Assembly (NCBI GenBank): GCA_020697715.1 | Contig: JAEHCO010000003.1 | Location: 184,020 to 248,019, forward strand | Direction of reading: 5' to 3' | Origin: Methanobacteriota archaeon | Lineage (GTDB): Archaea > Thermoplasmatota > Thermoplasmata > SG8-5 > JAGLSY01 | DNA: 64,000 nucleotides | Shown: positions 1 through 64,000 of the stretch, one piece after another | How positions within the stretch are numbered: the stretch's first letter is position 1 | Layout of the letters: every line of letters starts with the position of its first letter | The notes under the pieces: model-generated | What the model was told of the DNA's origin: nothing | The model's input: the letters and a program-made list of their open reading frames with translations, nothing else | Databases searched by the model: none | Made by a program: the position numbers and the translations under genes

Positions 1-63
1 TTTGGAATATATCCTGCAGCGGTGCTTAACATGGTGACAGCCTTTTCAGGAGGGATAATATGA
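1..63 (+). CDS. nuoM: 3' end of a complex I-like membrane subunit, probably NuoM/FpoM (partial)
   Basis: Frame 1 reads FGIYPAAVLNMVTAFSGGII*, the G(I/L)YP C-terminal motif of antiporter-like subunits; its stop overlaps the nuoN ATG (ATGA). Confidence 0.65.
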   Translation, partial: FGIYPAAVLNMVTAFSGGII

Positions 64-1526
64 ATTATCTGATACTTCTACCACAGATCATACTCGTGGC
101 AATAGCCATGTTGATACCAGCCATTGACCTTTACTTCAAGGACAAGACACGCATATTGCCATATCTGGCCGCCGGAGCCTTGGGAGTTTCCCTGTTAATA
201 TTGTCTATATTCACAGGCATCATCCCATTGGAGATATTCGATGTCACCATACCCACATCTTTGTTCGGTGGAATGCTGGTCGTCGATAGGTTCGCACTAT
301 TCCTTCAATTATTGTTCGGAATGGTCACCTTCTTCGTGGTCATGGCATCGTCATCCTACATCAAGCAATACGATCGCAACCAGGGTGAATATTACTCCCT
401 ACTTCTGATAGCGACCGTTGGTATGATGACCGTGGCAATGGCCAATGATCTGATAACTTTGTTCATCGGTCTCGAAGTTGCCAGTATATCATCCTATGCG
501 CTTACTGGTTTCAGAAAGAACAGTAAGAAGAGTGCGGAAGCCGCGATGAAATACTTCATAATCGGGGCTCTTTCCTCATCTATCGTTCTGTATGGTATAT
601 CCTTGTTCTACGGATTGACTGGCACAACGGACCTTGCCCAGTTTGGAACCCAATTGCAGAATATCGATCCAAGTCAGGATGGCCTGTTAGCGATGGCCAC
701 GATATTCCTTATAGCGGGATTCAGCTTCAAGGTGGCCGCCGCCCCATTCCATATGTGGGCTCCTGATGTTTACCAGGGCGCGCCAACGACAATAACCACC
801 TTCCTGGCCGCAGCGTCGAAGAAGATGGGATTTGCCGCTCTGTTCAAGGTCTTCCTTTTCGGTCTGATAGCTTTCAAGGCGGATTGGGCCATTGCCTTCG
901 GTGTCATGGCAGCACTTACCATGACAGTTGGTAATCTCGCGGCATTGAAGCAAGAGGACCTGAAGAGGATGCTCGCATACTCCAGCATTGCACAAGCCGG
1001 TTACATAATGATGGCTCTGGCAATTGCGACCCAGTACGCTCTGGGAGGTGCATTGTTCCACATACTCACACACGCCTTCATGAAGACTGGCGCTTTCATA
1101 ATCGTGGCAATGTTATCCGTCATGCTCATTGGCTCCAAGGTTGGAGACCTTCGCGGTCTGAGGATCAAATCACCAATTACAGCTTTCTGTATGGCGATAA
1201 TGATGTTGTCCTTGGCCGGAATTCCGCCTCTGGCAGGTTTCGCTTCCAAGTTCGTGCTGTTCTCAAGCGCGATAGATGCAGGCGGCTGGCTCATATGGTT
1301 GGCTGTAGTTGCTGTGATAAACAGCGCGATCTCCCTGTACTACTATGCGAGAGTTCTGAAGGAGATGTACGTTCTGCCAACTGATCATATACCGATCAGG
1401 ATGAAGGAACCACTGGCGATGCTGATACCTGTCGTATTGACAACAGCAGCTGTGATCATCGTCGGTCTGTATCCAGAGCCCTTCATAGATGCGGCAATGG
1501 ACGCGGCAAGAGCTTTGATCCCATGA
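60..1526 (+). CDS. nuoN: NADH:quinone oxidoreductase / Fpo-like subunit N
   Basis: Highly hydrophobic; motifs EAAMKYF, FKVAAAPFHMWAPDVYQGAP, KRMLAYSSI, SLAGIPPLAGF. Confidence 0.95.
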   Translation: MNYLILLPQIILVAIAMLIPAIDLYFKDKTRILPYLAAGALGVSLLILSIFTGIIPLEIFDVTIPTSLFGGMLVVDRFALFLQLLFGMVTFFVVMASSSYIKQYDRNQGEYYSLLLIATVGMMTVAMANDLITLFIGLEVASISSYALTGFRKNSKKSAEAAMKYFIIGALSSSIVLYGISLFYGLTGTTDLAQFGTQLQNIDPSQDGLLAMATIFLIAGFSFKVAAAPFHMWAPDVYQGAPTTITTFLAAASKKMGFAALFKVFLFGLIAFKADWAIAFGVMAALTMTVGNLAALKQEDLKRMLAYSSIAQAGYIMMALAIATQYALGGALFHILTHAFMKTGAFIIVAMLSVMLIGSKVGDLRGLRIKSPITAFCMAIMMLSLAGIPPLAGFASKFVLFSSAIDAGGWLIWLAVVAVINSAISLYYYARVLKEMYVLPTDHIPIRMKEPLAMLIPVVLTTAAVIIVGLYPEPFIDAAMDAARALIP

Positions 1527-1600
1527 TGATGAAATCTTTTGATTTCATAGTGATGGAATACCTGATACCATAGGCAAGGTGAAGTAGGAAAGCAGAGAAA

Positions 1601-1643
1601 GGGGCATGGTTGAACATGCCCCACTTTTCCCTTTTTAGTTTTT
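1601..1643 (+). terminator. Hairpin plus T-rich tract after nuoN
   Basis: GGGGCATG-gttgaa-CATGCCCC 8-bp stem followed by cttttcccttttt. Confidence 0.55.
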
Positions 1644-1811
1644 AGATAAGGCTATTTTCGTATATCGCTCCCACCACCTTGTGGTTCCCCCAGCTTGAAT
1701 ATTATTGAATATTCTCACCCTCGATCTTGGATGTGTAAAATCCTGCTCGATTTAATGGTCATAATTATCATTATTTTTACGAATTGATCATTAATGTATC
1801 AACTAATGCTC

Positions 1812-1826
1812 AATAAAGTTTATATT
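1812..1826 (+). promoter_or_regulatory. Candidate BRE/TATA promoter of the hdr-flx operon
   Basis: AATAAAG-TTTATATT in the AT-rich intergenic region upstream of hdrC; other TATA-like runs lie nearby, so the exact box is uncertain. Confidence 0.35.
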
Positions 1827-1969
1827 ACTAAGTTTCTTTACCGCCCTTTATAGCTATACAATATATATTATACATAAGAGTGAAAAGAATAATATATCGT
1901 ATATGGCCCAAGTTTGGAATCGCTATACATACCGAATGTCAAATTTGGGATACGGGAGGCACGAAATCG

Positions 1970-2524
1970 ATGACAGTTACTGATAAGAACAATGTCAAAA
2001 GTGATGAGATCATTACCGCGGATCAGCTCGATCTAAATTTCAAGTACGAGGTGGCCGAGGAAATAGGTGGCGAAGGAATTTTACAATGTTTTCAATGCGG
2101 CACCTGCACGGCCACATGTCCAGTTCGTAAATTCGATCCAGACTTCAATGTGAGAAGGGTCATCAGATTAACTCTGCTCGGAGCCAAAGAGAAGGTCCTT
2201 ACCAGTGACTTTGTCTGGATGTGTTCCACCTGTTATTCGTGTTACGAGTTGTGTCCTCAAAATGTCAAGATAACCGATGTCATGACAGCTCTGAAGAACC
2301 TGGCCGTGAAGAATGGCCATGCTCATCCGAATGTCAAGGTCCATATTCCGATCTTGGAAGAATTTGGTCATCTCGGGGAGATAACCGAGTTCGAGAACAC
2401 TATCAGGGAAAAGCACGGTCTCCATGAGATAGTCCAGAGCCCTGATAAGGTCAAACTTATTTTTGAAAAGCGCAAGTTGAAGCTCTTCATGGAAGGCAAG
2501 CTTAAAGACGAAGGAGGCGAGTGA
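1970..2524 (+). CDS. hdrC: Heterodisulfide reductase subunit C (2x[4Fe-4S])
   Basis: CFQCGTCTATCP and WMCSTCYSCYELCP; ATG 1970 follows GGGAGG, preferred over the ORF-track GTG 1880. Confidence 0.92.
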   Translation: MTVTDKNNVKSDEIITADQLDLNFKYEVAEEIGGEGILQCFQCGTCTATCPVRKFDPDFNVRRVIRLTLLGAKEKVLTSDFVWMCSTCYSCYELCPQNVKITDVMTALKNLAVKNGHAHPNVKVHIPILEEFGHLGEITEFENTIREKHGLHEIVQSPDKVKLIFEKRKLKLFMEGKLKDEGGE

Positions 2525-3403
2525 ATGGATTACTTACTATACACTGGATGTACTGTTCCTTTGAGGGCTGTTGGTTACGAGATAGCGGCCATCAAGGTCG
2601 CGAAAGAACTGGGTGTCAATTTACTGCCAATGGAAGAATTCACGTGCTGTGGCTACCCGATAACCTTCCTTGATAATGACAGTTCCATGGCTCTGGCAGT
2701 TTTGAATATCTGCCTTGCGGAGGAGAAGGGATTGAACATCGCGACATTATGCAATTCATGCACCGGTAATTTAACTAAAGCAAATTACCGAATGAAGACT
2801 GAAGAGAAATTCAGGAACAGGATCAATGAACTTCTCAGCCCAACTGGTCACCAATGGAAAGGAACTATCGAGATCAAACATTTCGCTCGTATCCTTTACG
2901 AGGATGTCGGAGAGGAAAAGATGAAGGCCAGGGTTACGAAAAGCTTGGCTGGCAGTAATATCGCTCCCATGTATGGCTGCCATTATCTGAAACCCTCCAA
3001 GATCTACGATGGCTTTGATCATCCAGATCATCCAGAATCCATGGAGACATTGATCCGATCTACCGGGGCAAAGCCAGTTCAATATGTTGAGAAGACCCTT
3101 TGTTGCGGAGGCCCAATATTGGCACTTGGAGAAGAGATGCCTATGAACATGTCCCAGCGCATACTGGACGGTATGAAGAGGGAGAAGGCGGACGTGGCTG
3201 TTGTCGTGTGTCCCTTCTGCAATGTGATGATGGGCGAGTACCAATCCACCATCGGCGATAAGGCCGGGACAGAGTATGGTATACCCACTTTCTACATGCC
3301 TCAGATAATCGGCCTGGCCTTCGGTTTCACACCAAAGGAACTTGGCCTGAAGAAGAAACAGGTCAAGAAAGCATTTGGCGATATCTTACAGGAGGATGAG
3401 TAG
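2525..3403 (+). CDS. hdrB: Heterodisulfide reductase subunit B (two CCG domains)
   Basis: YTGC...TCCG...CNSC and YGCH...CCGG...CPFC; lies between hdrC and hdrA. Confidence 0.93.
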   Translation: MDYLLYTGCTVPLRAVGYEIAAIKVAKELGVNLLPMEEFTCCGYPITFLDNDSSMALAVLNICLAEEKGLNIATLCNSCTGNLTKANYRMKTEEKFRNRINELLSPTGHQWKGTIEIKHFARILYEDVGEEKMKARVTKSLAGSNIAPMYGCHYLKPSKIYDGFDHPDHPESMETLIRSTGAKPVQYVEKTLCCGGPILALGEEMPMNMSQRILDGMKREKADVAVVVCPFCNVMMGEYQSTIGDKAGTEYGIPTFYMPQIIGLAFGFTPKELGLKKKQVKKAFGDILQEDE

Positions 3404-3404
3404 T

Positions 3405-6400
3405 ATGACGGCTGACAAGAAAGGAGTGATGGTCATCGGAGGAGGTATTGGAGGTATCCAGTCCGCTCTTGACCTGGCAGATTCTGGAGTGAATGTCTAT
3501 CTGGTCGAGAAAGGCCCATCGGTCGGTGGCCGAATGGCCCAGTTGGACAAGACCTTCCCGACAAATGATTGTTCCATGTGTATCCTGTCCCCAAAATTAG
3601 TAGCCGCGGCCAGACACCCGATGATCAACCTGCTGACAATGTCACAGGTCAAGACATTGGAGGGAGAACCAGGAAACTTCAAGGCCACTATCACCACCCA
3701 TCCAAGATACATCGATATTAGCAAATGTGTTGGCTGTGGAGAGTGTGCGAAGGTGTGCCCCATCGAAATGCCAAATGAGTTCGATGTTGGAACCGCCACG
3801 AGGGGAGCGACATACATACCGTTCCCACAGGCCACCCCACTCAAATATTCAATTACAAGACACGGCACGCCACCTTGTGAGGCCGAGTGTCCAGCTGGAG
3901 TTCATGTTCAGGGTTATGTCGCACTTATTGCCAAGGGCAAGTACATGGAAGCTCTGGACCTTCACAGGGAGTTCAATCCACTACCGATAATCTGCGGCAG
4001 GGTTTGTCCACATACCTGTGAGAGCGTGTGCAACCGTGCGGAAGTGGATGAGCCGATCGCTATCGCTCATCTCAAGAGATTCATGGCAGCTTATGAGATG
4101 GATAATAGGGATGAGCCAGTAGAACCATTCGACCAGACCGATGGTAAGACCGTGGCCATAATTGGTTCCGGACCCGCTGGATTGACAGCCGCTTATTACC
4201 TGGCCAGACACGGCCACAAACCAACCATCTACGAAGCACTGCCAGTTGCTGGCGGTATGCTGAGAGTGGGCATCCCTGAATACAGATTACCCCGTGATCT
4301 ACTCCAGGCCGAGATAGACTATATCAAGGCCAAGGGAGTGGACATCCAGCTTAATAAGAGACTTGGAACTGACATAATGCTGGATGATCTGAAGAAGGAT
4401 TTCGATGCAGTGTTCCTGGCCATAGGCTCTCATGTCTCAAAATCCATGAGAGTGACAGCTGAAGACACTCCAGGCGTCATACCTGGTGTGGATTTCCTGC
4501 GTGATGTCAACCTGGGCAAGGAAGTGCAACTTGGAAACAAGGTCGCCGTCGTTGGTGGCGGAGATGTCGCTATCGATGCTGTAAGGGTCGCTCACCGTCT
4601 GGGAAAAGAAGCCTTCATGATCTACAGAAGGACAAGGAACGAGATGCCAGCTCATGAAACTGAGATCATCGATACCGAGGAAGAAGGTATCGATATCAAA
4701 TTCCTCACACAGCCAGTCCGCGTCGTCGAGACAGGCGGGAAGGTATCTGGTATCGAGTGCGTCCGCATGGAACTGGGAGAGCCAGATGACAGTGGGAGGC
4801 GCAGGCCAGTTCCGGTCGAAGGTTCTGAATTCATAATAGAAGTTGATAATATCATACCAGCTATTGGCCAGGATTCAGATGTTGAATATCTGAAGAAGGC
4901 CGGTATCAGTACGACGGACTGGAAGACCATCGTCGCTTGTGAGGAAACTTACATGACCAGTGATGAAGGCGTATTTGCCGCTGGAGATGCAGTATCTGGC
5001 CCATGGACAGTTGTCGGTGCGGTTGGCGGAGCGAAGAAAGCCGCCGATGCTATCAATTCCTATCTATTGGGCGAGGATTTCCCAATGGAATGCAAGCTTC
5101 AAGACGTGATAACATTTGAAGATCTGATGCTGGAGAAGAAATTGGAAACAGCTCCAAGAGCATGTGTTGACACTCTGGATGTCGAGCAGAGGGAATGCAA
5201 TTTCAAGGAAGTTGTCGGCCAGCTCACAGAAGCACAGGCAGTTGCCGAGGCAGAGCGTTGCTTAGCCTGTGGTGGTTGTTCAGGTTGCTGGCAGTGTATC
5301 GGGGCTTGTGAGGCAGATGCTATAGATTTCTCACAAGAGGAATACGAGACCGAGGTCGACATAGGCTCGGTCGTCGTCGCCACTGGCTTCGATCTTATAG
5401 ACGCGGGCTTCAGGCCGGAGTACAATTACGAGAACTTTGACAATGTCATAACAGGTATCGAATTTGAAAGATACCTGAGTGCGTCCGGACCTACCAGCGG
5501 TCATCTTATCAGACCAAAGGATCATAAATCTCCCAAGAAGATCGCCTTCATCCAGTGTGTGGGATCCAGGGATGAGCATTATGGGTGCGCGTACTGTTCC
5601 AGAGTGTGCTGTATGTACGCGATCAAGGAAGCCATGCTGATCCGGGGTCATGACAAGGATGTTGAAGATATCACAATCTTCTTCATGGACATAAGGGCCT
5701 TTGGAAAAGGATTTGAGCAATATTATGAGCGTGCGAAGGATGAGAACATAAACTTCTCAAGGTCCAGACCATCTCATTTCATAGAGGATCCAGAGACTGG
5801 AGATGTATTGATCCAGACCGAGGACACGGAAACTGGCGAGATCAGTGAATATCGAGCTGACCTCGTGATCCTATCATCGGCCATGGTGCCATCAAAGGGA
5901 ACTGACGAACTGGCTGAGAAGCTGGGTGTGGAACTTAATGAGTCCGGTTTCTTCAAGGAAGGCGAGACCGACAATATCCCACTCGAAACGACCAGGCCGG
6001 GAATATATTCCTGCGGCTGCTCGTCCGGACCTAAGGATATTCCGGATACCGTATCTCAAGCATCTGGAGCTGCCGCTAAGGCAGGCGAATGGGTGAAGGA
6101 TTACAGGTCAGCTCCTGAGAAGAAGGACATCACACCAGTTGATCCATACGGCAAGCCCAGGATAGGTGTGTTCATCTGTCACTGTGGTCTGAATATCGGA
6201 GGTACTATCGATGTGGTAGATGTTGCTAAATTCGCAAAAGAACTTCCATATGTCGAGTACACGGATGCCAATGTTTACACTTGCTCGGAGAACACACAGG
6301 GCGAGATCCAGGATCTCATACACAGTGAGAAGCTGAACAGAGTGGTTATCGCTTCTTGCAGTCCTCGAACTCACGAACCGATCTTCAGGCAGATGTGTGC

Positions 6401-7850
6401 TGAGGCAGGCCTGAATCCATATCTTTTCGAGATGGTGAACATACGTGATCAGGGTTCATGGGTTCATTTGAATGAGCCCGAAGCAGCGACCGAGAAGGCC
6501 AAGAGTCTGGTCGCGGCCGCGGTTGCCAAGTCCAGATTCCTGAAGCCATTGGTGGCTAGTGAACTGGAAGTCAATCATGACGCGCTCGTCATCGGTGGCG
6601 GAGTATCCGGTCTCACAGCAGCCACAAGCCTGGCATCTTTGGGATTCAAAGTGAATCTTGTGGAAAAGTCAGATGTTCTCGGTGGCGCATTGCTGGATAA
6701 AGACCTACTGATACCATCCAATGTCAAGGCAAGTGACATGCTGGCCGACCTGATAAAGAAGGCCGGGGACAAAGGAGTGAAGTTCTTCAAAGAGACCGAG
6801 CTCATTGACCTTGAAGGCTTTGTTGGAAACTTCAAGGTCAAAGCCATGCAGAAGGGAACTGAGGAACTTGACTTCGAGGTTGGAGCAATCATTCTGGCCA
6901 TAGGTGCGAAACTCTATGAGCCCACAAAGGGCGAGTTCGGTTTCGGATTGCATCCGAACGTCATCACTAACCAGGATCTGGAAGATCTGATGATGGAGCA
7001 TCAGGGTGACAAACTCATGCTCAATGGAAAGGAGCTGAAGCGTGTTGCAATGATCCATTGTGTTGGCTCTCGTGACAAGGAAGGCTTCAAGGACTGTTCC
7101 AGATACTGCTGTCAAGTCACCCTCAAGCAGATAGACGAATTGAGGGCTCTGGGCATCGATACCGTGGATTATAACAGGGACATACGTGCCTTCAGCAAGG
7201 GAGCGGAGGAATTGTACAGGAAGACCAGAGAGGATGGTACAATGTACATGCGCTACACTCCTGAAGAACTTCCGGAGATCATCCCAGATGGTGATGGTGT
7301 GAAGATAAGGACCTACGATGCCCTTGTTGGAGCGACTGTCGAATTGCCATTTGACGCTGTTGTTCTATCAGTGGGAATGAGAGCTCATGAGATAGATGTT
7401 AAACATTTGAGAAGCCTGATGAAAGTTCCAATGGGCGCGGATGGCTTCTTCTTAGAAAGCCACCCGAAGCTGGGACCTGTTGAGACCAATACCGCCGGTA
7501 TCTATCTTTGTGGAACCGCACAGTTCCCCAAGGACGTGGTCGATACCATCGCTCAGTCATATGGAGCCGCCGCTAAGGCAGCCACAGTCCTGTCCAAGGA
7601 CAAGCTCCTGGGTGTTGCCCAGATATCCAGTGTCGATCCTGAACTATGCATAGGTTGTGAGACCTGTATCGATATCTGTCCTTACAATGCCATCGAGAAG
7701 GAGAATGGCAAGGCCAAGGTATTGGAGGCCGTTTGTAAGGGTTGCGGATCATGCGCGGCCGCTTGCAGGAACGGTGCGATACAGCAGGCTGGTTTCAGAG
7801 ATGAATACATTGTTACTATGATAGACAATGCTCTTGAGGAGGTGGAATGA
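3405..7850 (+). CDS. hdrA: Large HdrA/HdrL-like flavoprotein: HdrA with an inserted GltD/NfnB-like NAD(P)H domain plus a second HdrA module
   Basis: GGGIGG...LDKTFPTNDCSMCI, GRVCPHTCESVCNR, GSGPAG, GGGDVAID, IYRR, QCVGSRD..CSRVCC, second RIGVFICHCG...HCVGSRD..CSRYCC, C-terminal ferredoxin; ATG 3405 after GGAGG. Confidence 0.92.
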   Translation: MTADKKGVMVIGGGIGGIQSALDLADSGVNVYLVEKGPSVGGRMAQLDKTFPTNDCSMCILSPKLVAAARHPMINLLTMSQVKTLEGEPGNFKATITTHPRYIDISKCVGCGECAKVCPIEMPNEFDVGTATRGATYIPFPQATPLKYSITRHGTPPCEAECPAGVHVQGYVALIAKGKYMEALDLHREFNPLPIICGRVCPHTCESVCNRAEVDEPIAIAHLKRFMAAYEMDNRDEPVEPFDQTDGKTVAIIGSGPAGLTAAYYLARHGHKPTIYEALPVAGGMLRVGIPEYRLPRDLLQAEIDYIKAKGVDIQLNKRLGTDIMLDDLKKDFDAVFLAIGSHVSKSMRVTAEDTPGVIPGVDFLRDVNLGKEVQLGNKVAVVGGGDVAIDAVRVAHRLGKEAFMIYRRTRNEMPAHETEIIDTEEEGIDIKFLTQPVRVVETGGKVSGIECVRMELGEPDDSGRRRPVPVEGSEFIIEVDNIIPAIGQDSDVEYLKKAGISTTDWKTIVACEETYMTSDEGVFAAGDAVSGPWTVVGAVGGAKKAADAINSYLLGEDFPMECKLQDVITFEDLMLEKKLETAPRACVDTLDVEQRECNFKEVVGQLTEAQAVAEAERCLACGGCSGCWQCIGACEADAIDFSQEEYETEVDIGSVVVATGFDLIDAGFRPEYNYENFDNVITGIEFERYLSASGPTSGHLIRPKDHKSPKKIAFIQCVGSRDEHYGCAYCSRVCCMYAIKEAMLIRGHDKDVEDITIFFMDIRAFGKGFEQYYERAKDENINFSRSRPSHFIEDPETGDVLIQTEDTETGEISEYRADLVILSSAMVPSKGTDELAEKLGVELNESGFFKEGETDNIPLETTRPGIYSCGCSSGPKDIPDTVSQASGAAAKAGEWVKDYRSAPEKKDITPVDPYGKPRIGVFICHCGLNIGGTIDVVDVAKFAKELPYVEYTDANVYTCSENTQGEIQDLIHSEKLNRVVIASCSPRTHEPIFRQMCAEAGLNPYLFEMVNIRDQGSWVHLNEPEAATEKAKSLVAAAVAKSRFLKPLVASELEVNHDALVIGGGVSGLTAATSLASLGFKVNLVEKSDVLGGALLDKDLLIPSNVKASDMLADLIKKAGDKGVKFFKETELIDLEGFVGNFKVKAMQKGTEELDFEVGAIILAIGAKLYEPTKGEFGFGLHPNVITNQDLEDLMMEHQGDKLMLNGKELKRVAMIHCVGSRDKEGFKDCSRYCCQVTLKQIDELRALGIDTVDYNRDIRAFSKGAEELYRKTREDGTMYMRYTPEELPEIIPDGDGVKIRTYDALVGATVELPFDAVVLSVGMRAHEIDVKHLRSLMKVPMGADGFFLESHPKLGPVETNTAGIYLCGTAQFPKDVVDTIAQSYGAAAKAATVLSKDKLLGVAQISSVDPELCIGCETCIDICPYNAIEKENGKAKVLEAVCKGCGSCAAACRNGAIQQAGFRDEYIVTMIDNALEEVE

Positions 7851-7910
7851 ATGAGTTCATTTACATTCACCATTCATTTCGACACCTCCAAAATTATGGA
7901 GGTGCAGTAG

Positions 7911-8357
7911 ATGACTGACAATAATGAGAACAATGAGAATTTCGAACCAAAGATAATCGCCTTCCTCTGCACCTGGTGTTCATATGCTGGTGCGGATCTG
8001 GCAGGCTCGGCAAGGATACAGTACCCGACCAATGTGAAGATAATCAAGGTCATGTGCTCGAGCAGGATCAACCCACTCTTCGTACTGAGAGCTTTCAGGA
8101 AGGGCGCGGACGGTGTGCTTGTTTCAGGATGCCATCCTGGTGATTGCCACTACTTGACTGGTAATTACTTCACTAGGCGTAGACTTATCTTATTCAAGAA
8201 ACAGCTGGAATGGGTTGGAATTGACCCTAATAGATTCCATATGAGCTGGGTGTCCGCATCCGAAGGCCAGGGCTGGGCCGATGTGGTGAATAAAGTTATT
8301 GACGATGTAAAGGAACTTGGTCCTCAGGACGAGATGCGAAGGAAGGTGGTTGAATGA
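7911..8357 (+). CDS. mvhD: MvhD/FlxD [2Fe-2S] subunit
   Basis: FLCTWCSYAGADLAG, MCSSR, GADGVLVSGCHPGDCHY; SD GGAGGTG. Confidence 0.93.
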   Translation: MTDNNENNENFEPKIIAFLCTWCSYAGADLAGSARIQYPTNVKIIKVMCSSRINPLFVLRAFRKGADGVLVSGCHPGDCHYLTGNYFTRRRLILFKKQLEWVGIDPNRFHMSWVSASEGQGWADVVNKVIDDVKELGPQDEMRRKVVE

Positions 8358-9400
8358 GTGCTAAGAATGACCAACTGAGGAAAATAGCCAGGACACTGCT
8401 TGCCGAAGGCAAGGTCAAGTATTTCCTTGGTAATGTTAGAGGAGCCGATGGCTTTTCCTCAAAACCCACGACCGCCCGAACTCCAGAAGAGGCAAATGAA
8501 TTCGTATGGGATCCATCATGTGTCAATAATATGGCATCCTATCTCCATGAGGATAAAAAGAGAGTTCTCAAGAGAGGCGAGGAGCCAGATACAAGACCCA
8601 TTGGCATATTTGTCAAGGGCTGTGACAGCCGCTCTGTCGCCCTGAACATACAAGAGCATATCTTCGAGAGAGAGCAGATATACATCGTTGGCGCGACTTG
8701 CGAAGGCGTGGTTGATGTTCCAAAGCTGAAGAAGGCCTGGATGAAGAGAGGATTGCCAGTGGCCGCGACAAACACCCTCCAGCTTTCCATTAATGGTGAT
8801 GAGGTAATTGCCAGCTTCGATGGTAAACAGGAGAAGTTCGCAAAGGACGATGTCATCATGCAGAGGTGCAAGGTGTGCAGGTATCCGAATCCAGTGATCT
8901 ATGATGAACTCATAGGTGAGCAGGTGGAACCCAAACCCGATGCTTATCCCGATCTGGAGGAGATGGAAGCCATGTCCCCGGCGGAGAGATGGGCCTTCTG
9001 GACCGAGCAATTCAGTACTTGTGTCAGATGTCTAGCTTGCAGAAATGTATGTCCTGCCTGTTACTGTAGGGAATGCTCTGTACAAAGGAGTAACCCGGCC
9101 TTTGGACCTCGAACAACACCGACCGAGAAGATGGCCAAGGCACAGTTCTCGAACAAGACACCGACAATGGAGGACAATTTCAACTTCCACATGTCCAGAA
9201 TGTATCACATGACTGGCAGATGCACCAATTGTGGCGAATGCAACCGTGTTTGCCCGGTCGGTATACCACTTAGGCTTCTGACCAGGAAAATGGACAAGGA
9301 TGTTAGAGAGACATATGACCATGAATCTGGACTGGACACCGAACCAAAGAATCTCCTTGCGGAGTATGATGATGATGATCCAGAGGGGGGCTTCCTATGA
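8354..9400 (+). CDS. flxC: FlxC-like iron-sulfur protein (FrhB/FdhB-related)
   Basis: KGCDSR, CVRCLACRNVCPACYCREC, GRCTNCGECNRVCP; position in hdrCBA-flxDCBA order. Confidence 0.75.
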   Translation: MSAKNDQLRKIARTLLAEGKVKYFLGNVRGADGFSSKPTTARTPEEANEFVWDPSCVNNMASYLHEDKKRVLKRGEEPDTRPIGIFVKGCDSRSVALNIQEHIFEREQIYIVGATCEGVVDVPKLKKAWMKRGLPVAATNTLQLSINGDEVIASFDGKQEKFAKDDVIMQRCKVCRYPNPVIYDELIGEQVEPKPDAYPDLEEMEAMSPAERWAFWTEQFSTCVRCLACRNVCPACYCRECSVQRSNPAFGPRTTPTEKMAKAQFSNKTPTMEDNFNFHMSRMYHMTGRCTNCGECNRVCPVGIPLRLLTRKMDKDVRETYDHESGLDTEPKNLLAEYDDDDPEGGFL

Positions 9401-10434
9401 CGACCTACAAGATATCTAAAGATAAGATGAATGAATTGCTGACCAGCATCAAAGGCTACGATGTCTATGTCCCTACTGAAATGGGAGATAAATTCCAGTT
9501 CAGGGTGATGAAGGATGCTGGAGATGCCAAACTTGGCTATTCTCAATCTGCCAAGCCACCGAAGGACGTGATCTTCCCACAGAATGAAGTTCTCATGAAT
9601 TATAAGATCCAGCCCAATGGCTTCGATGTAGAGAATTCATTGGACCACATTGGTAAGTTCGTCATATTCGGTATCCGGAACTGCGACGCACGCGCCCTGA
9701 AATATCTGGACACCCAGATGCTCAATGGTAAGTATGTCGATCCTTACTATGCCAAGAGGCGTGAGAACACGACCGTGGTAGGTTTAGCATGTAATTCCCC
9801 ACTCTACAATTGCTTCTGCAGATCTGTAGGAGCTGGCCCTCATCATAAAGAAGGACACGATGTCCACCTCACGGAGCTGGACGATGGCTACCTTGTCGAG
9901 GTAATCACCGACAAGGGAAAGGAACTGCTGGCTAACTCCATGTCTTTATTGGCCGGATCATCCGATGCCGACACCTCCAAACAGGCCGAGCTCAAACAGG
10001 CCTGTGAAGCGAAGTTCGTCAGAAAGATCGATGTCAAAGGCAATGACAAGAGGATGCTGGATATATTCGAATCCGACTACTGGCGTGATGTTTCAGATGG
10101 TTGTATTGGCTGTGGAATATGCACATTGCTGTGCCCGACCTGTTTCTGTTTCGATATCCAGGATATCGGAAGCAGAAAAGAAGGCCAGAGGGTTCGAGTG
10201 TGGGATTCGTGTCAATATCCGGAATACACCATGCACGCTTCCAGCCACAATCCAAGACCGGGCAAGAAGGAGAGGCAGAGACAGAGATTCTTCCACAAGT
10301 ACGTTTACAGCTACAAGAACAATCAGATGCTGGGCTGTGTGGGCTGTGGAAGGTGCATCAACCAGTGCCCGACCCAGATCGATATAATCGATGTAATTGA
10401 AGGAGTTAAGAACGTAAAGGAGGGGTCTGAATGA
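9397..10434 (+). CDS. flxB: FlxB / AsrA-like iron-sulfur protein
   Basis: FGIRNCDARA, CFCRS, CIGCGICTLLCPTCFCFDI, WDSC, GCVGCGRCINQCP. Confidence 0.8.
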   Translation: MTTYKISKDKMNELLTSIKGYDVYVPTEMGDKFQFRVMKDAGDAKLGYSQSAKPPKDVIFPQNEVLMNYKIQPNGFDVENSLDHIGKFVIFGIRNCDARALKYLDTQMLNGKYVDPYYAKRRENTTVVGLACNSPLYNCFCRSVGAGPHHKEGHDVHLTELDDGYLVEVITDKGKELLANSMSLLAGSSDADTSKQAELKQACEAKFVRKIDVKGNDKRMLDIFESDYWRDVSDGCIGCGICTLLCPTCFCFDIQDIGSRKEGQRVRVWDSCQYPEYTMHASSHNPRPGKKERQRQRFFHKYVYSYKNNQMLGCVGCGRCINQCPTQIDIIDVIEGVKNVKEGSE

Positions 10435-11360
10435 GCGACAATCCATACGAACCAATGCCAGCAAGGGTGATCGGCGTATCCATGGAAGCCGGAGGAATAA
10501 GGCCGGTGAAGAAGATACAGGTGGCCTTCATCAATGAAGAGGACAAGAACAATTTCAAGAACGTGCCAGGCAACTGCGCCATTCTGTCCATGATCGGCCA
10601 GGGCGAGAGCATGATATCCATCACCTCCCCGCCTACCGAGAAAGACTTTTTGGAATTCGCCATCATGAAGGTCGGAGTAGTCACAACCGCACTTCACGAA
10701 CTTGAAGTGGGCGATATCGTGGGAGTACGTGGTCCTTACGGGAACGCCTTCCCCATAGACGACTGGAAGGGCAAGGACATAGTCATAATTGGAGCCGGAA
10801 TAGGAATGGCTCCTATCAGGTCGATATACAATTACATTCTGCACCCTGATAATCGTAAAGACTTCGGCAAAGTCACTCTGATGTACGGAGCCAGAACACC
10901 AAATGACCTTTCTTTCAAGAAGGAATTGTTTGAGTATGAGGATCAAGCAGATCCGGATGTGTTCCTTTGCATCGACTGGAAATTCGGACCCAATGGCATG
11001 ATGGACGAGGACGCCCAGGAAGGATGGCCCAGGATCAATATGAAAGATGCTGGCGCGACCGTGATCCCGCCAGGCCAGACACGATTCACATGCTTCGTAC
11101 CACAGTTGGTGGAGATGATCAAGCCAAGTCCGGAAAATACCATCGCCATCACCTGCGGACCACCAATCGCTATCAAATTCATCACCCAGAACTTATCAAA
11201 ATTAGGATTCGATGATGAGCAGATATTCACCACCATGGAGAACAGGATGAAATGCGGTATTGGAAAATGTGGCAGGTGCAATATTGGCGAAGTGTTCGTG
11301 TGCGTGGATGGACCGGTGTTCAACTACAAGCAGGTGAAAGAGCTATTGCCGGAATATTGA
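10431..11360 (+). CDS. flxA: FlxA / AsrB / PyrK-like FAD- and NAD-binding oxidoreductase
   Basis: RGPYGN, GAGIGMAP, CGPP, MKCGIGKCGRC..VCVDGPVF [2Fe-2S] tail. Confidence 0.85.
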   Translation: MSDNPYEPMPARVIGVSMEAGGIRPVKKIQVAFINEEDKNNFKNVPGNCAILSMIGQGESMISITSPPTEKDFLEFAIMKVGVVTTALHELEVGDIVGVRGPYGNAFPIDDWKGKDIVIIGAGIGMAPIRSIYNYILHPDNRKDFGKVTLMYGARTPNDLSFKKELFEYEDQADPDVFLCIDWKFGPNGMMDEDAQEGWPRINMKDAGATVIPPGQTRFTCFVPQLVEMIKPSPENTIAITCGPPIAIKFITQNLSKLGFDDEQIFTTMENRMKCGIGKCGRCNIGEVFVCVDGPVFNYKQVKELLPEY

Positions 11361-11515
11361 TGGTCTGTGGTCTGCCCAGTATGTCTTGGGTTAGACCCAC
11401 CCCATGCAATTGATATGCCCCCCACCCAGCCACTGCGCTTGCTTTTCCCTTCCCCCAAAAGCCTGCTCGTGTCTGTCACTAATTGCACTATTGCAATTAA
11501 TTAGTTTTCATCGGG

Positions 11516-11869
11516 TTAGGCATTCTCTTTGTCTGACTCTTCAAGCCATCCCTTATGGGATTCAGGAAAAGACTCTGGTTTTGATTCAATAATTACTTTG
11601 CCAGTAAGGTAAATAGATAATATGGCAAATAATATAAAACCAACAAGAATGTAGATAAGAGGATTATCAATGATAATATCTATCTGGCCTATAAAAGGAA
11701 TAATTATCCAAAGGACCAGTACAAACATTGGGGCGATCTGGCCTTTCACAGACATTAGCAAGAAGCTTAAACGTGGCATATCAATAAGAGCATCGAACCA
11801 TGCAATGAATGCCTCTTTAAAACTAATCATCTTTTCCTTCTCCCTAAATCCCCTAAACTCTTCACACAT
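11516..11869 (-). CDS. Small hypothetical membrane protein
   Basis: Two hydrophobic segments; fills the gap downstream of ccmE; AT-rich; start uncertain. Confidence 0.45.
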   Translation of the reverse strand: MCEEFRGFREKEKMISFKEAFIAWFDALIDMPRLSFLLMSVKGQIAPMFVLVLWIIIPFIGQIDIIIDNPLIYILVGFILFAILSIYLTGKVIIESKPESFPESHKGWLEESDKENA

Positions 11870-11928
11870 ATAAATATCTCACTCTATGGGCGAGGCTTAG
11901 CTACTGAGAAAACAAATTCAAATAGCCA

Positions 11929-12372
11929 TCAATACTTCGAAGGACATCCTATCTGTATCGCATAGGATTCGATGACGTACTCGCCATCGACTTCCTTGAA
12001 ATCACCTTTTAGAACAACAATGGCATTATTGGTGAACCCATCTGGGAAGGCAGTTGTATGATTGGCATGAATGAAAGTAATATTATCACCCTCATCAACT
12101 AGTAAGAACTCATCAGATGAGACATTCCAATCCCTCACAACGCCCTTGATACTGATCTCCTTGTCAAGGTATTTGGCTGTGTCATCAGCCACCTGGTGCA
12201 CCTCGTATATCTCTTCAGGGACCATGCCCCAGAGTAGGATGCCGACAATGACAACGACGACCACGATGAAAACACCGAGCTTGATCTGCTTCTCGGTGAC
12301 CTTCTTCTTTGGCTTTGTTTCAGCCTTTATTTCAGGATCAATTACCTTCTCCTGAATCTCGGTTTCGTCCAT
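11929..12372 (-). CDS. ccmE: Heme chaperone CcmE, CxxxY type
   Basis: N-terminal TM anchor, OB-fold-like body, C-terminal CPSKY; last gene of the ccm cluster. Confidence 0.9.
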   Translation of the reverse strand: MDETEIQEKVIDPEIKAETKPKKKVTEKQIKLGVFIVVVVVIVGILLWGMVPEEIYEVHQVADDTAKYLDKEISIKGVVRDWNVSSDEFLLVDEGDNITFIHANHTTAFPDGFTNNAIVVLKGDFKEVDGEYVIESYAIQIGCPSKY

Positions 12373-12502
12373 CCATAACCTCCTTCAGCATTTTCATTTC
12401 CCTTCCCAATTTTTTCTGATCAAACATCAGCTTGACCAGATAAGCGAAGGTCAGTCCCCAAATTATAGAGTATCCAATGTACATGTAAGTAATATCATCC
12501 AT
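12338..12502 (-). CDS. ccmD: CcmD-like small membrane protein (54 aa, absent from the ORF track)
   Basis: MDDITYMYIGYSIIWGLTFAYLVKLMFDQKKLGREMKMLKEVMDGRNRDSGEGN*: Tyr-rich TM helix then charged amphipathic tail; GAGAGG SD; between ccmC and ccmE. Confidence 0.8.
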   Translation of the reverse strand: MDDITYMYIGYSIIWGLTFAYLVKLMFDQKKLGREMKMLKEVMDGRNRDSGEGN

Positions 12503-12578
12503 CTTTAACCTCTCCATTCTGAATCTATGATTTTGTCGAGCTTTTCTGATGCTCTGTCCATACTATAATTCGAGCGCA

Positions 12579-13277
12579 TCAGAAATCACCTATTTCTTGC
12601 TTTATTTCTTCTATTTCTTCTCTAGTTGTCTCCAGGTCGGTCTTGATCATCAAGATACCCAGATAAAGGAATGTGAAGGCAAAGACCGCTGTTACCAGTG
12701 TCTGCACCATGGGAGTCTGAAGACTTCCACTTTCGGAAGCTATAACCGTGGGATGGAACTGTGTCCATATCCTATTGGCTGCAAAGCTCAGGGGGATGCA
12801 TAGGAAGCCGATTATCCCGAAAACCGCGCTCATCCGGGCTCTCGCCTTGCCCGGATCGCTATTCGACCTTAGAGCGAGGTAAGCGATGAATACCAGCCAC
12901 AGGACCATGGTCATGAACAATTTCATATCATCCCATATCCAGAAGACACCCCAAACACCCTTGGCCCACAATGCGCCAGTGATGATGGCCGCGGTACAGA
13001 AGACCACGCCGATTTCGGCTGATGAGTAAGCCAATATGTCATATTTCATATTGGATGTTTTCAGATATAGAAGACTGCCGAGCAGAGTGATACCAAATGC
13101 CAGGTATGAGACCCAGGCCGATGCGACATGGAAATAGAAAATGCGCTGAACATCGCCCATTGTGTCATGGGTGGGAGCCCAAAGGAAGGCCATGTACAAT
13201 CCTGTGAATGTAAGAGCCGCGGAGGCCAGTAACATAATTATTGTTAATATATTCTTCTTTGTCATGTCATTCCTCAA
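12579..13277 (-). CDS. ccmC: Heme exporter protein C (CcmC)
   Basis: RIFYFHV, Trp-rich WGVFWIWDD motif, FHP; six TM segments. Confidence 0.92.
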   Translation of the reverse strand: MRNDMTKKNILTIIMLLASAALTFTGLYMAFLWAPTHDTMGDVQRIFYFHVASAWVSYLAFGITLLGSLLYLKTSNMKYDILAYSSAEIGVVFCTAAIITGALWAKGVWGVFWIWDDMKLFMTMVLWLVFIAYLALRSNSDPGKARARMSAVFGIIGFLCIPLSFAANRIWTQFHPTVIASESGSLQTPMVQTLVTAVFAFTFLYLGILMIKTDLETTREEIEEIKQEIGDF

Positions 13278-13944
13278 TTATGTAATCTATCATCAGGTAA
13301 CCGCTGGCTACAAAGATTATATCGAATGCCAATATAAGCTTTATCCCATTGGATAGATCCGCCAAGACCGCTCCATCGAATATCTGGAAAGTGGCTTCCA
13401 CCGATGTCATGATGACCGTGAAGAGCAGGATGGGTATGAGCAGGACCGGGAGCATGACCTGGCTCTGTGACAAGTTTGCCGAAATAGCCGAGATCAGATT
13501 TCCCAGAGCCGTGAAGCCGATGGTTCCCAGCACGATGATGCCCAGTAACATTCCCATATCTGGCATGGGTTGGGCGAAGAAGGCGAAGAATATCATTGTT
13601 GAGAATAAGTTCAATCCGAGTATTATGATGAAGGTTGCCAGGAACTTACCGAAATAGATGGAAGAAGCGGATATCGGAGCCAGCATCAATCCTTCTTTCG
13701 TTCCCTGCTCTACCTCTCTCTGGTAGATGGGAGCTAGTGCGAACATCCCGCTGAAGAAGAAAGTTATCCATAGGATCGGAGACGCCAGTTCGGTCTCCGA
13801 GAAATCAATGAATTCGAATATGAACCTGAAGGAAGCCAGTATCATCAATGAAAGAATGAGCATGGAATTGATCATCTGCTTGTTCCTGAACTCGATCCTC
13901 AGCTCTTTCAGGAATATCGCACGGGTGGCACTAATGACCCTCAC
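13267..13944 (-). CDS. ccmB: Heme exporter protein B (CcmB)
   Basis: KELRIEFR, REVEQGTKEGLMLAP, YFGKF, LPVLLIP. Confidence 0.9.
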   Translation of the reverse strand: MRVISATRAIFLKELRIEFRNKQMINSMLILSLMILASFRFIFEFIDFSETELASPILWITFFFSGMFALAPIYQREVEQGTKEGLMLAPISASSIYFGKFLATFIIILGLNLFSTMIFFAFFAQPMPDMGMLLGIIVLGTIGFTALGNLISAISANLSQSQVMLPVLLIPILLFTVIMTSVEATFQIFDGAVLADLSNGIKLILAFDIIFVASGYLMIDYIIEE

Positions 13945-14659
13945 CCCCTAATATCTCCTTGTATTTGGATAGGAATTCTCCTGTCTCCGCATTGTCATCG
14001 TCTATGATCTTTCCTTTGGACAGGATGCCTCTTCGCGTGGCTATCTCCATTCCTTTTTCTAGGTCATGGGTGATCATGAAGAATGTCACCCCTTCTTGAT
14101 TCATTTTCTCGATGACCTTGTTCAGCATGGCCTGTGCATTGAGATCGAGACCGGAATACGGCTCATCCAGGAAAACAAGTTCTGGTGAGTGGAGAAGGGT
14201 TCTGGCCAGAGCCAGTCTCTGCTTCATCCCCCTGGAGAAGGAGCCCACCTTGTCGAATGACCTGTGATAGAGTTCCACCATCTTCAGCATCTCTTCAATC
14301 CTTTTCTCTTTGTTTGGAATTGAATAAAGGTCTGCGAAGAAATCCAGGTTCTCATGAGCCGTGAGATCCCTGTAAAGATATGGCTCATGGGACATGAATC
14401 CTATTTTTCTGCGAATGTCTTTGAGATCGTCCTCCGCGCTCATACCAAAGTGAGAGATCTCTCCTTTATCCGAGTGTATGAGGGTGGCCAGTATCTTGAC
14501 CAGGGTGGTCTTACCGACACCATTGGAACCAAAGAGAACATAAACATCTCCTTTGTGAAGTTCCAGATCCAGACCATTGAGCACGTTCTTCTTTCCGAAG
14601 CTTCTACGTATGCCCTTGGCCTTGAGAATTCCATCTGCCATTGATACGATGGAATTCAT
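13931..14659 (-). CDS. ccmA: Heme ABC exporter ATP-binding protein CcmA
   Basis: Walker A GSNGVGKTT, FSRGMKQR signature, FLDEPYSGLD; upstream of ccmB. Confidence 0.88.
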   Translation of the reverse strand: MNSIVSMADGILKAKGIRRSFGKKNVLNGLDLELHKGDVYVLFGSNGVGKTTLVKILATLIHSDKGEISHFGMSAEDDLKDIRRKIGFMSHEPYLYRDLTAHENLDFFADLYSIPNKEKRIEEMLKMVELYHRSFDKVGSFSRGMKQRLALARTLLHSPELVFLDEPYSGLDLNAQAMLNKVIEKMNQEGVTFFMITHDLEKGMEIATRRGILSKGKIIDDDNAETGEFLSKYKEILGGEGH

Positions 14660-14698
14660 TGTTATTATTAAAACCTTCTAATATAGCAAAGGAAAGCA

Positions 14699-15403
14699 TC
14701 ATCTTCTGGGTTCTTCCCCGAACATGTCGATGTCCTTGAGCTCATCAGGGTGATGGTGCTTCATCTGTTCACGTGTCATCTTTCCCGTGAGCCAGGTCAT
14801 CTGCATTGGATCATCTGGTAGGAAATGCACATTGTAAAAGTGAGATATTATAACGACCAGTGTGGCGACGAAAGCCTCGTAGAAATGCATAACTCCGGCC
14901 AGGTTCACCCAGCCAAATGGTATGAATTTCAATGCAACGAAGGGGAACCATAGTATGAAACCAGATATTCCCATGACCAGTATACCCCAGACAACACCCC
15001 AGTATTCCAATTTCTCCTTCCAGATATATCTATCCCAGGATGGCATCTCGCCAAAACCAAAGAGAGCTTTGAAGTATTGGATCAATTCCCTCACGTCCCT
15101 TTTGCTGATCATCATTTTGTGCTTCATTAGGGATTTTATGTTCTTGTGATTGATCAAAAGATTGAATACGTGGTAAACTCCAAGAAGAACCATCAAAAGA
15201 CCGGACCAATGGTGTATCTGTGTCCTCCACCACCATCCGCCCATGAGCTCCACGAGGAGCTTCGCCCACCAGGTTTCTGGGAAGCTTAGAGGGAAACCTG
15301 TGACTATCTGGGCTACGAACGTACCCAGCAGTACGATATGCTGTATGCGGGTGTTCTTACCCCATCGCAGGTACTCTTTTCCTGAATTCTCATCGCTTTC
15401 CAT
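14699..15403 (-). CDS. Di-heme cytochrome b (FdnI/HyaC-like)
   Basis: Four TM helices with His ligands (RIQH, IHH, MHFYEA, SHFY), EKLEYWG, WLTGKM..HHP tail. Confidence 0.85.
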   Translation of the reverse strand: MESDENSGKEYLRWGKNTRIQHIVLLGTFVAQIVTGFPLSFPETWWAKLLVELMGGWWWRTQIHHWSGLLMVLLGVYHVFNLLINHKNIKSLMKHKMMISKRDVRELIQYFKALFGFGEMPSWDRYIWKEKLEYWGVVWGILVMGISGFILWFPFVALKFIPFGWVNLAGVMHFYEAFVATLVVIISHFYNVHFLPDDPMQMTWLTGKMTREQMKHHHPDELKDIDMFGEEPRR

Positions 15404-16615
15404 TTACTCACCGCCCTCTTCTGCTTCAGCTTCTTCTTTCTGGGCTTCTCTATTTGCTTTCCACTTGTTCACTGTTCTTCCTACTATTTTACCCCAGCCA
15501 AAGTTCTCAAGGAACATGAGACCGATCAACCCGCCCATCATGCCTATGATCGCTAATTTGTATATCATTGGGATAAGTTCTATGAGATTGAGACCAAAGA
15601 TGTAGTAGACCTCTTCTCTCTCTCCGAGTGATCCTTCATAATGCACGTGTCCCTCTGCGACCAATTCCAGGTCCAGGTCGTTCCCGTGACAATCCTTATC
15701 ACTGGATCCTCCAGAACATGTACTCGCGATATTATCTGGGTGGACGATAGAATCGGGATCTGAAACTGGTTTGATACCATGCACACCGTGGCAGTCTGGA
15801 CATGATGCCACGATCTCTTCGCCAAACACCACATAAGCCCCATGATATGAATCCTGGAAGCTGTAGAACTTGGATGAGTGGCAATTGCCGCATGTGTCCG
15901 GGCTGTTCAATGTGTAAACTGGTGATTCTGGATTATTATGCTTTTCAATATGATGGATACCGTGGCAATCCGTGCAGGTATTGGCCACAATGGTCTCTCC
16001 GTCTTCATTCATGATATATCCATTATGGATGCTGGTCTTGAACTCGGCAGATTCATTCGGATGGCATCCTCCGCATATTTTCAGGATATCCTCTCTTTCT
16101 GGCAATCCAATGAAATTACCACTCATTGCATCCATATCATTGTTTGGATCACCACCATGGCAATCCGCACAGGTAGTTCCGGCTTCCTTGTGGGTGCTGG
16201 AGAACCAGTCTTCACCTGCCATCGTGTAGTTGATATCCGCGTGGCAATCCGCACAGGTGATATCCACTGGAATATGGCTCACATTCCAGTCATCATTAAA
16301 GGTGGCTGCCATTTTATCAGGATGGCAATCTGAACAATACATTTCATAATTCATGTGGCTGGGCCACCATTCATCACTGTGTATGGTGATGTCCGCACCT
16401 TCTATGTCACTGTGACATTCCAGACAGCTTAGGCCTGCAATTGGTGTCACATCTTCATATGTGAATTGTATTTCCGGTGCCTGATTCTCTCTCATTTCCT
16501 TGTCGACATTTTGGATATCTACGTAAATATATACCAGGAGTGAAATAACACAGACCAAATACAATATCCATGCATAATTCTTAATGAATCCCTTGATGCT
16601 GGATCGTGTAGCCAT
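15404..16615 (-). CDS. Membrane-anchored multiheme cytochrome c (8 CxxCH + 1 CX8CH)
   Basis: CLECH, CSDCH, CADCH x2, CGGCH, CTDCH, CGNCH, CPDCH, CSGGSSDKDCH; N- and C-terminal TM helices; ATG 16615 after GGAGGAGG. Confidence 0.9.
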   Translation of the reverse strand: MATRSSIKGFIKNYAWILYLVCVISLLVYIYVDIQNVDKEMRENQAPEIQFTYEDVTPIAGLSCLECHSDIEGADITIHSDEWWPSHMNYEMYCSDCHPDKMAATFNDDWNVSHIPVDITCADCHADINYTMAGEDWFSSTHKEAGTTCADCHGGDPNNDMDAMSGNFIGLPEREDILKICGGCHPNESAEFKTSIHNGYIMNEDGETIVANTCTDCHGIHHIEKHNNPESPVYTLNSPDTCGNCHSSKFYSFQDSYHGAYVVFGEEIVASCPDCHGVHGIKPVSDPDSIVHPDNIASTCSGGSSDKDCHGNDLDLELVAEGHVHYEGSLGEREEVYYIFGLNLIELIPMIYKLAIIGMMGGLIGLMFLENFGWGKIVGRTVNKWKANREAQKEEAEAEEGGE

Positions 16616-16671
16616 CTCTAATTCCTCCTCCTGATCTCGGAATTCAGAATGCAATCACTTTGTTCTCGCAT

Positions 16672-17499
16672 TCAGCTACCTCCCGATCTTGATGTGAATC
16701 TAATAGCAATGGCGATCATTGAGATCAAAGCCAGGATCGTCAAGAAACCTGGGGCGGGTAATAGCTTATCATGCTGCTCATATACATCTTCTTCTAGATC
16801 GTATATACCCAGATCCTCTAGCAGATCTTTAGGTGGCACACCCACCGATATAAAAGTGGAGCCCGTTGCTGTGCCTTCAGAATATTCTGCCTCTATTATG
16901 ACCTCATGAGTTCCCGCTGCAGGAGCGATCTCGAATATCACATATCGCATCTCTTCCTTCTGGATCGTGATGCTCTTCAGGGTCTGTAGTATCTCACCTC
17001 CTACTGTGAGGGATACATTGACATCTCTTGCATTTCCATTTCCTGTATTGTTGATATAAGCGTAAATGAACATCTTCTGCCCTTCATAGGCATCCTTGGC
17101 AGATCTGTTGACATTGGTTATGATAAGGTGAGCTATGCGAGGAGATGGTATGGATGTGGCATCTCCAGGGTTTGAAGCATTCTCTATCTCATTCCTGTTG
17201 GGATAACCATCACCATCCGAATCAAGGTGGCCGATGGCGCTGATCGCACCCGCGGCATCGGATATATGATTCGCATCGGCTTCGAAATCCACGCCATATG
17301 GATTGAGCCCTGCAAAATCTCCTGGTGGATGGCATACATCACAATCTCCCTTGAGATCGCCTTCGATATAAGACCCGTAAGAACTATAGCCAGATGAGAT
17401 AATACAGGTAACCAGTAGAAGAGTTATGAATACAGGGATAAGCAGGGCTATTTTGATCGATCTCGCCCTCCATTTTCTTTGTCCTTCCATGGTATTCAC
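16672..17499 (-). CDS. Surface monoheme cytochrome c with DxDGDG Ca-binding motif, CARDB/Ig-like domain and PGF-type C-terminal anchor
   Basis: Signal/TM, CDVCH..LNPYG, DSDGDGYPN, INNTGNGNA (CARDB-like), APGF + TM. Confidence 0.7.
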   Translation of the reverse strand: MNTMEGQRKWRARSIKIALLIPVFITLLLVTCIISSGYSSYGSYIEGDLKGDCDVCHPPGDFAGLNPYGVDFEADANHISDAAGAISAIGHLDSDGDGYPNRNEIENASNPGDATSIPSPRIAHLIITNVNRSAKDAYEGQKMFIYAYINNTGNGNARDVNVSLTVGGEILQTLKSITIQKEEMRYVIFEIAPAAGTHEVIIEAEYSEGTATGSTFISVGVPPKDLLEDLGIYDLEEDVYEQHDKLLPAPGFLTILALISMIAIAIRFTSRSGGS

Positions 17500-17584
17500 G
17501 CTCTTTTTTTCTCTCGATTTTATTTCCTGACTATATGATGTGATATTTATACATACTCTAAACGATAGTTAACTTTCAAAGTGC

Positions 17585-19123
17585 CTAATGCTGCCCCTTA
17601 CCAGCATGTTTCTTTTTGTATTCCTTCGCTCTCTCCTTAAAGGCCTTGTCTTCAGGCATGACCATTTTTACAGCAGCCATTGCACCCATCCCAAGGTCCA
17701 TGGCTATCTTCGGTATCGGTATTCCCTGCTTCGTGATCCCTTCAATGGATTTTCCAGGGTTCATTATGTCGTGAGGGTCCAGAACTGTTTTGATATCGAA
17801 CATGAGCTCAGCAGCCTCGCCTCTTATCTTTGGCAGATTGCCTGCAAAGAGTAATCCAAGTCCAAGAGGACGGCCACCATGCTCGAAGCCTATGTCTCCC
17901 AGCTTTTTTGGGAAAGCCAAGCTGGTGGTTCCCTTGATGAGCTTTTTATCATCAAATATGAAGTATGGTAGTAATGCCACAGTGTTCCTGTCGGTTACCA
18001 TTCCTATTACGGATGCCTCCATTCCCATATTGTCAACAAGCTCGTATATGTCCCTCAGCACATGGGGTAGCTTATTGAGCGGAACAACGATCTCACCAAG
18101 AGCGGCACTGAGACCAACCTCTCTTGGCCTGAACTCATATGCTCTCTCATTCCATTCATGCTCTGCTATGGAATCACTCATCTTTTTGCCTTCGAATTGG
18201 GCGCTGAGATTATCCAGAACATCTTCCTCCACTTTCACAGATTCTATAGTTCCTTCCAGTGCGACATTTATCAAAGCACCCTTCCCTGGTGTGTGCTTTC
18301 CCATCATATCGAGGAATTGAACATGGATCTCATCAACATAAGAAATATTCAATGGTCTGATCTTGCTCCTGGTAATAGCTCTGATAAATGGAAATGCCTT
18401 GGCCAGTGTGTCGAACTGGTATGATGTCGGCCTTAGGATCTCAGGGGCTGGTTCGGCCATCAAAGTGACCTTTGTTATAATTCCCAGGGTTCCTTCGCTT
18501 CCAACGAAAAGTCCGTTAAGGTTGTATCCCGCACTATGGTCGGAAACTCCACTGAAGCCAGTTTCTATTATTCTGCCATCTGGAAGAACTACTTCCATGC
18601 TCCTTATATTCTGACCAACGGATCCATATTTGTAACATCCGATCCCTATACCACCAGTATTGATCCATCCGCCCACAGTGGCGGCATACATACTTGAAGG
18701 GTAGGAAACTACGAACAATCCTCTTTTCAAGGCTATATCATAAACCTTTTTCCAAACTGCCCCGGCCTCGACAACGATCTCAAGATTATCCTGATCTACA
18801 TGGATAACCCTGTCCATGGATGAGATGTCGATCACGATCCCGCCTTGACTTGGTATCGCACCTCCAAAGCCCCATGTTGCTGCTCCTCGAGGGATCACAG
18901 GAATATCGTACTTGATGGCCACCTTGACTATCTGTGATACTTCCTCCGCACTTTTTGGCCTGATAACAGCATCGGGCATGGTATTGAATGCCAGACCGAC
19001 CTCTTTTGGCAATGGTGCCAGATCATGACTGTATAGTATCTTCTCGGTCTCCGTGATCTTAACCCTGTTTGGGCCAACTATCTTTACAAGGCTCTCGAAT
19101 ATCTCCACATTGTCCCTTGTCAT
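17585..19123 (-). CDS. FAD-linked 2-hydroxyacid oxidoreductase (GlcD / D-lactate dehydrogenase family)
   Basis: PDAVIRPKSAEEV, PRGAAT, ATVGG, GYNLNGLFVGSEGTLGIIT, DPHDIMNPGK. Confidence 0.85.
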   Translation of the reverse strand: MTRDNVEIFESLVKIVGPNRVKITETEKILYSHDLAPLPKEVGLAFNTMPDAVIRPKSAEEVSQIVKVAIKYDIPVIPRGAATWGFGGAIPSQGGIVIDISSMDRVIHVDQDNLEIVVEAGAVWKKVYDIALKRGLFVVSYPSSMYAATVGGWINTGGIGIGCYKYGSVGQNIRSMEVVLPDGRIIETGFSGVSDHSAGYNLNGLFVGSEGTLGIITKVTLMAEPAPEILRPTSYQFDTLAKAFPFIRAITRSKIRPLNISYVDEIHVQFLDMMGKHTPGKGALINVALEGTIESVKVEEDVLDNLSAQFEGKKMSDSIAEHEWNERAYEFRPREVGLSAALGEIVVPLNKLPHVLRDIYELVDNMGMEASVIGMVTDRNTVALLPYFIFDDKKLIKGTTSLAFPKKLGDIGFEHGGRPLGLGLLFAGNLPKIRGEAAELMFDIKTVLDPHDIMNPGKSIEGITKQGIPIPKIAMDLGMGAMAAVKMVMPEDKAFKERAKEYKKKHAGKGQH

Positions 19124-19893
19124 GCTACAACCTCATTTGTGATCTCATTATCCTGCTTTTGTTCCGCGGTTTCGATGGTCTCTTCGACCGCTTCAACTTT
19201 AACTACTTCTTCTATTTCGACTACTGGGTCCTGATAAAGACGGCCAGTCAATTCCCTGTACCATAGATAATGGTATTTTCTAACATACCATTCTGGTAGA
19301 GTTCCAGTGACAAAATATGCTCTGAACTTGACCATGTCTCTTTTTCTTAAGTGAAGGGAAGCCCTGTAGAAAACGAACCATATCAGGAATATTCCCATGA
19401 TGATATGGATCAGAAATCCGTATTCATGCAGGGATGCTATTTGCATTATTCCTGCCGTGATGCCCAAAACTCCGATCTTGAAAATGAAAGCGATGTAAGA
19501 AAGTCTTTGATGGCCCTGATATTTTCCATGGCTCCCCATCTCTTCTCTTGGAGCCAGGAACATCAGGAAAAGGAAGGTGTGAATGACACCCTTGATCTCT
19601 TTTGCTGGATTCTTGGGCAGGATCTCGACCTCTTTGCGTCCTATGTTCAATACAACATGCAGGGCACCGACACCCAGAAGGCCAATGGCAGAGTACATGT
19701 GAACATCTATCATCCATGAGAAGTGCGGGATCTCGTTAAATATCCCTCCATATATATCAAGCTCATGGAACACGAATTCCTTGAATAATATCCCTCCAGA
19801 AATGACCACGCCACCGAGGAGAATCAACACTAACCAATTGATGACGACCGCATCTTTTCCAAAGATCTTGATCTCCTTCTTTTTCTCTCTCAT
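19120..19893 (-). CDS. Cytochrome b-like membrane subunit
   Basis: Four TM helices with His (VHMY, LHV, IHII, LHL), GKYQGHQRL, TGTLPEWYVRKYH; directly downstream of a multiheme gene. Confidence 0.7.
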   Translation of the reverse strand: MREKKKEIKIFGKDAVVINWLVLILLGGVVISGGILFKEFVFHELDIYGGIFNEIPHFSWMIDVHMYSAIGLLGVGALHVVLNIGRKEVEILPKNPAKEIKGVIHTFLFLMFLAPREEMGSHGKYQGHQRLSYIAFIFKIGVLGITAGIMQIASLHEYGFLIHIIMGIFLIWFVFYRASLHLRKRDMVKFRAYFVTGTLPEWYVRKYHYLWYRELTGRLYQDPVVEIEEVVKVEAVEETIETAEQKQDNEITNEVVA

Positions 19894-19905
19894 ATTCTAC
19901 CTCTC

Positions 19906-21255
19906 TCATGGTCCGTGTATCTTGCCTAGTTCCTCAGGGCTATGGCAACCGCAACCATCTGTTTCATTGTCGTGGAATGATGGTACGGTATGACAGCCAT
20001 TGCATCTATCCCAATTCACAATTATACTACCATGTTCATTATGGCAATTTATGCATTCCTGGGATTTGTGATATGCCTCGCCCAGATGTTCGACCTGGTC
20101 TGAATGGCATTCTGAGCAGAATGAATTGGATATCATGAAGGATGTCTCCAATGTGATGGACAATGGGCTGTGAGCTCCTGTGGTGTGGCAGCTCAGGCAA
20201 TCATCATACGGAGCGCCAGTCATATGCTGGATATTGTCGCTGTTGTGACAATCATCACAATCTGGACTGTATTTATGATCTGTGTGACATTCTGGACATC
20301 CATCTTCCCATCCATGGGCGGAGTCAGAATTTGTTAATTTATCGTAGGTGTCTGAATGACAATCTGAGCAGAAGCTGGAATCGACCTTGAAAATACCATG
20401 TTCCTGAACTATCTCATAAGGAACACGAGCGTCCTCCGGGTGTAGTCTATCATGGCAGAACATACAATTATCCATGACCGTTCTGTGGCCTATGAACTCT
20501 GGCTGTGTGTGGCAATCTCCCATCCCACAGGTCCTATCCCTGTGGAGGTCTATCTCTTCCGAGCTCAGATCATGGCAGGTGGGGCATGCGAATCTTGTGA
20601 AACCAATACCATTCATTCTCTGATCGTGGCAGTCGACACATGTCTCCTGGGATTCCAACTCTGAGTAATCAGTTCCATTCTCTGTTAGAGGATGCCAGAT
20701 CATGCGGGTTGGCCAGGTGGTCGTACCATCTTCATCCGTGATATGGGATGAACCTCTGGGCACTGGAGCCTCTATTTTCCAATCCAGAACATCATGACAA
20801 CCCTTCAGGCAATTTTCAGCCGGAACGAATCCATGAAGATTGTCTGGATCATAATTGTCCAATATCAAATAGACAAGGTCTTTGGTCCCATCAATGGTAA
20901 CGGCCTCTACCTGGCCTATGATTCCTTCTCCTGTGTGACAATCAACACACAGTACCTCTTTATCCAGATGTGATATCATGATCGAATTGTTCTGGGGATT
21001 CAGGTAACTGTCATAATACGGGACCATTGGATGGCATGTGAGACCACAAAATTCTGGCTCTTTGTGGTAATCGATAAGTACCCAGGAGGCCAATATTATG
21101 GCTCCCAGAATTATCAAAAGAGAGAAAACATAAGCGATGCCCTTCAAGTTGATCTTATCACCTCGGAATCTTTTCAGCATGTACATTATTGCGAATGACC
21201 ATGCTCCAGTTATCACGAAGAACAGTATGAACCCGATCAAGACTTCCTTCAACAC
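19906..21255 (-). CDS. Multiheme cytochrome c with NapC/NrfH-like N-terminal domain (11 CxxCH + 4 non-canonical motifs)
   Basis: Two N-terminal TMs, PEFCGLTCHPM, SH..VLCVDCH, ENCLKGCH, followed by CVDCH, CPTCH, CGMGDCH, CMFCH, CSDCH, CPECH, CDDCH, CLSCH, CSECH, CINCH, CNGCH, CGCH. Confidence 0.9.
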   Translation of the reverse strand: MLKEVLIGFILFFVITGAWSFAIMYMLKRFRGDKINLKGIAYVFSLLIILGAIILASWVLIDYHKEPEFCGLTCHPMVPYYDSYLNPQNNSIMISHLDKEVLCVDCHTGEGIIGQVEAVTIDGTKDLVYLILDNYDPDNLHGFVPAENCLKGCHDVLDWKIEAPVPRGSSHITDEDGTTTWPTRMIWHPLTENGTDYSELESQETCVDCHDQRMNGIGFTRFACPTCHDLSSEEIDLHRDRTCGMGDCHTQPEFIGHRTVMDNCMFCHDRLHPEDARVPYEIVQEHGIFKVDSSFCSDCHSDTYDKLTNSDSAHGWEDGCPECHTDHKYSPDCDDCHNSDNIQHMTGAPYDDCLSCHTTGAHSPLSITLETSFMISNSFCSECHSDQVEHLGEAYHKSQECINCHNEHGSIIVNWDRCNGCHTVPSFHDNETDGCGCHSPEELGKIHGP

Positions 21256-21431
21256 TTATTTCACCTATCTCTCGCTTGCCAAGTAGGCATTCGAGGTCAT
21301 ACTTTAGCAATATATATGGTTTATGTATAGTTTTATGGCGTTATCTTGACTATATTGCTCATATTCTTATGCTTCAGCTTGGGAATAATTATATATTCCA
21401 ATCTTTGATTGCCCATTCTGGAGTCTGATAA

Positions 21432-23132
21432 ATGAACTCACCATATATTGCCAAAAATAGAATGACCATGGTCATAGTTACAGTCTCACTTCTATTTTCA
21501 TTATCATTGCCTACGCTTTCCTCAGCACAGGATCCAGCATGCCCTGTTCCAGAACCCGGATTGGGTATGATATCTTACCACGAGCTCATGTTATTCCAGG
21601 GTGATAATCCAAATACCCCTGAAATTGAGCCAGATAGTTTGGTAAAAGCAAGTGACAAGACAAGATGGATAGTCCCATGGAATGCTTCTTATGTTTATGT
21701 TTCAGTTCCAGAAAGTTCATACAATGTGGCCATAACGAATGTCGAATATGATGGTGTGGACTTTGTCGCAGGAAGGTATAATCTTCCAGATGGGACGATG
21801 CCACCTCAATATTCTCTGGTCACCACTGGCAATGCCGCTGGTTCTTACAAATGGGAAATTCCTGCTGAAGCACCTCGTTATACAACGGTGAAGGCACTTT
21901 ACAATTCATCAGGACTTGATCAAGCATATGACAATGATACTGGCATGGCAAATATTGATGAATGGAACTTCACCCAGGATTCGATGAGATTGGCTGCTGG
22001 CATCCCTTCAGCCAATTACACTTCCAAAATGGAGAATATTGGCTATGATATTGTTTCCATCAATATCAGTCTGAACTCATCATCAAACTCGGATAATATC
22101 ACCTTTCTGATATCTGAGGACGATGGCGATAACTGGATGGAGGTGGAGTTTGGAATGCGGATGGAGATGTCTGCGGTATCTGCCGAAATGCGATTCATGA
22201 TCCAAATGTCCCAGGATACGGATCTCAATAATACACCCGTGATAGACGATCTCCTTATGGATATCGAATTCATTCCAGACAATATCGATGTCTGGCTGGA
22301 AACAAGTTATGATATAGATATACCTGCAGATGGCATTGATTTCTCAATTCATCTGACTTACGATATCCCGGATATGCCCATTTATTATGTGGGATACTTT
22401 GATGAGGAAATTCATGTGGAGAGTGGCTTCCAGGTCACCACAACTGCTTTCGAAACACTACCTGGAAAGATGGTTTACATGACCATGGGTGAGGGACACA
22501 GTGATCACCTTTCCTTCTCTATCAGAATGCCCACATCCTCTAATGAGATGTCCACATCGACCTCGGTGATCATAGTACTTATATTCGTGATACTGACAAT
22601 GAGCATCGTGGGTCTTTATCTTAGAAAATATGCTTTGTCCGATGATAAGGATGAGTCTGAGGATGAGAAAGATGAGAACGATCCTCAAACAAGCGAAGAT
22701 GAATCATCTGTATCCGAATCTTCAGCAAAGGACATCATTGAAGACAAACCAGATAGGTCGGATATCACTAACAGAAAAAAGATCCTGGAGGACACCATCG
22801 CCAGGTTGGATACAGAAGTAAGTTCTGGCTTGATCAGTGCCAGTGTGGCAGAACGGATGAAGACATCTTATAATGAAGAACTGGATGAGATAAACAGCCA
22901 GTTGGGAGAAGAGGGTGATATCGATGCCTCCTCTGATAACGATATCATCGAAGAAAGATCTGCCGAGCTCGAAGATCTCAAATCCAGTAAATCCGAGGTC
23001 ATAAATAAATTGAAAGACCTGGATCAGAGACTGGAGAACGGAGAGGTGTCTGATGAAGAGCATGCGATCCTAAAGGCCAGTTACAAGAAGCAAGCCATTG
23101 ATATCATGAAGAAAATGGATTCAATTGAATAA
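21432..23132 (+). CDS. Hypothetical exported single-pass membrane protein with acidic cytoplasmic tail; paralog of 42527..43990
   Basis: Signal peptide, large extracellular part, one TM, two short D-x3-G-x-I/V-S helical hairpin repeats at the C-terminus. Confidence 0.75.
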   Translation: MNSPYIAKNRMTMVIVTVSLLFSLSLPTLSSAQDPACPVPEPGLGMISYHELMLFQGDNPNTPEIEPDSLVKASDKTRWIVPWNASYVYVSVPESSYNVAITNVEYDGVDFVAGRYNLPDGTMPPQYSLVTTGNAAGSYKWEIPAEAPRYTTVKALYNSSGLDQAYDNDTGMANIDEWNFTQDSMRLAAGIPSANYTSKMENIGYDIVSINISLNSSSNSDNITFLISEDDGDNWMEVEFGMRMEMSAVSAEMRFMIQMSQDTDLNNTPVIDDLLMDIEFIPDNIDVWLETSYDIDIPADGIDFSIHLTYDIPDMPIYYVGYFDEEIHVESGFQVTTTAFETLPGKMVYMTMGEGHSDHLSFSIRMPTSSNEMSTSTSVIIVLIFVILTMSIVGLYLRKYALSDDKDESEDEKDENDPQTSEDESSVSESSAKDIIEDKPDRSDITNRKKILEDTIARLDTEVSSGLISASVAERMKTSYNEELDEINSQLGEEGDIDASSDNDIIEERSAELEDLKSSKSEVINKLKDLDQRLENGEVSDEEHAILKASYKKQAIDIMKKMDSIE

Positions 23133-23253
23133 CTGATAAAATGATCTGCATAAATTGTTTATTAATTATTTTATTCAAATAATGGATGATATTTGCCCAT
23201 AATCTGCTTTTTCATGTGAAAGATATATATATCCGGCCAAATTCCACATATCA

Positions 23254-25377
23254 ATGGAATTCGGTAATGCCCTTGTGAACATCAGTCTTATTCTTTCTAT
23301 AATTGGTATAGTTCTATCAATACTCAGAATAAAGACCAAGCAGGACAATTTCGAGCAATATGCCAGGATGGTTTCATTACTTCTTTTCATCACCGTGTCA
23401 GCCACTCTGCTTTACCTGTATATATTGTTCATCACTTCCGATCTTTCCGTATTGTATGTATGGACCTACACTGATAGTTCATACTCACTCGTCTACAAGC
23501 TCTCTGGAGTGCTGGCCGGTATGGACGGCTCCCTCCTATTTTGGATATGGCTGGTCATTCTCCCATGGTTCTATGAGGAGATGAAGGCCATAAAAAAGCC
23601 AAAGGACACCGATCTTATGGATTGGACCAGGGTATTTCTTTTTGGCGTGATGGCTGTTCTATTGCTCATATTGTCAGTTCACGAGATATTCTCATTAACA
23701 CCACCAGAATATCTAAGTTATAGGCCAGATGGAAATGGTATGAACCCGATATTACAGACCTTCCTCATGGCTATCCACCCGCCCATAGTTTTCGTTGCCT
23801 ATGGTCTCTTCGCCATGCCCTTCGCGGCTGGCCTGGCCTTCCTCGTTACCGGCAATACGAAATGGACCGACCTCTGTATAAACTGGAGCCGGATAGGCTG
23901 GTTCTTCCTGACATTGGGAATTGGGATAGGGGCCTTGTGGGCTTATGTCGTCCTTGGTTGGGGAGGTTATTGGGGATGGGATCCGGTCGAGACCTCTTCA
24001 TTATTGCCGTGGATATTGCTCACTGGCTTCCTGCACGTGCAGTTGATGTACAGGCGTAAAAAGGATTATCCGATACTTGCACCGCTCCTTGGTATCTTCA
24101 GTTTCATATTGGTGATATTCGCCACCTTCGCAACACGCGCGGGAGGTCTCTGGGTGTCCGTTCATACCTTTGGACAGGCCGATGTCAGTATCGATGCCTT
24201 CACAAGATTCAAGGACGTGATGGCTGAAAGTGATACAGTTCCCTATTATTTCGCCATGATGATAGGCATGATCGTTCTGGCTGCCATACTGGTGATGTAC
24301 AGACAGAGAAAAATGAGATCCAGCCTATCTGACGAAGAGAAGTCCTACACCCTCTCTGAATTGATAAATGACGATATTCTCATGCTGGGCACATCCTTCC
24401 TGCTTATTCTTCTAACCGCTGTGACCATGCTTATCCTGGTAAGGGGTATTAATGGTCTGGCTCCAGAGAATTTTGATGGGCCAGTTGGTATCTTGACATT
24501 GATACTGATACTCGTGATGGTCGTTTGTATCAGCTGGAGAGTTCTTGGAAAGAAACTCGTCACCCAGCTTTTGTTCGTGACCATTATGATATCCGCCATA
24601 ATGATGGCCATATATCCTGGTAAAGTGATCGCGGCCGGAGCCTTTCCGATACTCATCGCAGCTCTAGTGATGATATCTTATTCAATTATCAAGAAATATA
24701 ATTCAAAGAATCCGTGGCAGTCATTGAAACTCATTTCGGCTCACCTTATCCATCTGGCAGTGGTCCTTCTTGTGATCGGCTATGTGGGTAGTAGCTTCAT
24801 GGCCTCGGAACAAAGTGTGGAAATACACATTGGAGAAGAAGTGGAAGCTATGGGATACTCCTTCGAGGTGGTAGGGACCGAGCCAGCAGAGGATTTCATA
24901 TATGTGGATGTTAACATTTACAAGGATGGTGATTTCATTGGAAAGGCGAGACCCGGAATATCTATAATCGATGGTACTAGTCGATCTGAGATAGATGTCA
25001 AGGACACCTTGCTGGAAGATATTTACATCATCTATGATTTCAATGCAGATTCATTCAATCATGGAGCAGTAGATCTTGAGATCAAGATACTGCCTCTGAT
25101 GAAATGCCTGTGGGGTGGAATGTGGCTGATGTCCATTGGTATCATATTACGTGTCGCACTTGAGATACTTCTGCCAAGAAAGAGAAAGACAGGCGAAGCA
25201 CTGGACAAGGACAATGATGATACCGTCAAAGAGATGATTGAGGATCCTGGTGACCGACAATCCGATAAGATCGAGCCAATTGAGACCAAGGAAAAGGTCA
25301 AGTCATCCGAGGTAAAGGATGACGCCCACTACGAGGCCATGCTGGAGGCCGAGTTGGATGGAACAGATAGTGAATGA
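23254..25377 (+). CDS. ccmF: Cytochrome c heme lyase CcmF
   Basis: GSLLFW, NPILQ..MAIHPP, WAYVVLGWGGYWGWDPVE, SVHTF, AHLIHL. Confidence 0.95.
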   Translation: MEFGNALVNISLILSIIGIVLSILRIKTKQDNFEQYARMVSLLLFITVSATLLYLYILFITSDLSVLYVWTYTDSSYSLVYKLSGVLAGMDGSLLFWIWLVILPWFYEEMKAIKKPKDTDLMDWTRVFLFGVMAVLLLILSVHEIFSLTPPEYLSYRPDGNGMNPILQTFLMAIHPPIVFVAYGLFAMPFAAGLAFLVTGNTKWTDLCINWSRIGWFFLTLGIGIGALWAYVVLGWGGYWGWDPVETSSLLPWILLTGFLHVQLMYRRKKDYPILAPLLGIFSFILVIFATFATRAGGLWVSVHTFGQADVSIDAFTRFKDVMAESDTVPYYFAMMIGMIVLAAILVMYRQRKMRSSLSDEEKSYTLSELINDDILMLGTSFLLILLTAVTMLILVRGINGLAPENFDGPVGILTLILILVMVVCISWRVLGKKLVTQLLFVTIMISAIMMAIYPGKVIAAGAFPILIAALVMISYSIIKKYNSKNPWQSLKLISAHLIHLAVVLLVIGYVGSSFMASEQSVEIHIGEEVEAMGYSFEVVGTEPAEDFIYVDVNIYKDGDFIGKARPGISIIDGTSRSEIDVKDTLLEDIYIIYDFNADSFNHGAVDLEIKILPLMKCLWGGMWLMSIGIILRVALEILLPRKRKTGEALDKDNDDTVKEMIEDPGDRQSDKIEPIETKEKVKSSEVKDDAHYEAMLEAELDGTDSE

Positions 25378-25485
25378 TCCAACAACTCTTTAGGCCCTTA
25401 TCTATTCTAATCGATATTCCTTAATATAAGGTTGATAATGTGGGCTGATAGTTATCAAATATCATCCGGTATATGAGTTGAGCCT

Positions 25486-26784
25486 ATGGGAAAGGATAAG
25501 AAACCCGAGATAAAGAAACCCAAATCACAGGTATCCGATCTGGTCAAGAACAAGGCACCTTATCTTGATGACCTGACCGCCTGCATGCAGTGTGGTTACT
25601 GTCAATCTGTTTGCCCGGTCTATGAAGAGGGTAAATGGGAGTCCCTTTCACCCAGAGGCAAATTATTCTTAATGAAGGATCTTACAAGCAAGAACAGCGC
25701 TCTCCAGAGAATACTTGGAAAGAAGCTCACTAACAAGATCACTGGCTCTGTTGAGATAGATCATGAAGAGTTCATGAATGCCATTTATAGATGCACACTC
25801 TGCAGCAGATGTGAAACAGTTTGTCATGTTGAGATCGAATTCCATGAGTACTGGGATCATCTGAGAGAATGGATGGTGAAGAATGGCATCAGGCCTCCGG
25901 AAAACACTGTCAACATGTACAAGGACATTGCCAATACTGATTTTAATAATCCCTTCAAGGAAACGAAGGACAAGAGGGACGAATGGTACAGGGATGATTA
26001 TCCAGAACTGCCAGCCACCGCGGAAGTGGTATATTATATTGGATGTATGACCTCCTTCTATGAATATCAGGTTCTACTGAACACCATGAAGATCTTCACG
26101 AAGGCTGGAGTGAATTTCACAACCCTCGGACAGGAAGAGGTTTGCTGCAGTGCGATAAACGTCATGACTGGCCAGACCGAGAACTTTGCCGATATTGCCA
26201 AGCGCAATGTCGATGCCATCAAGAAGAGAGGGGCAAAGAGAGTTGTGACCGGATGCCCAGGATGCTTCCGCGCCCTCAGAAAATATAAGAAATTCGTTGA
26301 TTATGATTTCGAGGTCATTCACACTATCGACCTGTTACACGAGGTCGTCACCCAGGGCAAATTGGAATGGAAGAAGGATTTCAAATCAAAACAATTGCCA
26401 GTCATATACCATGATCCATGCGAATTGGGTCGAATACTGGAGTTCGAGGACAAGCCCCGATATGATCAGCCAAGAGAGATATTATTGGCTGTTCCTGGAA
26501 TAGACGAGGTCCTGGAGTTCCCCACCAATAAGCTGGACAGTGCTTGCTGTGGTGGAGGTGGTGGATTGAAGGCCACTGACTATGACCTCAGTGCGCAGAT
26601 AGCCCTGAAAAAGGTGGAGGCCGCTATCGAGATCGGAGCCAAGACCATTGTGTCCACTTGCCCCAATTGTAAGAACCAGATCGGTGTCGCGGTGGAAATG
26701 AAGAAGGCCGAGCTGAAAAAGCAGGGTGAGAAGTTCAAGATGAACGTGATGGATGTTACTGACGTAGTTTCCAAATCCATTTGA
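25486..26784 (+). CDS. HdrD/GlcF-like Fe-S oxidoreductase (2x[4Fe-4S] + two CCG domains)
   Basis: CMQCGYCQSVCP..SPRGK, CTLCSRCETVC, YIGC..VCCS..GCPGC, YHDPCELGR..CCGGGGG..CPNC. Confidence 0.88.
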   Translation: MGKDKKPEIKKPKSQVSDLVKNKAPYLDDLTACMQCGYCQSVCPVYEEGKWESLSPRGKLFLMKDLTSKNSALQRILGKKLTNKITGSVEIDHEEFMNAIYRCTLCSRCETVCHVEIEFHEYWDHLREWMVKNGIRPPENTVNMYKDIANTDFNNPFKETKDKRDEWYRDDYPELPATAEVVYYIGCMTSFYEYQVLLNTMKIFTKAGVNFTTLGQEEVCCSAINVMTGQTENFADIAKRNVDAIKKRGAKRVVTGCPGCFRALRKYKKFVDYDFEVIHTIDLLHEVVTQGKLEWKKDFKSKQLPVIYHDPCELGRILEFEDKPRYDQPREILLAVPGIDEVLEFPTNKLDSACCGGGGGLKATDYDLSAQIALKKVEAAIEIGAKTIVSTCPNCKNQIGVAVEMKKAELKKQGEKFKMNVMDVTDVVSKSI

Positions 26785-26798
26785 TCGGTGGTCCGATA

Positions 26799-27794
26799 AT
26801 GGTGAAATTGTTCCGTCTTGGAGATATTTTTTGGGAAGATACTCAATTGATATACCATGCTCTGGCCAATCTCAATATCGAGGCATTGGTGCTTGATTCT
26901 CCCAAAGAGGAGTATGTTTGCCTTGGTTTTCATCAGAATCCAGATGATGAGTTGGATCTGGAGTATTGCGATCGGAACAATATAGGTGTGTTCCGGAGGG
27001 AGATCGGTGGTGGTTCGGTCTGGCTGGATAATCGCCAGGTGTTCTACAATATCATATTGAGAAAGGACAATCCCATTGTGCCAAGGCTGACACAGAACTA
27101 CTTCTCCAAATTCCTCAAGCCAGTTGTTTCCGTATGCAGGAACCTGGGCATGGAAGCTGAATTCAACCCCATCTGCGATATCTTGGCCAGTGGCAGGAAG
27201 TTCTCCGGGAACGGAGGTGGCGAGATAGGCGAGTGCAAGGTGATCGCTGGCGGCCTTCTTCTGGATTTTGAATTTGACAAAATGGCGAATATCATGAACC
27301 TCAATTCCTCAATGAAGGATCATTTCAGAGAGAGTATGGATAATAATCTGACAACGATACAGAATGAGATGGGCCAGACTCCTTCAAAAAATGAGATATT
27401 TGATGGTCTTATCAGAGAATTCGAGGATATTCTGGGCCCCTTCGAAATATCTTCCATCACCCCGGAGATCCGTGCGGAGATGGATCGCTTGAGATCCTAT
27501 TATTTTTCAGATAAATGGATGCACCAGAGAGGGGTGAACAACCTTGGCAGGGAGATCAAGGTCAGGGAAGGATATTACATCCTGGGTGTGGATGTGAACT
27601 TCAAGGGTGATGATCACCATCTTGCCATATTCTCGGAAGATGGCCAAGTCAGTGAACTGAAGATAACTGGCGATGGATCTACGGATAGAATTGAGGATCA
27701 AATTGAGCTAAAAAAGAGATTGTCCACTATTATCAAAATGGACTATGATCAAAGAAAAATAATAAATGCGATTAGTGACATGATATACCTGTAA
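26799..27794 (+). CDS. Lipoate-protein ligase / octanoyltransferase family protein
   Basis: LGFHQ, RREIGGGSVWLD, RKFSGNG; directly upstream of gcvH. Confidence 0.85.
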   Translation: MVKLFRLGDIFWEDTQLIYHALANLNIEALVLDSPKEEYVCLGFHQNPDDELDLEYCDRNNIGVFRREIGGGSVWLDNRQVFYNIILRKDNPIVPRLTQNYFSKFLKPVVSVCRNLGMEAEFNPICDILASGRKFSGNGGGEIGECKVIAGGLLLDFEFDKMANIMNLNSSMKDHFRESMDNNLTTIQNEMGQTPSKNEIFDGLIREFEDILGPFEISSITPEIRAEMDRLRSYYFSDKWMHQRGVNNLGREIKVREGYYILGVDVNFKGDDHHLAIFSEDGQVSELKITGDGSTDRIEDQIELKKRLSTIIKMDYDQRKIINAISDMIYL

Positions 27795-27815
27795 TGATAA
27801 CAGGGAGGCTGAAGT

Positions 27816-28247
27816 ATGCTGGTTATAAATGACATGAAATTCCCGCTTGACAGGAAATATTACACGAAGAATGGAGCCCATATGTGGCTCGCTGAAGACA
27901 ATGGCCAGATAAAGCTTGGTCTGGATGCCTTTGCCTCGGAGATGGCAGGCTTCCTCACATTCTTCGCTGTGACCTCGGAAGAGCCGAATGTGGGAGAGGC
28001 CATTGGCAGTTTTGAATCTGCCAAGTTCGTCAGCCGATTTTATTCCCCGATAAGTGGAAAGATCGTGGAGGTCAATAAAGCCGCGATGGCCAATCCCAAG
28101 TTGATCAATGACGATCCCTATTCCGCATGGATAGTGGCTATAGAACCACGCGATATTTCCGAATTGGATTCCGAGTTCATCATAGAGGGCGAGGAAAAGG
28201 TCAGCCAATGGATACATGAGGAATTAAGAAAGATGGAGGAGGAATGA
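27816..28247 (+). CDS. gcvH: GcvH-like lipoyl carrier protein
   Basis: HMW..LGLD, lipoyl-Lys motif SFESAKF, YSPISGKIVEVN, INDDPY. Confidence 0.9.
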   Translation: MLVINDMKFPLDRKYYTKNGAHMWLAEDNGQIKLGLDAFASEMAGFLTFFAVTSEEPNVGEAIGSFESAKFVSRFYSPISGKIVEVNKAAMANPKLINDDPYSAWIVAIEPRDISELDSEFIIEGEEKVSQWIHEELRKMEEE

Positions 28248-29287
28248 CCTTCATGGAAAGCCCTGGATATGTTAGGATAAGTACTGCAGCCGCCATGACA
28301 CTGAAGCTTGTTCCTGGCAAGTTCAATAGAGGCGAAAAGTTAGGATGCCTCAATCTCCTGATACATTATGATGAAGGATGCAGGGCGAATTGCAGTTACT
28401 GTGGTCTTTCCGGTACAAGAGATGCTGTGACCGATGACCCATCTTCCGATACATTTATCAGAGTGGACTGGCCACTTGTGGAAATTGATGATATAATCCG
28501 CAGGGCGAATGAACACGCACCTCATCTTCAAAGGGTGTGTGTTTCCATGATCACTCACAATAAATCCTTCGATGATATGATATCCATCATGAATAAGTTC
28601 AAGGAAGAGACCGATCTGAGCATAAGTGGCCTGATCGCTCCAACCATGATGATGGACATTGACAGTGCGTTCAAGATCAAGAAGGCGGGAGCTGACATGA
28701 TAGGTGTCGCGATAGACGCTGCCACCCCGGAACTATTTGACGAGATGAGAGGTAGCGGCGTGATGGGCCCACATAGTTGGGATCATTACTGGCAGGTGCT
28801 GGATTGGTGTGTGGATGTGTTCGGAAAGGGAATGGTAGGTATCCATATCATCGTGGGTCTTGGAGAGACGGAAGAGGAAATGATATCCGTCATCCAGAAG
28901 GCGCAGGATAAGGGAGCGAAGACCCATCTTTTCTCCTTCTTCCCGGAGGGTGGAAGCTCCATGAGCAAATGGCTCCAACCTTCATATGGCAGGTACAGGA
29001 GGGTTCAATTGGCCAGATACATAATCAATGAAGAGATATCCGATATGGGCCAGATGAAATTCGATAGTGAGGGTCAATTAATAGATTTTGGTATAAATAT
29101 CAATCCAATTGTGAATGAGGGAATTGCATTCATGACCTCCGGATGTGCTGGAAGTGATGGCATGGTGGCTTGCAATCGCCCGTATGGAAATGAAAGGCCT
29201 TCCAATCCTATTCGAAATTATGCCTTCATACCTGAGGAAAGGGACGTCAAGCAAATATGGTCGCAGATATTCGATTACACAGAATGA
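28244..29287 (+). CDS. lipS2: Radical SAM lipoyl synthase component LipS2
   Basis: CRANCSYC; C-terminal TSGC...CNRP matching the TxGCxxC(N/D)RP-type LipS2 motif; lipoate gene context. Confidence 0.75.
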   Translation: MTFMESPGYVRISTAAAMTLKLVPGKFNRGEKLGCLNLLIHYDEGCRANCSYCGLSGTRDAVTDDPSSDTFIRVDWPLVEIDDIIRRANEHAPHLQRVCVSMITHNKSFDDMISIMNKFKEETDLSISGLIAPTMMMDIDSAFKIKKAGADMIGVAIDAATPELFDEMRGSGVMGPHSWDHYWQVLDWCVDVFGKGMVGIHIIVGLGETEEEMISVIQKAQDKGAKTHLFSFFPEGGSSMSKWLQPSYGRYRRVQLARYIINEEISDMGQMKFDSEGQLIDFGININPIVNEGIAFMTSGCAGSDGMVACNRPYGNERPSNPIRNYAFIPEERDVKQIWSQIFDYTE

Positions 29288-29321
29288 TGGATAGATCCAG
29301 TCAATATTTTAAAGGGATAAA

Positions 29322-30875
29322 ATGAAAAAACTCACCTTACTGGACACCGGCATGATGACCGCGGCCCAGAATATCGCACTTGATGAAATCCTTCTGCAAT
29401 TAAGAAATGAGGATAAGATACCCGATACACTGCGGCTTCTTCAGTTCAAGCCGCATTCTGTGCTTGTCGGATACCACCAGAGCATTGAGCAGGAAGTGAG
29501 GATCGAATTTTGTCAGCAGAATGGCATCGATATAAATCGCCGGATAACTGGTGGCGGGACCATATACCTGGACGAGCCTCAGATCGGATGGGAATTGATC
29601 GCATCCAGATGGGACCCGGACATTCCGAAAGATATTGACAAATTATATGCCAAGGTCTCCGAGGGCGCTGTCCAGGGTTTGAAGAACCTGGGCGTGGAAG
29701 CCGAATTCCGACCTCGGAATGATATCGAGGTCGATGGAAAGAAGATATCTGGCACTGGTGGTTCTTTTGAAGCCAATGCTTTCTTTTTCCAAGGCACTCT
29801 TTTAACGGATTTCGATGTCGAGACCATGATCCGGGCTTTGATGATACCCCTGGAGAAACTGAAGGCCAAGGAACTGGAATCCGCAAAAGAAAGAGTAACT
29901 TGCCTGAAGTGGGAGCTGGACGAACTTCCATCGATCCAGGCCATCAAGGAAGCCATTGTCAAGGGTTTTGCCGATGTCTTCGATGTGGAGATCGAAGAGA
30001 GGGAACTAACACCATTGGAGCTTCAGATATTGGAGGAAAGAACATCGAAATTCGAAAAACCGGATTGGATATACGGCATAAGGAGGCCAGTGGAGTCCCG
30101 CCAAGTTATTCGATCCATATACAAAGCACCTGGTGGCCTGATACGCTCCAGCTTGATCGTGGACATTCCGAACAAGAGGATCCAGGCGGCTCTCATAACA
30201 GGTGATTTCTTCATATTCCCTAATCGTACGGTTCTGGACTTGGAAGCGTCCTTGAAGGACGCCTCTATGGAGCCGGGCAAACTCACGGCTATAATTCGTG
30301 AGTTCTTCAACTCTCGCGAAATAGAAATGCCAGGCATCCTGCCGGATGACTTTGTAAAGGCGATTCTCAAAGCAGTTCAGAAGCTGGAATACCTGGACAT
30401 TGGTATTCCATTGGAGCATATCAATAAAGTATTCAGGGTGTGCGATCCTCCAATGAGCCTGAAGGATTGCAAGACCATTCTTCTCCCTTACTGCGCGAAA
30501 TTACAAAAATGCGGATACAGAAGATTGAATGATTGTGCGGAATGTGGCGAGTGCGATATCGGGGATGCGTACACTTTGGCGAAGCAACTCGGGATGGAGC
30601 CCATAACGATAATCAGTTTCGAGGATCTGATGGAGAATTTAAACAGATTAAAAGTCGAGGGAGCCAGCATGTTCCTCGGTAGCTGTTGCGAGGCCTTTTA
30701 TGAAAAGCATCTGGAGGATTTCGAGGAAGCCGGGCTACCGGGTTTCCTGATCGACATCGACAGCACCACCTGCTACGACCTGGGAAGGGAGCAGGATGCG
30801 TACGTGGGAGACTTCGAGAATGAGACCGAGCTGAGGCTGGAGCTCATCAAAATGGTGCTGAAGAAGATGAGCTGA
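29322..30875 (+). CDS. lplA: Lipoate-protein ligase (LplA catalytic + accessory domain) fused to a Cys-rich DUF116-like domain
   Basis: RRITGGGTIYLD, KKISGTG, KAPGGLI..ITGDFF; C-terminal LPYCAK..C..CAECGEC..GSCC..TTC. Confidence 0.85.
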   Translation: MKKLTLLDTGMMTAAQNIALDEILLQLRNEDKIPDTLRLLQFKPHSVLVGYHQSIEQEVRIEFCQQNGIDINRRITGGGTIYLDEPQIGWELIASRWDPDIPKDIDKLYAKVSEGAVQGLKNLGVEAEFRPRNDIEVDGKKISGTGGSFEANAFFFQGTLLTDFDVETMIRALMIPLEKLKAKELESAKERVTCLKWELDELPSIQAIKEAIVKGFADVFDVEIEERELTPLELQILEERTSKFEKPDWIYGIRRPVESRQVIRSIYKAPGGLIRSSLIVDIPNKRIQAALITGDFFIFPNRTVLDLEASLKDASMEPGKLTAIIREFFNSREIEMPGILPDDFVKAILKAVQKLEYLDIGIPLEHINKVFRVCDPPMSLKDCKTILLPYCAKLQKCGYRRLNDCAECGECDIGDAYTLAKQLGMEPITIISFEDLMENLNRLKVEGASMFLGSCCEAFYEKHLEDFEEAGLPGFLIDIDSTTCYDLGREQDAYVGDFENETELRLELIKMVLKKMS

Positions 30876-30916
30876 AGCTGGAACTCATAAAGATGGTACT
30901 GAAGAAGATGGTCTAA
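30828..30916 (+). repeat. 41-bp-period diverged tandem duplication of the lplA 3' end
   Basis: gagctgaggctggagctcatcaaaatggtgctgaagaagat followed by gagctgaagctggaactcataaagatggtactgaagaagatg. Confidence 0.9.
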
Positions 30917-31953
30917 CTTCTACTGGCCAGAAACTTCAATCTCTTGACATATTTATCCGCTTTTTCCGGGCTAGCCAGATTCTCCTCGATAAAACCAACA
31001 TCTCTCAGGCCAAGCAGACCAGCGGCTTCGAGTTTTTCATCATAAGCCTTTGCAAGATCGATATCATTATTTCCCATGTGCTCGAAGGTGATCTCCGCGG
31101 CTATCTGGCCGGATCTCATAGCATAATAAATTCCCTCGCCAGTTCCAGGATAGACAAAGCCGCCAGCATCCCCCGTTAGCAGTATTCTTCCTGATGACAA
31201 TGTGCTGAGTGGGCCGGACATGGGTATGGAATGCGCTTCTTTTCTCAATAGCGTTCCTTCATCTATCTTGGGAGCGACAAGCGGATTGTTAATGAACAGC
31301 TCGATCATTCCCCAGATATCTGGCTTTCTATCGGAGAGAATGCCGATACCGACCTTGACGCCGCCTTTCATGGGGCTGATCCAGCCGTATCCGTATTCCA
31401 TGAGATAATACACTTCGAACCAGTTGCCGATCCTGTCATCGACCATGTCCTCATCCAGGCTGAATTCGTACTGGGCGGATATCGCGATCTTATCTATCTG
31501 GGTGTCGCAGACCCTTCTGGCCACGGATGCAGTTCCTTCTGCTCCGATAACATACTTTGCTTCGACATCTCCGCTTCTGCCTTTGAGCAAATAGTGATCA
31601 TCCATATCCTCGATCTCAAAGATATGGTTCTTGACAACGGAATTTTTCAGATCCTTGATCAGGAATTCATCGAACTTATCTCTTTGAACGATACATCCAG
31701 GCTCTGGAAATGATGATTCAACGACATCCTTGGATGGTCCGAAGACCCTGTATCCTTTCAGCGGTCTTTCGATGATATCTTCCGGGATGTCCAAAAGTGA
31801 ATGGATCTTGGGAGAAAGCACACCGGCGCATGGCTTGTTCCTGGGGAATTCCGACCTGTCTAGTATGATGTAATTCGCTCCGAGCTCTTCGAGCTTCCTC
31901 GCGGCCATCGCACCAGCGGGCCCCGAGCCCACGATCGCATAATCATGTATCAT
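30913..31953 (-). CDS. Geranylgeranyl-reductase-family FAD oxidoreductase (LipT candidate)
   Basis: IVGSGPAG, FPRNKPCAG, GYGWISP, GDAGGFVYPGTGEGIYYA; located inside the lipoate cluster; ATG 31953 preferred. Confidence 0.8.
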   Translation of the reverse strand: MIHDYAIVGSGPAGAMAARKLEELGANYIILDRSEFPRNKPCAGVLSPKIHSLLDIPEDIIERPLKGYRVFGPSKDVVESSFPEPGCIVQRDKFDEFLIKDLKNSVVKNHIFEIEDMDDHYLLKGRSGDVEAKYVIGAEGTASVARRVCDTQIDKIAISAQYEFSLDEDMVDDRIGNWFEVYYLMEYGYGWISPMKGGVKVGIGILSDRKPDIWGMIELFINNPLVAPKIDEGTLLRKEAHSIPMSGPLSTLSSGRILLTGDAGGFVYPGTGEGIYYAMRSGQIAAEITFEHMGNNDIDLAKAYDEKLEAAGLLGLRDVGFIEENLASPEKADKYVKRLKFLASRS

Positions 31954-32055
31954 CGATATACTTGAGAGGAATATTGGATATAAATTTTGGGTATGGTATA
32001 TTGGCAAAATGGGGAAAAACTTTAAACAATATCCAGTCATCCGCGGAATGTTACA

Positions 32056-33033
32056 ATGCACAGCAATGATACAGATAATATCAAGACCCTGCGAAATAGG
32101 GACTTGCCCTGGCTTCTTGAGAAAGCCTGGACCCTGCGAACTGCAGAATTCCCGAATGAGCTGTTAATCTCATCACCTGGGGCCAAGACATACATCACTG
32201 ATCATCACAGGAATGAGAAGAATACTTTTGTCAATGTCAGTGTGACTGGCACCGACTGCGCTCTCAGCTGCGAGCATTGCAATAAGACACTTCTCGAGAC
32301 CATGGAATCCGTCAGGAGCCCGGATGAACTGATCGCTCTGGGAGATGACCTTGCATCGAAAGGCTGCGAGGGATTATTGTTGAGCGGAGGAGCTGACATA
32401 CATGGCGAGGTCCCCATTCTCCAATATGGGGATGCGATAAAATATCTGAAAAACCTGGGATTGAAGATCCTCGTGCATTCCGGCCTGGCAACGAAAGAAA
32501 CAGCCCGGATGTTGAAGGAATCCGGGGTGGATCAGGTCCTGCTGGACGTCATAGGTTCGGAGTCCACTCTTAGGGAAGTATATCATCTGGATAAGACACC
32601 GGATGATGTTTACAATTCTCTGAAAGCCCTGGTGGACGAAGGTCTGAATGTGGTACCTCATATCCTTGTGGGACTTCATTATGGAAGGATCGATGGGGAA
32701 TTCAATGCCCTCGAGATGATAATGAGAGCTGGTGTCAAACACATTGTGATAATTGTGCTCATGCCCAAGAGAGGCACGCCCATGGAGAACTCGCCAACAC
32801 CTACACCCCTGGAGGTTGGCAAGATCATCGCTGTTGGGCGCATACTGAATCCCAAAGCGAAGATAACTTTGGGATGTGCCAGGCCCGCTGGTGATGACAA
32901 GCTGATGATGGAAAAATACGCCATTCAAGGCGGGGTGAATGGCATCGCTTATGCGACGGATGAAGCAATGGATATAGCGGAAGAGCTGAATTTAACTCTG
33001 AAATTCAGCGATACTTGCTGCTCTTTGTTGTAG
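32056..33033 (+). CDS. lipS1: Radical SAM lipoyl synthase component LipS1
   Basis: SVTGTDCALSCEHC, LGCARP (GC(M/A)R motif), C-terminal CC. Confidence 0.75.
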   Translation: MHSNDTDNIKTLRNRDLPWLLEKAWTLRTAEFPNELLISSPGAKTYITDHHRNEKNTFVNVSVTGTDCALSCEHCNKTLLETMESVRSPDELIALGDDLASKGCEGLLLSGGADIHGEVPILQYGDAIKYLKNLGLKILVHSGLATKETARMLKESGVDQVLLDVIGSESTLREVYHLDKTPDDVYNSLKALVDEGLNVVPHILVGLHYGRIDGEFNALEMIMRAGVKHIVIIVLMPKRGTPMENSPTPTPLEVGKIIAVGRILNPKAKITLGCARPAGDDKLMMEKYAIQGGVNGIAYATDEAMDIAEELNLTLKFSDTCCSLL

Positions 33034-33106
33034 AGCAGCTTCTGAAACCCCTAAATACCCAAACGAAAAATAGATATGTTCTGTAACCTTCTCCCATTAT
33101 GAGGAA

Positions 33107-35686
33107 GTGGAAGAGATTAGAAAGTTCGTATCTATCTGGCTATGCTTTGTTATGGTGGCAGGGTCTGCTATTGTTATGGTTGATAATCAAGATATTGTGG
33201 ATGCTGGAAATGTATCTTATAACACTTTAAAACTCAACCCTCCACCGATCGATCAGTTGGCTTTTAACGAGATAAAAAAATTAGTGGCTAGTGATGGCGT
33301 AGCATCGGACTATTTTGGTTATTCAATATCTCTATCTGGTGATACAGTGATTGTAGGTGCACGCAATCATGATGTTGGTGGAAATGAAAAACAAGGCTCT
33401 GCTTATATTTTTGAGCAAAATGAAGGCGGAGAATACAACTGGGGTGAGGTCACCAAGCTTGTTGCATCTGACGGAGCATCAGGTGACGAATTTGGTCGCT
33501 CAGTCTCTATACATGGCGACACGGTGGTTGTTAGTGCATTTATTGATGATATAGACGGAAATACAGATCAAGGTTCTGCTTATATTTTTGAAAGAAATGC
33601 TGGCGGAGTTAATAACTGGGGCGAGGTCACCAAGCTCACTGCATCTGATGGAGCACCTGATGACATTTTTGGTCTTTCAGTCTCTCTATCTAATGACATA
33701 TTGGCTGTAGGTGCACCTTATGCTGTCATCAGTGGAAATATTATGCAGGGCTCTGCATATATTTTTGAGCGAAATATGGGCGGTGCTGATAACTGGGGCG
33801 AGGTCACCAAACTCATTTCATCAGATGGCGTAGCAGGCGATTATTTTGGCTATTCTGTTTCCATGTTCAATGATACTTTAGCTGTTGGCGCAATCCATGC
33901 TGAGGTCGGTGGGAATGCTGATCAAGGCTCTGTATATGTTTTCGAGCGAAATATGGGCGGTGCTGATAACTGGGGTGAGGTCACCAAGATTGTTGCATCC
34001 GATGGAGGAAACGGTGACTCTTTTGGCTATTCAATTTCCATATTCAATGATATTTTGGCTGTAGGTGCAGAACGTGCTGATGCATTCCGGGGCTCTGCTT
34101 ATATATTCGACCGAAATACAGGAGGGGCCGATAACTGGGGGCAGGTGTCTAAGCTCACAGCATCCGATGGAGCGGCGAGCGATTATTTTGGCGAATCAAT
34201 TTGCATATCCAATGACACGTTGATTGTAGGTGCTTATGCTGCCGATATCGGTGTAAATATCCGGCAGGGTGCCGCGTATCTTTTTGAGCGTAATGCTGGT
34301 GGTGCCGACAACTGGGGGCAGGTTAATAAGCTCATAGCATCCGATGGAGCGGCGAGCGATTACTTTGGTCGTTCAGTTTGCATATCTGATGAAACACTAG
34401 TTGTGAGTGCATATTCTGATGATTTTAAACAAGGCTCTGCATACATTTTTTCTTTGCATATTGAGCCAATGATATCACTTCTATCTCCTGCAAATAACTC
34501 AGTTATAACTTCTGGGACAATAATAGATATTGAAGTAACGGGCTCTCACTTTATCAATGTGAATTATTCAGTGAATGGAGGGCTAAACACAACCCTCCCT
34601 GCACCATATGACATTGACACCACTCTCTGGGCTGATGGGTCATATATGATCGAGGTTCATGCAAATAACACTCCTGACAATAATATTTCAAGCTCTTACA
34701 ATTTCATTATTGATTCATCAGCACCAGAGATCATCCATCAACATATTATTTCTACTCCCACCATCCAGTCTGTAAATATAACAGCCAATATAACAGACAT
34801 TGTTGGAGTTAATGAGGTCTATCTCAATTACACCGACACCAATGGAATGAATCACAATGCCTCAATGAACCAATGGGGAGGAAATTGGTCTTATGATATC
34901 CCTGCTCAGAACAGCCTCGGATTTGTAGATTATTTCATCTGGTGTGATGATCTTTTCGACTATGCGAATCAAACGCCTATTTACCACATCCAAATAATCG
35001 AACCATTCTCCATAGCGGACATCGAGCCAGATTCAATCGCATTACCGATCTATCCAAACTGGAATCTCATCTCAATACCGAGAGAACCACTGGACAAAGG
35101 CAGTGATGGTAAATTCACTGCCTTCGATTTGCTTCGTGAGATTCAGGAAGACCTCGGCGTCTTTTCTTTCAGCGTGGCCAGGCATAATGGTGGAATCCCC
35201 AGTTCTTATACCGTCTTCGATTCTGGAACTATGGAAGGGGCCTTCAATGACTTCGAGATAACCAATACAGATGCCTACTGGCTATACGCGCCAGCGGTCT
35301 ATGGAATGGTGAATATCGAAAGCCAGGACATAGCCAACTGGGGAATTGATAATGTCAAGGTACTGGATGCTGGCTGGAATATGCTGGGATTCCCACATAA
35401 CAATTCAGTGGGTGGCGCACAGCCAGGTGGGTGGAACACGCAGCTGAGAGCGCACCATTTCACAGATGGCACGATCGATCCCGATCTCGTTGTTGGAGTT
35501 GTGGATCAAGATATGATAATCGCCACGCGCTGGATACCGACAACTCACCAGTATGAGAGCTATCTTGTGAATACTACATTTTCAGGAATTGCCAGCAAGG
35601 ATTGGTATTACGATTCTTATTATTCAATAGGGTACTGGCTATGGGTTGAGAATAGTGTTGAAGTTACCTTCGATACAGAATTCTAA
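33107..35686 (+). CDS. Secreted FG-GAP (integrin-alpha-like) seven-bladed propeller protein with Ig-like and WNL-type C-terminal domains
   Basis: Signal peptide; seven K(L/I)xxSDGxxxDxFGxS repeats; PNWNLISIP and AGWNMLGFP motifs. Confidence 0.85.
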   Translation: MEEIRKFVSIWLCFVMVAGSAIVMVDNQDIVDAGNVSYNTLKLNPPPIDQLAFNEIKKLVASDGVASDYFGYSISLSGDTVIVGARNHDVGGNEKQGSAYIFEQNEGGEYNWGEVTKLVASDGASGDEFGRSVSIHGDTVVVSAFIDDIDGNTDQGSAYIFERNAGGVNNWGEVTKLTASDGAPDDIFGLSVSLSNDILAVGAPYAVISGNIMQGSAYIFERNMGGADNWGEVTKLISSDGVAGDYFGYSVSMFNDTLAVGAIHAEVGGNADQGSVYVFERNMGGADNWGEVTKIVASDGGNGDSFGYSISIFNDILAVGAERADAFRGSAYIFDRNTGGADNWGQVSKLTASDGAASDYFGESICISNDTLIVGAYAADIGVNIRQGAAYLFERNAGGADNWGQVNKLIASDGAASDYFGRSVCISDETLVVSAYSDDFKQGSAYIFSLHIEPMISLLSPANNSVITSGTIIDIEVTGSHFINVNYSVNGGLNTTLPAPYDIDTTLWADGSYMIEVHANNTPDNNISSSYNFIIDSSAPEIIHQHIISTPTIQSVNITANITDIVGVNEVYLNYTDTNGMNHNASMNQWGGNWSYDIPAQNSLGFVDYFIWCDDLFDYANQTPIYHIQIIEPFSIADIEPDSIALPIYPNWNLISIPREPLDKGSDGKFTAFDLLREIQEDLGVFSFSVARHNGGIPSSYTVFDSGTMEGAFNDFEITNTDAYWLYAPAVYGMVNIESQDIANWGIDNVKVLDAGWNMLGFPHNNSVGGAQPGGWNTQLRAHHFTDGTIDPDLVVGVVDQDMIIATRWIPTTHQYESYLVNTTFSGIASKDWYYDSYYSIGYWLWVENSVEVTFDTEF
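33275..34450 (+). repeat. Seven in-frame ~165-180-bp FG-GAP coding repeats
   Basis: Recurrent aactggggcgaggtcaccaag and ggctctgcttatatttt units. Confidence 0.85.
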
Positions 35687-35702
35687 AAATAGAGGTATTT
35701 CC

Positions 35703-36146
35703 TCAATCCTTTATCTTCAACTGGAATTCTAGTGGGAAATTGACCGCATTCGTGACAGTGCAATGTGCTCGGGCCAGATCGAACACTTTCTCGATCTTTT
35801 CCTTGTCCGCACCATCTGTCCAAACCGATAATTTCATGCTTCCGGCAACCACACGTTCCTGGCCTTCGACAAAATCTGTTTCAGTTTTCACATCCACCGA
35901 TATGTCGCTGACATGAATCCTGGATTTGTGGGCTGAATAAAGGAATGTGGTCATCAAGCACGACCCCATTGCGGAGGAGAATATCTCCAATGGCGCGGGA
36001 GCTGTGTTCGTACCAAAAAGGCCTTTAGGTTTGTCGCATGCGATCTCCATGCCTCTTATCAGGGAAGTTGTCTTCAGACCGCCTTCCCACATTACCTTTG
36101 CTCTTGCCTCGCTCTTTGCTTCTCCAGACATCCAATTCAGCTCCAC
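35703..36146 (-). CDS. OsmC/Ohr-family protein
   Basis: DKP..FGTNTAPAPLE...GSC, HCTV catalytic Cys pair. Confidence 0.85.
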   Translation of the reverse strand: MELNWMSGEAKSEARAKVMWEGGLKTTSLIRGMEIACDKPKGLFGTNTAPAPLEIFSSAMGSCLMTTFLYSAHKSRIHVSDISVDVKTETDFVEGQERVVAGSMKLSVWTDGADKEKIEKVFDLARAHCTVTNAVNFPLEFQLKIKD

Positions 36147-36249
36147 TACTGTAATGTTCTAAGCCTGTATTATATATAATTATTACTGCTGAATATTGAT
36201 CTTCAAACTGGCAAATATTTAATATCGAATTGGCCATTCCTGTAAATAC

Positions 36250-36948
36250 ATGAAAAGAACCCCCATCCAGAAATTCTATTTCGATATTTCTAAGAGATAC
36301 GAGGTGGTCAATACCTGCATCACCATGGGTCTTGATAAGCCATGGCGCAGGAAGGCCGCGAAGACCGCGTCCTCCCTAGGTGGTAAGATGTGGCTGGACA
36401 TGTGCTGTGGCACAGGAGACATGTCCGCGGATCTGAACCAGCACATTGGCCAGGATACGAGATTGGTGATGGCGGACTTCTCTCAGGAAATGATGGATAT
36501 CGCCAATAGCAAACCAGGATTGGAGGACAAGGACAAGACCCTGGCCGATGCTTTCAATTTACCTTTCAAGGATAATTCTTTCGACCTGGTGACCATATCC
36601 TTCGCCACCAGGAACCTGAACCTTGGCCAGAGTGGTCTGGTAAAGGCATTTTCGGAGTTCAACAGGGTGTTGAAGCCAAATGGAAAGCTGGTCAATATCG
36701 AGACAAGTCAGCCCAAGTCAAAGTTTGTAAAGTCCATGTTCCACCTTTATGTTGGGACGATAATCAAGCCCATTGGCTATGTTTTCACGGGGGACAAGAC
36801 CAGCTATACTTTCCTGGCTTCTTCCATAACCAATTTCCTTGATCCGGAATCTTTCAATGAAGTATTGACCCGATCTGGTTTTTCAGACACGGCCTTCGAA
36901 CCTCTTTTGTTCGGAGCTATTTCCATACACACGGCTAATAGCCAATGA
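36250..36948 (+). CDS. menG: Demethylmenaquinone methyltransferase (MenG/UbiE family)
   Basis: Y..VN..I.MGLDKPWRR, LDMCCGTGD, LPFKDNSFD, RVLKPNG, YTFLASSI. Confidence 0.85.
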   Translation: MKRTPIQKFYFDISKRYEVVNTCITMGLDKPWRRKAAKTASSLGGKMWLDMCCGTGDMSADLNQHIGQDTRLVMADFSQEMMDIANSKPGLEDKDKTLADAFNLPFKDNSFDLVTISFATRNLNLGQSGLVKAFSEFNRVLKPNGKLVNIETSQPKSKFVKSMFHLYVGTIIKPIGYVFTGDKTSYTFLASSITNFLDPESFNEVLTRSGFSDTAFEPLLFGAISIHTANSQ

Positions 36949-37012
36949 TGCCCCCTCATTCGATCATCACAATAGATAAAGGTAAATATTTCAGTTGTAT
37001 AATCAGGGCTGC

Positions 37013-37660
37013 ATGTGTTCGAAAGTCACCACTTCCATTCGGTCAGTGATGTTCACGTCTATCATTGCCGTGTTCCTACTCACAATAGCTCTGGGTCATG
37101 CTAGTGGCGATGATAATGGCAAGGGCGATCTGGATGACACTTGTATCGGATGCCATTCGGACGGCGGTAGCGGAACTGTATCTATCAGTTCCGAGCTTGA
37201 CACCTATGAGGCCGGCCAGGATGTCATAATATCCGTCCCGGTCAATATGGATTCCAGTGATTCGGATGCCATGATGCCCGGTGTCATGATATTATCTGGA
37301 GCTGGGGACAATGTTAAGGATGCTGGCTGGATAATATCATCCGATCCAAATAACAATGCCCAACCTATGAACTATAATGAGATGTCTGGGATATCTGGCG
37401 AGACTGAATTTCAATGGATCCTGAAAGCTCCTGTCACTCCTGGTGATCATGTGATCTACGCCAGACTTATTTACGATGATGGCGGAGCAAAATATCTGGA
37501 GACCGAGCCCCTTTCTTTCACAATAACGGAATCAACATCGGCGACATCTGGAACAGATACCACTGGTGAAGATGCAGACCCAACACCCAAAGCTTTAAGT
37601 TTCGGAATATTAGTAGGCATTGTAGGAATAATGATCATAACAATATTGAGGCGTAGATGA
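37013..37660 (+). CDS. Surface monoheme cytochrome c with Reeler/Ig-like domain and C-terminal TM anchor
   Basis: Signal peptide, TCIGCH, FQWILKAPVTPG, Ser/Thr linker, TM + RRR; start uncertain (36995-37049). Confidence 0.7.
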   Translation: MCSKVTTSIRSVMFTSIIAVFLLTIALGHASGDDNGKGDLDDTCIGCHSDGGSGTVSISSELDTYEAGQDVIISVPVNMDSSDSDAMMPGVMILSGAGDNVKDAGWIISSDPNNNAQPMNYNEMSGISGETEFQWILKAPVTPGDHVIYARLIYDDGGAKYLETEPLSFTITESTSATSGTDTTGEDADPTPKALSFGILVGIVGIMIITILRRR

Positions 37661-38748
37661 TGGCGGGCGAGGGAACTCCAAAGAATGCAGGCAAATCTGC
37701 GGGTCCGGTCGGGATCTTAGTGCTTATCCTAGTTGTGGCCATCGCGGTGGTCATTGTCCTTGCTTCCTACTCGGCCTATATTGATTTTGCAGGTGAAGAG
37801 GCACCTGTCCTACACGTGGAGATCAGGCTAAGCGATGGGGAATATGATGATAATGCTGATAGATGGATAACCCAGATACAGTCATACGGCCCATATGTCA
37901 AGAATCTGAGCAGCGATGTCGAAGTATCATTAATATATGTAGATGCATTGGAAGCTCCCGCAGATGGAACATTCCTACTTGGTGAGAGGCCAGTTCTGGT
38001 GGTATATGCTTTCAATATGGATGATAATTGGAAGACTGGCAAGGCCTCTACAAAATACATAGGCCCGGGAGATTATGTATTGAATATAACCTTCCCACAT
38101 ACTCCTCAAACAGGAGACCTGATAAAGATCGTCTTCGAGGTTGCTTATGACAAGGATGTATATCCGACCGAAGACGCATATCCTCTATTCGATTTTGATC
38201 GTTCCACTGTCGTATATCGATGGGGTGTTCCCAATATGGATGTTGGCCTTAATAGGTTCGCTAGCTCTGAATTTAATAGGGAAGCAATAGAGAAAGCAGA
38301 TGGTGCTGTAGAGAGTTATAGATGGTTCGCAGACCCTGAAGAAGGCGTGGTCTTTGGATCTCCAGATAAAGCCATGACATCCATAAGTGCTACTGCGGAT
38401 GGCACCTATGAGATTGTTATTGAAGCGACAGATGCCCAGGGCAATATAGGCTATGATTCATTCATCATGTTATGGGATACCATCGCTCCCTCCGTGGATA
38501 TTGGACCTGATGTGAATAGCACTCTGCCAATTAATAAAGTTGCAGTGGCCAGTGATGCCAATGGTATATCGAATTATACATGGTCGAGAGTATCTGGCCC
38601 GGGTTATGTAACATTCAGTTCCCAATATGCTCCGATCACTGACATAAACGCATCAGTTCCTGGTAATTACACCATACAATTGAATATAATCGACAAGGCT
38701 GGAAATGTGGCTGTTGATGAGTTTATTTGGGTTTTCGAACAAGCTTAG
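37657..38748 (+). CDS. Membrane-anchored protein with PKD/Ig-like domains
   Basis: N-terminal TM; WDTIAPSVDIGPD, YTWSRVSGPG, D.AGN Ig-like repeats. Confidence 0.7.
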   Translation: MMAGEGTPKNAGKSAGPVGILVLILVVAIAVVIVLASYSAYIDFAGEEAPVLHVEIRLSDGEYDDNADRWITQIQSYGPYVKNLSSDVEVSLIYVDALEAPADGTFLLGERPVLVVYAFNMDDNWKTGKASTKYIGPGDYVLNITFPHTPQTGDLIKIVFEVAYDKDVYPTEDAYPLFDFDRSTVVYRWGVPNMDVGLNRFASSEFNREAIEKADGAVESYRWFADPEEGVVFGSPDKAMTSISATADGTYEIVIEATDAQGNIGYDSFIMLWDTIAPSVDIGPDVNSTLPINKVAVASDANGISNYTWSRVSGPGYVTFSSQYAPITDINASVPGNYTIQLNIIDKAGNVAVDEFIWVFEQA

Positions 38749-38806
38749 TGTATAAAGAAAACGCCTGACATATTATCTACTATATAAGGATAATACTTAA
38801 CAAATT

Positions 38807-38821
38807 AACAATATTTATATA
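38807..38821 (+). promoter_or_regulatory. Candidate TATA box of the tetraheme cytochrome gene
   Basis: AACAATA-TTTATATA about 95 nt upstream of ATG 38915; SD AGGTGA at 38905-38910. Confidence 0.45.
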
Positions 38822-38876
38822 CGATGTCTCTAATTATCATCCAATCCAAAACAGATTGAAAAATGAGAGAATGATT

Positions 38877-38894
38877 CTCCGAGATATCTCGGAG
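38877..38894. promoter_or_regulatory. Perfect 18-bp palindrome upstream of the tetraheme cytochrome gene
   Basis: CTCCGAGATATCTCGGAG is its own reverse complement. Confidence 0.5.
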
Positions 38895-38914
38895 TTAGAA
38901 AAGAAGGTGAATAA

Positions 38915-39547
38915 ATGAAAAATAGATCTATAGTTCTAGCAGTATCAGTACTGTGTGTTGGAATAATGATTATGCCGTATACGGTATCATTGTTCAGCAC
39001 CCAGCATGACTGGAAGGCCGGGGCTGACGTGAATTGTATGACCTGCCACACGGACATAACCGAACCAGGCGCAACATACATGCACGGCACCCTGACATCT
39101 GGAACAGCACAGGAATACTGTACAAGCTGTCATCAGCTTGGCTCACCTGGCTCTGGTGACGGTGTCACAGGAGAAGGTGGCTTTGATGATGAACATGCGG
39201 CAGTTTCCGTTGAGTGTCTAGATTGCCATGAGGCAGACGATGTCAATGGCGAAGGCACAGCAGATGTATGGTATTCCGGTAGTGGAGCTGAAGATGCTCT
39301 GGCAACTACTGAAAAGGCTTTTATAAACAATGCATCAGAAGCCCACAGTAATATGACCGGAACAGCCTCATTGGACGAGGGAGCATGGGCATCAGATTAC
39401 CTTGCTGGTAACAACGAGGCCTGTATCGCATGTCACACAAATGTGACACTCGAAGTCTACATGACCTCAACCGCTCAGACACTGAACATCACTGCTAGTG
39501 AGAACATATGGGGCAACTGGACTGTAACCTTTACAGCCAAGCCATAA
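38915..39547 (+). CDS. Secreted tetraheme cytochrome c, candidate archaeal nanowire (ECN-like) subunit
   Basis: Signal peptide ending TVS-LFSTQHDW; CMTCH, CTSCH, CLDCH, NEACIACH; exactly 8 His (4 proximal + 4 candidate distal); no membrane anchor. Confidence 0.85.
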   Translation: MKNRSIVLAVSVLCVGIMIMPYTVSLFSTQHDWKAGADVNCMTCHTDITEPGATYMHGTLTSGTAQEYCTSCHQLGSPGSGDGVTGEGGFDDEHAAVSVECLDCHEADDVNGEGTADVWYSGSGAEDALATTEKAFINNASEAHSNMTGTASLDEGAWASDYLAGNNEACIACHTNVTLEVYMTSTAQTLNITASENIWGNWTVTFTAKP

Positions 39548-39565
39548 GCCATGAAATAAAGAATG

Positions 39566-39620
39566 AAGAAGAAGGCTCATACCTTCTTCTTTCCCTTTCC
39601 TTTTTGATAATTTCTTTTTG
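39566..39620 (+). terminator. Hairpin + poly-T after the tetraheme cytochrome gene
   Basis: AAGAAGAAGG-ctcata-CCTTCTTCTT 10-bp stem followed by T-rich tract. Confidence 0.6.
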
Positions 39621-39659
39621 ATATCTTTTATATCGATGAAGGTCAATGGAAGAAATAAC

Positions 39660-40505
39660 ATGGCAGCGAAAAAAGAAAAACAAAAACTGGACGAGAAGGG
39701 CCAGACCAATCTAAGGAATAATATATTCTTTGTAGCCTCATCTCTGATGATAGTGGCCACGATCATCCTTCAGAATCCCTTGATCGTCTTTTCTCTCTTC
39801 CTTCTGACAGTACTTCATTTAATGCATCATTCCAAAGCAAATGGCAATGAAGCGCCCAAATCATTCTTCAAAACACTGATAGACTACAGGAAGAAAAAGC
39901 GGATAGAACGCCTCACACAGAACCGCATGGCTCTCATAAGGGGTAAGCTGTATCGTCCTCGAAATTTTATTCTATTTGTCCCTCTTATAATATGTATTGT
40001 TGTATTATATCTATTTCTTTCACATACTGTGTTCTTTGCAGTTGTGACATCTGATAGTATGCGACCATCTTTCAAGACCGGTGATCTTCTGCTAATGCAG
40101 GGCAAAGGCTTCTCAATTGAGGATGAGGACATAGTCATGTTCACCACACCGGAGGTGGAGGATCTGGTCATACATAGAGTGGATGATATCTCAGAGGATG
40201 GCGCGATATCCACTCGAGGGGATGCCACCAATCATACGGATGATTGGATAATACATGAGGATAATGTTCAAGCGGAAGTGCTGAATTTCAATGGTAAACC
40301 TATAGTGTTCAAGAACACTGGATGGTATTTCATTAATAATGCGCCGGAGAATCCCGCAGTGTTCTCCGAGGAATTGCAATTCACATCATTGATGATGATG
40401 ACCTTAAGAGATATAGGGATGGTAATGTTCATAGCCGCGATATTGATGTACCTCGTATTCACTGCAAGGGACATTAAATTCGCATCAGCAGCTAGGAGAA
40501 GATGA
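39660..40505 (+). CDS. Signal peptidase I (archaeal/Sec11-type S26B) with extra N-terminal TMs
   Basis: VVTSDSMRPSFKTGDLL (catalytic Ser), VIHRV (His), TRGDA..D. Confidence 0.88.
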   Translation: MAAKKEKQKLDEKGQTNLRNNIFFVASSLMIVATIILQNPLIVFSLFLLTVLHLMHHSKANGNEAPKSFFKTLIDYRKKKRIERLTQNRMALIRGKLYRPRNFILFVPLIICIVVLYLFLSHTVFFAVVTSDSMRPSFKTGDLLLMQGKGFSIEDEDIVMFTTPEVEDLVIHRVDDISEDGAISTRGDATNHTDDWIIHEDNVQAEVLNFNGKPIVFKNTGWYFINNAPENPAVFSEELQFTSLMMMTLRDIGMVMFIAAILMYLVFTARDIKFASAARRR

Positions 40506-40532
40506 TTGGTAAATGTTTAATAATTGAAAATT

Positions 40533-42530
40533 ATGAAAGGTCAGGAAACTACTATGAAAAATATTGAAAAGATTGAGGAACTCAAAACATTACTTAGAGG
40601 CCGGGACGGCCTATGGGAATGTATGGAAATTCTGGATGATGGCGATACATTCAATTCCATAGAGTGTTTTGATAATTTCATCAAAAACAATCCCGATGAC
40701 ATCGATGGCCATATCGGAAAAGCATTGGCCATTTATGAAGCTGGCAAATGGGAGGATGCCATCAAAGCTCTGACAGAGGGCTTGAAATTGGATCCAACCT
40801 ATGAGCTAGGTCTCTTGATCAGGGCAGAGATGCTACGTGCTAATGGGAAAGAGGAATTCGCCTTGAAATTTTACGATAAATTATTATCAATATCACCTTC
40901 GAACGAGAATTACCTGGCCAATAGGGCCGAGGTTCTAAAGGAACTTGGCCAGGATGATGATCCGACAGATGAGATAGCTAAGGTGGAAGAGATCGGTGAA
41001 GCTGTCGAAAAAGTAGTTGAAGAACCTGAACCTACACATGAACTTGAATCAGAGCCAGTACCCGAAGACACAGGTGATTGGGATTCAGGAGCAATAGGTG
41101 GTGATCCATCAGAAGATATCCTTGCTGAGGAAAATGAGGAATCACCTGCAGAAGCTCCGATCGAGGAATCGCCAGCTTCAGATGATAATGACCCCCTCAC
41201 AGAGAAGGTCATGATGTTCAGAGGAATAAAAGTGACCAAATCATCCGAGCCAGCTTTTGAAGCCGTCGAAGAAGAGGAGACTCTGAAGGTCACAAAGACA
41301 GAAGCGCAGTCCACTACAAGGAAATCCTTACCTCATGACAAATGCCCAAAGTGTGGCTTTATGAAAGCCGAAGAGGAAGCATGTCCCTTCTGTTCCATAG
41401 ATGACGATCTTGCCGCTATCGAAGGGGGAGAGATATCCACCGAGGCCCATACAGGGGAATTGGACGATCTGGATGACCTTGATCTCGAAGAGCTGGAAAA
41501 ATTAAGTGCTACAGATGATATCATAAAAGATAGCCTTCATTTCGAAGAAGATCTGGATGAACTGGAGGAAATGGTCTGTGAAAGCTGTGGCGATATGTTG
41601 GATCCATCAAGTGAATATTGTAATAGCTGCGGTGAAGTGCATGACAAGGTCATGTTCTTACGTGGTACCAGAGTATCCAAGGTATCAACTGATGATAGGC
41701 CCATTCTAAATAATTACGAAGAGGACAGATGGTCATCCTTCGTGGACAAAGCAAGGACTGAGAAGAATAGAAGTGTCAATATCATTGGTGTTTTCAGTAT
41801 AATCTCAATTGCCATATATTTGATATTCTTATCCATGATCGAATTATATGATAGCTTATTTGTTGAGTTCAATTCCATATCCTTCTTCCCGAATGTCATC
41901 ATTTTCCTACTCGGCTTCGGGGCTTTGTATGGCGGAGTGAATATCGCCAAGAACTCCATCGTGTTCGATCATTTCCTTGATTCTGTGTTCGAGACCGAGG
42001 TATATCCAAGATTAGAGCCCGCTCTTGAAGAAGTCGCCCAGGTACAAGCACGCCTGGAAAACATCGAAGAAAGGATGGATAGAATGAATATGAATATTGC
42101 CAGATACAAGGAATATCCATCAGCTGCGGAGTTCCCGGCAGTTGCGATCACCAATAGGATAACTTCTTTCCTCAAGATCGTGGTGGCGACCAATATAACC
42201 ATCGGTATCCTGATGTACGCTATCTTGTACCCTGGCGAGTATGTGCCCTATCTCTTCACCATAATGTTCATGCTATGGTGGGGTGTCATTACAGATGATT
42301 ATAAGCTATGGAAGAATGCGATATCATGGGCCTGGGCCATCATCCCTATATTTGCCGTGCCTTTCATGTCCATATTCCTTTTTGTCGTCATACCAATTGG
42401 TTCCCTCATCGGACTTGTTGGCGGATTCCTCATAATATATGTCTATGCTTACTTCGCCTGGGTCAGATATTATGTCGAGGGGAAGCTACCATTTGACATT
42501 TATGAGGCTCAGCTTGAAGAGGAAGAATGA
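40533..42530 (+). CDS. TPR - acidic linker - two zinc ribbons - multi-TM hypothetical protein
   Basis: N-terminal TPR-like helices, E/D-rich region, CPKC..CPFC and CESC..CNSC, about six C-terminal TM segments; start 40533 or 40554. Confidence 0.75.
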   Translation: MKGQETTMKNIEKIEELKTLLRGRDGLWECMEILDDGDTFNSIECFDNFIKNNPDDIDGHIGKALAIYEAGKWEDAIKALTEGLKLDPTYELGLLIRAEMLRANGKEEFALKFYDKLLSISPSNENYLANRAEVLKELGQDDDPTDEIAKVEEIGEAVEKVVEEPEPTHELESEPVPEDTGDWDSGAIGGDPSEDILAEENEESPAEAPIEESPASDDNDPLTEKVMMFRGIKVTKSSEPAFEAVEEEETLKVTKTEAQSTTRKSLPHDKCPKCGFMKAEEEACPFCSIDDDLAAIEGGEISTEAHTGELDDLDDLDLEELEKLSATDDIIKDSLHFEEDLDELEEMVCESCGDMLDPSSEYCNSCGEVHDKVMFLRGTRVSKVSTDDRPILNNYEEDRWSSFVDKARTEKNRSVNIIGVFSIISIAIYLIFLSMIELYDSLFVEFNSISFFPNVIIFLLGFGALYGGVNIAKNSIVFDHFLDSVFETEVYPRLEPALEEVAQVQARLENIEERMDRMNMNIARYKEYPSAAEFPAVAITNRITSFLKIVVATNITIGILMYAILYPGEYVPYLFTIMFMLWWGVITDDYKLWKNAISWAWAIIPIFAVPFMSIFLFVVIPIGSLIGLVGGFLIIYVYAYFAWVRYYVEGKLPFDIYEAQLEEEE

Positions 42531-43990
42531 TAATGAAGATCGTCACACCCCTGAAAAGGAAGTGTATCATTGATGGTATGTTTCCCAGATACACATCATT
42601 GATCATATTCAGCCTGCTCTTATCTGTTGTAATAGCCCATCCAGCATCCGCAGAGGATCCGCCTTCTAATGCTACTTCGTTCAATCATCAGATGGCGCTC
42701 ATTCAGGGAGATTCTCCAGACTCCGCCGAGGTGATCGAGTCTGTTAACACCATGAGGATACGAGAAGGCGCCAGTTATGTCATACCTTGGGATGAGTCCA
42801 GGATCTACATACATGTACCTGAAGGAGGCGCTGTCAAGTACATTAATGATGGGAGCCATAAGTTCGCAGGTAACTGGGGGCCGTCTGATCTATATGACGA
42901 ATGGTACTTTTGGGAATTCGCTCCAGGTGATGATAGGAGAGTGTATGATTTTGTCAATTATAACTTGAGCATACTTGGCGAAGGCACCTATGATGACAAT
43001 ATGCTTGAGGTCAATGAGAATAATATCTCTTTGAAAATTGGCATTACCTATGGCGAGTACATTTCCAATATTTCAACCAGTGCTGACATGGTCAATATAT
43101 TATCAGCAAGGCCAATATTCCAGTCGAATTCAGATAATACCAGTATAATGCTGTCAAATGATAATGGAACAACATGGGTCACAGGAGATGTGAACAAGAC
43201 GATCAACTTCACATCAGATGGAACCGGTCTCATGTTCAAGGCGATATTATCTGATGGCCAGGTCGCATCACCCAGGATATCCAATATCACGCTCGAGTAC
43301 ACTTTCATGTCAATACGATCTACCATAGTGAATCTGGACTCAGAATATTCTATCCAAGGTGAAGAAGATCCTGTCACCATCGTGTTCAATAAGAAATTCC
43401 TCTATGATGTAGGTAAAATTGACATTCTGATGCATTATGATCTAAATCTCTCTGCTAACTCCAGCAATGTGGACTGGATGCCGCATTATGATATAAACGA
43501 TCAAATGATCGAGTTCTTCACCATATCCGGAAAGAACTTTCATATAGGTAGCGCGAATAAAAGCAATCTCATTACCATATCCGTGGGAGAGAATGTCACT
43601 GGGAATATTGGTATCAATCCTCATGATGATGGAGATGAGCCAAATTACTATCTATATTCCATAATCGCAGTTATCATGATTGTATCAATGACTGGACTAT
43701 ACCTGTCAAGAAAAGACCCCGGACAGGAAACCGAGGGAACAGATGTGGATGAAGACACATCTGATAACACGGAAGATGGTGAGTCCGAGGAGAAGGGTAT
43801 TCCTGAGGAAGCTGGAACCGTTGAAGGCGAGAATGAATTGATCGAACAGAAAGATAATATCCTCAAGGCCATAAAGAAGCTGGATGCTGACCTTGAAAGC
43901 GGTGAGATATCCAAAGATGTCCATGCGGAGCTCAAGGCCAATTACAAGAAAGAAGCTGTAAGGATAATGAAGGAACTGGATAATCAATGA
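42527..43990 (+). CDS. Hypothetical exported single-pass membrane protein; paralog of 21432..23132
   Basis: Shared H.(L/M)...QGD.P...E and PW..S..Y..VPE N-terminal block, and shared C-terminal LD..LE.GE(I/V)S...HA.LKA.YKK.A..IMK..D. Confidence 0.75.
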   Translation: MIMKIVTPLKRKCIIDGMFPRYTSLIIFSLLLSVVIAHPASAEDPPSNATSFNHQMALIQGDSPDSAEVIESVNTMRIREGASYVIPWDESRIYIHVPEGGAVKYINDGSHKFAGNWGPSDLYDEWYFWEFAPGDDRRVYDFVNYNLSILGEGTYDDNMLEVNENNISLKIGITYGEYISNISTSADMVNILSARPIFQSNSDNTSIMLSNDNGTTWVTGDVNKTINFTSDGTGLMFKAILSDGQVASPRISNITLEYTFMSIRSTIVNLDSEYSIQGEEDPVTIVFNKKFLYDVGKIDILMHYDLNLSANSSNVDWMPHYDINDQMIEFFTISGKNFHIGSANKSNLITISVGENVTGNIGINPHDDGDEPNYYLYSIIAVIMIVSMTGLYLSRKDPGQETEGTDVDEDTSDNTEDGESEEKGIPEEAGTVEGENELIEQKDNILKAIKKLDADLESGEISKDVHAELKANYKKEAVRIMKELDNQ

Positions 43991-43994
43991 TCAT

Positions 43995-46900
43995 CTAGAC
44001 GAAATCTGTCTTGTGGCACTCCCAACTTGGATAGGTTCCAGCAGTTCCAGAGGGATTCGAACCAGGATAGATGTAAAGCCTGGTGCCAGTATCCCATTGT
44101 GTGTAGTATCCATCGACGTGGGAGCCCATGCCATAGGCCTCCCAATAGGCATCACCGCCAGGAGTGTGGCATGTCCTGCATGGGGCCTCTCCATTCTCAT
44201 CGTAGGTCCCATCATTGTCAAAGTCCCACATATCGCCTTCTTCAGCATCCTGGTGTGCTCCAGTTGAGTGCGGGTATGAATCCGGGTGGTCAGTGCCAAT
44301 GGTCCCTTCATTGTACATATTGATGGACGCTCCATGGCAATTACCGCATCCCACATTGGGATTGTCCCAGTCGGGCGAGGCTGAGATATGGTCGGCGGCT
44401 GTCACTGCTCCAACACCTGCCACTGAATCACCATCATCATCAATGGCATTGCTGTGGCACCATGTGTTGGTGCATACTTTTGTTCCAGTGTTGTAGGTCG
44501 GGTTGGTGCCTGCCCAGTTGAACTGGTCAGATATCGACACAGGGTCCACTGTTGTATAGACTTGCGGTGTCATATCAACATGCAGGCTCGTGCCGTATGT
44601 TCCAAGACCCGCGGTAGGCGGATTATTGTAATGGCATTCACTGCAATCATAATCATACCAGGCAAAGTACACGTCCCACCAAGGTCCGCCATCATAATAT
44701 GTGTTGGCGTTCCCATCGGTCCATGTCGCACCAGCTGACACTGCAGGATATTGGAGCACCCAGTGTTGGGATGTCAACTGCTCATCTGTGTTTATAGTGA
44801 GCAGTGTCGTGCCTCCGTCCGTGCTTTCGATTATGATGGTCTCCTTGAATCCTGCGCGACCATCATAGACACCATCATGGTCAGCGTCCATATAGGCGAC
44901 CCTGTCAACAGCATTGGCATTTGACTGGATATGCTTCCAGTTGCCTGTGGCCCCCGTGCCGTCATACAATCTCTCACCTTGCTCCCAGTAGGTTCCGTCG
45001 CCGTTCATGTCAAAGGTTATGTCCTCCTGGTAATCGTAAGCATTATCATTGTCAGCATCCGCCCACCAGATATCATCCGTAGCAGAGAACCGGGTAATAT
45101 CTGCCAGTCCGGCTGTTATGACCTCATCAGGGGATCCCGTCCCATCCAGCCTGCCTGGATCAAGTAGATAGTTACCGTCATTATCACTTATGACGACTTC
45201 ATTAGCATCGTAAGCTCCATCCCCATCGTTATCTATGTAGGCCAGATTTCGTGTCGCACCCCACGCGCCTCCGAAATTACGCGTGTGTTTCAGATGACTG
45301 GCACTGCCTCCAGTGACAGTGCCGCCCAGCTCTCTGTCGGCTCCATCATTGTAATTCGGCATACCATGGCAGTCACCACAGGATGCGGGAGTGAGGGAGT
45401 TCCAGGCTGGTGTGTCGAAATAAATATCCCCTGCACCGCCAATGTCATAACCATTGCTATGGCAGTATACATTGGAGCAGACCCCTGCCCCATTGGTCTC
45501 GTAGGCATCTGGTGTTATCGTGCCCCCGAAGGAACCGATCCCATTAGCACTGCTGTCAAAGGCCACATCCACTTTTCCATCCACGTGAAGGATGCTTCCA
45601 TAGGTTGTGTCTGTCCAGCCCCCTGCAGAAGTCCCGGCCACATAATGACATTCTGAGCAATCGAAAGCGTAATTTGGATTCGCATTTGGGAGATTGTTCG
45701 ATGTATGCCTTGCATGGGCATAGGAGGTCATTGGGACATCGTGGCAATCCCCACAACCAACATTATCGCTCAACCAGTCTGGTGTGACACCTGCTGTGAA
45801 GCCACTGGCATTTCCATCGCTGTGGCAGTAGGTGTTGGCACACAGCGAATTGCTCGTGGCATTGTAGGTTGGCGCCAGAGCATTTGCGTATGTCGCGATA
45901 CCCACTGTTGAAGGAGCTGTTGTATTGAACCTCACCTGTAATACTCCATCTCCATGCTCGGCTGTTCCGTATGTGGTGTCATACCATCCATCCTGGTCTC
46001 CAGCCGAGTTGAAGTGGCATTGTGAACAATTGTAATCATAATCCGGTATGCTCCAATCCACCACGATATGCTTCACGTGCTGGTAGGAATCTGCACCGCA
46101 ATCTATTCCACCTGGGTGGCAGGCTCCGCCCCATTCCCTTCCGTCTGGATGGCAATTCGCATCATTGACATCACAAGTTCCGTATGAGGCGTCTCCTTCT
46201 AAAAGTGATCCAGTATTATCCGGGTATAGATTGGCCGTGGTGATATAAGCGTCAAAGTCACCAGTGAAATCGAAACTGATCTGTCCGTCAATGTGGGAGA
46301 AGGCATTGTCCCCTGGCAGATAGTAGACTCCAGCCCCAGTCTGTAGATGACATTCACTGCAGACCATGTTCGCTCTTGCAGGATTGATATGGCCAGTGTG
46401 GCTTCCGGTCTCTATCGGGGTGGTATCTGCCCATTCTCCACCGTGGCAGAGATCACAGGCCGCGGCAGTGGCATCTCCCCAGTTCGGTGTCCAGGTGGTG
46501 ATGGTGGCATCATCATCCGTCACCGCATCGTGGCAGTAGACATCACAGGTATTTCCTGAGACATAATTGACTTGTGTCCAACCCCATTCCGCACTTGTTT
46601 GAAGTCCGGGTGGGAATCCCGCACCTGCATTGTCCCACCAAGCGACGTCGAAATCACCATCTACGTGGCTGGCTGTCCCATATGTGCCGTCGGTAGACGG
46701 GCTGCCCGCAACGCTGTCCCAGTGGCATTCTCCGCAACGATATGCCTCGGTCTCCGCATGTTCTGGGTGATTATTGGTCAATGGCTTATTACCCACGGTA
46801 TTGTCACCGTGACAGCTACCGCCACCACCCGCACTGCAGTAACTGGTCGCGGCATTGTCCCAGATCGGTGTTGGATCCTGTGCATTGCCATCTACACCAT

Positions 46901-49900
46901 CGGTCGGGTCGTGGCAGAAGATATCTGAACAGGTGTCTGTTCCGGCATTCCAGACACCGGTGAAAGCGGCATTACCAAATTGTAATGCCAATCCATTTGC
47001 AGTATTATTGAAAACAACTTGAACCTGGCCATCAACATGCTGTGATGTGCCGTAGGTGGTATCAAAGTACCCGGAGCCAGCACCCGAACTTCCGGCCACA
47101 AAGTGACATTCTGAACAATCAAAGTTGTACGGAGCTCCATTGGTATGCATCGGATGGCTGGATGTTGTTGGTGCCATGTCGTGGCAGTCGCCACATGCCA
47201 CACCCGGAGTGTCCCATTCTGGTGAGGCCGCGTTCCATGAGAATCCTGCCACATATCCGTCGCTGTGGCAGTAGGTGTTGTCACATTCCATATTGGTTGT
47301 CGTGTTGTATGCTGGAGCCAGGTTATTGGCATATGTGGCTATTCCAACTGTTGAAGGTGCGGTTGTATTGAATCTGACCTGTAATGTTCCATCTCCATGC
47401 TCGGCTGTTCCATATGTTGTATCGAACCAGCCGTCCTGTGCGCCTGCTGAATTGAAATGGCACTGTGAACAATTGTAATCATAATCTGGGATGTTCCAGT
47501 CAGCAGCTATGTGTTTGTTATGGCTATTGGAATCCGCGCCACAGGTTATTCCACTTGGGTGGCACTCCGCGGTCGGGTTATGCCCCTCTGTGGGATCAAA
47601 CGGATAATTGTGCTTGTAGTGGCAGCCAGCACTTGTACAGTCATCACGCCCGCTCACGACCCATGATGTGGAAGTTCCGTGGGTGGGTGGTGTTTCTCTG
47701 TTATCGATAGCCGCTCCGTCAACAACACCATTGTCAACAAGGTGACATCCTCCAACACCCATGTCCTGGTCACCACAGCCCTGTATACTGCTTCCTCCAA
47801 AGAGCTGGGCACCATCATCAGTATCATCTGGTTTCAGCAAATGATCTGGGTGGCAATCCACACATTCCACTGTTCCATCTGCATCGATAAGGGTGCTGGT
47901 GGTATGCTTCGCACCATCATTGGTGAAGCTTGTGAAGATATCCTTCATCCACGGTGTGCTGGCATCCTGATAAGGAACTCTTGAATCCAGATCTGAATAA
48001 TGGCATACGACATCACAAAAGGCATTGTCCACATTGGTATCAGCCGCAGCTGCGTATGTGGTCCAGTCTATATCAACGACATGAGGTATATCATGCGGAT
48101 ACCATGGCTCCGCAGCTGTATCGTGGCAATCCTCGCAATGTGTGTAATCGTAATTGGATACTGATTCATTAAGATGGTTAATGTATTTGCCGCTTCCAAA
48201 AGGCACGGGGTTGGTTCCAGTATCATCATGGCAATCCGCACAGCTATTGACAACTCTTGGATAAACCTGCTCGAAGGCAGTTGTGGAATCATTCCACACA
48301 TTGACCACATTGGAAGGTTCTGTCCAAACCTGTATTGTTAGACCGGAACCCGCGGCCGGGGAGAAATCATGCCACATGATCCGAATATCATCTATTTCCA
48401 CAGTGTCCTGTTGTGCCGCATCCGCATTATTGGTATCTATGACATTCAAGTATATCGGGCCAGACATAACGGGTATGGCAGATGAATAAGTAGTGACGAC
48501 ATTCGTATTCACCGTGATAACAGGCGTGTATGGACCCGCCTGGACAGTTGAATATCCTATCTGGAAATCATCATCCGAGCCAGCAGCCAGGAATCTCGCA
48601 TCCACTATCAGAGTGAGATCATCCGCCCCAGCGGGTATGGACTCCGTTCGCCAGATATGTTCGAGCGAGTAAGTGCCTCCAACTGCCTCGATCCACTGTA
48701 TCCTTATCCTCTCTATGATGACATCATCCGCTTGGCTATCAACAGCATTATCATCCACCACTCTGAGATATAGCACTCCTGAAGTAGCTCCCGGGAAGTT
48801 CCAGTTGTATGATGTCAGTGTATCGGAATTAATGGTTATCGTGGTCGGATTATAGGTCACATCATCCGTGGACCATTCTATCGTAAAGGTATCATCGGAG
48901 CCAGTATTGTGCCTCCCCTCTACATACAAGGTGAGGGTCGTCGCTCCCGCAGGTATATTGTCCGTGCGCCAACGATGCTCCAATGAGGCCGTGACAGGAT
49001 TATTGACAAGATGCTGTATTCTGACAATATCAATGATAACACTATCCGCCTGGCTGTCTGCTAAACTATTGTCTACCACACTGAGGTAAAGCACACCTGA
49101 TGTGGCTGCCGGGAAATTCCAGGAATAGGTGGTCATGACATTGGTATTGATCGTGATTGTAGTTGGATTGTATGTCACATCATCAGTTGACCAGTATACT
49201 GTGAATGTGTCATCGGATCCAACCGGATTGTACTGGGCATCCACGAATAGGGTGAGAGTGTCCGCTCCCGCCGCTATATTGTCCGTACGCCAACGATGCT
49301 CCAGGCTGGCAACAACTGGAATGCTCTCGTACCATTCAAGTCTGATAGTATCTATCTGGCAGGTGGTGAGTAATGCATCTCCTGTATTGTCATCGATCAC
49401 CTGAATGTAAAGTACACCTGTTTCACCGAGTGGGAAGGTGTAAGGTGCGTAGGTGGTCATCGCGGCATTGTTGATATTGATGCCAGTATCTGTGTAGGTG
49501 ACATCGTCATTGGACCAGAATACACTGAAGACATCATCTCCAGGGGCGGTTGATAATGCCCTCACATATAGGTTGAGGGCAGTGTAGCCAGACGGGATGC
49601 TGTCCGTTGTCCATTTGTGCTCGAGTGAAGGCGCTCCTCCAGCAGTGGTCACGATTATCTTGATGTAGTCGAATGATACTGCATCTCCAGGTCCCCCGTC
49701 ATTAGAGGTGAATTCTACGTCCAAGGTGGTAATTTGAGCAAGTGTGGTCACACCGTTAGCGAATAGATCGTATGTAGCGGTGAGGTCTACCTGTCCATTT
49801 GTTGGAGTGATGCCAGTAGATGCTAATGCACCTGCATCAAGAGCCCATCTTATAGGATTATTTCCATTATATCCTGCTTCGACAGAATACTGAACTTCAA

Positions 49901-51767
49901 GGGTCACACCGGTAACTGTGCCGCTCATTCCTCCTGTGTTGAACCCATCCATGAAAAGGAGTCTGCCCTTGTCGACAGTGTACCATCCATCTCCTGTAGT
50001 TACAGCACCTGGCGAGGCTCCTGTCGTGTCATCTGCTTGTATGTCTGCTAGTAAGTCATTTGTGGTATCTGTTCCTCCGACTACATTGGCAAATGCATCT
50101 CCACCAACTCCGCTAGCTGCGACTTCCTGTATGGTCTCGATATCACCAGCCGCTGGCACACCTTCATCGATGTTCTGCCAGTAAGGAGGGCCTGCTGTTC
50201 CACCCACAGTTCCTTCAACCGCGATATCGGATGCCACGGTGTAATTGGCCCAAACATCACCGCCAGTTGTTGCTTCTGTGATGGTCTGCGTCAAACCATC
50301 AGATGGGTTGATCTCATCAATATTGGTGTATGTGTTTGTAACAGTTCCATGATTGGCTGCATTTGGCTGATCCAGGTCAACTGTATAATTGGAATAAACA
50401 TCTCCGCCAGAGGTGATCTCGGTTATTGTCTCAATAAGCCCGTCAGCGGGATCTATCTCATCTATGTTCAGATATCCATTGGCAGCAGGTACGACAGTTC
50501 CATGAACAGCCACATTTGGCTGGTCCAAGTCCACTGTATAATTTGCATAATTGTTCACTCCCGCCGCGACTTCCTGAATGGTCTGGACTCCAGCTCCATG
50601 TGTATTTGCCTCAGTTCCCGCAACAGTTCCGTGATTGGCAGCATCCACTGGATCCAGGTCCGTGGTATAATTGGCCCATGTATTGACCCCTCCGCCACTT
50701 CCAACCGGATCAAGCCAGTTATATCCGCTGTGGCATCCCCAACAGATGTCCCCTTCTTTCTGATGTGACATTCCAGTTGCTGTTGTGATCTCATTGAATA
50801 TCGCGGTCATATTAGAGGAAACATGCGTGTCACCGCGATCATGGCAACCATTCAACCTGTTCGCACAGGTGATGTTCTTGGCTGCATGAAATTCAGTATC
50901 CAGAACCTCCTGGCTATCAATATGACAGGAGTCACATCCTGTTCCCATAAGGTGAGTGAGATTGCTTGGTTGGGTGGCCGTGTGGTGACCGCCACTATCG
51001 CCCAATCTGGCTGCCACTACATCATTGTGGCATCCACTTGCACCATCACCGCAATTCACATCATTTCCACCAATATATGTATGAGATTCTCCGACCTTGG
51101 TCCATGTATATGTATTCTCATGTGTTGAGAAACTGGTCTCCACATTCGTGATCGCATAGCTCACATCGATAGTGAAATTATAATAATCTGGACGTTCATA
51201 AGTTACATTGACATCGAAGCCAGTATGACAAACTATGCAGGCTTCATTGGGTCCTTTATTGTAGATGCTCGCTCCTGCATTGGAGAACATATCTTGGTGT
51301 GCTTCTGTACTATAACTTATATTGGTCGCCACGGTATCATGACAACTAATACAACTAGGCAATGCCGCAACGTGCTGGTCATCATACTCATTAGAAACAT
51401 CCTGATGACAATCTGGACAGGTCATTCCCTCATGTGGCTCAGTACCAGGGGTACCTAACATGTCTGTGAATTCCAGGCCGACATCATCATGGCAATCGAG
51501 ACAAGCCTTTCCAGTGTTCCAATCATGTTGTGAGGAGAACAATGATACCGTGATAGCTCCAATAGAAATAGCGGCTATAGCCAGTATCATTATCAAAAGC
51601 AAGGCCTTTTTTGATATCACTATGGATGGGGTAGGAGTGAACGCCTTCGCTGTAGTGGCACTAAAAGATGAATCCGCACCCGGGTCGCCCCCGACCTCCG
51701 GTTTCATATCTGGCTGACTATCAATGTCAGGTCCATTTTCTATTTCCATTGCCATGTTGATCCGCAA
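43995..51767 (-). CDS. Giant extracellular multiheme cytochrome c (~2590 aa; 22 CxxCH + 13 CX3-9CH motifs)
   Basis: Signal/TM then TVS-LFSSQHDW; two tetraheme modules; heme-free beta-sandwich region; Geobacter-type CxxxxCH/CxxCH repeats; DxDxDG loops; true start may be ATG 51755 or 51749. Confidence 0.92.
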   Translation of the reverse strand: MRINMAMEIENGPDIDSQPDMKPEVGGDPGADSSFSATTAKAFTPTPSIVISKKALLLIMILAIAAISIGAITVSLFSSQHDWNTGKACLDCHDDVGLEFTDMLGTPGTEPHEGMTCPDCHQDVSNEYDDQHVAALPSCISCHDTVATNISYSTEAHQDMFSNAGASIYNKGPNEACIVCHTGFDVNVTYERPDYYNFTIDVSYAITNVETSFSTHENTYTWTKVGESHTYIGGNDVNCGDGASGCHNDVVAARLGDSGGHHTATQPSNLTHLMGTGCDSCHIDSQEVLDTEFHAAKNITCANRLNGCHDRGDTHVSSNMTAIFNEITTATGMSHQKEGDICWGCHSGYNWLDPVGSGGGVNTWANYTTDLDPVDAANHGTVAGTEANTHGAGVQTIQEVAAGVNNYANYTVDLDQPNVAVHGTVVPAANGYLNIDEIDPADGLIETITEITSGGDVYSNYTVDLDQPNAANHGTVTNTYTNIDEINPSDGLTQTITEATTGGDVWANYTVASDIAVEGTVGGTAGPPYWQNIDEGVPAAGDIETIQEVAASGVGGDAFANVVGGTDTTNDLLADIQADDTTGASPGAVTTGDGWYTVDKGRLLFMDGFNTGGMSGTVTGVTLEVQYSVEAGYNGNNPIRWALDAGALASTGITPTNGQVDLTATYDLFANGVTTLAQITTLDVEFTSNDGGPGDAVSFDYIKIIVTTAGGAPSLEHKWTTDSIPSGYTALNLYVRALSTAPGDDVFSVFWSNDDVTYTDTGININNAAMTTYAPYTFPLGETGVLYIQVIDDNTGDALLTTCQIDTIRLEWYESIPVVASLEHRWRTDNIAAGADTLTLFVDAQYNPVGSDDTFTVYWSTDDVTYNPTTITINTNVMTTYSWNFPAATSGVLYLSVVDNSLADSQADSVIIDIVRIQHLVNNPVTASLEHRWRTDNIPAGATTLTLYVEGRHNTGSDDTFTIEWSTDDVTYNPTTITINSDTLTSYNWNFPGATSGVLYLRVVDDNAVDSQADDVIIERIRIQWIEAVGGTYSLEHIWRTESIPAGADDLTLIVDARFLAAGSDDDFQIGYSTVQAGPYTPVITVNTNVVTTYSSAIPVMSGPIYLNVIDTNNADAAQQDTVEIDDIRIMWHDFSPAAGSGLTIQVWTEPSNVVNVWNDSTTAFEQVYPRVVNSCADCHDDTGTNPVPFGSGKYINHLNESVSNYDYTHCEDCHDTAAEPWYPHDIPHVVDIDWTTYAAAADTNVDNAFCDVVCHYSDLDSRVPYQDASTPWMKDIFTSFTNDGAKHTTSTLIDADGTVECVDCHPDHLLKPDDTDDGAQLFGGSSIQGCGDQDMGVGGCHLVDNGVVDGAAIDNRETPPTHGTSTSWVVSGRDDCTSAGCHYKHNYPFDPTEGHNPTAECHPSGITCGADSNSHNKHIAADWNIPDYDYNCSQCHFNSAGAQDGWFDTTYGTAEHGDGTLQVRFNTTAPSTVGIATYANNLAPAYNTTTNMECDNTYCHSDGYVAGFSWNAASPEWDTPGVACGDCHDMAPTTSSHPMHTNGAPYNFDCSECHFVAGSSGAGSGYFDTTYGTSQHVDGQVQVVFNNTANGLALQFGNAAFTGVWNAGTDTCSDIFCHDPTDGVDGNAQDPTPIWDNAATSYCSAGGGGSCHGDNTVGNKPLTNNHPEHAETEAYRCGECHWDSVAGSPSTDGTYGTASHVDGDFDVAWWDNAGAGFPPGLQTSAEWGWTQVNYVSGNTCDVYCHDAVTDDDATITTWTPNWGDATAAACDLCHGGEWADTTPIETGSHTGHINPARANMVCSECHLQTGAGVYYLPGDNAFSHIDGQISFDFTGDFDAYITTANLYPDNTGSLLEGDASYGTCDVNDANCHPDGREWGGACHPGGIDCGADSYQHVKHIVVDWSIPDYDYNCSQCHFNSAGDQDGWYDTTYGTAEHGDGVLQVRFNTTAPSTVGIATYANALAPTYNATSNSLCANTYCHSDGNASGFTAGVTPDWLSDNVGCGDCHDVPMTSYAHARHTSNNLPNANPNYAFDCSECHYVAGTSAGGWTDTTYGSILHVDGKVDVAFDSSANGIGSFGGTITPDAYETNGAGVCSNVYCHSNGYDIGGAGDIYFDTPAWNSLTPASCGDCHGMPNYNDGADRELGGTVTGGSASHLKHTRNFGGAWGATRNLAYIDNDGDGAYDANEVVISDNDGNYLLDPGRLDGTGSPDEVITAGLADITRFSATDDIWWADADNDNAYDYQEDITFDMNGDGTYWEQGERLYDGTGATGNWKHIQSNANAVDRVAYMDADHDGVYDGRAGFKETIIIESTDGGTTLLTINTDEQLTSQHWVLQYPAVSAGATWTDGNANTYYDGGPWWDVYFAWYDYDCSECHYNNPPTAGLGTYGTSLHVDMTPQVYTTVDPVSISDQFNWAGTNPTYNTGTKVCTNTWCHSNAIDDDGDSVAGVGAVTAADHISASPDWDNPNVGCGNCHGASINMYNEGTIGTDHPDSYPHSTGAHQDAEEGDMWDFDNDGTYDENGEAPCRTCHTPGGDAYWEAYGMGSHVDGYYTQWDTGTRLYIYPGSNPSGTAGTYPSWECHKTDFV
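45810..47564 (-). repeat. Internal duplication in the giant cytochrome (about 47250-47564 vs 45810-46121)
   Basis: Both copies encode CHPxGIxCGADS..H.KH...IPDYDYNCSQCHFNSAG.QDGW.DTTYGTAEHGDG.LQVRFNTTAPSTVGIATYAN.LAP.YN..C.NTYCHSDG, with clear DNA similarity. Confidence 0.9.
48361..49630 (-). repeat. Four ~320-bp SLEHxWxT coding repeats
   Basis: SLEHKW, SLEHRW, SLEHRW, SLEHIW units, each about 105 aa and ending I(D/E).(I/V)R(I/L). Confidence 0.9.
50105..50690 (-). repeat. Four ~130-155-bp (W/Y)xNYT...GTV...TIxE coding repeats
   Basis: WANYTTDLD, YANYTVDLD, YSNYTVDLD, WANYTVASD units, each ending TIQE or TITE. Confidence 0.88.
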
Positions 51768-51937
51768 GCTTTGGTTGGTTAAACTATATATTTATTATAG
51801 TTATGTTAAACAGTGTATGTAACCTATTTAATATAATAGTTACGGGCTTATTTTCAATAAGCCAGATTATGCGCCATAATACACAACCGAAAGGCATATA
51901 AAAGTCAGTGATATGTCCTCTTATTGGAGAAAGTCTC

Positions 51938-52369
51938 ATGCAAATTGAAGAGTACACATTTCCGGATGACCTGTATTTCCACAAGGAACACTACTGGGCA
52001 AGAGTAGAAGGCGACGTTGTAGTTATTGGCGTTAGCGATTTCGCTCAGAAGCTGGCAGGAACAATTAAAAGAGTGGTCACACTGGAAGAAGACGATGAGA
52101 TCGTCCGCGACAAGCCAATTGGTACATTGTCTAGCGGGAAATGGACAGGAAAATTATACGCACCTATCAGTGGTGAGATAGTTGAGGTAAATGAGGATAT
52201 CGAGGATGAGCCAAATCTCATCAATGAGGATCCTTATGGAGAAGGCTGGGTCATAAAAGTGGAACCTAGTGACCTCGATGCAGACCTCGCCACCCTCAAG
52301 AAGCCAGGCCCAGAGTTCGAGGCCTGGATGAAGAAAGAGATCGAAGAAAAGAAAGCTTTGGTAAAGTAA
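51938..52369 (+). CDS. gcvH: Second GcvH-like lipoyl carrier (LbpA-like SGKW motif)
   Basis: YFHKEHYW, IGVSDFAQKLAG, TLSSGKWTGKLYAPISGEIVEVN, INEDPYGEGW; ATG 51938. Confidence 0.9.
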   Translation: MQIEEYTFPDDLYFHKEHYWARVEGDVVVIGVSDFAQKLAGTIKRVVTLEEDDEIVRDKPIGTLSSGKWTGKLYAPISGEIVEVNEDIEDEPNLINEDPYGEGWVIKVEPSDLDADLATLKKPGPEFEAWMKKEIEEKKALVK

Positions 52370-52432
52370 AATTGACCAAAGGCGATCTGTCGGGATCTTT
52401 GCGTTGTTAGTATTGTCATATAGTGTAGCTTG

Positions 52433-52463
52433 AAGCTTGCGTATTTGGGCGCAAGCTTTTTTT
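52433..52463 (+). terminator. Hairpin + T7 terminator after gcvH
   Basis: AAGCTTGCG-tatttggg-CGCAAGCTT followed by TTTTT. Confidence 0.65.
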
Positions 52464-52511
52464 CAATTTATGGATTATTGGGTATGGTAGGTGTTTAGGG
52501 TTTTAGAAAGA

Positions 52512-52628
52512 TTGACACCCCCGCCATTCTGACGGGGTTCTAGGGATCCATTTTTAATTGTCACTCGAATTCTCATCGAATCCAGTACCCCGCCCTTATG
52601 AATATTTAATGAATGATCCAGACGGGGC
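52512..52628 (-). repeat. Two related CCCCGTC...GGCGGGG hairpins (possible IS200/IS605-end or REP-like remnant)
   Basis: Minus strand GAACCCCGTCAGAATGGCGGGGGTGTCAA and GCCCCGTC-(25 nt)-GGGCGGGGT. Confidence 0.35.
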
Positions 52629-52667
52629 ATGCCGTTGAGAAACGCTTTGCAGGCTTCGCGCAAAGCT

Positions 52668-53750
52668 CTACTTCTTAAAAATGGGCTTGCAGTTGACAGC
52701 CCGATTCATTCTGTCTGGTCCCAATAATCTCATCGACATCTCCAGGGTCCAGTTCCTCTTGAAGGCCTTGTCCGCCATCCTCTTTGTATCCAGAGCATTA
52801 TCCAGCTCTGGGCCGACATTCATCCTCCACTCTTCCTCGTATTTTTGGAGTGGTGTGTTGTCCTTGAAATTCTGAGCTATGACATTTCCAGCTATCCTGC
52901 CGCATATCATGGATATCGGTATACCGCCTCCATTTGTCGCCATCACTTGTCCAGCCGCATCCCCGACTATCATTACATTATCTTTGACAGTTTGCGGGAT
53001 GGGCCCTGATATTGGAACAAATCCCGCACTCAATTGCTCGATCTTTCCCAGGCCTCGGACCTTTAGGAATTTATCCAACATATTCCTCAATGACACATTC
53101 CCTGTCTTCTGAATGCCAAGGCCGACATTCGCCCCGTCGCCCTTTGGGATCACCCAGGCATAGCCGCCAGGTGCGATCGTGCCGAAGAACATCTCCACAA
53201 TAGGCTCGAAATCCCCGGATACCTGTCCGAGCATGCAGGGGCACAGGACATGCTCGACCTGCATTCCTGCGGATTCTGCAACTTTGGATTTGAAACCATC
53301 GGCTCCGACAATGACCTTCGCTTTTATGCTTCCTTTATCGGTCTCGACCATGTTTCCATCTAAGGACAGGAATTTTGTCCCTGTCCTTAGGTCGGCTCCC
53401 GCATCTGTCGCCTTGCTGGCCAGATGTTTGTCGAAGTATCTTCTATCTACTGTGAATCCTTCAAAATCAATGTCATATTTCCGGTTCTTAGGTGATACGA
53501 ACCGGATCTTCTCCGTCTTCATCTTGATAAGCCCGTCATCGATATTGAAAAGCTCTGATTGATCCTTCACCCTGGGTATGATCCTTTTCATCTCATTGGT
53601 GGATGGTATGAACTCCCCGCATTGAACTGGCTCACCAACTGCTTTTCTCTGATCGATGATAATTACATTTAAGCCAGATCTGGCTGCATAATATGCTGTT
53701 GAACTTCCTGCAGGCCCGGCTCCGATAACTGCGACATCGAATTCTTCCAT
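52668..53750 (-). CDS. Geranylgeranyl reductase family protein (DGGGPL reductase-like)
   Basis: IGAGPAG, GEPVQCGE, APGGYAWVIPKG, VGDAAGQV..NGGGI. Confidence 0.9.
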   Translation of the reverse strand: MEEFDVAVIGAGPAGSSTAYYAARSGLNVIIIDQRKAVGEPVQCGEFIPSTNEMKRIIPRVKDQSELFNIDDGLIKMKTEKIRFVSPKNRKYDIDFEGFTVDRRYFDKHLASKATDAGADLRTGTKFLSLDGNMVETDKGSIKAKVIVGADGFKSKVAESAGMQVEHVLCPCMLGQVSGDFEPIVEMFFGTIAPGGYAWVIPKGDGANVGLGIQKTGNVSLRNMLDKFLKVRGLGKIEQLSAGFVPISGPIPQTVKDNVMIVGDAAGQVMATNGGGIPISMICGRIAGNVIAQNFKDNTPLQKYEEEWRMNVGPELDNALDTKRMADKAFKRNWTLEMSMRLLGPDRMNRAVNCKPIFKK

Positions 53751-53789
53751 TTTGGATCACTCTGTTCTTGTTTACAATTTTCACGATCA

Positions 53790-54761
53790 TCAATGATTTC
53801 TGTCCACTGCGAAATCGGACAGTGCCAGTAGCTTGTCCCATTCTTCAGTTCTGGTATTTATCTGCTCCAATGCGTCGCTCGCCTTGTTCCCGTAAACCAT
53901 GGAGAGATCATGGGCATAATCAATAGAGCCAACATCCTTCATGATCCTGATGGCCTCCATGATATCATCATTGGAATTCTCATTATTTGTTATGACCTTC
54001 TTCATATGGTCATTGTCCGAACCTTTGGAATTATTAAGTGCATGAATTGAAAGGATGGTCATCTTTCCCTCGTTCAGATCATTCCCTATGACCTTCCCGG
54101 TATTGCTCTTCGAGCCTACCACATCGAGGATATCATCCATTATCTGGAAACCGATCCCCATATTGAGCCCGTAATCGCTCAATAGCTCATTGTCCTTCTC
54201 TGAAGCACCAGCCATTAACCCTCCGGCTTTCGAGCTGGCTGAGATGGGCCCAGCGGTCTTCTGCTCGATGATATTGAGATAATCCTGCTCTGAAAGCAGA
54301 ACATTCTGAATGTTCTGCGATTGTATGATCTCACCAATGGCCTGTGATATACAAGCTCCCGTGATGACGTCCCTTATTTCTTTATTATATTCGCTGAGCA
54401 GTTCGAAGGCCTTGACAAAAAGATAATCCCCAGTTAGAAGAGCCGCGCTGGTCCCGAATTTGATATGGGCTGTTGGTATGCCTCTTCTCACTACGCTTCT
54501 GTCATTGATATCATCATGTATCAATGTCCCAGTGTGTATGAGCTCCATGGATGCTGCTAATGGAACCGCGCTTTTGATATCCGTGCCGTTCAGGGCCTTG
54601 TAGGCGGACAGCATGACCGCTGGTCTGATCCTCTTGCCACCTGAGTCTATCACATGGTGGGATACCTTCTCGATAATGGCAATACCACAGTTGATATTGT
54701 CGTTAATGATATCATCTACGAGTTTCATTTCCTCGGATGAGTATAACTCAACGTCCATCAT
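53790..54761 (-). CDS. trans-polyprenyl diphosphate synthase (likely long-chain)
   Basis: GGKRIRP, HTGTLIHDDIND..RRG, KT, FQIMDDILD. Confidence 0.9.
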   Translation of the reverse strand: MMDVELYSSEEMKLVDDIINDNINCGIAIIEKVSHHVIDSGGKRIRPAVMLSAYKALNGTDIKSAVPLAASMELIHTGTLIHDDINDRSVVRRGIPTAHIKFGTSAALLTGDYLFVKAFELLSEYNKEIRDVITGACISQAIGEIIQSQNIQNVLLSEQDYLNIIEQKTAGPISASSKAGGLMAGASEKDNELLSDYGLNMGIGFQIMDDILDVVGSKSNTGKVIGNDLNEGKMTILSIHALNNSKGSDNDHMKKVITNNENSNDDIMEAIRIMKDVGSIDYAHDLSMVYGNKASDALEQINTRTEEWDKLLALSDFAVDRNH

Positions 54762-54921
54762 AGCTTTCGAGTGCAGATTATTGATATTCTATATAAAGAG
54801 TTCTCACAATAGATATCATAACTATATATCATTATGATCTGACAAATTAGGATATGGAGCCAAATTTAGGATCAAATACTTGAGCTTGATATGTGAATGA
54901 GATTTCAGGGTCTGATAGTTC

Positions 54922-55158
54922 TCACATATCAAGAGTGGCCTTGTGGATCACTTTCTGGGCCTTATCTTCATCGAAGAACATCTTGATGGCTTGCAGAACA
55001 TGCTTTTGTAGAACTATGCCCATCATCTTCTCATCAATATCGTCCTCATTAAATCCAAGGTCCTTAAGTCCTTTTTTCAAGAACATACCAGCCATGTCTT
55101 GATGAACACCATTTGATATCAGGGAGGCCTTTACATTTTCATAAATAGCATTTCCCAT
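54922..55158 (-). CDS. Small hypothetical protein downstream of nuoD
   Basis: 78 aa, preceded by GAGGTGG SD, same strand as nuoABCD. Confidence 0.6.
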   Translation of the reverse strand: MGNAIYENVKASLISNGVHQDMAGMFLKKGLKDLGFNEDDIDEKMMGIVLQKHVLQAIKMFFDEDKAQKVIHKATLDM

Positions 55159-55175
55159 TTACCCCACCTCTCCAT

Positions 55176-56264
55176 CTACCTGTCAGTTTCACCAATGCAA
55201 ACATCGATACTTCCCATTATCGAGGGAACATCCGCTATCCTATTTCCGATCAGTATGGTTGGTGAGGCAGATATATTAATGAAGGCCGGACTTTTGATAT
55301 CCACTCTGTACGGCTTATCTGTTCCATTACCTATCATGTGTATGGATGAGTCACCTCTTGGATCTGCTGTCCTGGTGAATACCTCAGAGCCTTTTGGAGC
55401 CTTCTTTGGAACATTCTGAGCCATTATCGGGCCAGCAGGCATATCCTTCAGAGCCTGCTTGATTATGCTCATGCTCTCCCTCATCTCGTTCATTCTAACG
55501 CGATATCTGGAATAGCAATCGCCCCTTTTCTCGACACAGATGGCGAAATCAAGTTTATCATAAACGAGATATGGATCATGCCTTCTCAGATCATATGGAA
55601 CTCCACTGGCACGTAGATTGGGGCCAGTGACTCCCAGATCAATGGCGTCATCGGGTCTCAATATACCGACATCCATCGTCCTCATGAGGATCATGTCATT
55701 GTCATCCATCATGCCCTCGTATTCTTGTAATTTCTGCTCAAGAACAGCTATCTGCTTGAGTGTCTCTTCCTCGAATCTGTCTGGGGTGTCATTCCTCACC
55801 CCACCGATCCTGGTGTAATCGTACATGAGCCTTCCGCCAGATATCATCTGCATGAGATCCATGAACAGCTCTCTTTCTCTCATCGGATAAAGGAACATTG
55901 TCAATATCCCAAGGTCGGCGGCATATGCAGCCAGCCATAGAAGGTGATTGATGATCCTCTGTATCTCCAATGTGATAACCCTGATATATTGCGCCCTCTC
56001 CGGAGCCACAACACCCATGAGGTCCTCTACTGTGAAAACATAAAGCGAGCTCCAGGAATGTGCTGAACCATAGCAAAGCCTGTCTGCCAGAGGTATGCTC
56101 TGGGGAAAGGTACGATTCTCCATGATCTTCTCGATCCCACGGTGGAGGTATCCCACTTCAGGAATTGCATCTGTTATGGTCTCACCATCGATCTTGACCT
56201 TCAATGTCCATAATCCATGGGTCATCGGATGTTGCGGACCCATGTTCACCCACATCTCCGCCAT
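55176..56264 (-). CDS. nuoD: Complex I-like subunit D (NuoD/FpoD)
   Basis: NMGPQHPMTHG, GYLHRGIEK, DRLCY, GPNLRASGV, DVCIGETDR; no NiFe CxxC pairs. Confidence 0.93.
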   Translation of the reverse strand: MAEMWVNMGPQHPMTHGLWTLKVKIDGETITDAIPEVGYLHRGIEKIMENRTFPQSIPLADRLCYGSAHSWSSLYVFTVEDLMGVVAPERAQYIRVITLEIQRIINHLLWLAAYAADLGILTMFLYPMRERELFMDLMQMISGGRLMYDYTRIGGVRNDTPDRFEEETLKQIAVLEQKLQEYEGMMDDNDMILMRTMDVGILRPDDAIDLGVTGPNLRASGVPYDLRRHDPYLVYDKLDFAICVEKRGDCYSRYRVRMNEMRESMSIIKQALKDMPAGPIMAQNVPKKAPKGSEVFTRTADPRGDSSIHMIGNGTDKPYRVDIKSPAFINISASPTILIGNRIADVPSIMGSIDVCIGETDR

Positions 56265-56845
56265 TATTGAACCCTCCTGCATTCCTCTTGCCATTTTTTG
56301 GGTTTATCATTTAATTTGTAAGTCTTCCTCAATGGGAAGAAATCCGCATCGTCCCTCAGCATTATCCTTCTGAGGTCTGGATGGTTCTCGAAATTGATTC
56401 CGAACATATCGTATATTTCCCTCTCGTACCAGTTCGCCGCGCGCCATACCCCACAGACCGTGTGGATACTGGGCTCGTCTTTCGGTAGGGAAACTGTGAA
56501 TACAAGAACTGGTGAATGGCTGAGTGAAAAGAGCATGTAGGTGACATCGAAGCCAGTTCTTCTGTCGACACCTGAGATGAAGCTCACGCCTTTGTAATCC
56601 ATATCGTTCTTCAAAATATTGCAGGTCTCGATCAATTTTTCAGCTGGAACTTTGAACTCGATCCTTCTGGGAAGTGTGATCTTCATATCTTCAATATCTG
56701 GGAATTTGCCTTTCAGCATCTGAAGAACTTCCTGCTCTCCAGTCATTCCAGTTTGCAGATTATGTTTGAGCGTATCGGTCTCGAATAGTTCTGGCTTATG
56801 ATGGTCTCGCTGGCCTTGCTCAATTGCCTCTGTTCGCTCACTCAT
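56264..56845 (-). CDS. nuoC: Complex I-like subunit C (NuoC/FpoC)
   Basis: ANWYEREIYDMFGINFENHPDLRRI, FPLRK. Confidence 0.92.
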   Translation of the reverse strand: MSERTEAIEQGQRDHHKPELFETDTLKHNLQTGMTGEQEVLQMLKGKFPDIEDMKITLPRRIEFKVPAEKLIETCNILKNDMDYKGVSFISGVDRRTGFDVTYMLFSLSHSPVLVFTVSLPKDEPSIHTVCGVWRAANWYEREIYDMFGINFENHPDLRRIMLRDDADFFPLRKTYKLNDKPKKWQEECRRVQ

Positions 56846-57429
56846 TTCTCCACCTCCGCATCAAGATTGAACATGCCCTGCTTATTATCCCTGATCATCT
56901 CTTGGAACTTGAAAAGGCCATCGAAGAAGGCCTCGGGCCTCGGTGGGCATCCTGCAATGTAAATGTCAACTTTCATTATCTTGTCAACGCCCTCAATGAT
57001 ATTGTACGACTCCCAGAAAGGACCGCCACTTATGGAACACTCGCCCATGGCCATTACCCATTTTGGCTCTGGCATTTGCTCATAAAGAGTGACGAGCTTC
57101 TTCGCCAACTTATAGCTGACTGGCCCATTCACAATGAGCATATCACATTGTCTGGGACTTGATCTTGGAAGAACACCGAACCTTTCCATATCGAACCTTG
57201 GCCCGAAGGTCGCCATCGGACTCTCCAATGCACAACATGCGATACCGAAATGAAGAGGATATATGGAATTTCTCTGTGCCCAATTAAAGAAGTCGGTCGT
57301 GACATAGTTCACAGCCTTATCGATCTTGGTATTCTTGAGAAATCTTCTTGTGATATCATCGAACCAGTCCAGAAAATCTTCGGAGTTCAGCATAGCGACA
57401 GTCGCGTCGCCGGTCTCGTCTAGATCCAA
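56842..57429 (-). CDS. nuoB: Complex I-like subunit B (NuoB/FpoB)
   Basis: ACCALE, RSSPRQCD, YEQMPEPKWVMAMGECSISGG, GCPPRPE. Confidence 0.94.
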   Translation of the reverse strand: MDLDETGDATVAMLNSEDFLDWFDDITRRFLKNTKIDKAVNYVTTDFFNWAQRNSIYPLHFGIACCALESPMATFGPRFDMERFGVLPRSSPRQCDMLIVNGPVSYKLAKKLVTLYEQMPEPKWVMAMGECSISGGPFWESYNIIEGVDKIMKVDIYIAGCPPRPEAFFDGLFKFQEMIRDNKQGMFNLDAEVEK

Positions 57430-57806
57430 ATCTTTGCCTCCTTTTTAAGTGCATACATAAGTCCAAGTGACAGGATGCCGATGAAAATAAGAATGGATAT
57501 CGAGCTCTTGAGGTCCATGGCCTGGAATACGACCGCCCAGATCATCAGGAATACCACCACGATGTCGAATACGACAAAGATGATGGCGAACATGTAATAC
57601 TGGAAATGGAACTGTATCTTCGCCTCTCCTACTGGTATCGATCCACATTCATAAGTTGTATCCTTGATCTTTGTTAGTTTTGTTGGTCTGAAATATCTGT
57701 TCAGGAAGAACACTGCGGCTGGGAATATCAGGCCTACTATCGCGAACACGAACACTGGGAAGTAATCTTCTGACAGCATAGGAATCGAAAGTAGATATCC
57801 ATTCAT
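57420..57806 (-). CDS. nuoA: Complex I-like subunit A (NuoA/FpoA)
   Basis: TYECGS.P.G, FQYYMFAIIFVVFD; three TMs. Confidence 0.92.
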   Translation of the reverse strand: MNGYLLSIPMLSEDYFPVFVFAIVGLIFPAAVFFLNRYFRPTKLTKIKDTTYECGSIPVGEAKIQFHFQYYMFAIIFVVFDIVVVFLMIWAVVFQAMDLKSSISILIFIGILSLGLMYALKKEAKIWI

Positions 57807-57917
57807 GATATAAAGGTTACCTATTTGGTTAACTATATTATCTTATTAATGTGAGGCGTGTGTGATCACGCACAATCATACGGAATACTTATCAACTCGC
57901 TTTTACTTCCATCGCTT

Positions 57918-58736
57918 ATGAGATATCCTGCAGTTGCCGGGCAGTTCTATGCTGGAGATCCAGCGAGCCTGAAAAAACAGGTCCAGGAATGCTTTTCAAG
58001 CCCTATTGGTCCTGGAACTTTACCGCCCCTGAACCCTGATGGTCCACGTCAGATCAAAGGTATGATATCTCCTCATGCGGGCTTTGTATTCTCCGGCCCT
58101 GTGGCCGCTCATGGATTCAAGGCACTGGCCGAGGACGGATTCCCAGATGTCTTCATCATCATTGGCCCAAATCATACAGGGGTGGGAAATGGAGTGGCCA
58201 TCACTGATCAGGATTTTAAAACACCATTTGGTACGATGGAGGTCGATAAGGACCTTGTCAATAAGATCCAGAAGGGCATAATCGCCAGGGACATAGTATC
58301 TCACAGGCATGAGCATTCATTGGAAGTTCAACTTCCTTTCATAAAATACTTTGATGAAAATGTGAAGTTCGTACCCATTACCATGATGATACAGGATCAT
58401 CGCACTGCTGTCGAGGTCGGAAAGATCATAAGGGAAGCGATATCTGGCATCGACGCGGTGATTATCGCATCCAGTGACTTCAGCCATTATGTCTCACCAA
58501 AGGTCGCGGAGACCAAGGACGGCAAGGCCATTGAGAAGATCCTAGATCTTGACATCAAGGGCTTTTACACCACCATCATCAAGAATCGCATATCCGCGTG
58601 TGGCTATGGGCCGATAATGGCGATGATGGAAGCTGTCAATGGCTCCAAGGCCGAGCTCCTGAAATATTCCAATTCCGGAGATGTGACCCCCATGGCGGAG
58701 GTCGTTGGCTATGCGAGTGTTATTGTGAAAAAGTAA
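57918..58736 (+). CDS. amrB: MEMO1-family protein (AmmeMemoRadiSam system protein B)
   Basis: RYPAVAGQFY, PHAGFVFSG, GPNHTG, EHSLEVQLPF, ASSDFSHY, CGYGP, VVGYAS. Confidence 0.92.
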   Translation: MRYPAVAGQFYAGDPASLKKQVQECFSSPIGPGTLPPLNPDGPRQIKGMISPHAGFVFSGPVAAHGFKALAEDGFPDVFIIIGPNHTGVGNGVAITDQDFKTPFGTMEVDKDLVNKIQKGIIARDIVSHRHEHSLEVQLPFIKYFDENVKFVPITMMIQDHRTAVEVGKIIREAISGIDAVIIASSDFSHYVSPKVAETKDGKAIEKILDLDIKGFYTTIIKNRISACGYGPIMAMMEAVNGSKAELLKYSNSGDVTPMAEVVGYASVIVKK

Positions 58737-58753
58737 TAAGTAAAAATAAAGGT

Positions 58754-58795
58754 CGCGCCGTCAAATGCCTTAACGGCGCGTTTTCTGTGTTTCTA
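58754..58795. terminator. Hairpin between convergent genes
   Basis: CGCGCCGT-caaatgcctta-ACGGCGCG flanked by A-rich (left) and T-rich (right) sequence. Confidence 0.55.
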
Positions 58796-58816
58796 TCTTT
58801 CTATATTCCCATATCT

Positions 58817-60736
58817 CTAAGGCGTCAGATATACTGTCTGGATATCATCAAAGTCATCCAGACTTGTGGCTTTGAACACCCTGTGTGAGACCGTGTAAAG
58901 GACATCATCTATGTAGAACGCTCTGCCAGCCTGTTCGAAGCTCGAGTACATGTAATAATAATCATTATCCTGTACACTATCATCATCCAATTCATGTGGG
59001 ATCTTTGCCTCAAGGTTGATGCCGTCCTCTGGTGATATGTCGAATACATATGATCCGGCCCATGTCGTGTGTATTGTTCCATAGACATCGTCATAGCTGT
59101 ATTTGTAATCGTTCACATACATGGGTATCACCAGCATGTTCTTTTCCTTACTGAAAAGGAAAGCATGTGGGTCGTGCAATGCTTCTGAATCGGAATAGCT
59201 TCCTTCAATTATCATCTTGTCCAGCTCTATCGGATCGCTCACATTTGTTACATCGAACAATGATATCTTCACCTTTCTCCCTTCCTTTCCAAGACCTATG
59301 ATGTGGTTCTCATCATACGGATGTAGATAATCTGAATATCCTGGTATCTTTAGCTCTCCCAGGATCTCTGGGTTTGCTGGATCTGCTAAGTCGATCACGT
59401 AGAAAGGGTCTACTTGTCTGAAGGTCACCAGGTATAGCTTCTCTCCCATGAACCTGGCAGAGTAAATGCGCTCACCGGGAGCGATATTGTCCACGCTCCC
59501 TACCTTGTTCAGTTCCTCATCCAGCACGATGACCTGATTTTCGTTCATCCAGCCGGTTGAGGTGGCTATTCTGAAATGACCATCGAACTCATCCATGGAA
59601 TACCTGTTCAATGGTGTTCCGACAACCTCCCCACTGGCAGCATATGTGATGTCATTGTCACTAACAGCCAGTCTGTGGATGATGGTCTTTTCCTCGTATT
59701 CTCCACCATTGTCTCTCCATTGGTACATGCCCTGATAATATGGATGGGTGATGAAGATATTGTTCTTCGAGACATAGATATTATTGGACGAGCTCATCAT
59801 TATCGAGGCCACCCTGGATTCAGAATCTACATCATCGATATCCATGGTCATGAAGGATGTCACCTGCCTGGTTGGTTCCTCATCCTCGATATAATATGTC
59901 ATGTCCGCAGGTATTGGAAGTCTGTCCTCACTCTGCATACAGGCATATCCATTGATATTGGATATTAGATAAAGATGGCTGTCGATCATCCTGGAGGTCA
60001 GATAATTTCCCTTCAGGGTCTCGTTCTTCACCATCGTCATATTGGCCTTATTATCGGTATCCAGCACCTGTACGCTGATGACTGGCCTATTGGAATATTG
60101 ATAATTTGATTGATAGAGGCCTTCTTCAAAATAATAGCTCTGACCGATTATGACCAGCTTATCTCCAGTTAGGTAGATATCTGAAATATAGGAGGTGGAT
60201 CTGATAGTTGATAATATTCTGGTATCCTCTGCTGGATTGACATCCAGAACCATTATGGAGGTTCTGTCACTGGACACGATGTAGGCATATTCTCCATCGT
60301 TCTTCACCCTGTCACCTTCATCGACACCCATGACCTGATTGTTCGTGGATGAATAACTGCCCCCACTATCGGCAGATGCCCCATCACTCACTCCAATGGA
60401 TGTATTTGGAGAGCTAGCACTTTCCTCGAACATTATCATGTCATCCATAACGTTCCTGTCCCAGTAGTATTGATCATAATTGTCAGTTTCTTCCACATCC
60501 AGATAATCCACGATCTCCTGGTATGAATCAAATTTCTTTATTCCTGAGGAAGCATCATCGTCCCCATCGATATTTGAAAATATTATTGGCTCATGGTCAT
60601 TATCTATCTGTCCGACTGAAGGGAGTGTTATGTCAGTTGGGTCATCGAAGGACATCTGGCTGAACCCCATCAATGTCACTCCGCTCATTATCACGCTCAC
60701 TACTAATATCACTCCTAATGTATCTCTATCCATCAT
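58817..60736 (-). CDS. Secreted beta-propeller domain protein (Beta_propel / COG4880-like)
   Basis: YSSTNNQVMGVDEGDRVKNDGEY, SMDEFDGHFRIAT, GERIYSARF, TFRQVDPF, GELKIPGYSDYLHP. Confidence 0.88.
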   Translation of the reverse strand: MMDRDTLGVILVVSVIMSGVTLMGFSQMSFDDPTDITLPSVGQIDNDHEPIIFSNIDGDDDASSGIKKFDSYQEIVDYLDVEETDNYDQYYWDRNVMDDMIMFEESASSPNTSIGVSDGASADSGGSYSSTNNQVMGVDEGDRVKNDGEYAYIVSSDRTSIMVLDVNPAEDTRILSTIRSTSYISDIYLTGDKLVIIGQSYYFEEGLYQSNYQYSNRPVISVQVLDTDNKANMTMVKNETLKGNYLTSRMIDSHLYLISNINGYACMQSEDRLPIPADMTYYIEDEEPTRQVTSFMTMDIDDVDSESRVASIMMSSSNNIYVSKNNIFITHPYYQGMYQWRDNGGEYEEKTIIHRLAVSDNDITYAASGEVVGTPLNRYSMDEFDGHFRIATSTGWMNENQVIVLDEELNKVGSVDNIAPGERIYSARFMGEKLYLVTFRQVDPFYVIDLADPANPEILGELKIPGYSDYLHPYDENHIIGLGKEGRKVKISLFDVTNVSDPIELDKMIIEGSYSDSEALHDPHAFLFSKEKNMLVIPMYVNDYKYSYDDVYGTIHTTWAGSYVFDISPEDGINLEAKIPHELDDDSVQDNDYYYMYSSFEQAGRAFYIDDVLYTVSHRVFKATSLDDFDDIQTVYLTP

Positions 60737-60890
60737 CTGAAATCCTCCATTTTGATTCTCGTATTTCGTTCGAGTTTTTGGTTATTTTATTATTTTCATT
60801 CATCATCTTATCAATAACTTCATTGGAGCTCTATATTAAAGGTATTATTGGCGCAATCGTCCATTCGTTAGTGTGTTCGTGCAATCGTCA

Positions 60891-62414
60891 TCAATTTGTT
60901 GCCTTGAATGAATATATCTGGGAACTTGTGCCTATCACGACCTCTCCATCTCCTGGATGTCCTATAGTTCCATCTGGAAAGTCATCGTAGATCACTGGTT
61001 GTCCATAGATCACACCATCGAGTTTGATAGAATACTTGAAGGTGAAAGTAGTATCGAGGCAAAACACTCTGGAATGATCATCTGATGGATCATCGGTCAA
61101 GCAATCGTAATTGGCTGTTATGAATAAAAGTCTTGAATACATAATATCATAGACTGGAGTTGCCTGGATCTTCCCATATGTATTGAAGGAATTTATGATC
61201 GTACCTTCATCATCGAACATATAGAACCAGCCGGATTCCGAGCCGATATACCCCTCTTCGCCATCTGGGCGGATATGAGGAGTGGTTAATTTCTTAGCCT
61301 CATTTTCACGATCTGAATTGACTGGGCGAATTCCACTTTCCCAATTGGTATTGGGCTTGCAGTCATGCATCGTGAGGCAGTGTATGACCCCATTGTCTCC
61401 AGCCGCATATACCAGATCGACCGTGGCCACGGGATCCGTGGTCCATTCATCTATCCCGAGATCATATTCATTTCCTATTTGGCTTCCATCTGCAATAACG
61501 AAACCATATAACTTCCCCGCTCTGGTGCCCACATACACATATTTCCCATCTGATGAAATGGATGGCCTGCTCAGTTCCGCATTCGGTATGGATATGGTCT
61601 TTGTGATATTGAATTCACCATCTATGATGTATAATGAACCTGAATCGGTAGTTGCAATGAATATATCTTCACTACTTAGTATATTATTTTGATCTTCATA
61701 GATATCGACACCGACAACGGAACCATCCAGAATGAAACTCTGTATGTCGTCATCTAAAGGAACATAACTGGAGTACAATCCATCCTCAATGATGTACAAG
61801 TCACCACCATCTGTTCCAAATAGCAATCGGAAATCCATGTTTAATGGATCTCTCTTGCTCCCGAAGTTCATTCCCTCGATATTGCTAGTGATCTCAGAGT
61901 CTGTCTCGAATGCGCCTGACCAGCTTGTCCATTCTTTACTACCATCGGCGGTTGATTTTGCATAAAGTCCATAAGGCGATAAGACACTATCCGGATCGCC
62001 AATAGGCAGACCACCAGCATAATAGAACCTGTCTGCTTGTTTGGAATTCATATTGGGTATGATCCTATATGCCATCGACTCGGATACTGGTCCATTCGAG
62101 GTCAGGTTTACATAAAAGTTTGGAGAATCCATCCATTTGTGTACCATGATATCTTCATTATCACCGATATCATCATCATCCCAATCCTCCCATTCGGTAT
62201 CATCTTCAGGGAAATCATCATAGATGTCTATGAACCCGTCACCATCCGTATCAATGGTATCATCGGGTTCTGGATCGTCTGTAGTTCCATCCCAATTATC
62301 AACATTTTCTATCAAATAATAAGTAACACCCAGGGTGATGACGATAACTAAAATAATTATCACAACACCAATTATCAATTCCTTCTTTTCCATGATACCC
62401 TTCCCTCTGGTCAC
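60891..62414 (-). CDS. Membrane-anchored PQQ-type beta-propeller protein with DTDGDG repeat
   Basis: N-terminal TM, DTDGDGFID..DDFP.D.TEW, YVGTRAGKLY / YIGSESGWFY blades. Confidence 0.7.
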   Translation of the reverse strand: MTRGKGIMEKKELIIGVVIIILVIVITLGVTYYLIENVDNWDGTTDDPEPDDTIDTDGDGFIDIYDDFPEDDTEWEDWDDDDIGDNEDIMVHKWMDSPNFYVNLTSNGPVSESMAYRIIPNMNSKQADRFYYAGGLPIGDPDSVLSPYGLYAKSTADGSKEWTSWSGAFETDSEITSNIEGMNFGSKRDPLNMDFRLLFGTDGGDLYIIEDGLYSSYVPLDDDIQSFILDGSVVGVDIYEDQNNILSSEDIFIATTDSGSLYIIDGEFNITKTISIPNAELSRPSISSDGKYVYVGTRAGKLYGFVIADGSQIGNEYDLGIDEWTTDPVATVDLVYAAGDNGVIHCLTMHDCKPNTNWESGIRPVNSDRENEAKKLTTPHIRPDGEEGYIGSESGWFYMFDDEGTIINSFNTYGKIQATPVYDIMYSRLLFITANYDCLTDDPSDDHSRVFCLDTTFTFKYSIKLDGVIYGQPVIYDDFPDGTIGHPGDGEVVIGTSSQIYSFKATN

Positions 62415-62512
62415 ATAATACGAATTGATGATTAAATAACTTTGTTAGTTCGATATCTTCGATCTAATGTGTGAACCAAAGATTCATAATTGTCGATCAC
62501 CATCACAAGCCC

Positions 62513-63082
62513 ATGAAGAACAGATGTTCATGGGCGAACACTCCCGAGATCTATGTTGAATATCATGACACGGAATGGGGCGTGCCATTGAGGGATGATG
62601 ATAAGCTCTTCGAGTTCCTGGTACTCGAAGGTATGCAGGCTGGCCTCAGCTGGCTGATGGTCCTTAATAAACGAGAGAATTTCCGCAAGGCATTTGACGG
62701 ATTTGACCCGAGAAAGGTGGCTTCTTACGACCAAAAGAAGATTGATGAACTGCTGCTAGATGCGGGCATAATCCGGAACAAGCTGAAGGTGAATGCGGCC
62801 GTGACCAATGCCCAGGCCTTCCTCAGGATCCAGAAGGAGTTTAGCTCCTTCTGTGATTATATGTGGAAATTTGTGGACGGCCAGCCAATAATAAATAAGT
62901 GGAAAGAGTTAAGTGAAATTCCTGCCAAGACGGAGCTAGCCGAAGTGATCAGCAAAGACTTGAAAAAAAGAGGATTCAAGTTCGTCGGGCCTACTGTGGT
63001 GTATTCGCATATGCAGGCCACTGGTATGGTGAATGACCATCTTGTTGATTGTTTTAGATGGAAGGAAGTCCAAGAATTGTAA
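62513..63082 (+). CDS. tag: DNA-3-methyladenine glycosylase I
   Basis: RCSWA, YHDTEWG, LEGMQAGLSW, IIRNKLK, GFKFVGPT, GMVNDHLVDC. Confidence 0.95.
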   Translation: MKNRCSWANTPEIYVEYHDTEWGVPLRDDDKLFEFLVLEGMQAGLSWLMVLNKRENFRKAFDGFDPRKVASYDQKKIDELLLDAGIIRNKLKVNAAVTNAQAFLRIQKEFSSFCDYMWKFVDGQPIINKWKELSEIPAKTELAEVISKDLKKRGFKFVGPTVVYSHMQATGMVNDHLVDCFRWKEVQEL

Positions 63083-63260
63083 ATAAAATATGGGTCAGGG
63101 CCAATAATAGCGGATTACAATGTTATAATGTGCATTATAACCCACATCTAAATAACATTATATCATTTGCATTGGCCAATTTTATATAACATCATCATCA
63201 TTGGAATATTGATATCTAATTAATACTCTGATCATATCTGATTATCGGGAGGAACTATAT

Positions 63261-64000
63261 ATGATAATATTAGCTAAATTATATCCGAAGTACGGGATCA
63301 ATAGATTATGGAATGAGCTTGCATCTGAACGAAAGAACCTTTATCTTGAAGGTGTGAAGCCCATAACTGCTTTTACAGTGGAAGGCAAAGGGTGTGTGTG
63401 CATGATGCTGGATATAAGTTCCCTTAATGCATTTCAGGATAAATTCCTCAATGAGATGAATAAAGTGGTCTCACTCAGGAAGACCGAGACAGTTCCACTT
63501 ATGTCACCTCTCTTCTTCCCTGTAAGAGAGGGGGTTGATTATACACTTCATCGATATATTGCCAGCCTGGAAGTCGCACCCGAGAAATATGATGAGGTTT
63601 ACAATAAGATCCTTGATACGAAGTTCACCAATGATACGTATGCTCGTTGGATGTCCTATTCTCTTGGAAAGGAGGACATCATCCTGTTCATGTTCTCTGA
63701 TGATCGTGAATCCACAAATGAGTTCATCAATAAGAACATAGAATCCATAGGCGGTGTCAAGACCATTGAGATCGAGAGGATATTCGACTTCATGCCCATG
63801 TTGTCCACCGAGGCCTTCAGAGAATTGAAGGCTCCTTTCATGTATTCCCATCCTCCTGGCCATAATGGGAAACTTTTGGAACCAGAACTATATCAGAGAT
63901 ACACGGAAGAGAATGGCCAAATGATATCCATTGTCAGGATGATGCCCAAAGGTTCCTTGAAAAAACTTTGGAATGAGATTGACAATGCGGAGGTCTTGAG
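63261..64000 (+). CDS. Hypothetical protein, partial (runs off window), internally repeated, possibly Lrp/AsnC ligand-domain-like
   Basis: Open frame from ATG 63261 (after GGGAGG) to the window end; MIILAKLYPKYGINRLWNEL recurs as MISIVRMMPKGSLKKLWNEI. Confidence 0.7.
   Translation, partial: MIILAKLYPKYGINRLWNELASERKNLYLEGVKPITAFTVEGKGCVCMMLDISSLNAFQDKFLNEMNKVVSLRKTETVPLMSPLFFPVREGVDYTLHRYIASLEVAPEKYDEVYNKILDTKFTNDTYARWMSYSLGKEDIILFMFSDDRESTNEFINKNIESIGGVKTIEIERIFDFMPMLSTEAFRELKAPFMYSHPPGHNGKLLEPELYQRYTEENGQMISIVRMMPKGSLKKLWNEIDNAEVL

What the first reader, a model, noticed from the sequence alone, without database searches (positions are those of the whole stretch)
1..57806. A candidate cytoplasm-to-exterior electron-transfer chain in one ~54-kb archaeal block
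Seen: Hdr-Flx, GlcD/HdrD-like oxidoreductases, menaquinone-related genes, two quinol-side cytochrome b/c pairs, a Ccm system, surface monohemes, a small secreted tetraheme and a ~35-heme giant, all between the two halves of a complex I-like operon. No mcr, dsr or nitrate reductase gene is in view. Inference: a Geobacter-style extracellular electron transfer (metal/humic reduction or interspecies transfer) system in an archaeon that may belong to Thermoplasmatota, a group not usually associated with large multiheme inventories.
Basis: partly seen in the sequence, partly recalled or inferred. Interest (0 to 1): 0.85.

Follow-up and report, generated by a model that had tools for sequence, protein, structure and literature searches.

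The report
Archaeal cytochrome electron-export gene block
An uncultured Thermoplasmata archaeon keeps all its multi-heme cytochromes, their assembly machinery and a relative of a known archaeal "cytochrome nanowire" protein in one conserved gene block, which most likely lets it pass respiratory electrons to something outside the cell.

Summary
The block is real. It is collinear at 71-99% protein identity in an independent same-genus genome, so it is not a chimera. It contains all four ORFs of the 94%-complete genome that have four or more CxxCH motifs.

Corrections:
- The giant cytochrome has 30 heme motifs, not about 35.
- The radical-SAM genes read as "menaquinone-related" are a second LipS1/LipS2-LplA-GcvH lipoate-assembly cluster.
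- The second cytochrome b is a divergent FdnI-type protein that Pfam misses.

New findings:
- The small tetraheme is a full-length homolog of AvECN, the Archaeoglobus veneficus extracellular cytochrome nanowire (PDB 8E5G; E 7e-14, profile E 2.6e-23).
- It is followed by its own signal peptidase and a TPR membrane protein. This trio recurs in another class of the phylum and in metagenome loci.

No McrA, molybdopterin oxidoreductase, heme-copper or bd oxidase, siroheme reductase, fumarate reductase or ACS was found in the genome. Relatives are labelled Thermoplasmata. I found no paper describing such a system there.

Function is inferred from genes only. An earlier scan noted AvECN-type clusters in Methanoperedens.

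The parts
60..1526 (+). nuoN, last gene of the nuoH-N half of a complex I-like operon (the rest lies upstream of the window)
   Evidence: TIGR01770 NuoN 411 bits, above cut-off. NuoH, I, J, K, L, M and M' lie in the 8 kb upstream.
1880..11360 (+). Hdr-Flx-like cytoplasmic module: HdrC, HdrB, a GltD-HdrA fusion (1491 aa), MvhD/FlxD, a Fe-S protein, a HydB/AsrA-like Fe-S protein and a HydG/AsrB-like FAD/NAD protein
   Evidence: Pfam and NCBIfam. A paralogous second copy lies on contig C30.
11929..14659 (-). ccmE, ccmC, ccmB, ccmA (archaeal System I cytochrome c maturation)
   Evidence: Pfam. CcmE C-terminus is CPSKY.
14699..15403 (-). FdnI/HydC-type cytochrome b (4 TM), partner of the 8-heme protein
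   Evidence: PF01292 E 1.3e-10. Four hydrophobic helices.
15404..16654 (-). 8-heme c-type cytochrome with N- and C-terminal membrane helices
   Evidence: 8 CxxCH. Cytochrome_C7/c3_2 hits. TM helices at 29-47 and 352-370.
16672..17499 (-). Surface monoheme with a CARDB domain and a C-terminal helix
   Evidence: 1 CxxCH. CARDB. Partial diheme_GEGP hit.
17585..19123 (-). GlcD-type FAD 2-hydroxyacid (D-lactate/glycolate) dehydrogenase; its start overlaps the stop of the cyt b gene upstream
   Evidence: FAD_binding_4 plus FAD-oxidase_C. Adjacency to the cyt b gene is conserved in L002, L003, L008 and G003.
19120..19893 (-). Divergent FdnI-type cytochrome b with no Pfam hit of its own
   Evidence: BLASTP E 2e-5 against the cyt b at 14699-15403. 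H65 and H163 are invariant in 10 sequences. 17 of 18 sampled profile hits carry PF01292.
19906..21255 (-). Membrane-anchored cytochrome with 11 CxxCH, 2 CxxxCH and 1 CxxxxCH and an NrfH-like N-terminus
   Evidence: TIGR03153 NrfH E 6.5e-12 over residues 45-137, below cut-off.
21432..23132 (+). Unknown surface protein: signal peptide, about 340-aa ectodomain, TM helix and acidic coiled-coil tail. Paralog of the protein at 42527-43990.
   Evidence: Homologs lie next to ccmF in G003, L003, G048 and G023.
23254..25377 (+). ccmF heme lyase
   Evidence: PF01578 plus PF16327.
25486..26784 (+). HdrD/GlcF/TfrB-like protein with two 4Fe-4S clusters and two CCG domains
   Evidence: CCG E 1.4e-31. Paired with GlcD in G048 and G023.
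26781..33033 (.). Second lipoate-assembly cluster: LplA, GcvH-like (K69), LipS2, LplA-DUF116, GGR/LipT-like (- strand), LipS1
   Evidence: NCBIfam: LipS1 232.9 bits (cut-off 230); LipS2 226.5 bits (cut-off 270). Other copies on C22, C32 and C29.
36250..36948 (+). UbiE/MenG quinone C-methyltransferase
   Evidence: TIGR01934 191 bits, above cut-off.
36995..37660 (+). Surface monoheme with a C-terminal helix
   Evidence: 1 CxxCH. A homolog is in the G200 cluster.
37657..38748 (+). PKD/Ig-domain surface protein
   Evidence: PF22352.
38915..39547 (+). AvECN-type tetraheme, candidate subunit of an extracellular cytochrome filament
   Evidence: PDB 8e5g_A at E 7.3e-14 over query 6-193. Profile search E 2.6e-23, next hit 0.012. 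Four CxxCH and four distal His are invariant in 22 sequences.
39618..40505 (+). Archaeal signal peptidase I with extra TM helices, linked to the tetraheme gene
   Evidence: TIGR02228 66.7 bits, above cut-off 51.85. SDSMRPS, GDLLL, IHRV and GDATN motifs are visible. Downstream of tetraheme homologs in 18 of 80 metagenome loci and in G200.
40524..42530 (+). Membrane protein with TPR, zinc ribbon and 4 TM helices, third gene of the tetraheme module
   Evidence: The TM half is conserved in G200 (41%) and in 8 of 22 metagenome loci with at least 2.5 kb of downstream flank.
42527..43990 (+). Paralog of the surface protein at 21432-23132
43995..51767 (-). Giant 2590-aa cytochrome: TM anchor, AvECN-like head (6 hemes), about 830-aa heme-free repeat stalk, and a 24-heme CxxxxCH/CxxCH tail
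   Evidence: TIGR01904 102 bits. The head matches the tetraheme at E 6.6e-9. The stalk repeat folds as a beta-sandwich.
51908..52369 (+). Second GcvH-like lipoyl carrier (K78)
   Evidence: PF01597 E 3.6e-35.
52668..54761 (-). Geranylgeranyl reductase-family protein and polyprenyl (GGPP-type) synthase
55176..57806 (-). nuoD, nuoC, nuoB, nuoA: the other half of the complex I-like operon, convergent with nuoH-N
   Evidence: Pfam. No second copy in the genome.

Best explanation
The block encodes an outward respiratory chain of the archaeal multiheme type. Steps 1 to 5 are inferred. Gene content, homology, predicted topology and conservation are shown.

1. **Input to the quinone pool.** Reducing equivalents from a heterotrophic metabolism enter the membrane through a complex I-like enzyme that has no NuoEFG genes beside it. 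A GlcD/HdrD-type 2-hydroxyacid dehydrogenase may feed in as well. The quinone pool is menaquinone-like (a MenA-like gene elsewhere, UbiE/MenG in the block).
2. **Quinol oxidation.** Two modules, each an FdnI-type cytochrome b plus a membrane-anchored multiheme cytochrome (8 hemes; 11-14 hemes with an NrfH-like start), oxidise the quinol. They pass electrons to hemes on the outer face of the single membrane.
3. **Surface carriers.** From there electrons move to surface-anchored monohemes, to the giant cytochrome and to an AvECN-type tetraheme.
4. **Tetraheme processing and assembly.** The tetraheme is processed by its own signal peptidase and probably polymerises into an extracellular cytochrome filament. 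The giant begins with the same AvECN-like module, so it may dock or nucleate that filament at the cell surface.
5. **Acceptor.** The acceptor is an extracellular solid, humic substance or partner cell.

The Ccm genes in the block make all of these cytochromes.
For: **Gene content and topology**
- All four multiheme ORFs of the genome, plus CcmABCEF, sit in this block.
- Every cytochrome has an N-terminal hydrophobic helix, so the hemes are predicted to lie outside the membrane.
- Both cytochrome b genes belong to the FdnI/HydC family.
- 4 of the 18 sampled relatives are cytochrome b fused to a multiheme domain, which shows the pairing is functional elsewhere.

**The tetraheme and its module**
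- The tetraheme matches AvECN (PDB 8E5G) at E 7.3e-14 and, as a profile, at E 2.6e-23. The next PDB hit is at 0.012.
- The identity of 8E5G comes from the figure legend in PMC12954529 and from PMC11176372.
- Its 4 CxxCH and 4 further His are invariant in 22 sequences.
- The order tetraheme, signal peptidase, TPR membrane protein recurs in G200, which is in another class.
- In metagenome loci the signal peptidase follows the tetraheme in 18 of 80 loci. It does so in 12 of the 36 loci with at least 1.5 kb downstream. The TPR protein is present in 8 of the 22 loci with at least 2.5 kb downstream.

**Absence of alternative outlets**
The genome is 93.8% complete with 0.56% contamination. In it I found:
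- no McrA;
- no molybdopterin oxidoreductase;
- no COX1;
- no cytochrome bd;
- no NIR_SIR;
- no SdhA/FrdA C-terminal domain;
- no ACS.

**Quinone**
- A MenA-like prenyltransferase exists elsewhere in the genome.

**Conservation**
- The whole block is collinear in G003 with intact frames.
Against: - There is no expression, protein or physiological data. No RNA run was listed.
- A route to the naphthoquinone head group was not found. MqnA/D are absent, the classical men genes were not searched, and the MenA-like hit is below the curated cut-offs.
- The giant's heme chain is interrupted by about 830 heme-free residues. It cannot be a continuous wire on its own.
- The AlphaFold model of the tetraheme was unusable (pLDDT 49.8), so filament-forming ability rests on sequence homology alone.
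- A 2026 paper states that the physiological role of the archaeal ECN filaments themselves is unresolved (PMC13748539, passage).
- The genome is about 6% incomplete. A missing terminal reductase cannot be excluded.
Confidence: 0.6

Rival explanations
1. The same hardware works inward. The cytochromes take electrons from Fe(II), a cathode-like mineral or a syntrophic partner and feed them to the quinone pool and the Hdr-Flx modules.
For: Multiheme conduits are reversible in principle. The AvECN homolog MmcX of a Methanocellales archaeon was interpreted as an electron-uptake device (PMC11176372, abstract and passages). Two Hdr-Flx clusters could use low-potential electrons.
Against: No ACS/CODH-type carbon fixation marker was found, and no terminal reductase was found that could consume imported electrons. 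The contig carries histidine-degradation genes upstream (hutU, hutH), which fits a heterotroph needing an electron sink.
Confidence: 0.12
2. The cytochromes reduce soluble or colloidal compounds at the cell surface (for example sulfur or polysulfide, nitrite or hydroxylamine, selenite, or soluble quinones) rather than performing long-range transfer. The tetraheme is a soluble or membrane-bound shuttle, not a filament.
For: The 8-heme protein has weak local similarity to NrfA (E 7e-5 over about 58 residues). AvECN-family membership does not prove polymerisation. Only 12 of the 36 tetraheme loci with enough flank carry the peptidase, so the family may be functionally mixed.
Against: No CxxCK catalytic motif occurs in any of the cytochromes. 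The 8-heme protein is membrane-anchored at both ends and paired with a cytochrome b, like quinol oxidases. The full-length, ligand-conserving match is to a protein solved as a filament. A 24-heme surface tail is hard to explain for a soluble substrate.
Confidence: 0.15
3. The block is an assembly or binning artefact, or a recently acquired and decaying island that does not function in this host.
For: Distribution is patchy. The 11-heme gene occurs in 8 of 61 relatives. GC of the giant gene is 0.52 against about 0.45 elsewhere.
Against: An independent same-genus genome has the same order from nuoN to nuoA at 71-99% identity with no stops. The block sits 184 kb into a 248-kb contig, between housekeeping genes. 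No tRNA and no integrase or transposase family was seen in the window. Contamination is 0.56%.
Confidence: 0.03

Closest known systems
AvECN, the extracellular cytochrome nanowire of Archaeoglobus veneficus (PDB 8E5G; Baquero et al. 2023, Cell; paper not held, cited through PMC12954529 and PMC11176372)
   Same: Tetraheme of about 200 residues. Full-length sequence match (E 7.3e-14; profile E 2.6e-23). A conserved N-terminal hydrophobic stretch is followed by the motif S-L-F-x-x-Q-H-x-W. All four CxxCH and four further His align.
   Different: About 30% identity at most. Found in a Thermoplasmata host. Followed by a dedicated signal peptidase and a TPR membrane protein. Its module is also fused to the start of a 2590-aa cytochrome. 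Polymerisation is untested.
Multiheme EET clusters of 'Ca. Methanoperedens'/ANME-2 (ECN^Mv, giant cytochromes; PMC13748539 passages, PMC10542353 listing only)
   Same: A single-membrane archaeon with Ccm, an AvECN homolog named on similar evidence (29% identity, E 3e-12), very large surface cytochromes, and b-type cytochrome plus multiheme membrane modules.
   Different: The host has no mcr and no nitrate reductase. No OmcZ-type subunit was recognised. The donor side is complex I plus GlcD/HdrD rather than reverse methanogenesis.
Geobacter inner-membrane quinol oxidases CbcL, CbcBA and ImcH (recalled; CbcBA is named in a reference list seen)
   Same: An FdnI/HydC-type cytochrome b combined with a multiheme c domain, and an NrfH/NapC-like multiheme anchor. 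Database relatives of the second cyt b include b plus multiheme fusions (4 of 18 sampled).
   Different: Here b and c are separate genes. There is no periplasm, porin or outer-membrane conduit. I could not compare sequences directly with the Geobacter proteins.
Fe(III)-respiring Archaeoglobales (Ferroglobus, Geoglobus); Kletzin et al. 2015, PMC4429474
   Same: Archaeal System I Ccm without CcmH. Very large multihemes (up to 33 CxxCH in F. placidus). Respiration assumed to run through surface cytochromes.
   Different: A different phylum. In 2015 only two cytochrome c proteins from one single-cell Thermoplasmatales genome were known.
Geobacter-type CxxxxCH/CxxCH domain cytochromes (TIGR01904 / PF09698)
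   Same: The giant's tail carries 6 such paired units (102 bits). Distant relatives at 24-30% identity are labelled Geobacter, Desulfuromonas and Nitrospirae.
   Different: The closest relatives (34-87%) are all labelled Thermoplasmata or unnamed. The AvECN-like head and beta-sandwich stalk are added.
FlxABCD-HdrABC of Desulfovibrio (recalled)
   Same: HdrA, B and C with an MvhD-like protein, two Fe-S proteins and an FAD/NAD protein in one operon.
   Different: Gene order is reversed. HdrA is fused to a GltD-like NAD(P)H domain. The disulfide substrate is unknown. All matches are below the equivalog cut-offs.

Membership tests
AvECN-type extracellular cytochrome nanowire subunit | Four CxxCH heme sites in a protein of about 200-260 aa | tested here: met
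   CxxCH at residues 41, 69, 101 and 170 of 210 aa.
AvECN-type extracellular cytochrome nanowire subunit | Full-length sequence homology to the solved subunit (8E5G) | tested here: met
   E 7.3e-14, query 6-193 against chain 7-209. Profile E 2.6e-23, next hit 0.012.
AvECN-type extracellular cytochrome nanowire subunit | Distal histidine ligands for bis-His hemes conserved | tested here: inconclusive
   H31, H57, H94 and H144 are invariant in 22 sequences, and three of them align to His of 8e5g. I could not check which residues ligate heme in the structure.
AvECN-type extracellular cytochrome nanowire subunit | Assembles into an extracellular filament | not testable with these tools
   The AF2 model is unusable (pLDDT 49.8).
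Archaeal variant System I (Ccm) | CcmA, B, C, E and F present | tested here: met
   Pfam and NCBIfam.
Archaeal variant System I (Ccm) | CcmE with CxxxY instead of HxxxY | tested here: met
   The C-terminus is ...IGCPSKY. The motif is defined in PMC9084895.
Archaeal variant System I (Ccm) | No CcmH | not tested
   None of the 50 window proteins hit a CcmH family. The rest of the genome was not searched.
Cytochrome b plus multiheme quinol oxidoreductase (Cbc-type) | FdnI/HydC-type di-heme cytochrome b next to, or fused with, a multiheme c | tested here: met
   PF01292 for 14699-15403. For 19120-19893. In the second b only one His pair (H65/H163) is invariant, and the TM1 His is Asn in this genus.
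Cytochrome b plus multiheme quinol oxidoreductase (Cbc-type) | Oxidises menaquinol | not testable with these tools
   Inference only.
NrfH/NapC/CymA quinol dehydrogenases | N-terminal TM helix followed by the family's tetraheme fold above the model cut-off | tested here: inconclusive
   TIGR03153 E 6.5e-12 over residues 45-137, but 45.7 bits against a cut-off of 134.2. The first motif is CxxxCH.
Geobacter/Shewanella porin-cytochrome conduit | Outer-membrane beta-barrel (MtrB/PccP-type) with periplasmic and outer cytochromes | tested here: not met
   No porin family is among the Pfam hits of the 50 window proteins. The host is an archaeon.
Flx-Hdr | HdrABC plus MvhD-like, Fe-S and FAD/NAD subunits in one operon | tested here: met
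   All are below the equivalog cut-offs, so this is membership at family level only.
LipS1/LipS2 lipoyl synthase pathway | Both radical-SAM halves with a lipoate ligase and a lipoyl carrier | tested here: met
   LipS1 232.9 bits (cut-off 230). LipS2 226.5 bits (cut-off 270, best hit). Two LplA. GcvH-like proteins keep the lipoyl lysine.

The most novel reading that the evidence does not exclude
A non-methanogenic Thermoplasmata lineage lives by extracellular respiration with three features not yet described together:
- An AvECN-type cytochrome filament whose subunit is matured by a dedicated signal peptidase and TPR membrane-protein pair. The filament is nucleated on the AvECN-like head of a giant membrane-anchored cytochrome.
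- A GlcD/HdrD 2-hydroxyacid dehydrogenase wired through its own divergent cytochrome b directly to an 11-14-heme surface cytochrome.
- A private LipS1/LipS2-LplA-GcvH lipoate system that supplies a protein-bound dithiol carrier to the Hdr-type CCG enzymes of the same block.
Probability: 0.15. Interest if true: 0.85.

Novelty: new variant of a known kind. Interest (0 to 1): 0.62.

Why it matters
Thermoplasmatota are among the commonest archaea of anoxic sediments and are usually read as fermenters. The 2018 Thermoprofundales study does not mention cytochromes at all.

A lineage of this phylum with a complete, conserved cytochrome export chain and no other respiratory outlet would add a phylum to the organisms that can respire minerals, humics or partners.

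The recurrent trio of tetraheme, signal peptidase and TPR membrane protein gives concrete, testable candidates for how archaeal cytochrome filaments are processed and assembled. The reviews I read call that an open question.

Tried and rejected
**Runs that gave nothing usable**
- RNA evidence: no RNA holder was listed for window 36995-46994.
- Complex prediction for the second cytochrome b with the HdrD-like protein returned no answer (score 0.00 in both runs). It says nothing either way.
- The AlphaFold2 model of the tetraheme had pLDDT 49.8, so no fold search was made on it.
- The ESM Atlas search with the giant's heme-free region was uninformative. The best score was 0.90 to unnamed viral clusters, and recognition was low.
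- Pfam at E up to 1 gave nothing credible for the giant's stalk, the two unknown surface paralogs or the 117-aa ORF.
- The fold search with one stalk repeat (pLDDT 74.3) had no match at E 0.001 or better. The best hits were carbohydrate-binding-module-like beta-sandwiches at E about 1e-2 and TM about 0.5-0.6. I call it only a beta-sandwich.
- PDB sequence searches found nothing for the 24-heme tail. The best hit for the 11-heme protein was E 0.048.
- C-terminal sorting signals of the two monohemes gave only insignificant hits (PGF-CTERM E 0.087, Heimdall-CTERM E 0.22). I do not claim a sorting signal.
- No 16S rRNA gene is in the assembly.

**Idea rejected**
- I considered that complex I was acquired together with the cytochromes. 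NuoD and NuoH hits in four same-order genomes that gave no hit to the 11-heme cytochrome are only 32-39% identical. But NuoD has 47-61% matches in 177 of 401 genomes of the phylum, many of which gave no hit to the giant or the tetraheme.

**Literature**
- Baquero et al. 2023 was not held. Supplements were not opened.

Full report
**What is there**

The window is the last 64 kb of a 248-kb contig of a 2.12-Mb genome in 34 contigs. The genome is 93.8% complete with 0.56% contamination. I took the 50 long non-overlapping ORFs through Pfam, and 41 of them through NCBIfam.

On the + strand the window starts with nuoN (60-1526). The 20 kb upstream hold nuoH, an extended nuoI, nuoJ, nuoK, nuoL and two nuoM-like genes on the same strand. 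nuoD-C-B-A lie at 55176-57806 on the - strand. No second copy of nuoA-D exists in the genome.

Between the halves lie these genes:
- An Hdr-Flx-like operon at 1880-11360, made of HdrC, HdrB, a 1491-aa GltD-HdrA fusion, MvhD, two Fe-S proteins and an FAD/NAD protein.
- A long - strand gene string running from 21255 down to 11516. In order it holds a cytochrome with 11 CxxCH (plus 2 CxxxCH and 1 CxxxxCH), a membrane protein, GlcD, a monoheme with a CARDB domain, an 8-CxxCH cytochrome, cytochrome b561, ccmA, ccmB, ccmC, ccmE and a small two-helix ORF.
- On the + strand, an unknown surface protein, ccmF and an HdrD-like CCG protein.
- A lipoate cluster.
- UbiE/MenG.
- A second + strand string: monoheme, PKD protein, tetraheme, signal peptidase I, TPR/zinc-ribbon membrane protein and a paralog of the unknown surface protein.
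- The 2590-aa giant on the - strand, followed by a second GcvH-like gene, a geranylgeranyl-reductase-family gene and a polyprenyl synthase.

**Heme counts and chance**

A motif count gives these numbers:

| Protein | CxxCH | CxxxCH | CxxxxCH |
|---|---|---|---|
| 15404-16654 | 8 | 0 | 0 |
| 19906-21255 | 11 | 2 | 1 |
| 38915-39547 (tetraheme) | 4 | 0 | 0 |
| 43995-51767 (giant) | 22 | 2 | 6 |
| Each monoheme | 1 | 0 | 0 |

The giant therefore has 30 motifs, not about 35. Genome-wide, the four ORFs with at least 4 CxxCH are exactly these four. The next class is five short ORFs with 2 motifs each. This is far beyond chance.

Each cytochrome has an N-terminal hydrophobic helix. The 8-heme protein and both monohemes also have a C-terminal one. 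The predicted location is therefore outside the membrane, anchored to it.

**Corrections to the observation**

1. The radical-SAM genes are not menaquinone genes. 32056-33033 scores 232.9 bits on NCBIfam LipS1 (cut-off 230). 28244-29287 has LipS2 as its best hit (226.5 bits, cut-off 270). They sit with two LplA-type ligases, a GGR/LipT-like flavoprotein and a GcvH-like protein. Both GcvH-like proteins keep the lipoyl lysine position. The genome has further copies of LplA and LipS2 (C22), LipS1 (C32) and GcvH (C29). This is therefore an extra, block-specific lipoate system.
2. The membrane protein at 19120-19893 has no Pfam hit, but it is a cytochrome b.
   - It aligns with the b561 of 14699-15403 at E 2e-5.
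   - H65 and H163 are invariant in 10 homologs.
   - A profile search of 1.84 billion representatives finds only 119 relatives at E 1e-3 or better.
   - Of the 18 relatives I sampled out of those 119, 17 carry PF01292. Four of these are fusions of a multiheme domain with the b domain.
   
   So 'two cytochrome b/c pairs' is right.
3. CcmE ends in CPSKY. This is the CxxxY form that archaea use (PMC9084895, passages).

**Is the contig sound, and who is the host?**

A same-genus genome (G003) carries the whole stretch from nuoN to nuoA in the same order and orientation. Most proteins are 71-99% identical, but the paralog at 42527-43990 is only 49% identical. No frames are interrupted. G003 lacks only an 859-aa FG-GAP gene, the 117-aa ORF, and the Memo plus two beta-propeller genes beyond nuoA. 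That excludes a chimera.

The nearest records are titled 'Thermoplasmata archaeon' or, for the closest, 'Methanobacteriota archaeon'. Named relatives of the tetraheme, the giant and the second cytochrome b are all 'Thermoplasmata' or 'Thermoplasmatales archaeon'. Earlier notes on other windows of this genome say the same. I did not run a marker-gene phylogeny. No 16S gene is in the assembly.

**Rest of the genome**

Family searches found none of the following. The control genomes gave hits in every one of these searches.

| Family |
|---|
| McrA |
| Molybdopterin oxidoreductase |
| Heme-copper oxidase |
| Cytochrome bd |
| Siroheme sulfite/nitrite reductase |
| SdhA/FrdA C-terminal domain |
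| ACS |

MqnA/D are absent. A MenA-like prenyltransferase is present, with all top hits MenA but below the cut-offs. A NuoF-like domain exists only inside a 1050-aa ORF on another contig. hutU and hutH lie upstream on the same contig.

The picture is a heterotroph whose only recognisable respiratory outlet is the cytochrome set. About 6% of the genome is missing, so this is not proof.

**The tetraheme is an AvECN homolog**

phmmer against PDB sequences gives 8e5g_A at E 7.3e-14 over nearly the full length. A profile of 22 homologs gives E 2.6e-23, with the next hit at 0.012. 8E5G is the Archaeoglobus veneficus extracellular cytochrome nanowire (figure legend of PMC12954529; PMC11176372). Others have named an ECN homolog in Methanoperedens on comparable evidence (29% identity, E 3e-12; PMC13748539).

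In the 22-sequence alignment the four CxxCH, four further His (31, 57, 94, 144), Q30 and the C-terminal Pro are invariant.

The giant begins with the same module. Its residues after the membrane helix read ...TVSLFSSQHDW..., against TVSLFSTQHDW in the tetraheme. The two match at E 6.6e-9.

**A conserved tetraheme module**

G200 is in a different class of the phylum and has a 3.58-Mb single contig. In that genome one 40-kb stretch holds:
- HdrA/MvhD/HdrD-like genes;
- a small 4-heme protein with a homolog of the second cyt b;
- a 1538-aa homolog of the giant, with an AvECN-like head and a CxxxxCH/CxxCH tail;
- on the other strand, a TPR membrane protein (41%), signal peptidase (38%), tetraheme (36%), monoheme (31%) and an 8-heme protein;
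- a 13-CxxCH homolog of the 11-heme protein with its cytochrome b.

A scan of metagenome contigs found 280 relatives of the tetraheme, of which the best 80 were kept. Counts:
- A homolog of the signal peptidase lies downstream on the same strand in 18 of the 80 loci.
- Among the 36 loci with at least 1.5 kb of downstream flank, 12 have it and 24 do not.
- The TPR protein follows in 8 of the 22 loci with at least 2.5 kb downstream.

The peptidase passes the archaeal signal peptidase I model (66.7 bits, cut-off 51.85). It shows the SxSMxP, GD, HR and GDxxN boxes that I recall as the Ser/His type.

So a sub-lineage of AvECN-like genes travels with its own peptidase and membrane helper. I tested it only on my own loci.

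**The second conserved module**

The gene order 11-heme cytochrome, cytochrome b, GlcD is kept in all three same-genus genomes and in G016 of another family. In G048 and G023, of a third family, the cytochrome and cytochrome b are kept, and the GlcD and HdrD-like genes lie 1-7 kb away. The unknown surface protein next to ccmF recurs in G003, L003, G048 and G023. In G048 and G023 LipT-LipS1 lies beside these genes, and in G023 a GcvH-like gene does too.

GlcD's start overlaps the stop of the cytochrome b gene. I read this as a cytoplasmic 2-hydroxyacid dehydrogenase (GlcD with its CCG/Fe-S partner) that hands electrons to the membrane b/c module. Whether it binds the b subunit directly is open.

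**Anatomy of the giant**

Six hemes lie in residues 89-346. No motif lies between 347 and 1175. Twenty-four motifs lie in 1176-2534, six of them in CxxxxCH/CxxCH units (TIGR01904, 102 bits).

The heme-free part holds four repeats of about 105 aa. One repeat folds as a seven-strand beta-sandwich (pLDDT 74.3) with only weak CBM-like matches.

Relatives of the tail at 34-87% identity are Thermoplasmata-labelled or unnamed. At 24-30% identity they include Geobacter, Desulfuromonas and Nitrospirae proteins of the same domain family.

A heme-free stalk cannot conduct. The head and tail must therefore be bridged by other cytochromes, or the stalk serves as a surface-layer or spacer element. This is a weak point of any simple 'wire' model.

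**Distribution**

| Query | Genomes with a hit |
|---|---|
| 11-heme gene | 8 of 61 relatives (3 of 3 same-genus, 1 of 13 in family f4, 2 of 3 in f6, one weak hit in f17) |
| CcmF homolog | 161 of 401, even sample of the phylum, window's genome included |
| Giant, heme-rich part | 2 of 401 (own and G200); six more genomes match only the stalk domain |
| Tetraheme | 3 of 401 (own, G200, G145) |
| NuoD of this type | 177 of 401 |

Cytochrome c maturation is thus common in parts of the phylum, and so is the complex I type. The large multihemes and the AvECN module are rare and patchy. I did not separate loss from transfer.

**Literature**

Five searches found no paper that describes a multiheme EET system in this group:
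- Thermoplasmat* with multiheme/EET;
- Thermoplasmata with multiheme and iron reduction;
- a broad five-term search;
- Thermoplasmatota with EET and cytochrome;
- SG8-52.

The passages I read in PMC12482716, PMC10386581 and PMC13594681 mention the phylum only in community lists, or for flavin-type genes. PMC10415592 infers an ancient MtrA transfer 'from Thermoplasmata', so homologs were noticed in trees. PMC4429474 (2015) knew only two cytochrome c proteins from one single-cell Thermoplasmatales genome. PMC6461988 on Thermoprofundales has no occurrence of 'cytochrome' or 'heme'. Subscription papers and all supplements were outside my reach and could hold such a description.

**Verdict**

An outward electron-export chain is the best reading (about 0.6). 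Its anatomy is archaeal (AvECN type), not Geobacter-like, and every functional step is inferred.

I class it as a new variant of a known kind. The component families are known. What I did not find in print:
- the host phylum;
- the pairing of the b/c module with GlcD/HdrD;
- the tetraheme, peptidase and TPR trio;
- the AvECN-headed giant;
- the private lipoate system.

Noticed in passing
window 26781-33033 and 51908-52369; G048 (L017) and G023 (L020): An extra LipS1/LipS2-LplA-GcvH lipoate-assembly set sits inside the respiratory block although the genome has other copies on C22, C32 and C29. LipT-LipS1 also lies beside the 11-heme/cyt b and HdrD-GlcD genes in G048 and G023, with a GcvH-like gene in G023. 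This suggests a protein-bound lipoate carrier serving the CCG (Hdr-type) enzymes.
   Followed up: partly
window 21432-23132 and 42527-43990: Two paralogs of an unnamed protein family: signal peptide, about 340-aa ectodomain, one TM helix and a very acidic coiled-coil cytoplasmic tail. Homologs lie next to ccmF in G003, L003, G048 and G023. Pfam is blank. They could be a cytochrome-maturation or surface-anchoring helper.
   Followed up: partly
window 3375-7850: HdrA is fused to a complete GltD/NfnB-like NAD(P)H-binding module (1491 aa). A second, unfused-looking Hdr-Flx cluster lies on contig C30 at 15037-28388.
   Followed up: no
window 19120-19893 (alignment A2): The TM1 histidine kept by more distant homologs of this cytochrome b (HW motif) is asparagine in this genome, in G003 and in the next three relatives aligned (NW), while H65/H163 stay invariant. 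The protein may bind one heme instead of two.
   Followed up: no
L012 13580-14341 and 15138-20000, plus window 60-1526: The complex I-like operon has a 253-aa NuoI with two extra 4Fe-4S motifs and four antiporter-like subunits (L, M, M', N). No NuoEFG genes lie beside it.
   Followed up: no
window 33107-35686 and 57858-62414: An 859-aa FG-GAP repeat surface protein, and a Memo plus two beta-propeller gene group, are present here but missing at the same places in the same-genus genome G003. These are recent insertions or deletions at the block's edges.
   Followed up: no
G000 C11:111001-111585: An 837-aa ORF elsewhere in the genome shares a domain at 62-65% identity with residues 533-725 of the giant's heme-free stalk. 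The same domain is the only part of the giant matched in six other genomes of the phylum sample.
   Followed up: no
phylum sample: Many NuoD matches in families f47 and f29 are reported with one in-frame TGA inside the match. This may be only the NuoC/NuoD gene junction, but it was not examined.
   Followed up: no

Follow-up and report, generated by a model that had tools for sequence, protein, structure and literature searches.

An HdrD-like gene at the head of a lipoate-assembly cluster in a Thermoplasmata archaeon: protein-bound lipoate as a candidate disulfide for Hdr-type enzymes

A 64,000-nucleotide stretch of the genome of an uncultured Thermoplasmata archaeon (the window) contains a cluster of lipoate-assembly genes that probably lipoylates H-type carrier proteins working outside glycine cleavage and joined to a disulfide reductase of the CCG type, with the lipoyl arm as the shuttle of Hdr-type enzymes. 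To the same system we assign the hdrCBA-mvhD-flxCBA genes, a gene for a GlcD-fold flavoprotein and a second extra carrier gene, gcvH_b, all in the same window. The idea that lipoyl-GcvH is a dithiol/disulfide carrier for Hdr had been put forward in the original prediction for this DNA. Gene linkage is what argues for it, while the partners and the direction of flow that came with it are better worded as proposals.

The cluster and its surroundings

The seven cluster genes and the second gcvH of the original prediction were all recovered from the list of open reading frames and by Pfam and NCBIfam profile searches. Five of them form an operon on the forward strand, starting with an hdrD-like gene (25486..26784) that encodes a 432-aa protein with Fer4_8 and two CCG domains (Pfam, 108.8 bits). 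It is followed by lig1 (26781..27794), encoding a divergent LplA-family ligase (LplA-B_cat 111.9 bits; TIGR00545 105.4, below the cut-off of 280), gcvH_a (27816..28247), a GcvH-like lipoyl carrier gene (Pfam GCV_H 84.2 bits), and lipS2 (28244..29287), encoding a subunit of radical-SAM lipoyl synthase whose best match, over the full length, is NF053743 (226.5 bits, below 270). The last gene, lig2 (29322..30875), encodes a fusion of LplA (LplA-B_cat 168.8 bits), LplB-like (59.2) and Cys-rich DUF116 (36.9) parts. Next comes a divergent pair: a lipT candidate on the reverse strand (30913..32061), whose product is an FAD protein in the geranylgeranyl-reductase family (TIGR02032, 188.5 bits against a cut-off of 158.8), and lipS1 on the forward strand (32056..33033), for the other radical-SAM lipoyl synthase subunit (NF053742 232.9 bits, above 230).

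The start of lig1 shares four bases with the stop of the hdrD-like gene, an ATG six codons further downstream being the likelier start, and that of lipS2 shares four bases with the stop of gcvH_a. The lipT candidate likely starts at the Met at 31953; its orthologues in relatives (45–53% identity) adjoin lipS1 or gcvH_b. The LipS2 translation contains a CxxxCxxC motif, and the DUF116 part of Lig2 is kept in all seven full-length orthologues.

Elsewhere in the window, Pfam identifies hdrC, hdrB, hdrA, mvhD, flxC, flxB and flxA on the forward strand (1880..11360), the hdrA product being 1491 aa long with a GltD-type insertion. The GlcD-fold FAD protein gene (17585..19123, reverse strand; FAD_binding_4 and FAD-oxidase_C) is overlapped at its start by four bases of u257, a gene for a 4-TM cytochrome-b-like protein that, with an upstream 11-haem cytochrome gene, occupies 19120..21255 on the reverse strand. 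The second extra carrier gene, gcvH_b, lies at 51938..52369 on the forward strand (alternative start 51908; GCV_H 121 bits). An OsmC-like peroxidase gene (35703..36146, reverse strand; Pfam OsmC 58 bits) belongs to a type of recurrent module neighbour that the original prediction did not consider.

Carriers surplus to glycine cleavage

The window itself has no gcvP, gcvT, dihydrolipoamide dehydrogenase or 2-oxoacid dehydrogenase genes, as had been noted. A search of the whole genome (93.8% complete) found a full glycine cleavage system outside the window, with gcvPA/PB on contig C32, gcvT on C11 together with the only above-cut-off lipoamide dehydrogenase of the genome, and a third, canonical gcvH on C29 (148.5 bits, motif ESVK). 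E2 (PF00198) and LipA were not found in the genome, and its only lipoyl acceptors found were GcvH-family proteins. Because the full system has its own canonical gcvH and no E2 was found, gcvH_a and gcvH_b are surplus to glycine cleavage, and the genome check suggested earlier leaves both of them unexplained by it.

GcvH_a falls below both curated GcvH cut-offs (78.2 against 117 and 68.3 against 115.85 bits). It belongs to a subfamily confined to the Thermoplasmata and marked by the motif ESAKF, whose family counts 88 proteins with at least 38% identity, 85 of which reach at least 47%. All 30 aligned members have its lipoyl lysine, K70, and its clade in the tree (nine rows, support 100/99) sits on a long stem (1.11). 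GcvH_b is of a different, “KW” type with the motif SSGKWTGK, in which the lipoyl lysine is invariant (22/22); the other members of its clade (nine rows, support 97/93) adjoin GlcD-like and HdrD-like genes.

Contig C22 carries another lipS2-lplA-lplB set, whose lipS1 lies on C32 about 2 kb from gcvP (lipS2' 318.6 bits, above 270; lplB' 70, above 65; lipS1' 193.6); this set and the canonical gcvH lay outside the view of the earlier work. The window lipoylation proteins are 32–37% identical to this second set, as against 37–51% to the set found beside GlcD-HdrD-GcvH genes in Desulfosarcina (locus L028) and in an archaeon (L055), with LipS2 at 50–51%, Lig2 at 46–47% and LipS1 at 37–38%. Both types of lipS2 occur together only in the genus of this archaeon (4/4 genomes), so the window set can be called dedicated at most for this genus. 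In other lineages, its targets may include the ordinary H protein as well.

Orthologues of the HdrD-like protein (at least 49% identity) are found in 10 of 201 genomes of the class Thermoplasmata. All 10 have a lig1 orthologue and nine have one of gcvH_a; the remaining 391 of the 401 genomes searched yielded no gcvH_a orthologue. The window type of lipS2 occurs in 13 of the 201 genomes, every one with such modules. Throughout the Thermoplasmata, the neighbours of the HdrD-like, lig1 and gcvH_a orthologues are hdrCBA, a GlcD-like flavoprotein gene, lipS1/S2 and often OsmC. Genome G139 has the order hdrD-lig1-gcvH_a-lipS2-lig2, and in G002, G039 and G059, lig1, gcvH_a, lipS2, lig2, hdrC, hdrB and hdrA follow one another in this order on a single strand, although lig1 and gcvH_a are 3.8 kb apart in G039. 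G053 and G153 have glcD-hdrD-lig1-hdrC-hdrB-hdrA flanked by gcvH_b, together with lipS2-lipS1 in G153, and a second arrangement, lipT-gcvH_b-glcD-hdrD, is present in G002 and G059. In G059, G029 and G002, a further gcvH match stands no more than about 55 bases from gcvP, apart from the extra carriers; in G053 (91% complete), which has the module, gcvP was not found. Close relatives are not independent cases; counted by lineage, the co-occurrence is seen in about four (genera g1, g7, g10 and g24).

Cross-genome linkage of the carriers to hdr genes, on which the original prediction was made to depend, is thus strong. The shuttle reading is also supported in that searches turned up no alternative disulfide carrier: DsrC and McrA were found neither here nor in any of the 11 other module-bearing genomes. 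Of 80 loci centred on HdrD-like genes and drawn from many phyla, 22 contain a GcvH-like gene, within 3 kb in 16, where about 2% would be roughly expected from three gcvH genes in 2.1 Mb, and 20 contain HdrA/B/MvhD genes. More distant HdrD-like loci, in other archaea and in bacteria, carry GcvH-like genes of the KW type, that of gcvH_b. The other 58 of the 80 loci have no GcvH-like gene in the available DNA, which counts against the shuttle reading. Three proteins combine three GCV_H domains with GlcD-like and HdrD-like parts. These belong to a single lineage (76–87% identical) and have no lipoyl lysine in the GcvH-like domains, so the fusions show physical association of the fold rather than lipoyl transfer. 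Lysine-less GcvH-like paralogues are also found in loci L052, L055 and L076.

The HdrD-like protein and a possible electron path

The HdrD-like protein is soluble and combines two [4Fe-4S] motifs of the ferredoxin type with two complete CCG domains. In an alignment of 23 sequences, C33/36/39/43, C103/106/109/113, C220/221, C257/260, C312, C354/355 and C392/395 are invariant, and C187 is at least 90% conserved; all cluster-binding cysteines of both CCG domains are kept. All its NCBIfam matches are below the cut-offs: TfrB (158.7), LdhH (121.5), GlpC (100), TmcB (88.7), GlcF (82.8), HmcF (70.3) and DsrK (67.6). Its relatives in the PDB include HdrB, at 59–69 bits, and 9ojn, at 180 bits.

The HdrD-like protein had been predicted to pass electrons towards quinone and cytochromes. 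No hydrophobic segment was found in the protein and no membrane subunit adjoins its gene; its likely partner is instead the GlcD-fold FAD protein. In 53 of the 80 loci, no more than 300 bp separate the HdrD-like gene from a GlcD-like one, and GlcD-like::HdrD-like fusions form five protein clusters (44–54% identity). In the window protein, the LDHD metal and catalytic motifs are replaced or deleted and the hydroxyacid-site residues are lost. Its gene is 6 kb from the hdrD-like gene and on the opposite strand, which counts against the shuttle reading. What suggests a link to cytochromes is the operon that it forms here with genes for the cytochrome-b-like protein and multihaem cytochromes, along with the u257/11-haem pair that G002 and G029, both of one other genus, have next to GlcD-like and HdrD-like genes.

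The gene identities, genome inventory, co-occurrence, synteny and fusions are established, and the following scheme would fit them. Lig2, Lig1 or both would load octanoate or lipoate onto the conserved lysine of GcvH_a and GcvH_b, and LipS1 and LipS2 would insert the two sulfurs, with LipT supplying the reductant. The lipoyl arm would then shuttle two electrons, as dithiol and disulfide, between the noncubane Fe-S site of HdrB, in an Flx-Hdr complex linked to NAD(P)H and ferredoxin, and the site of the HdrD-like protein with its FAD partner. We infer lipoamide as the substrate of the CCG sites, and likewise the partners of the carrier and the direction of electron flow. The midpoint potential of free lipoamide is low, about −290 mV, which makes NADH-driven bifurcation by Flx-Hdr onto lipoamide unfavourable; electron flow may be reversed, or the potential of lipoamide may differ once it is bound to the protein.

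Other readings and known systems

The carriers might instead serve mainly in peroxide defence, feeding electrons to an OsmC-type hydroperoxidase, with the Hdr-type enzymes keeping them reduced, although this is unlikely. OsmC is a lipoyl-dependent type of peroxidase, and the window OsmC has three cysteines, two with the spacing expected of an OsmC catalytic pair. OsmC-like ORFs are present in 10 of 92 module loci from at least seven genomes, including the window, G059, G029, Desulfosarcina L028, Bathyarchaeia L036, archaeon L055 and Scotarchaeum L076, and a GcvH-like protein of Hyphomicrobium is proposed as OsmC electron donor in a preprint (Kuempel et al. 2026). However, OsmC is not seen in the available DNA of the other 82 loci, the conserved core of hdrCBA and GlcD-like/HdrD-like genes suggests bulk electron flow, and the genome's lipoamide dehydrogenase could reduce the carriers alone. 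Peroxide defence would be compatible with the shuttle, OsmC then being one outlet for that carrier.

A housekeeping role, in which the archaeal LplAB-LipS1/S2 route assembles lipoate for glycine cleavage, is improbable; gcvH_a would then be a spare, and the hdrD-like gene would be there by chance or would serve the radical-SAM enzymes as reductant or repair factor. In archaea, lipoate is usually made by LipS1/S2 with LplA/LplB, and clusters such as lipS2-lplA-lplB-lipS1 are typical (Tanabe 2023, PMC10332631). That all lipoyl acceptors found are of the GcvH family would fit, as would the fact that the window type is the only lipS2 found in the order outside the genus of this archaeon (two queries). 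Such a role is opposed by the separate canonical gcvH and the typical second set with its lipS1 near gcvP, by the sub-cut-off scores of GcvH_a, by the single phyletic pattern common to hdrD-like, lig1 and gcvH_a, and by hdrCBA directly after these genes in relatives. Moreover, LipS genes occur in only six of the 80 HdrD-like loci, so the HdrD-like protein is no general LipS helper.

Still less probable is a lipoyl relay, like that run by GcvH and LipL in Bacillus subtilis, with GcvH_a as assembly platform only and Lig1 as an amidotransferase that passes lipoate on to GcvH_b or the canonical H protein. The long stem of the GcvH_a clade and the divergence of Lig1 within the LplA family are in keeping with this, as is the location of gcvH_a orthologues directly between lig1 and lipS2 in eight of nine loci that hold one; in G039, lig1 is set apart by the 3.8-kb gap, and in locus L021, hdrC rather than lipS2 follows the orthologue. 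But in the PDB, Lig1 is most closely related to true, two-domain lipoate-protein ligases, lig1-like genes occur without gcvH_a, beside KW-type carriers only, in G053, G153, G029 and L036, and the linkage to hdrD-like and hdrCBA is left unexplained. For gcvH_b, a relay is compatible with the shuttle reading.

That the cluster is a sulfur-oxidising sHdr-LbpA system is very improbable: the gene set is similar, but the long GltD-type HdrA followed by MvhD and FlxCBA is unlike the short sHdrA, TusA genes are missing from the window (two copies are on other contigs), and the carriers are acidic (pI 4.4–4.6) without the pair of N- and C-terminal cysteines typical of LbpA. The sHdr-LbpA system is defined by lipoate-binding proteins and sLpl(AB)-LipS1/S2-LipT beside hdr-like genes (Cao 2018, PMC6067878; Tanabe 2023, PMC10332631).

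Because the lipoate genes are invariably accompanied by Hdr-type genes in related genomes, the disulfide that Hdr-type enzymes use outside methanogens may be protein-bound lipoate, a candidate that can be tested. The same idea was reportedly raised by Kohtz et al. in 2022 for the Culexarchaeia. In the shuttle reading, the lipoylated carrier would take the place that is held elsewhere by DsrC or CoM-S-S-CoB.

The lipoate-assembly cluster and its carriers

All the genes that the original prediction assigned to a lipoate-assembly cluster at 25486-33033 are present where predicted, according to the ORF list, Pfam and NCBIfam. The first is hdrD-like (25486-26784, + strand), with two ferredoxin-type cluster motifs and two CCG domains (the Pfam domain of HdrB/HdrD-type noncubane cluster sites). 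It is followed by lig1 (26781-27794, +), encoding a divergent LplA-family protein, gcvH_a (27816-28247, +), encoding a GcvH-like lipoyl carrier, lipS2 (28244-29287, +) and lig2 (29322-30875, +), whose product combines LplA, LplB-like and DUF116 parts. Since these five genes share one strand, and neighbours either overlap by 4 bases or are separated by no more than 34, they are read as one operon. Next come the divergent pair of a lipT candidate of the geranylgeranyl-reductase (GGR) family (30913-32061, −) and lipS1 (32056-33033, +).

LipS1 scores 232.9 on its NCBIfam equivalog model, above the cut-off of 230. LipS2 reaches only 226.5 of the 270 required by its own equivalog, yet it is full-length and that model is its best match. 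The radical-SAM motif CxxxCxxC is visible in both translations. The lipT candidate scores 188.5 on TIGR02032 (cut-off 158.8) and is a GGR-family FAD protein encoded with lipS1, lipS2 and a ligase; its naming rests on family and neighbours, and the profile libraries used contain no LipT-specific model. The lipT-lipS1 adjacency is retained in two fetched loci (L020, L023) and two of the genomes compared (G002, G029).

The C-terminus of Lig2 (residues about 376-517) is a Cys-rich DUF116 domain, and this fusion is retained in seven of seven full-length orthologues, including one from a Desulfosarcina metagenome-assembled genome (MAG); six of them are 53-57% identical to Lig2 and the seventh, from L020, is nearly identical. 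This part of Lig2 is a possible binding site for a metal or for an Fe-S cluster.

Whole-genome searches (2.12 Mb, 93.8% complete) placed gcvPA and gcvPB on contig C32, gcvT and the one lipoamide dehydrogenase above cut-off (487.8 bits) on C11, and a third, canonical gcvH (148.5 bits on Pfam GCV_H, motif ESVK) on C29. Because all of these lie elsewhere, glycine cleavage is complete without gcvH_a and its counterpart gcvH_b (51938-52369), the second GcvH-like gene of the window, neither of which is near gcvP, gcvT or lpd. The alternative that would have counted against the original prediction, namely that a full glycine cleavage system explains both carriers, thus falls away, as the complete system has a canonical gcvH of its own. 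A separate gcvH match, distinct from the extra carriers, adjoins gcvP in three other genomes (G059, G029 and G002). The same searches found no E2, DsrC or McrA in the genome, nor LipA, for which the best match was only 27 bits.

For lipoylation the genome also has a second set: C22 carries lplA', lplB' and lipS2' (318.6 bits, above cut-off), and C32 carries lipS1', with gcvP about 2 kb away. The window's lipoylation proteins are 32-37% identical to this set, versus 37-51% to the set that adjoins GlcD-HdrD-GcvH genes in the Desulfosarcina MAG (L028) and in an uncultured archaeon (L055), with LipS2 at 50-51%, Lig2 at 46-47% and LipS1 at 37-38%. Both types of lipS2 occur together only in the archaeon's own genus. 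The notion that the window set is a dedicated accessory set across the class was rejected, as the C22/C32 type proved to be the rarer one in this order; outside the genus, the window-type set may serve all acceptors.

GcvH_a misses both curated GcvH cut-offs (78.2 versus 117 for PRK01202; 68.3 versus 115.85 for TIGR00527), and gcvH_b exceeds the first (125.2) and falls short of the second (106.2). A lipoyl-lysine motif is found in both, as ESAK in gcvH_a and SSGK in gcvH_b, next to ESVK in the canonical protein. The gcvH_a motif extends to ESAKF, with a lysine (K70) that is invariant in 30 of 30 relatives, and that of the canonical copy to ESVKS. In a tree of 43 GcvH-like proteins, gcvH_a falls in a nine-row clade (support 100/99) nested among carriers that adjoin Hdr genes, and gcvH_b in a separate nine-row clade (97/93).

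Most of these carriers have Lys-Trp at the lipoylation site, and both residues are invariant in the 22 aligned proteins of the KW type, to which gcvH_b belongs. Searched against 1.84 billion proteins, a KW-type profile matched 191 cluster representatives with E ≤ 1e-30; the site reads KW in 69 and KA in 28 of the 135 single-domain proteins in the top 150 matches. On the GcvH subfamily model (cut-off 117), the scores of nine KW-type carriers were 111-150 bits, and NCBIfam offered no model of their own, so that KW-type carriers will be annotated as ordinary GcvH; the present analysis flags them as a subfamily that annotation pipelines label in this way. The lipoyl lysine is lost in some GcvH-like proteins encoded next to GlcD-like/HdrD-like enzymes (loci L052, L055 and L076, the last from Scotarchaeum). 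In one 445-residue protein, P0290, a GCV_H domain is joined to a response-regulator receiver and a 4Fe-4S dicluster domain.

The HdrD-like enzyme and its gene neighbourhoods

An alignment of the HdrD-like protein with its relatives shows conservation of every cysteine that two cubane and two noncubane clusters require, in the form of two CxxCxxCxxxC(P) motifs and two CCG domains (C-X31-41-CC-X35-36-CxxC). Its NCBIfam matches all lie under cut-off, with TfrB, LdhH, GlpC, TmcB, GlcF, HmcF and DsrK as the best, and its nearest named solved relatives are HdrB structures. The protein has no hydrophobic segment, and no membrane gene adjoins hdrD-like, the neighbours of which are ccmF and lig1. With no HdrE alongside and no mcrA in the genome, the name “HdrD-like” is used.

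The conserved neighbour of HdrD-like proteins is a GlcD-fold FAD protein, which is fused to them in five protein clusters at 44-54% identity. In the window it is encoded at 17585-19123 (−), and its nearest solved relatives are D-lactate dehydrogenases and LctD. The motifs HxGDGNxH and EHGxG are the metal and catalytic motifs of VAO-fold 2-hydroxyacid dehydrogenases of the GlcD/D-lactate dehydrogenase kind. When the window protein is aligned with mouse LDHD (8jdb), GMVTDRNTV stands at the position of the first motif, with both histidines lost, and the second corresponds to a gap. A role as lactate or glycolate dehydrogenase was rejected on this motif loss, and the flavoprotein is probably neither. 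Among 81 GlcD-like ORFs scanned (78 from other loci and three from this genome), neither motif is present in any Thermoplasmata partner covered, and both are retained in eight of the 78 from other loci.

The flavoprotein gene belongs to an operon at 14699-21255 (−), followed by ccmABC, that encodes an 11-haem cytochrome, u257, the GlcD-like flavoprotein, a CARDB-domain protein, an 8-haem cytochrome and a cytochrome b561-type protein. u257 is a His-rich protein with four transmembrane segments and a weak likeness (30 bits) to the window's cytochrome b; a Pfam search at E up to 5 gave it no family match. Its gene is preceded by that of the 11-haem cytochrome and overlaps the GlcD-like gene by 4 bases. 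The operon may serve this Thermoplasmata archaeon in extracellular electron transfer. The same pair of a u257-like protein and an 11-haem cytochrome adjoins GlcD-like/HdrD-like genes in G002 and G029, and this neighbourhood, in the window and in those two genomes, is the one observation suggesting that the outlet may lie towards cytochromes.

At 1880-11360 the window carries hdrC, hdrB, hdrA, mvhD and flxCBA, with an HdrA of 1491 residues that includes a GltD-type insertion. Between this cluster and gcvH_b are found ccm genes, two multihaem cytochromes, a cytochrome b and the GlcD-fold flavoprotein gene. Also present are an 859-residue protein with FG-GAP repeats in Pfam (33107-35686, +), an OsmC-like gene (35703-36146, −) and a 2590-residue ORF (43995-51767, −). 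Directly downstream of gcvH_b are a second GGR (GGR_cat domain) and a polyprenyl synthetase (52668-54761, −); this GGR and the synthetase are probably lipid genes, and identity between the GGR and the lipT candidate is only 24%. Other contigs carry a second hdrC-hdrB ... hdrA-mvhD-flxCBA cluster (C30:15037-28388) and two further pairs of GlcD-like and HdrD-like genes (C11:876562-879139 and C33:9091-11618), and no gcvH is near any of the three.

The window proteins were compared against 80 loci fetched from one-genome-per-species contigs by alignment to the HdrD-like protein. Among these loci, selected by their HdrD-like gene, a GlcD-like gene is within 300 bp in 53 and HdrA, HdrB or MvhD genes are present in 20. 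A GcvH-like gene occurs in 22 (within 3 kb in 16), compared with a chance expectation of about 2% per 15-kb locus, a rough estimate from three gcvH genes in 2.1 Mb and not a control run. Ligase genes are found in nine of the 80 and LipS1 or LipS2 genes in six.

Within the class, an HdrD-like orthologue (at least 49% identity) is present in ten of 201 genomes, all ten of which have a lig1 orthologue (at least 39%), and window-type lipS2 (at least 48%) is present in 13 of 201. Nine of the ten also have a gcvH_a orthologue (at least 39% identity and at least 123 bits), as do none of the other 391 in a set of 401 that includes G301, counted as one genome without the orthologue. The genomes with orthologues represent about four lineages, and the counts therefore overstate independence.

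Gene order varies among these genomes. G139 has hdrD-lig1-gcvH_a-lipS2-lig2. In G002, G039 and G059, the genes lig1, gcvH_a, lipS2, lig2, hdrC, hdrB and hdrA follow each other on one strand, with a 3.8-kb gap after lig1 in G039, and G002 and G059 also have lipT-gcvH_b-glcD-hdrD. G053 and G153, from the same order as the window's genome, have glcD-hdrD-lig1-hdrC-hdrB-hdrA with gcvH_b at the flank and an HdrA of 1466-1702 residues; G153 has lipS2-lipS1 as well. The window HdrC is 50-52% identical to the module copies in relatives versus 33% to its own C30 copy, and HdrB 40% versus 32%. DsrC and McrA were found in none of 11 other module-bearing genomes and E2 in none of five; gcvP is present in four of five examined and was not found in G053 (91% complete).

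In three proteins (P0209, P0366 and P0367), three GCV_H domains are fused to GlcD-like and HdrD-like parts. These come from one Anaerolineae lineage, are 76-87% identical and have no lipoyl lysine in their GCV_H domains; they show that the GcvH fold binds the GlcD-like/HdrD-like enzyme and are not evidence of lipoyl transfer.

The lipoyl arm as a putative Hdr substrate

By family membership and the published pathway, Lig2 and/or Lig1 would attach octanoate or lipoate to Lys70 of GcvH_a and to GcvH_b, LipS1 and LipS2 would insert sulfur, and LipT would supply the electrons. The lipoyl arm would then act as a dithiol/disulfide substrate for the CCG sites of HdrB and the HdrD-like protein, a role that the gene linkage makes somewhat more probable than its opposite.

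The direction of electron flow is not one to which we strongly commit. The midpoint potential of free lipoamide is about −290 mV, at which NADH-driven bifurcation onto lipoamide looks unfavourable. The path put forward in the original prediction, in which Flx-Hdr reduces the carrier and the HdrD-like protein oxidises it towards quinone and cytochromes, seems rather unlikely. It looks feasible for the dihydrolipoyl form to be oxidised together with reduced ferredoxin, yielding NAD(P)H, or for the HdrD-like protein and the flavoprotein to oxidise the dihydrolipoyl carrier, passing electrons towards cytochromes. OsmC-like genes occur in ten of 92 module loci, the window included, from at least seven genomes in several phyla. 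As lipoyl proteins have been proposed as donors to OsmC (Kuempel 2026 preprint), peroxide reduction may be one outlet of the carrier.

More broadly, and only tentatively, anaerobes without CoM-S-S-CoB and DsrC (among them Thermoplasmata, Bathyarchaeia, Asgard-related archaea, Nitrososphaerota, Desulfobacterota and Chloroflexota) could use KW-type and related GcvH-like lipoyl proteins as the general physiological dithiol/disulfide on which their HdrABC-type and HdrD-like/flavoprotein enzymes act. Here the carrier would couple NAD(P)H/ferredoxin-linked Flx-Hdr, through the HdrD-like protein and the degenerate GlcD-fold flavoprotein, to a cytochrome-b/multihaem outlet. If true, this would be a lipoate-based respiratory thiol cycle in this archaeon.

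Among non-methanogenic anaerobes, HdrABC and HdrD-like genes are widely distributed and their expression is often high; their substrate is routinely called an unidentified heterodisulfide (e.g., Nat Commun 2024, PMC11291895). A lipoate carrier encoded together with its own ligases and synthase opens the substrate question to assays with defined recombinant parts, gives the Hdr enzymes of organisms other than methanogens and sulfate reducers a testable candidate substrate, and extends the non-classical role of lipoate past the sulfur oxidisers. A literature search of the main texts of articles found no account that joins the HdrD-like/GlcD-like pair, a KW-type carrier, hdrCBA and lipoylation genes. 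GcvH appeared with HdrD, GlcD or a CCG domain only in the sHdr papers and in Kohtz et al. 2022, and the supplements of Tanabe 2023 and Cao 2018 may list such clusters.

Comparison with known systems

The enzyme families and their clustering resemble archaeal LplAB with LipS1/LipS2 of the Thermococcus kodakarensis type, which the C22/C32 set matches, whereas the window set goes further, with an embedded carrier, a second ligase, the DUF116 fusion, LipT and hdrD-like. A possible tie to the lipoyl-dependent peroxidases of the Ohr/OsmC family is an OsmC-like gene that recurs beside the carriers, but only in a minority of module loci. With the methanogen Hdr systems (HdrABC-MvhAGD and HdrDE) are shared the complete Fe-S and CCG motifs of HdrD and HdrB; however, the genome has no mcrA, and no HdrE-like gene adjoins hdrD-like.

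The Culexarchaeia represent a non-methanogen in which GcvH, in an Ehe/HdrA2B2C2-GcvH cluster, was suggested to hold a disulfide for HdrB or HdrA2B2C2 (Kohtz et al. 2022, PMC9723716). The idea, put there in two sentences, is the same, but the setting there comprises SdhA, CdhA and a membrane [NiFe]-hydrogenase, and the available text of that article mentions neither an HdrD-like/GlcD-like pair nor a carrier subfamily, nor any genes dedicated to lipoylation.

In sulfur oxidisers, it is established that lipoate-binding proteins act together with Hdr-like complexes and are matured by LipS1/S2 and LipT (Cao 2018, PMC6067878; Tanabe 2023, PMC10332631). As in the sHdr-LbpA systems of Hyphomicrobium denitrificans, Thioalkalivibrio and Aquifex, GcvH-like proteins are encoded here with Hdr-type CCG enzymes and maturation genes of the same kind (ligase, LipS1, LipS2 and a GGR-like LipT), and some shdr clusters also have an extra lpl-like gene (Kuempel 2026 preprint). 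However, the window has neither sHdr-type subunits nor sulfurtransferase genes, the TusA genes being on other contigs. Its Hdr genes are of the Flx-Hdr type, with a large GltD-type HdrA alongside MvhD and FlxCBA, and an HdrD-like protein and a GlcD-fold flavoprotein take the place of partners. The carriers differ as well. A Cys pair marks most LbpAs (Kuempel 2026 preprint; PMC6067878; PMC10332631), but gcvH_a has no cysteine and gcvH_b has one, within a doubtful N-terminal extension; no chain named LbpA is among the PDB relatives of gcvH_b. Both carriers are acidic overall (whole-protein pI 4.6 for gcvH_a and 4.4 for gcvH_b), and sLpl(AB) is described as recognising basic surface regions of LbpA (Kuempel 2026 preprint). 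The module occurs in anaerobes, both archaea and bacteria, that are not known to oxidise sulfur, and a sulfur-oxidising sHdr reading was rejected on gene content.

In sulfate reducers, one small dithiol/disulfide protein, DsrC, has been proposed to serve several HdrB/HdrD-like enzymes, its CCG-protein partners: DsrMKJOP, TmcABCD, HmcABCDEF, FlxABCD-HdrABC and DVU3027/3028, the last an Fe-S lactate dehydrogenase (PMC6470260). DsrC was not found in this genome, the proposed carrier offers a lipoyl-lysine arm rather than a Cys pair, and the flavoprotein has lost its hydroxyacid-site residues. Nevertheless, the enzymes served would again be a Flx-Hdr and a GlcD/HdrD-like pair, and the window repeats the architecture in which a multihaem cytochrome and a cytochrome b go with a cytoplasmic CCG protein.

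Follow-up and report, generated by a model that had tools for sequence, protein, structure and literature searches.

An open reading frame in the window (the whole 64,000-nucleotide stretch of archaeal DNA analysed here) encodes a giant cytochrome, and the 785-residue insert carried by this protein has a nested topology. We consider it probable that the insert is a recursive insertion, A1(A2(A3(A4 [x] B1)B2)B3)B4, forming an arm on one loop of the extracellular cytochrome with domain x held at the tip. Four homologous jelly-roll host domains resembling carbohydrate-binding modules (CBMs) would each be split at a tight turn into an A part of ~45 residues and a B part of ~105 residues, and each host would carry the next within its A/B turn. 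The chain would run out through the four A parts, fold x and come back through the four B parts, and because it runs out and back in this way, both ends of the 785-residue insert would come together in A1+B4, the outermost domain.

The cytochrome and its insert

The open reading frame specifies 2590 residues (P0001 in the homologue comparisons). A motif scan for C-x(2-4)-CH identified 30 haem motifs, all of them outside the insert, and two Pfam families were matched above their cut-offs, Cytochrome_C7 (PF14522; 49.4 bits, cut-off 24.8) and GSu_C4xC__C2xCH (PF09698; 46.4 bits, cut-off 21.7). Motifs and profiles assign the predicted protein to the multihaem c-type cytochromes of the PF09698/PF14522 type, with covalent haem attachment predicted. 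A hydrophobic stretch near the N terminus (approximately residues 53-77) was read by eye from the translation without a predictor, and the translation predicts an extracellular cytochrome anchored at its N terminus. The gene neighbourhood includes a small c7-type cytochrome, UbiE, a polyprenyl synthase and complex-I-type subunits.

The insert was delimited by BLASTP against homologues that do not have it. Residues 46-353 of P0001 aligned with residues 5-317 of P0163, and residues 1139-1317 with residues 318-502, so that the two flanks of the insert are contiguous in P0163. P0164 displayed the same pattern. Because the flanks are directly contiguous in two insert-less homologues, this sequence comparison identifies the arm as an insertion interrupting a cytochrome that is otherwise continuous. 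The haem motifs flanking the insert site are 47 residues apart in P0163; in the 2590-residue protein, the whole arm would hang from one loop between CWGCH (residue 342) and CADCH (residue 1176). No Pfam family was matched within the insert at E ≤ 1. The features are as follows.

43995..51767, minus strand: multihaem c-type cytochrome gene, host of the insert, 2590 aa (ORF)
50730..50744, minus strand: CWGCH, residues 342-346, last haem motif ahead of the insert (motif scan)
48354..50708, minus strand: whole insert, residues 354-1138, 785 aa (BLASTP against homologues without the insert)
50556..50684, minus strand: A1, residues 362-404, N-terminal part, predicted to form the outermost host domain with B4 (repeat alignment)
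50403..50555, minus strand: A2, residues 405-455, N-terminal part, predicted to form layer 2 with B3 (repeat alignment)
50259..50402, minus strand: A3, residues 456-503, N-terminal part, predicted to form layer 3 with B2 (alignment and model)
50100..50258, minus strand: A4, residues 504-556, N-terminal part, predicted to form the innermost host domain with B1 (alignment and models)
49638..50099, minus strand: x, residues 557-710 (154 aa), guest or tip domain, beta-sandwich (alignment and models)
49317..49637, minus strand: B1, residues 711-817, C-terminal part, predicted to complete the innermost host domain (alignment and models)
48996..49316, minus strand: B2, residues 818-924, predicted C-terminal part of layer 3 (alignment and model)
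48678..48995, minus strand: B3, residues 925-1030, predicted C-terminal part of layer 2 (repeat alignment)
48348..48677, minus strand: B4, residues 1031-1140, C-terminal part, predicted to complete the outermost host domain (repeat alignment)
48228..48242, minus strand: CADCH, residues 1176-1180, first haem motif past the insert (motif scan)

Residues 362-1140 read A1-A2-A3-A4-x-B1-B2-B3-B4. A preliminary description of this DNA had proposed this order for positions 48361-50690 of the window (residues 360-1136), had taken the insert to be haem-free and had noted that the A segments most alike are the middle two, and likewise for the B segments. The order was confirmed by motif positions and segment alignments, and the 30 of 30 haem motifs lying outside agree with the second point. 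NYT is found at residues 366, 409, 460 and 508, GTV at residues 380, 423, 474 and 519, and LEH at residues 715, 822, 929 and 1035. The segments were compared by pairwise local alignment with BLOSUM62. A2 and A3 share 34 of 46 residues (18-25 of 38-46 for the remaining five A pairs) and B2 and B3 share 73 of 100 (42-51 of 96-105 for the remaining five B pairs), as had been noted for the middle segments. Scores were 65-172 among A pairs and 152-390 among B pairs. Aligned with each A and B segment, the core scored 24-40, which we took as the internal chance level. At the DNA level A2/A3 (67% identity) and B2/B3 (68%) have diverged equally. Residues fixed in all 10 aligned B units are L, E, H and W at the start of the unit and D36, Y64, G74, Y77 and D82.

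Pairing of the A and B segments

Intact domains in which A runs straight into B, which the preliminary description had mentioned, are real; 19 contiguous A+B units were found in 11 other proteins, with B starting -1 to 5 residues after the end of A. Among the 40 proteins having both A and B, 30 can be written as balanced nested ("parenthesis") words, in which guest and host numbers appear to be balanced. The word of P0003, for example, is AAAA g BBB A g BB / A g B / AAA g BB A g BB. Six of the ten unbalanced proteins look truncated, as they start or end at most 31 residues from a unit (at most 71 for P0005). Two others (P0009 and P0010) hinge on a weak A that one of the searches did detect, and two (P0044 and P0073) fall into neither group. 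Gaps between neighbouring segments were also examined. All 28 A-to-A gaps were within -2 to 1 residues, and 33 of 44 B-to-B gaps within -4 to 2 residues. As for the 61 A-to-B gaps, 19 were -1 to 5 residues, 41 were 143-282 residues, and one was 56 residues. Taking into account that A-to-B gaps are either short or 143-282 residues long and that A-to-A gaps are near zero, a domain-sized guest occurs only at the A-to-B turn.

Comparison of homologous cytochromes established that the number of layers at one site varies from 0 to 4. There are no layers in P0163 and P0164, one in P0161, two in P0006 and P0017, three in P0004 and four in P0001 and P0002, and the flanks of the insert site are constant throughout this series. 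CWGCH is kept in P0161, P0006, P0004 and P0017, with the first A starting 18-21 residues later, and CADCH lies 39-40 residues past the last B in P0001, P0161, P0006 and P0004. In the one-layer P0161, the only A is most similar to A1 (0.58) and the only B is most similar to B4 (0.70), and the three-layer P0004 has one A1/B4-type layer and two A4/B1-type layers. In the homologous cytochromes an A1-type segment is always accompanied by a B4-type segment, and an A4-type by a B1-type. We also carried out a mirror-tree analysis on 31 A/B pairs, a set that includes the close relatives P0003, P0005 and P0008 and whose pairs are not independent. The nested order gave r = 0.401, a value reached in 0 of 2000 within-module permutations, and the parallel order gave r = 0.076. 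The similarity pattern within P0004 alone gave r = 0.99 (nested) and -0.87 (parallel).

MAFFT alignments of whole or trimmed proteins with the 791-residue insert misregistered the repeats, and pieces with one layer and two layers were folded instead. AlphaFold2 models of A4-x-B1 (first model) and A3-A4-x-B1-B2 (second model) had pLDDT values of 85.0 and 84.6, respectively. Confidence was above 90 in x, 81-97 in B1 and 66-94 in B2; values were 42-71 (first model) and 61-82 (second model) in A4 and 55-66 in A3 (second model). The structural alignment output gives the first and last aligned residues only, and spans rather than strand contacts are therefore compared. In the best 50 VIA-align rows for the second model, 32 single-domain rows spanned A4..B1 (model residues 47-53..355-363), 11 single-domain CBM rows spanned A3..B2 (1-4..464-469), and 7 were two-domain rows with rmsd above 15 Å; none spanned A3..B1 or A4..B2. 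CBM rows for the first model spanned model residues 1..310. Nested spans in 43 of 50 rows, with none crossed, argue for an insertion depth of at least two in the modelled piece. A depth of four is suggested by the A4/B4 word together with the co-occurrence of types. Comparative evidence likewise points to the pairing of layers 1 and 2 (A1/B4 and A2/B3), the A2/B3 pairing being suggested by the nested parse and type co-occurrence. A complex prediction of A1-A2 with B3-B4, run without controls, scored 0.01 (mark 0.32) and was given no weight in either direction.

Taken by itself, the linear order would also permit A and B to be independent tandem domains, their equal counts being coincidental or due to another constraint, and the low pLDDT of the A segments in both models would agree with this. 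Such tandem domains are hardly credible beside the 19 contiguous A+B units, the balanced architectures of 30 of 40 proteins, the confinement of domain-sized gaps to A-to-B turns, and single CBM chains that align across A..B over 105-139 residues, mostly longer than a lone B. We regard it as very improbable that the halves pair in parallel or in another order (A1-B1 ... A4-B4), or between molecules by domain swapping. Repeat similarity within the 2590-residue cytochrome fails to separate the pairing orders, fitting the parallel one (r = 0.97) as well as the nested one (r = 0.94), and pairing in trans is compatible with the sequence and with the monomer models. On the other hand, an A1-type and a B4-type unit are retained together in the one-layer orthologue, A4-type and B1-type units each occur twice in the three-layer one, the mirror-tree correlation is only 0.08 when the pairs are taken in parallel but 0.40 when they are nested, and 0 of 50 structural rows are crossed. 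The zero-length A-A and B-B linkers would in addition leave little slack for a parallel arrangement.

Nested insertion, with A4 joined to the first B and A1 to the last, had been put forward in the preliminary description, and it is supported by the contiguous units, the words, the orthologues and the models. The predicted structures agree with it for the inner two layers, with spans A4..B1 and A3..B2 and none crossed. The suggestion in that description that the ends of the arm stay together follows because A1 and B4 would form one domain, and it fits the contiguity of the flanks in the two insert-less homologues.

Host fold and tip domain

With the second model, VIA-align matched 2zew_A (Z 11.0, 127/146 residues aligned, rmsd 3.1) and 1wcu_A (Z 10.9, 121/149 residues aligned); over both models the Z value of 1wcu_A was 10.9-11.1. 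Single CBM chains of 129-166 residues aligned over 105-139 residues across A..B spans with rmsd values of about 3 Å (2.6-4.8 Å), and in nearly all rows the aligned length exceeded the 107 residues of a lone B. The models suggest that the discontinuous host domain forms one fold, a CBM-like beta-jelly roll, across both A4..B1 and A3..B2; the predicted match covers most of a solved CBM domain, its A part being of low confidence in the models. SBHM entries were not among the best 50 structural rows listed, which consisted of CBM-type and other jelly rolls.

A search of the PDB with the B profile gave no match at E ≤ 1, and one with the insert gave only two antibody chains (E 0.03-0.04). Pfam searches on the B pairs gave one F5_F8_type_C match (E 0.042) in 1 of 19 members and otherwise nothing relevant. 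Only the contiguous relative P0046 touches DUF6727 (7.6e-10) and F5_F8_type_C (7.3e-7), and these searches did not place the host in a curated CBM or Pfam family. As a lead from the Protein Atlas, the A+B model resembles accessory domains adjoining glycoside hydrolases.

The core x was considered as a fifth A+B copy and rejected (hhalign probability 1.3%, E 0.039, comparing an x profile from 87 sequences with a contiguous A+B profile from 19 units). Matches of the x-HMM on B units came from an iterated profile and were not trusted. The structural match of x was 2yc2_A (Z 8.9, model residues 52..204), and no Pfam match was found for this domain. We conclude that x is a separate beta-sandwich guest family and not an A+B copy. 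The retrieved proteins contain 87 x domains, single or in tandem. At the equivalent position, P0003, P0005, P0018 and P0049 have an LTD, P0007 a Cleaved_Adhesin domain and P0011 an InhA-like MAM domain. A Protein Atlas lead indicated a resemblance of x to unnamed clusters of ~160 residues, mostly labelled viral. Scans of the DNA collection gave four loci in genome contigs and one in metagenome contigs.

Function and relation to known systems

The arm may serve to keep x, its tip domain, at a distance from the haem core, with the number of layers setting the reach. The tips of the relatives, LTD, cleaved-adhesin or MAM-like, are all binding-type modules, and by analogy x would be a putative binding domain whose probable target is a surface, a partner cell or a component of the envelope. 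More tentatively, the A+B host could be a length-adjustable, 'telescopic' carrier, whose layers are gained or lost as an A half together with a distant B half, tuning the distance between the binding tip and the haem chain of an extracellular electron conduit. Such stepwise gain and loss would require a mutational mechanism by which two gene segments lying apart are duplicated together.

It is also conceivable, if rather unlikely, that the nested topology is right and the layers themselves do the work, as a multivalent anchor to glycans or the envelope, or else form a compact flexible cluster, without setting any reach. The host domains do match carbohydrate-binding modules with Z values of 10-11, the strictly conserved B residues could be a site rather than a scaffold, and the pTM of 0.55-0.66 for both models leaves the placement of domains relative to each other open. 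Nevertheless, tip guests have been swapped among binding-type domains with the hosts unchanged, which suggests that the hosts are carriers, and sugar-binding families have no sequence match to them. Each layer junction would consist of two chain crossings with 0-1 linker residues, which disfavours a floppy chain.

If the arm is nested as proposed, the finding bears on several questions. The series of 0, 1, 2, 3 and 4 layers makes testable how domains fold that can be closed only after their interior has been made, and how the two distant halves of a layer come to be jointly duplicated. With regard to extracellular electron transfer, an arm of ~800 residues whose binding-type tip is exchangeable can be accommodated in a giant archaeal cytochrome while the haem-bearing flanks remain unchanged. 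For annotation, two unnamed domain families are defined, the A+B host and the x guest, neither of which is covered by current Pfam.

Large cytochromes with an S-layer-type domain are known from ANME archaea. The giant multihaem cytochromes of the archaeal and Geobacter type (CxxxxCH...CxxCH, PF09698) resemble the flanks of the insert with their 30 haem motifs, but differ from the present protein by its 785-residue haem-free nested arm between two haem motifs. Our literature search, mainly of titles and abstracts, revealed no description of the A/B family, and none of a cytochrome with a nested arm. In relation to CBMs with a beta-jelly roll (CBM16, 2zew_A; CBM29, 1wcu_A and 1gwk_A), the modelled A+B domain is alike in fold (Z 10.3-11.1, 119-127 of 141-149 residues aligned, rmsd 2.6-3.1 Å), whereas its identity to them is 7-13%, it has no Pfam or PDB sequence match, and it is split by insertion; the resemblance to sugar-binding modules would be one of fold alone.

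Recursive insertion is known from SI3 of cyanobacterial RNA polymerase beta' (RpoC2), and a report on Prochlorococcus rpoC2 describes a six-level recursive A1-B1-C-B2-A2 architecture (PMC13114784, which cites Alvarez-Carreno 2024 and Shen 2023). SI3 and the arm are alike in that small homologous beta domains sit one within another over several levels, a single host can accept more than one insertion, and the complete block is attached to a large protein through one of its loops. SI3 consists of sandwich-barrel hybrid motif domains and belongs to RNA polymerase, whereas the hosts described here are CBM-like jelly rolls by their best structural matches and occur in an extracellular multihaem cytochrome and in haem-free archaeal surface proteins. 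Compared with what is given there for SI3, the cytochrome arm has a distinct, exchangeable tip domain, and among its close homologues the layers at one site number from 0 to 4. Recursive domain self-insertion appears to be rare, with SI3 as one well-studied case and the jelly-roll hosts as a second fold that does so; what would be new here is the fold and the protein setting.

A haem-free arm inserted in a multihaem cytochrome

The protein under study (P0001) is encoded by a single long open reading frame and is, judging from its sequence, a multihaem c-type cytochrome. It contains 30 C-x(2-4)-CH motifs, the Pfam families Cytochrome_C7 and GSu_C4xC__C2xCH were both detected above cut-off, and a hydrophobic stretch can be read near the N-terminus of the translation. 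The stretch initially described corresponds to residues 360-1136. A motif scan found no haem motif between CWGCH (342) and CADCH (1176), and no Pfam match at E <= 1 was present in this region. Repeat segmentation gave the following layout, in which A and B are the short N-terminal and longer C-terminal parts of a split host domain, one A and its partner B forming a layer.

Window 43995..51767, minus strand: multihaem c-type cytochrome, 2590 aa
Residues 362-404, minus strand: A1
Residues 405-455, minus strand: A2
Residues 456-503, minus strand: A3
Residues 504-556, minus strand: A4
Residues 557-710, minus strand: core domain x, 154 aa, between A4 and B1
Residues 711-817, minus strand: B1
Residues 818-924, minus strand: B2
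Residues 925-1030, minus strand: B3
Residues 1031-1140, minus strand: B4

The arrangement of four A, a core and four B, and the particular likeness of the middle pairs, had been proposed in a preliminary description, and segmentation and pairwise alignment bear out both. A2 and A3 share 34 of 46 residues and B2 and B3 73 of 100. The remaining A pairs and B pairs are also clearly related (pair scores 65-172 and 152-390, respectively), while x aligned with any A or B at scores of just 24-40.

We then compared homologous cytochromes around this site. In P0161, P0006, P0004 and P0001, 18-21 residues separate CWGCH from the first A, and 39-40 residues separate the last B from the next CxxCH, independent of the number of layers. 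In P0163, which lacks the insert, BLAST aligned residues 46-353 of P0001 with 5-317 and residues 1139-1317 with 318-502. The two flanks of the insert are thus directly contiguous, and CWGCH and the following haem motif lie 47 residues apart; P0164 displays the same pattern. Homologous cytochromes therefore carry 0, 1, 2, 3 or 4 layers at one site. These sequence comparisons showed that the arm is a loop insertion into a continuous cytochrome, and they support the earlier view that it leaves both flanks in place. A further long stretch without haem motifs in P0163 (500-1651) harbours two weak B-like units (residues 1330-1644; E 0.0024 and 1e-5), so that a similar module may be present at a different site of this homologue.

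Other features of the gene were also noted. The G+C content is 0.52 in the haem-rich part (window 44001-48000) and 0.42-0.46 in the flanking 10 kb, which may simply reflect a composition rich in Gly, Ala, Cys and His. A second haem-free stretch of ~245 residues lies between CGDCH 2130 and CSECH 2375 (window 44658-45320, residues ~2150-2370); its translation has many Asp/Gly/Asn runs of the DNDGDG type that look like calcium-binding repeats. The haem-rich part further contains a large internal duplication (window 47268-47585 and 45825-46142, residues ~1395-1500 and 1876-1981), recognized in the translation and, in BLAST comparisons with homologues, from segments that resemble each other. The two stretches, each of more than 100 residues, are near-identical from CHPxGIxCGADS to YCHSDG.

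A split host domain and its guests

A word-indexed search identified 15 long proteins related to the insert, and an exhaustive search with the insert gave 189 proteins at E <= 0.001, 150 of them listed; many of these database proteins are fragments. HMMs were built for A, B and x, and 160 proteins were scanned. Intact domains in which A runs into B, as mentioned in the preliminary description, were indeed found (19 units in 11 proteins, with -1 to 5 residues from A end to B start).

Forty proteins carried both A and B. When A was read as an opening and B as a closing bracket, with g for any guest domain in the position of x, the words of 30 of the 40 were balanced, including AAA g BBB (P0004), AA g BB (P0006, P0017, P0018) and tandem A g B A g B. 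The word of P0003 was AAAA g BBB A g BB / A g B / AAA g BB A g BB. Among the ten unbalanced proteins, six (P0005, P0008, P0035, P0026, P0030 and P0116) look truncated, as a start or stop adjoins a unit. In P0009 and P0010 the balance hinges on one weak A picked up by the HMM scan, and we have no explanation for P0044 and P0073. Gaps from A to A were within -2..1 residues in 28 of 28 cases and those from B to B within -4..2 in 33 of 44, five others (42-53) being as long as an A that the scan could have missed. Gaps from A to B (61 in all) were sharply bimodal, with 19 at -1..5, 41 at 143-282 and one at 56. Domain-sized guests are thus accommodated only at the turn from A to B.

The guest is LTD in P0003, P0005, P0018 and P0049, Cleaved_Adhesin in P0007 and an InhA-like MAM domain in P0011; x occupies the position in P0001, in P0007 and in a paralogue from the same genome. 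In many proteins of the HMM scan x also occurs singly or in tandem. A+B is thus the host domain for several kinds of guest, of which x is one. Concerning x itself (window 49638-50099), the closest Atlas clusters by language-model features (scores 0.94-0.96) are unnamed proteins of ~160 aa, mostly labelled tailed-phage, which hints at a possible relationship of x to domains of the phage receptor-binding type.

In a sample of 401 genomes from the phylum, the B profile matched 19, counting the genome studied here, and according to record titles loci with the module occur in Thermoplasmata, Methanomassiliicoccales and 'Methanobacteriota' MAGs. The majority of carriers are haem-free surface proteins; the module accompanied three or more CxxCH in only five of the proteins scanned for gaps, P0161 being added later. 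Three further open frames are present on contig C11 of the same genome: a haem-free 1646-aa frame (A x B), a haem-free 2919-aa frame (A g B A g BB) and an 837-aa frame in which x is the only such domain and a single CxxCH occurs. As read here, the word of the 2919-aa frame does not balance, suggesting that one A may be too divergent for detection.

Nested order of the layers

Nested pairing (A1-B4, A2-B3, A3-B2, A4-B1), as put forward in the preliminary description, was weighed against parallel pairing (A1-B1 to A4-B4). P0001 alone cannot separate the two, as its similarities are symmetric (r = 0.94 for nested and 0.97 for parallel order). Within P0004, the inner pair of A is the most alike, as is the inner pair of B, and r was 0.99 for nested and -0.87 for parallel pairing. 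Over 31 A/B pairs from eight proteins, several of them close kin, A-A and B-B similarities correlated with r = 0.401 (nested) and 0.076 (parallel), and none of 2000 within-module permutations of this set reached 0.401.

The clearest evidence came from the layer series of the homologous cytochromes, retrieved with the C-terminal flank of the insert. The single layer of P0161 is nearest to A1 (0.58) and B4 (0.70). P0017 and P0006 have two layers, an outer one of A1/B4 type enclosing one of A2-3/B2-3 type; in P0006 the assignment of the outer B is ambiguous (B3 0.55, B4 0.53). In the three layers of P0004, A1/B4 is outermost, followed by two with A4-like A and B1-like B. A1 thus travels with B4 and A4 with B1, which fits nesting and not parallel pairing.

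The inner two layers were also modelled, while pairing of the outer layers comes from sequence comparison. Model 1 comprised A4-x-B1 (504-817; 39-row alignment, mean pLDDT 85.0, pTM 0.66) and model 2 A3-A4-x-B1-B2 (456-924; 44-row alignment inspected row by row, pLDDT 84.6, pTM 0.55). Confidence was high in x and B (pLDDT 81-98) and low in A (42-82). The models were compared with 48,161 PDB representatives using VIA-align, which reports the first and last aligned residues. In model 1, single CBM-type jelly rolls covered 1..310 (1wcu_A, for example, with Z 11.1, 121/149 aligned and rmsd 2.6), and x was matched separately (52..204; 2yc2_A, Z 8.9). Among the best 50 rows for model 2, 32 were single domains spanning 47-53..355-363 (A4..B1), 11 were single domains spanning 1-4..464-469 (A3..B2) and seven were chains of two domains (rmsd above 15 A); none spanned A3..B1 or A4..B2. 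Aligned lengths (105-139) exceeded the 107 residues of one B in nearly all rows listed. Foldseek matches included tandem or double jelly rolls, such as CBM22 tandems, reelin repeats and viral double jelly rolls. Mirror similarity, co-occurrence of layer types and the structural spans all favour nested order, and the topology is A1(A2(A3(A4 x B1)B2)B3)B4.

In 10 of 10 aligned B units (window 48348-49637 and relatives), L, E, H and W occur at the start of B, directly after the insertion point, and D36, Y64, G74, Y77 and D82 are likewise conserved. These residues could bind a metal or ligand, or could act as a clasp in the folding of the split domain.

Possible role of the arm and related systems

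From one layer to the next the chain would cross twice, with linkers of 0-1 residues, which should make the block stiffer than a beads-on-a-string chain. The tip is exchangeable and in every case a module of the binding type. The arm therefore probably serves to present x, be it to a surface, a partner or a component of the envelope, with a reach that would be set by the number of layers. The neighbourhood, with a small c7-type cytochrome, UbiE, polyprenyl synthase, geranylgeranyl reductase and complex-I-type subunits, fits an electron-transfer role of the whole cytochrome. On one side (window 36250-43990) are genes for a UbiE-type methyltransferase, a PKD-domain protein, an S24-like peptidase, a TPR protein and the 210-aa c7-type cytochrome (window 38915-39547). 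On the other (window 51908-57429) are GcvH, geranylgeranyl reductase, polyprenyl synthase and the complex-I 49K/30K/20K subunits. By gene content, the setting appears respiratory and quinone-related.

At the DNA level, A2/A3 (67% identity) and B2/B3 (68%) have diverged equally, as if both parts of a single layer had been duplicated at roughly the same time. We know of no simple mutation that copies both separated halves of one layer.

Our literature search found no description of the A+B family or of such an arm in a cytochrome. To our knowledge, a series of 0-4 layers among close homologues has not been described. Nested insertion itself is known: the SI3 block of the cyanobacterial RNA polymerase beta' subunit is described as built of homologous domains inserted recursively to six levels (PMC13114784). 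The arm differs from SI3 in its host protein and its exchangeable tip and, judging from the best structural matches, appears to differ in its fold, and it is in these that its novelty lies.
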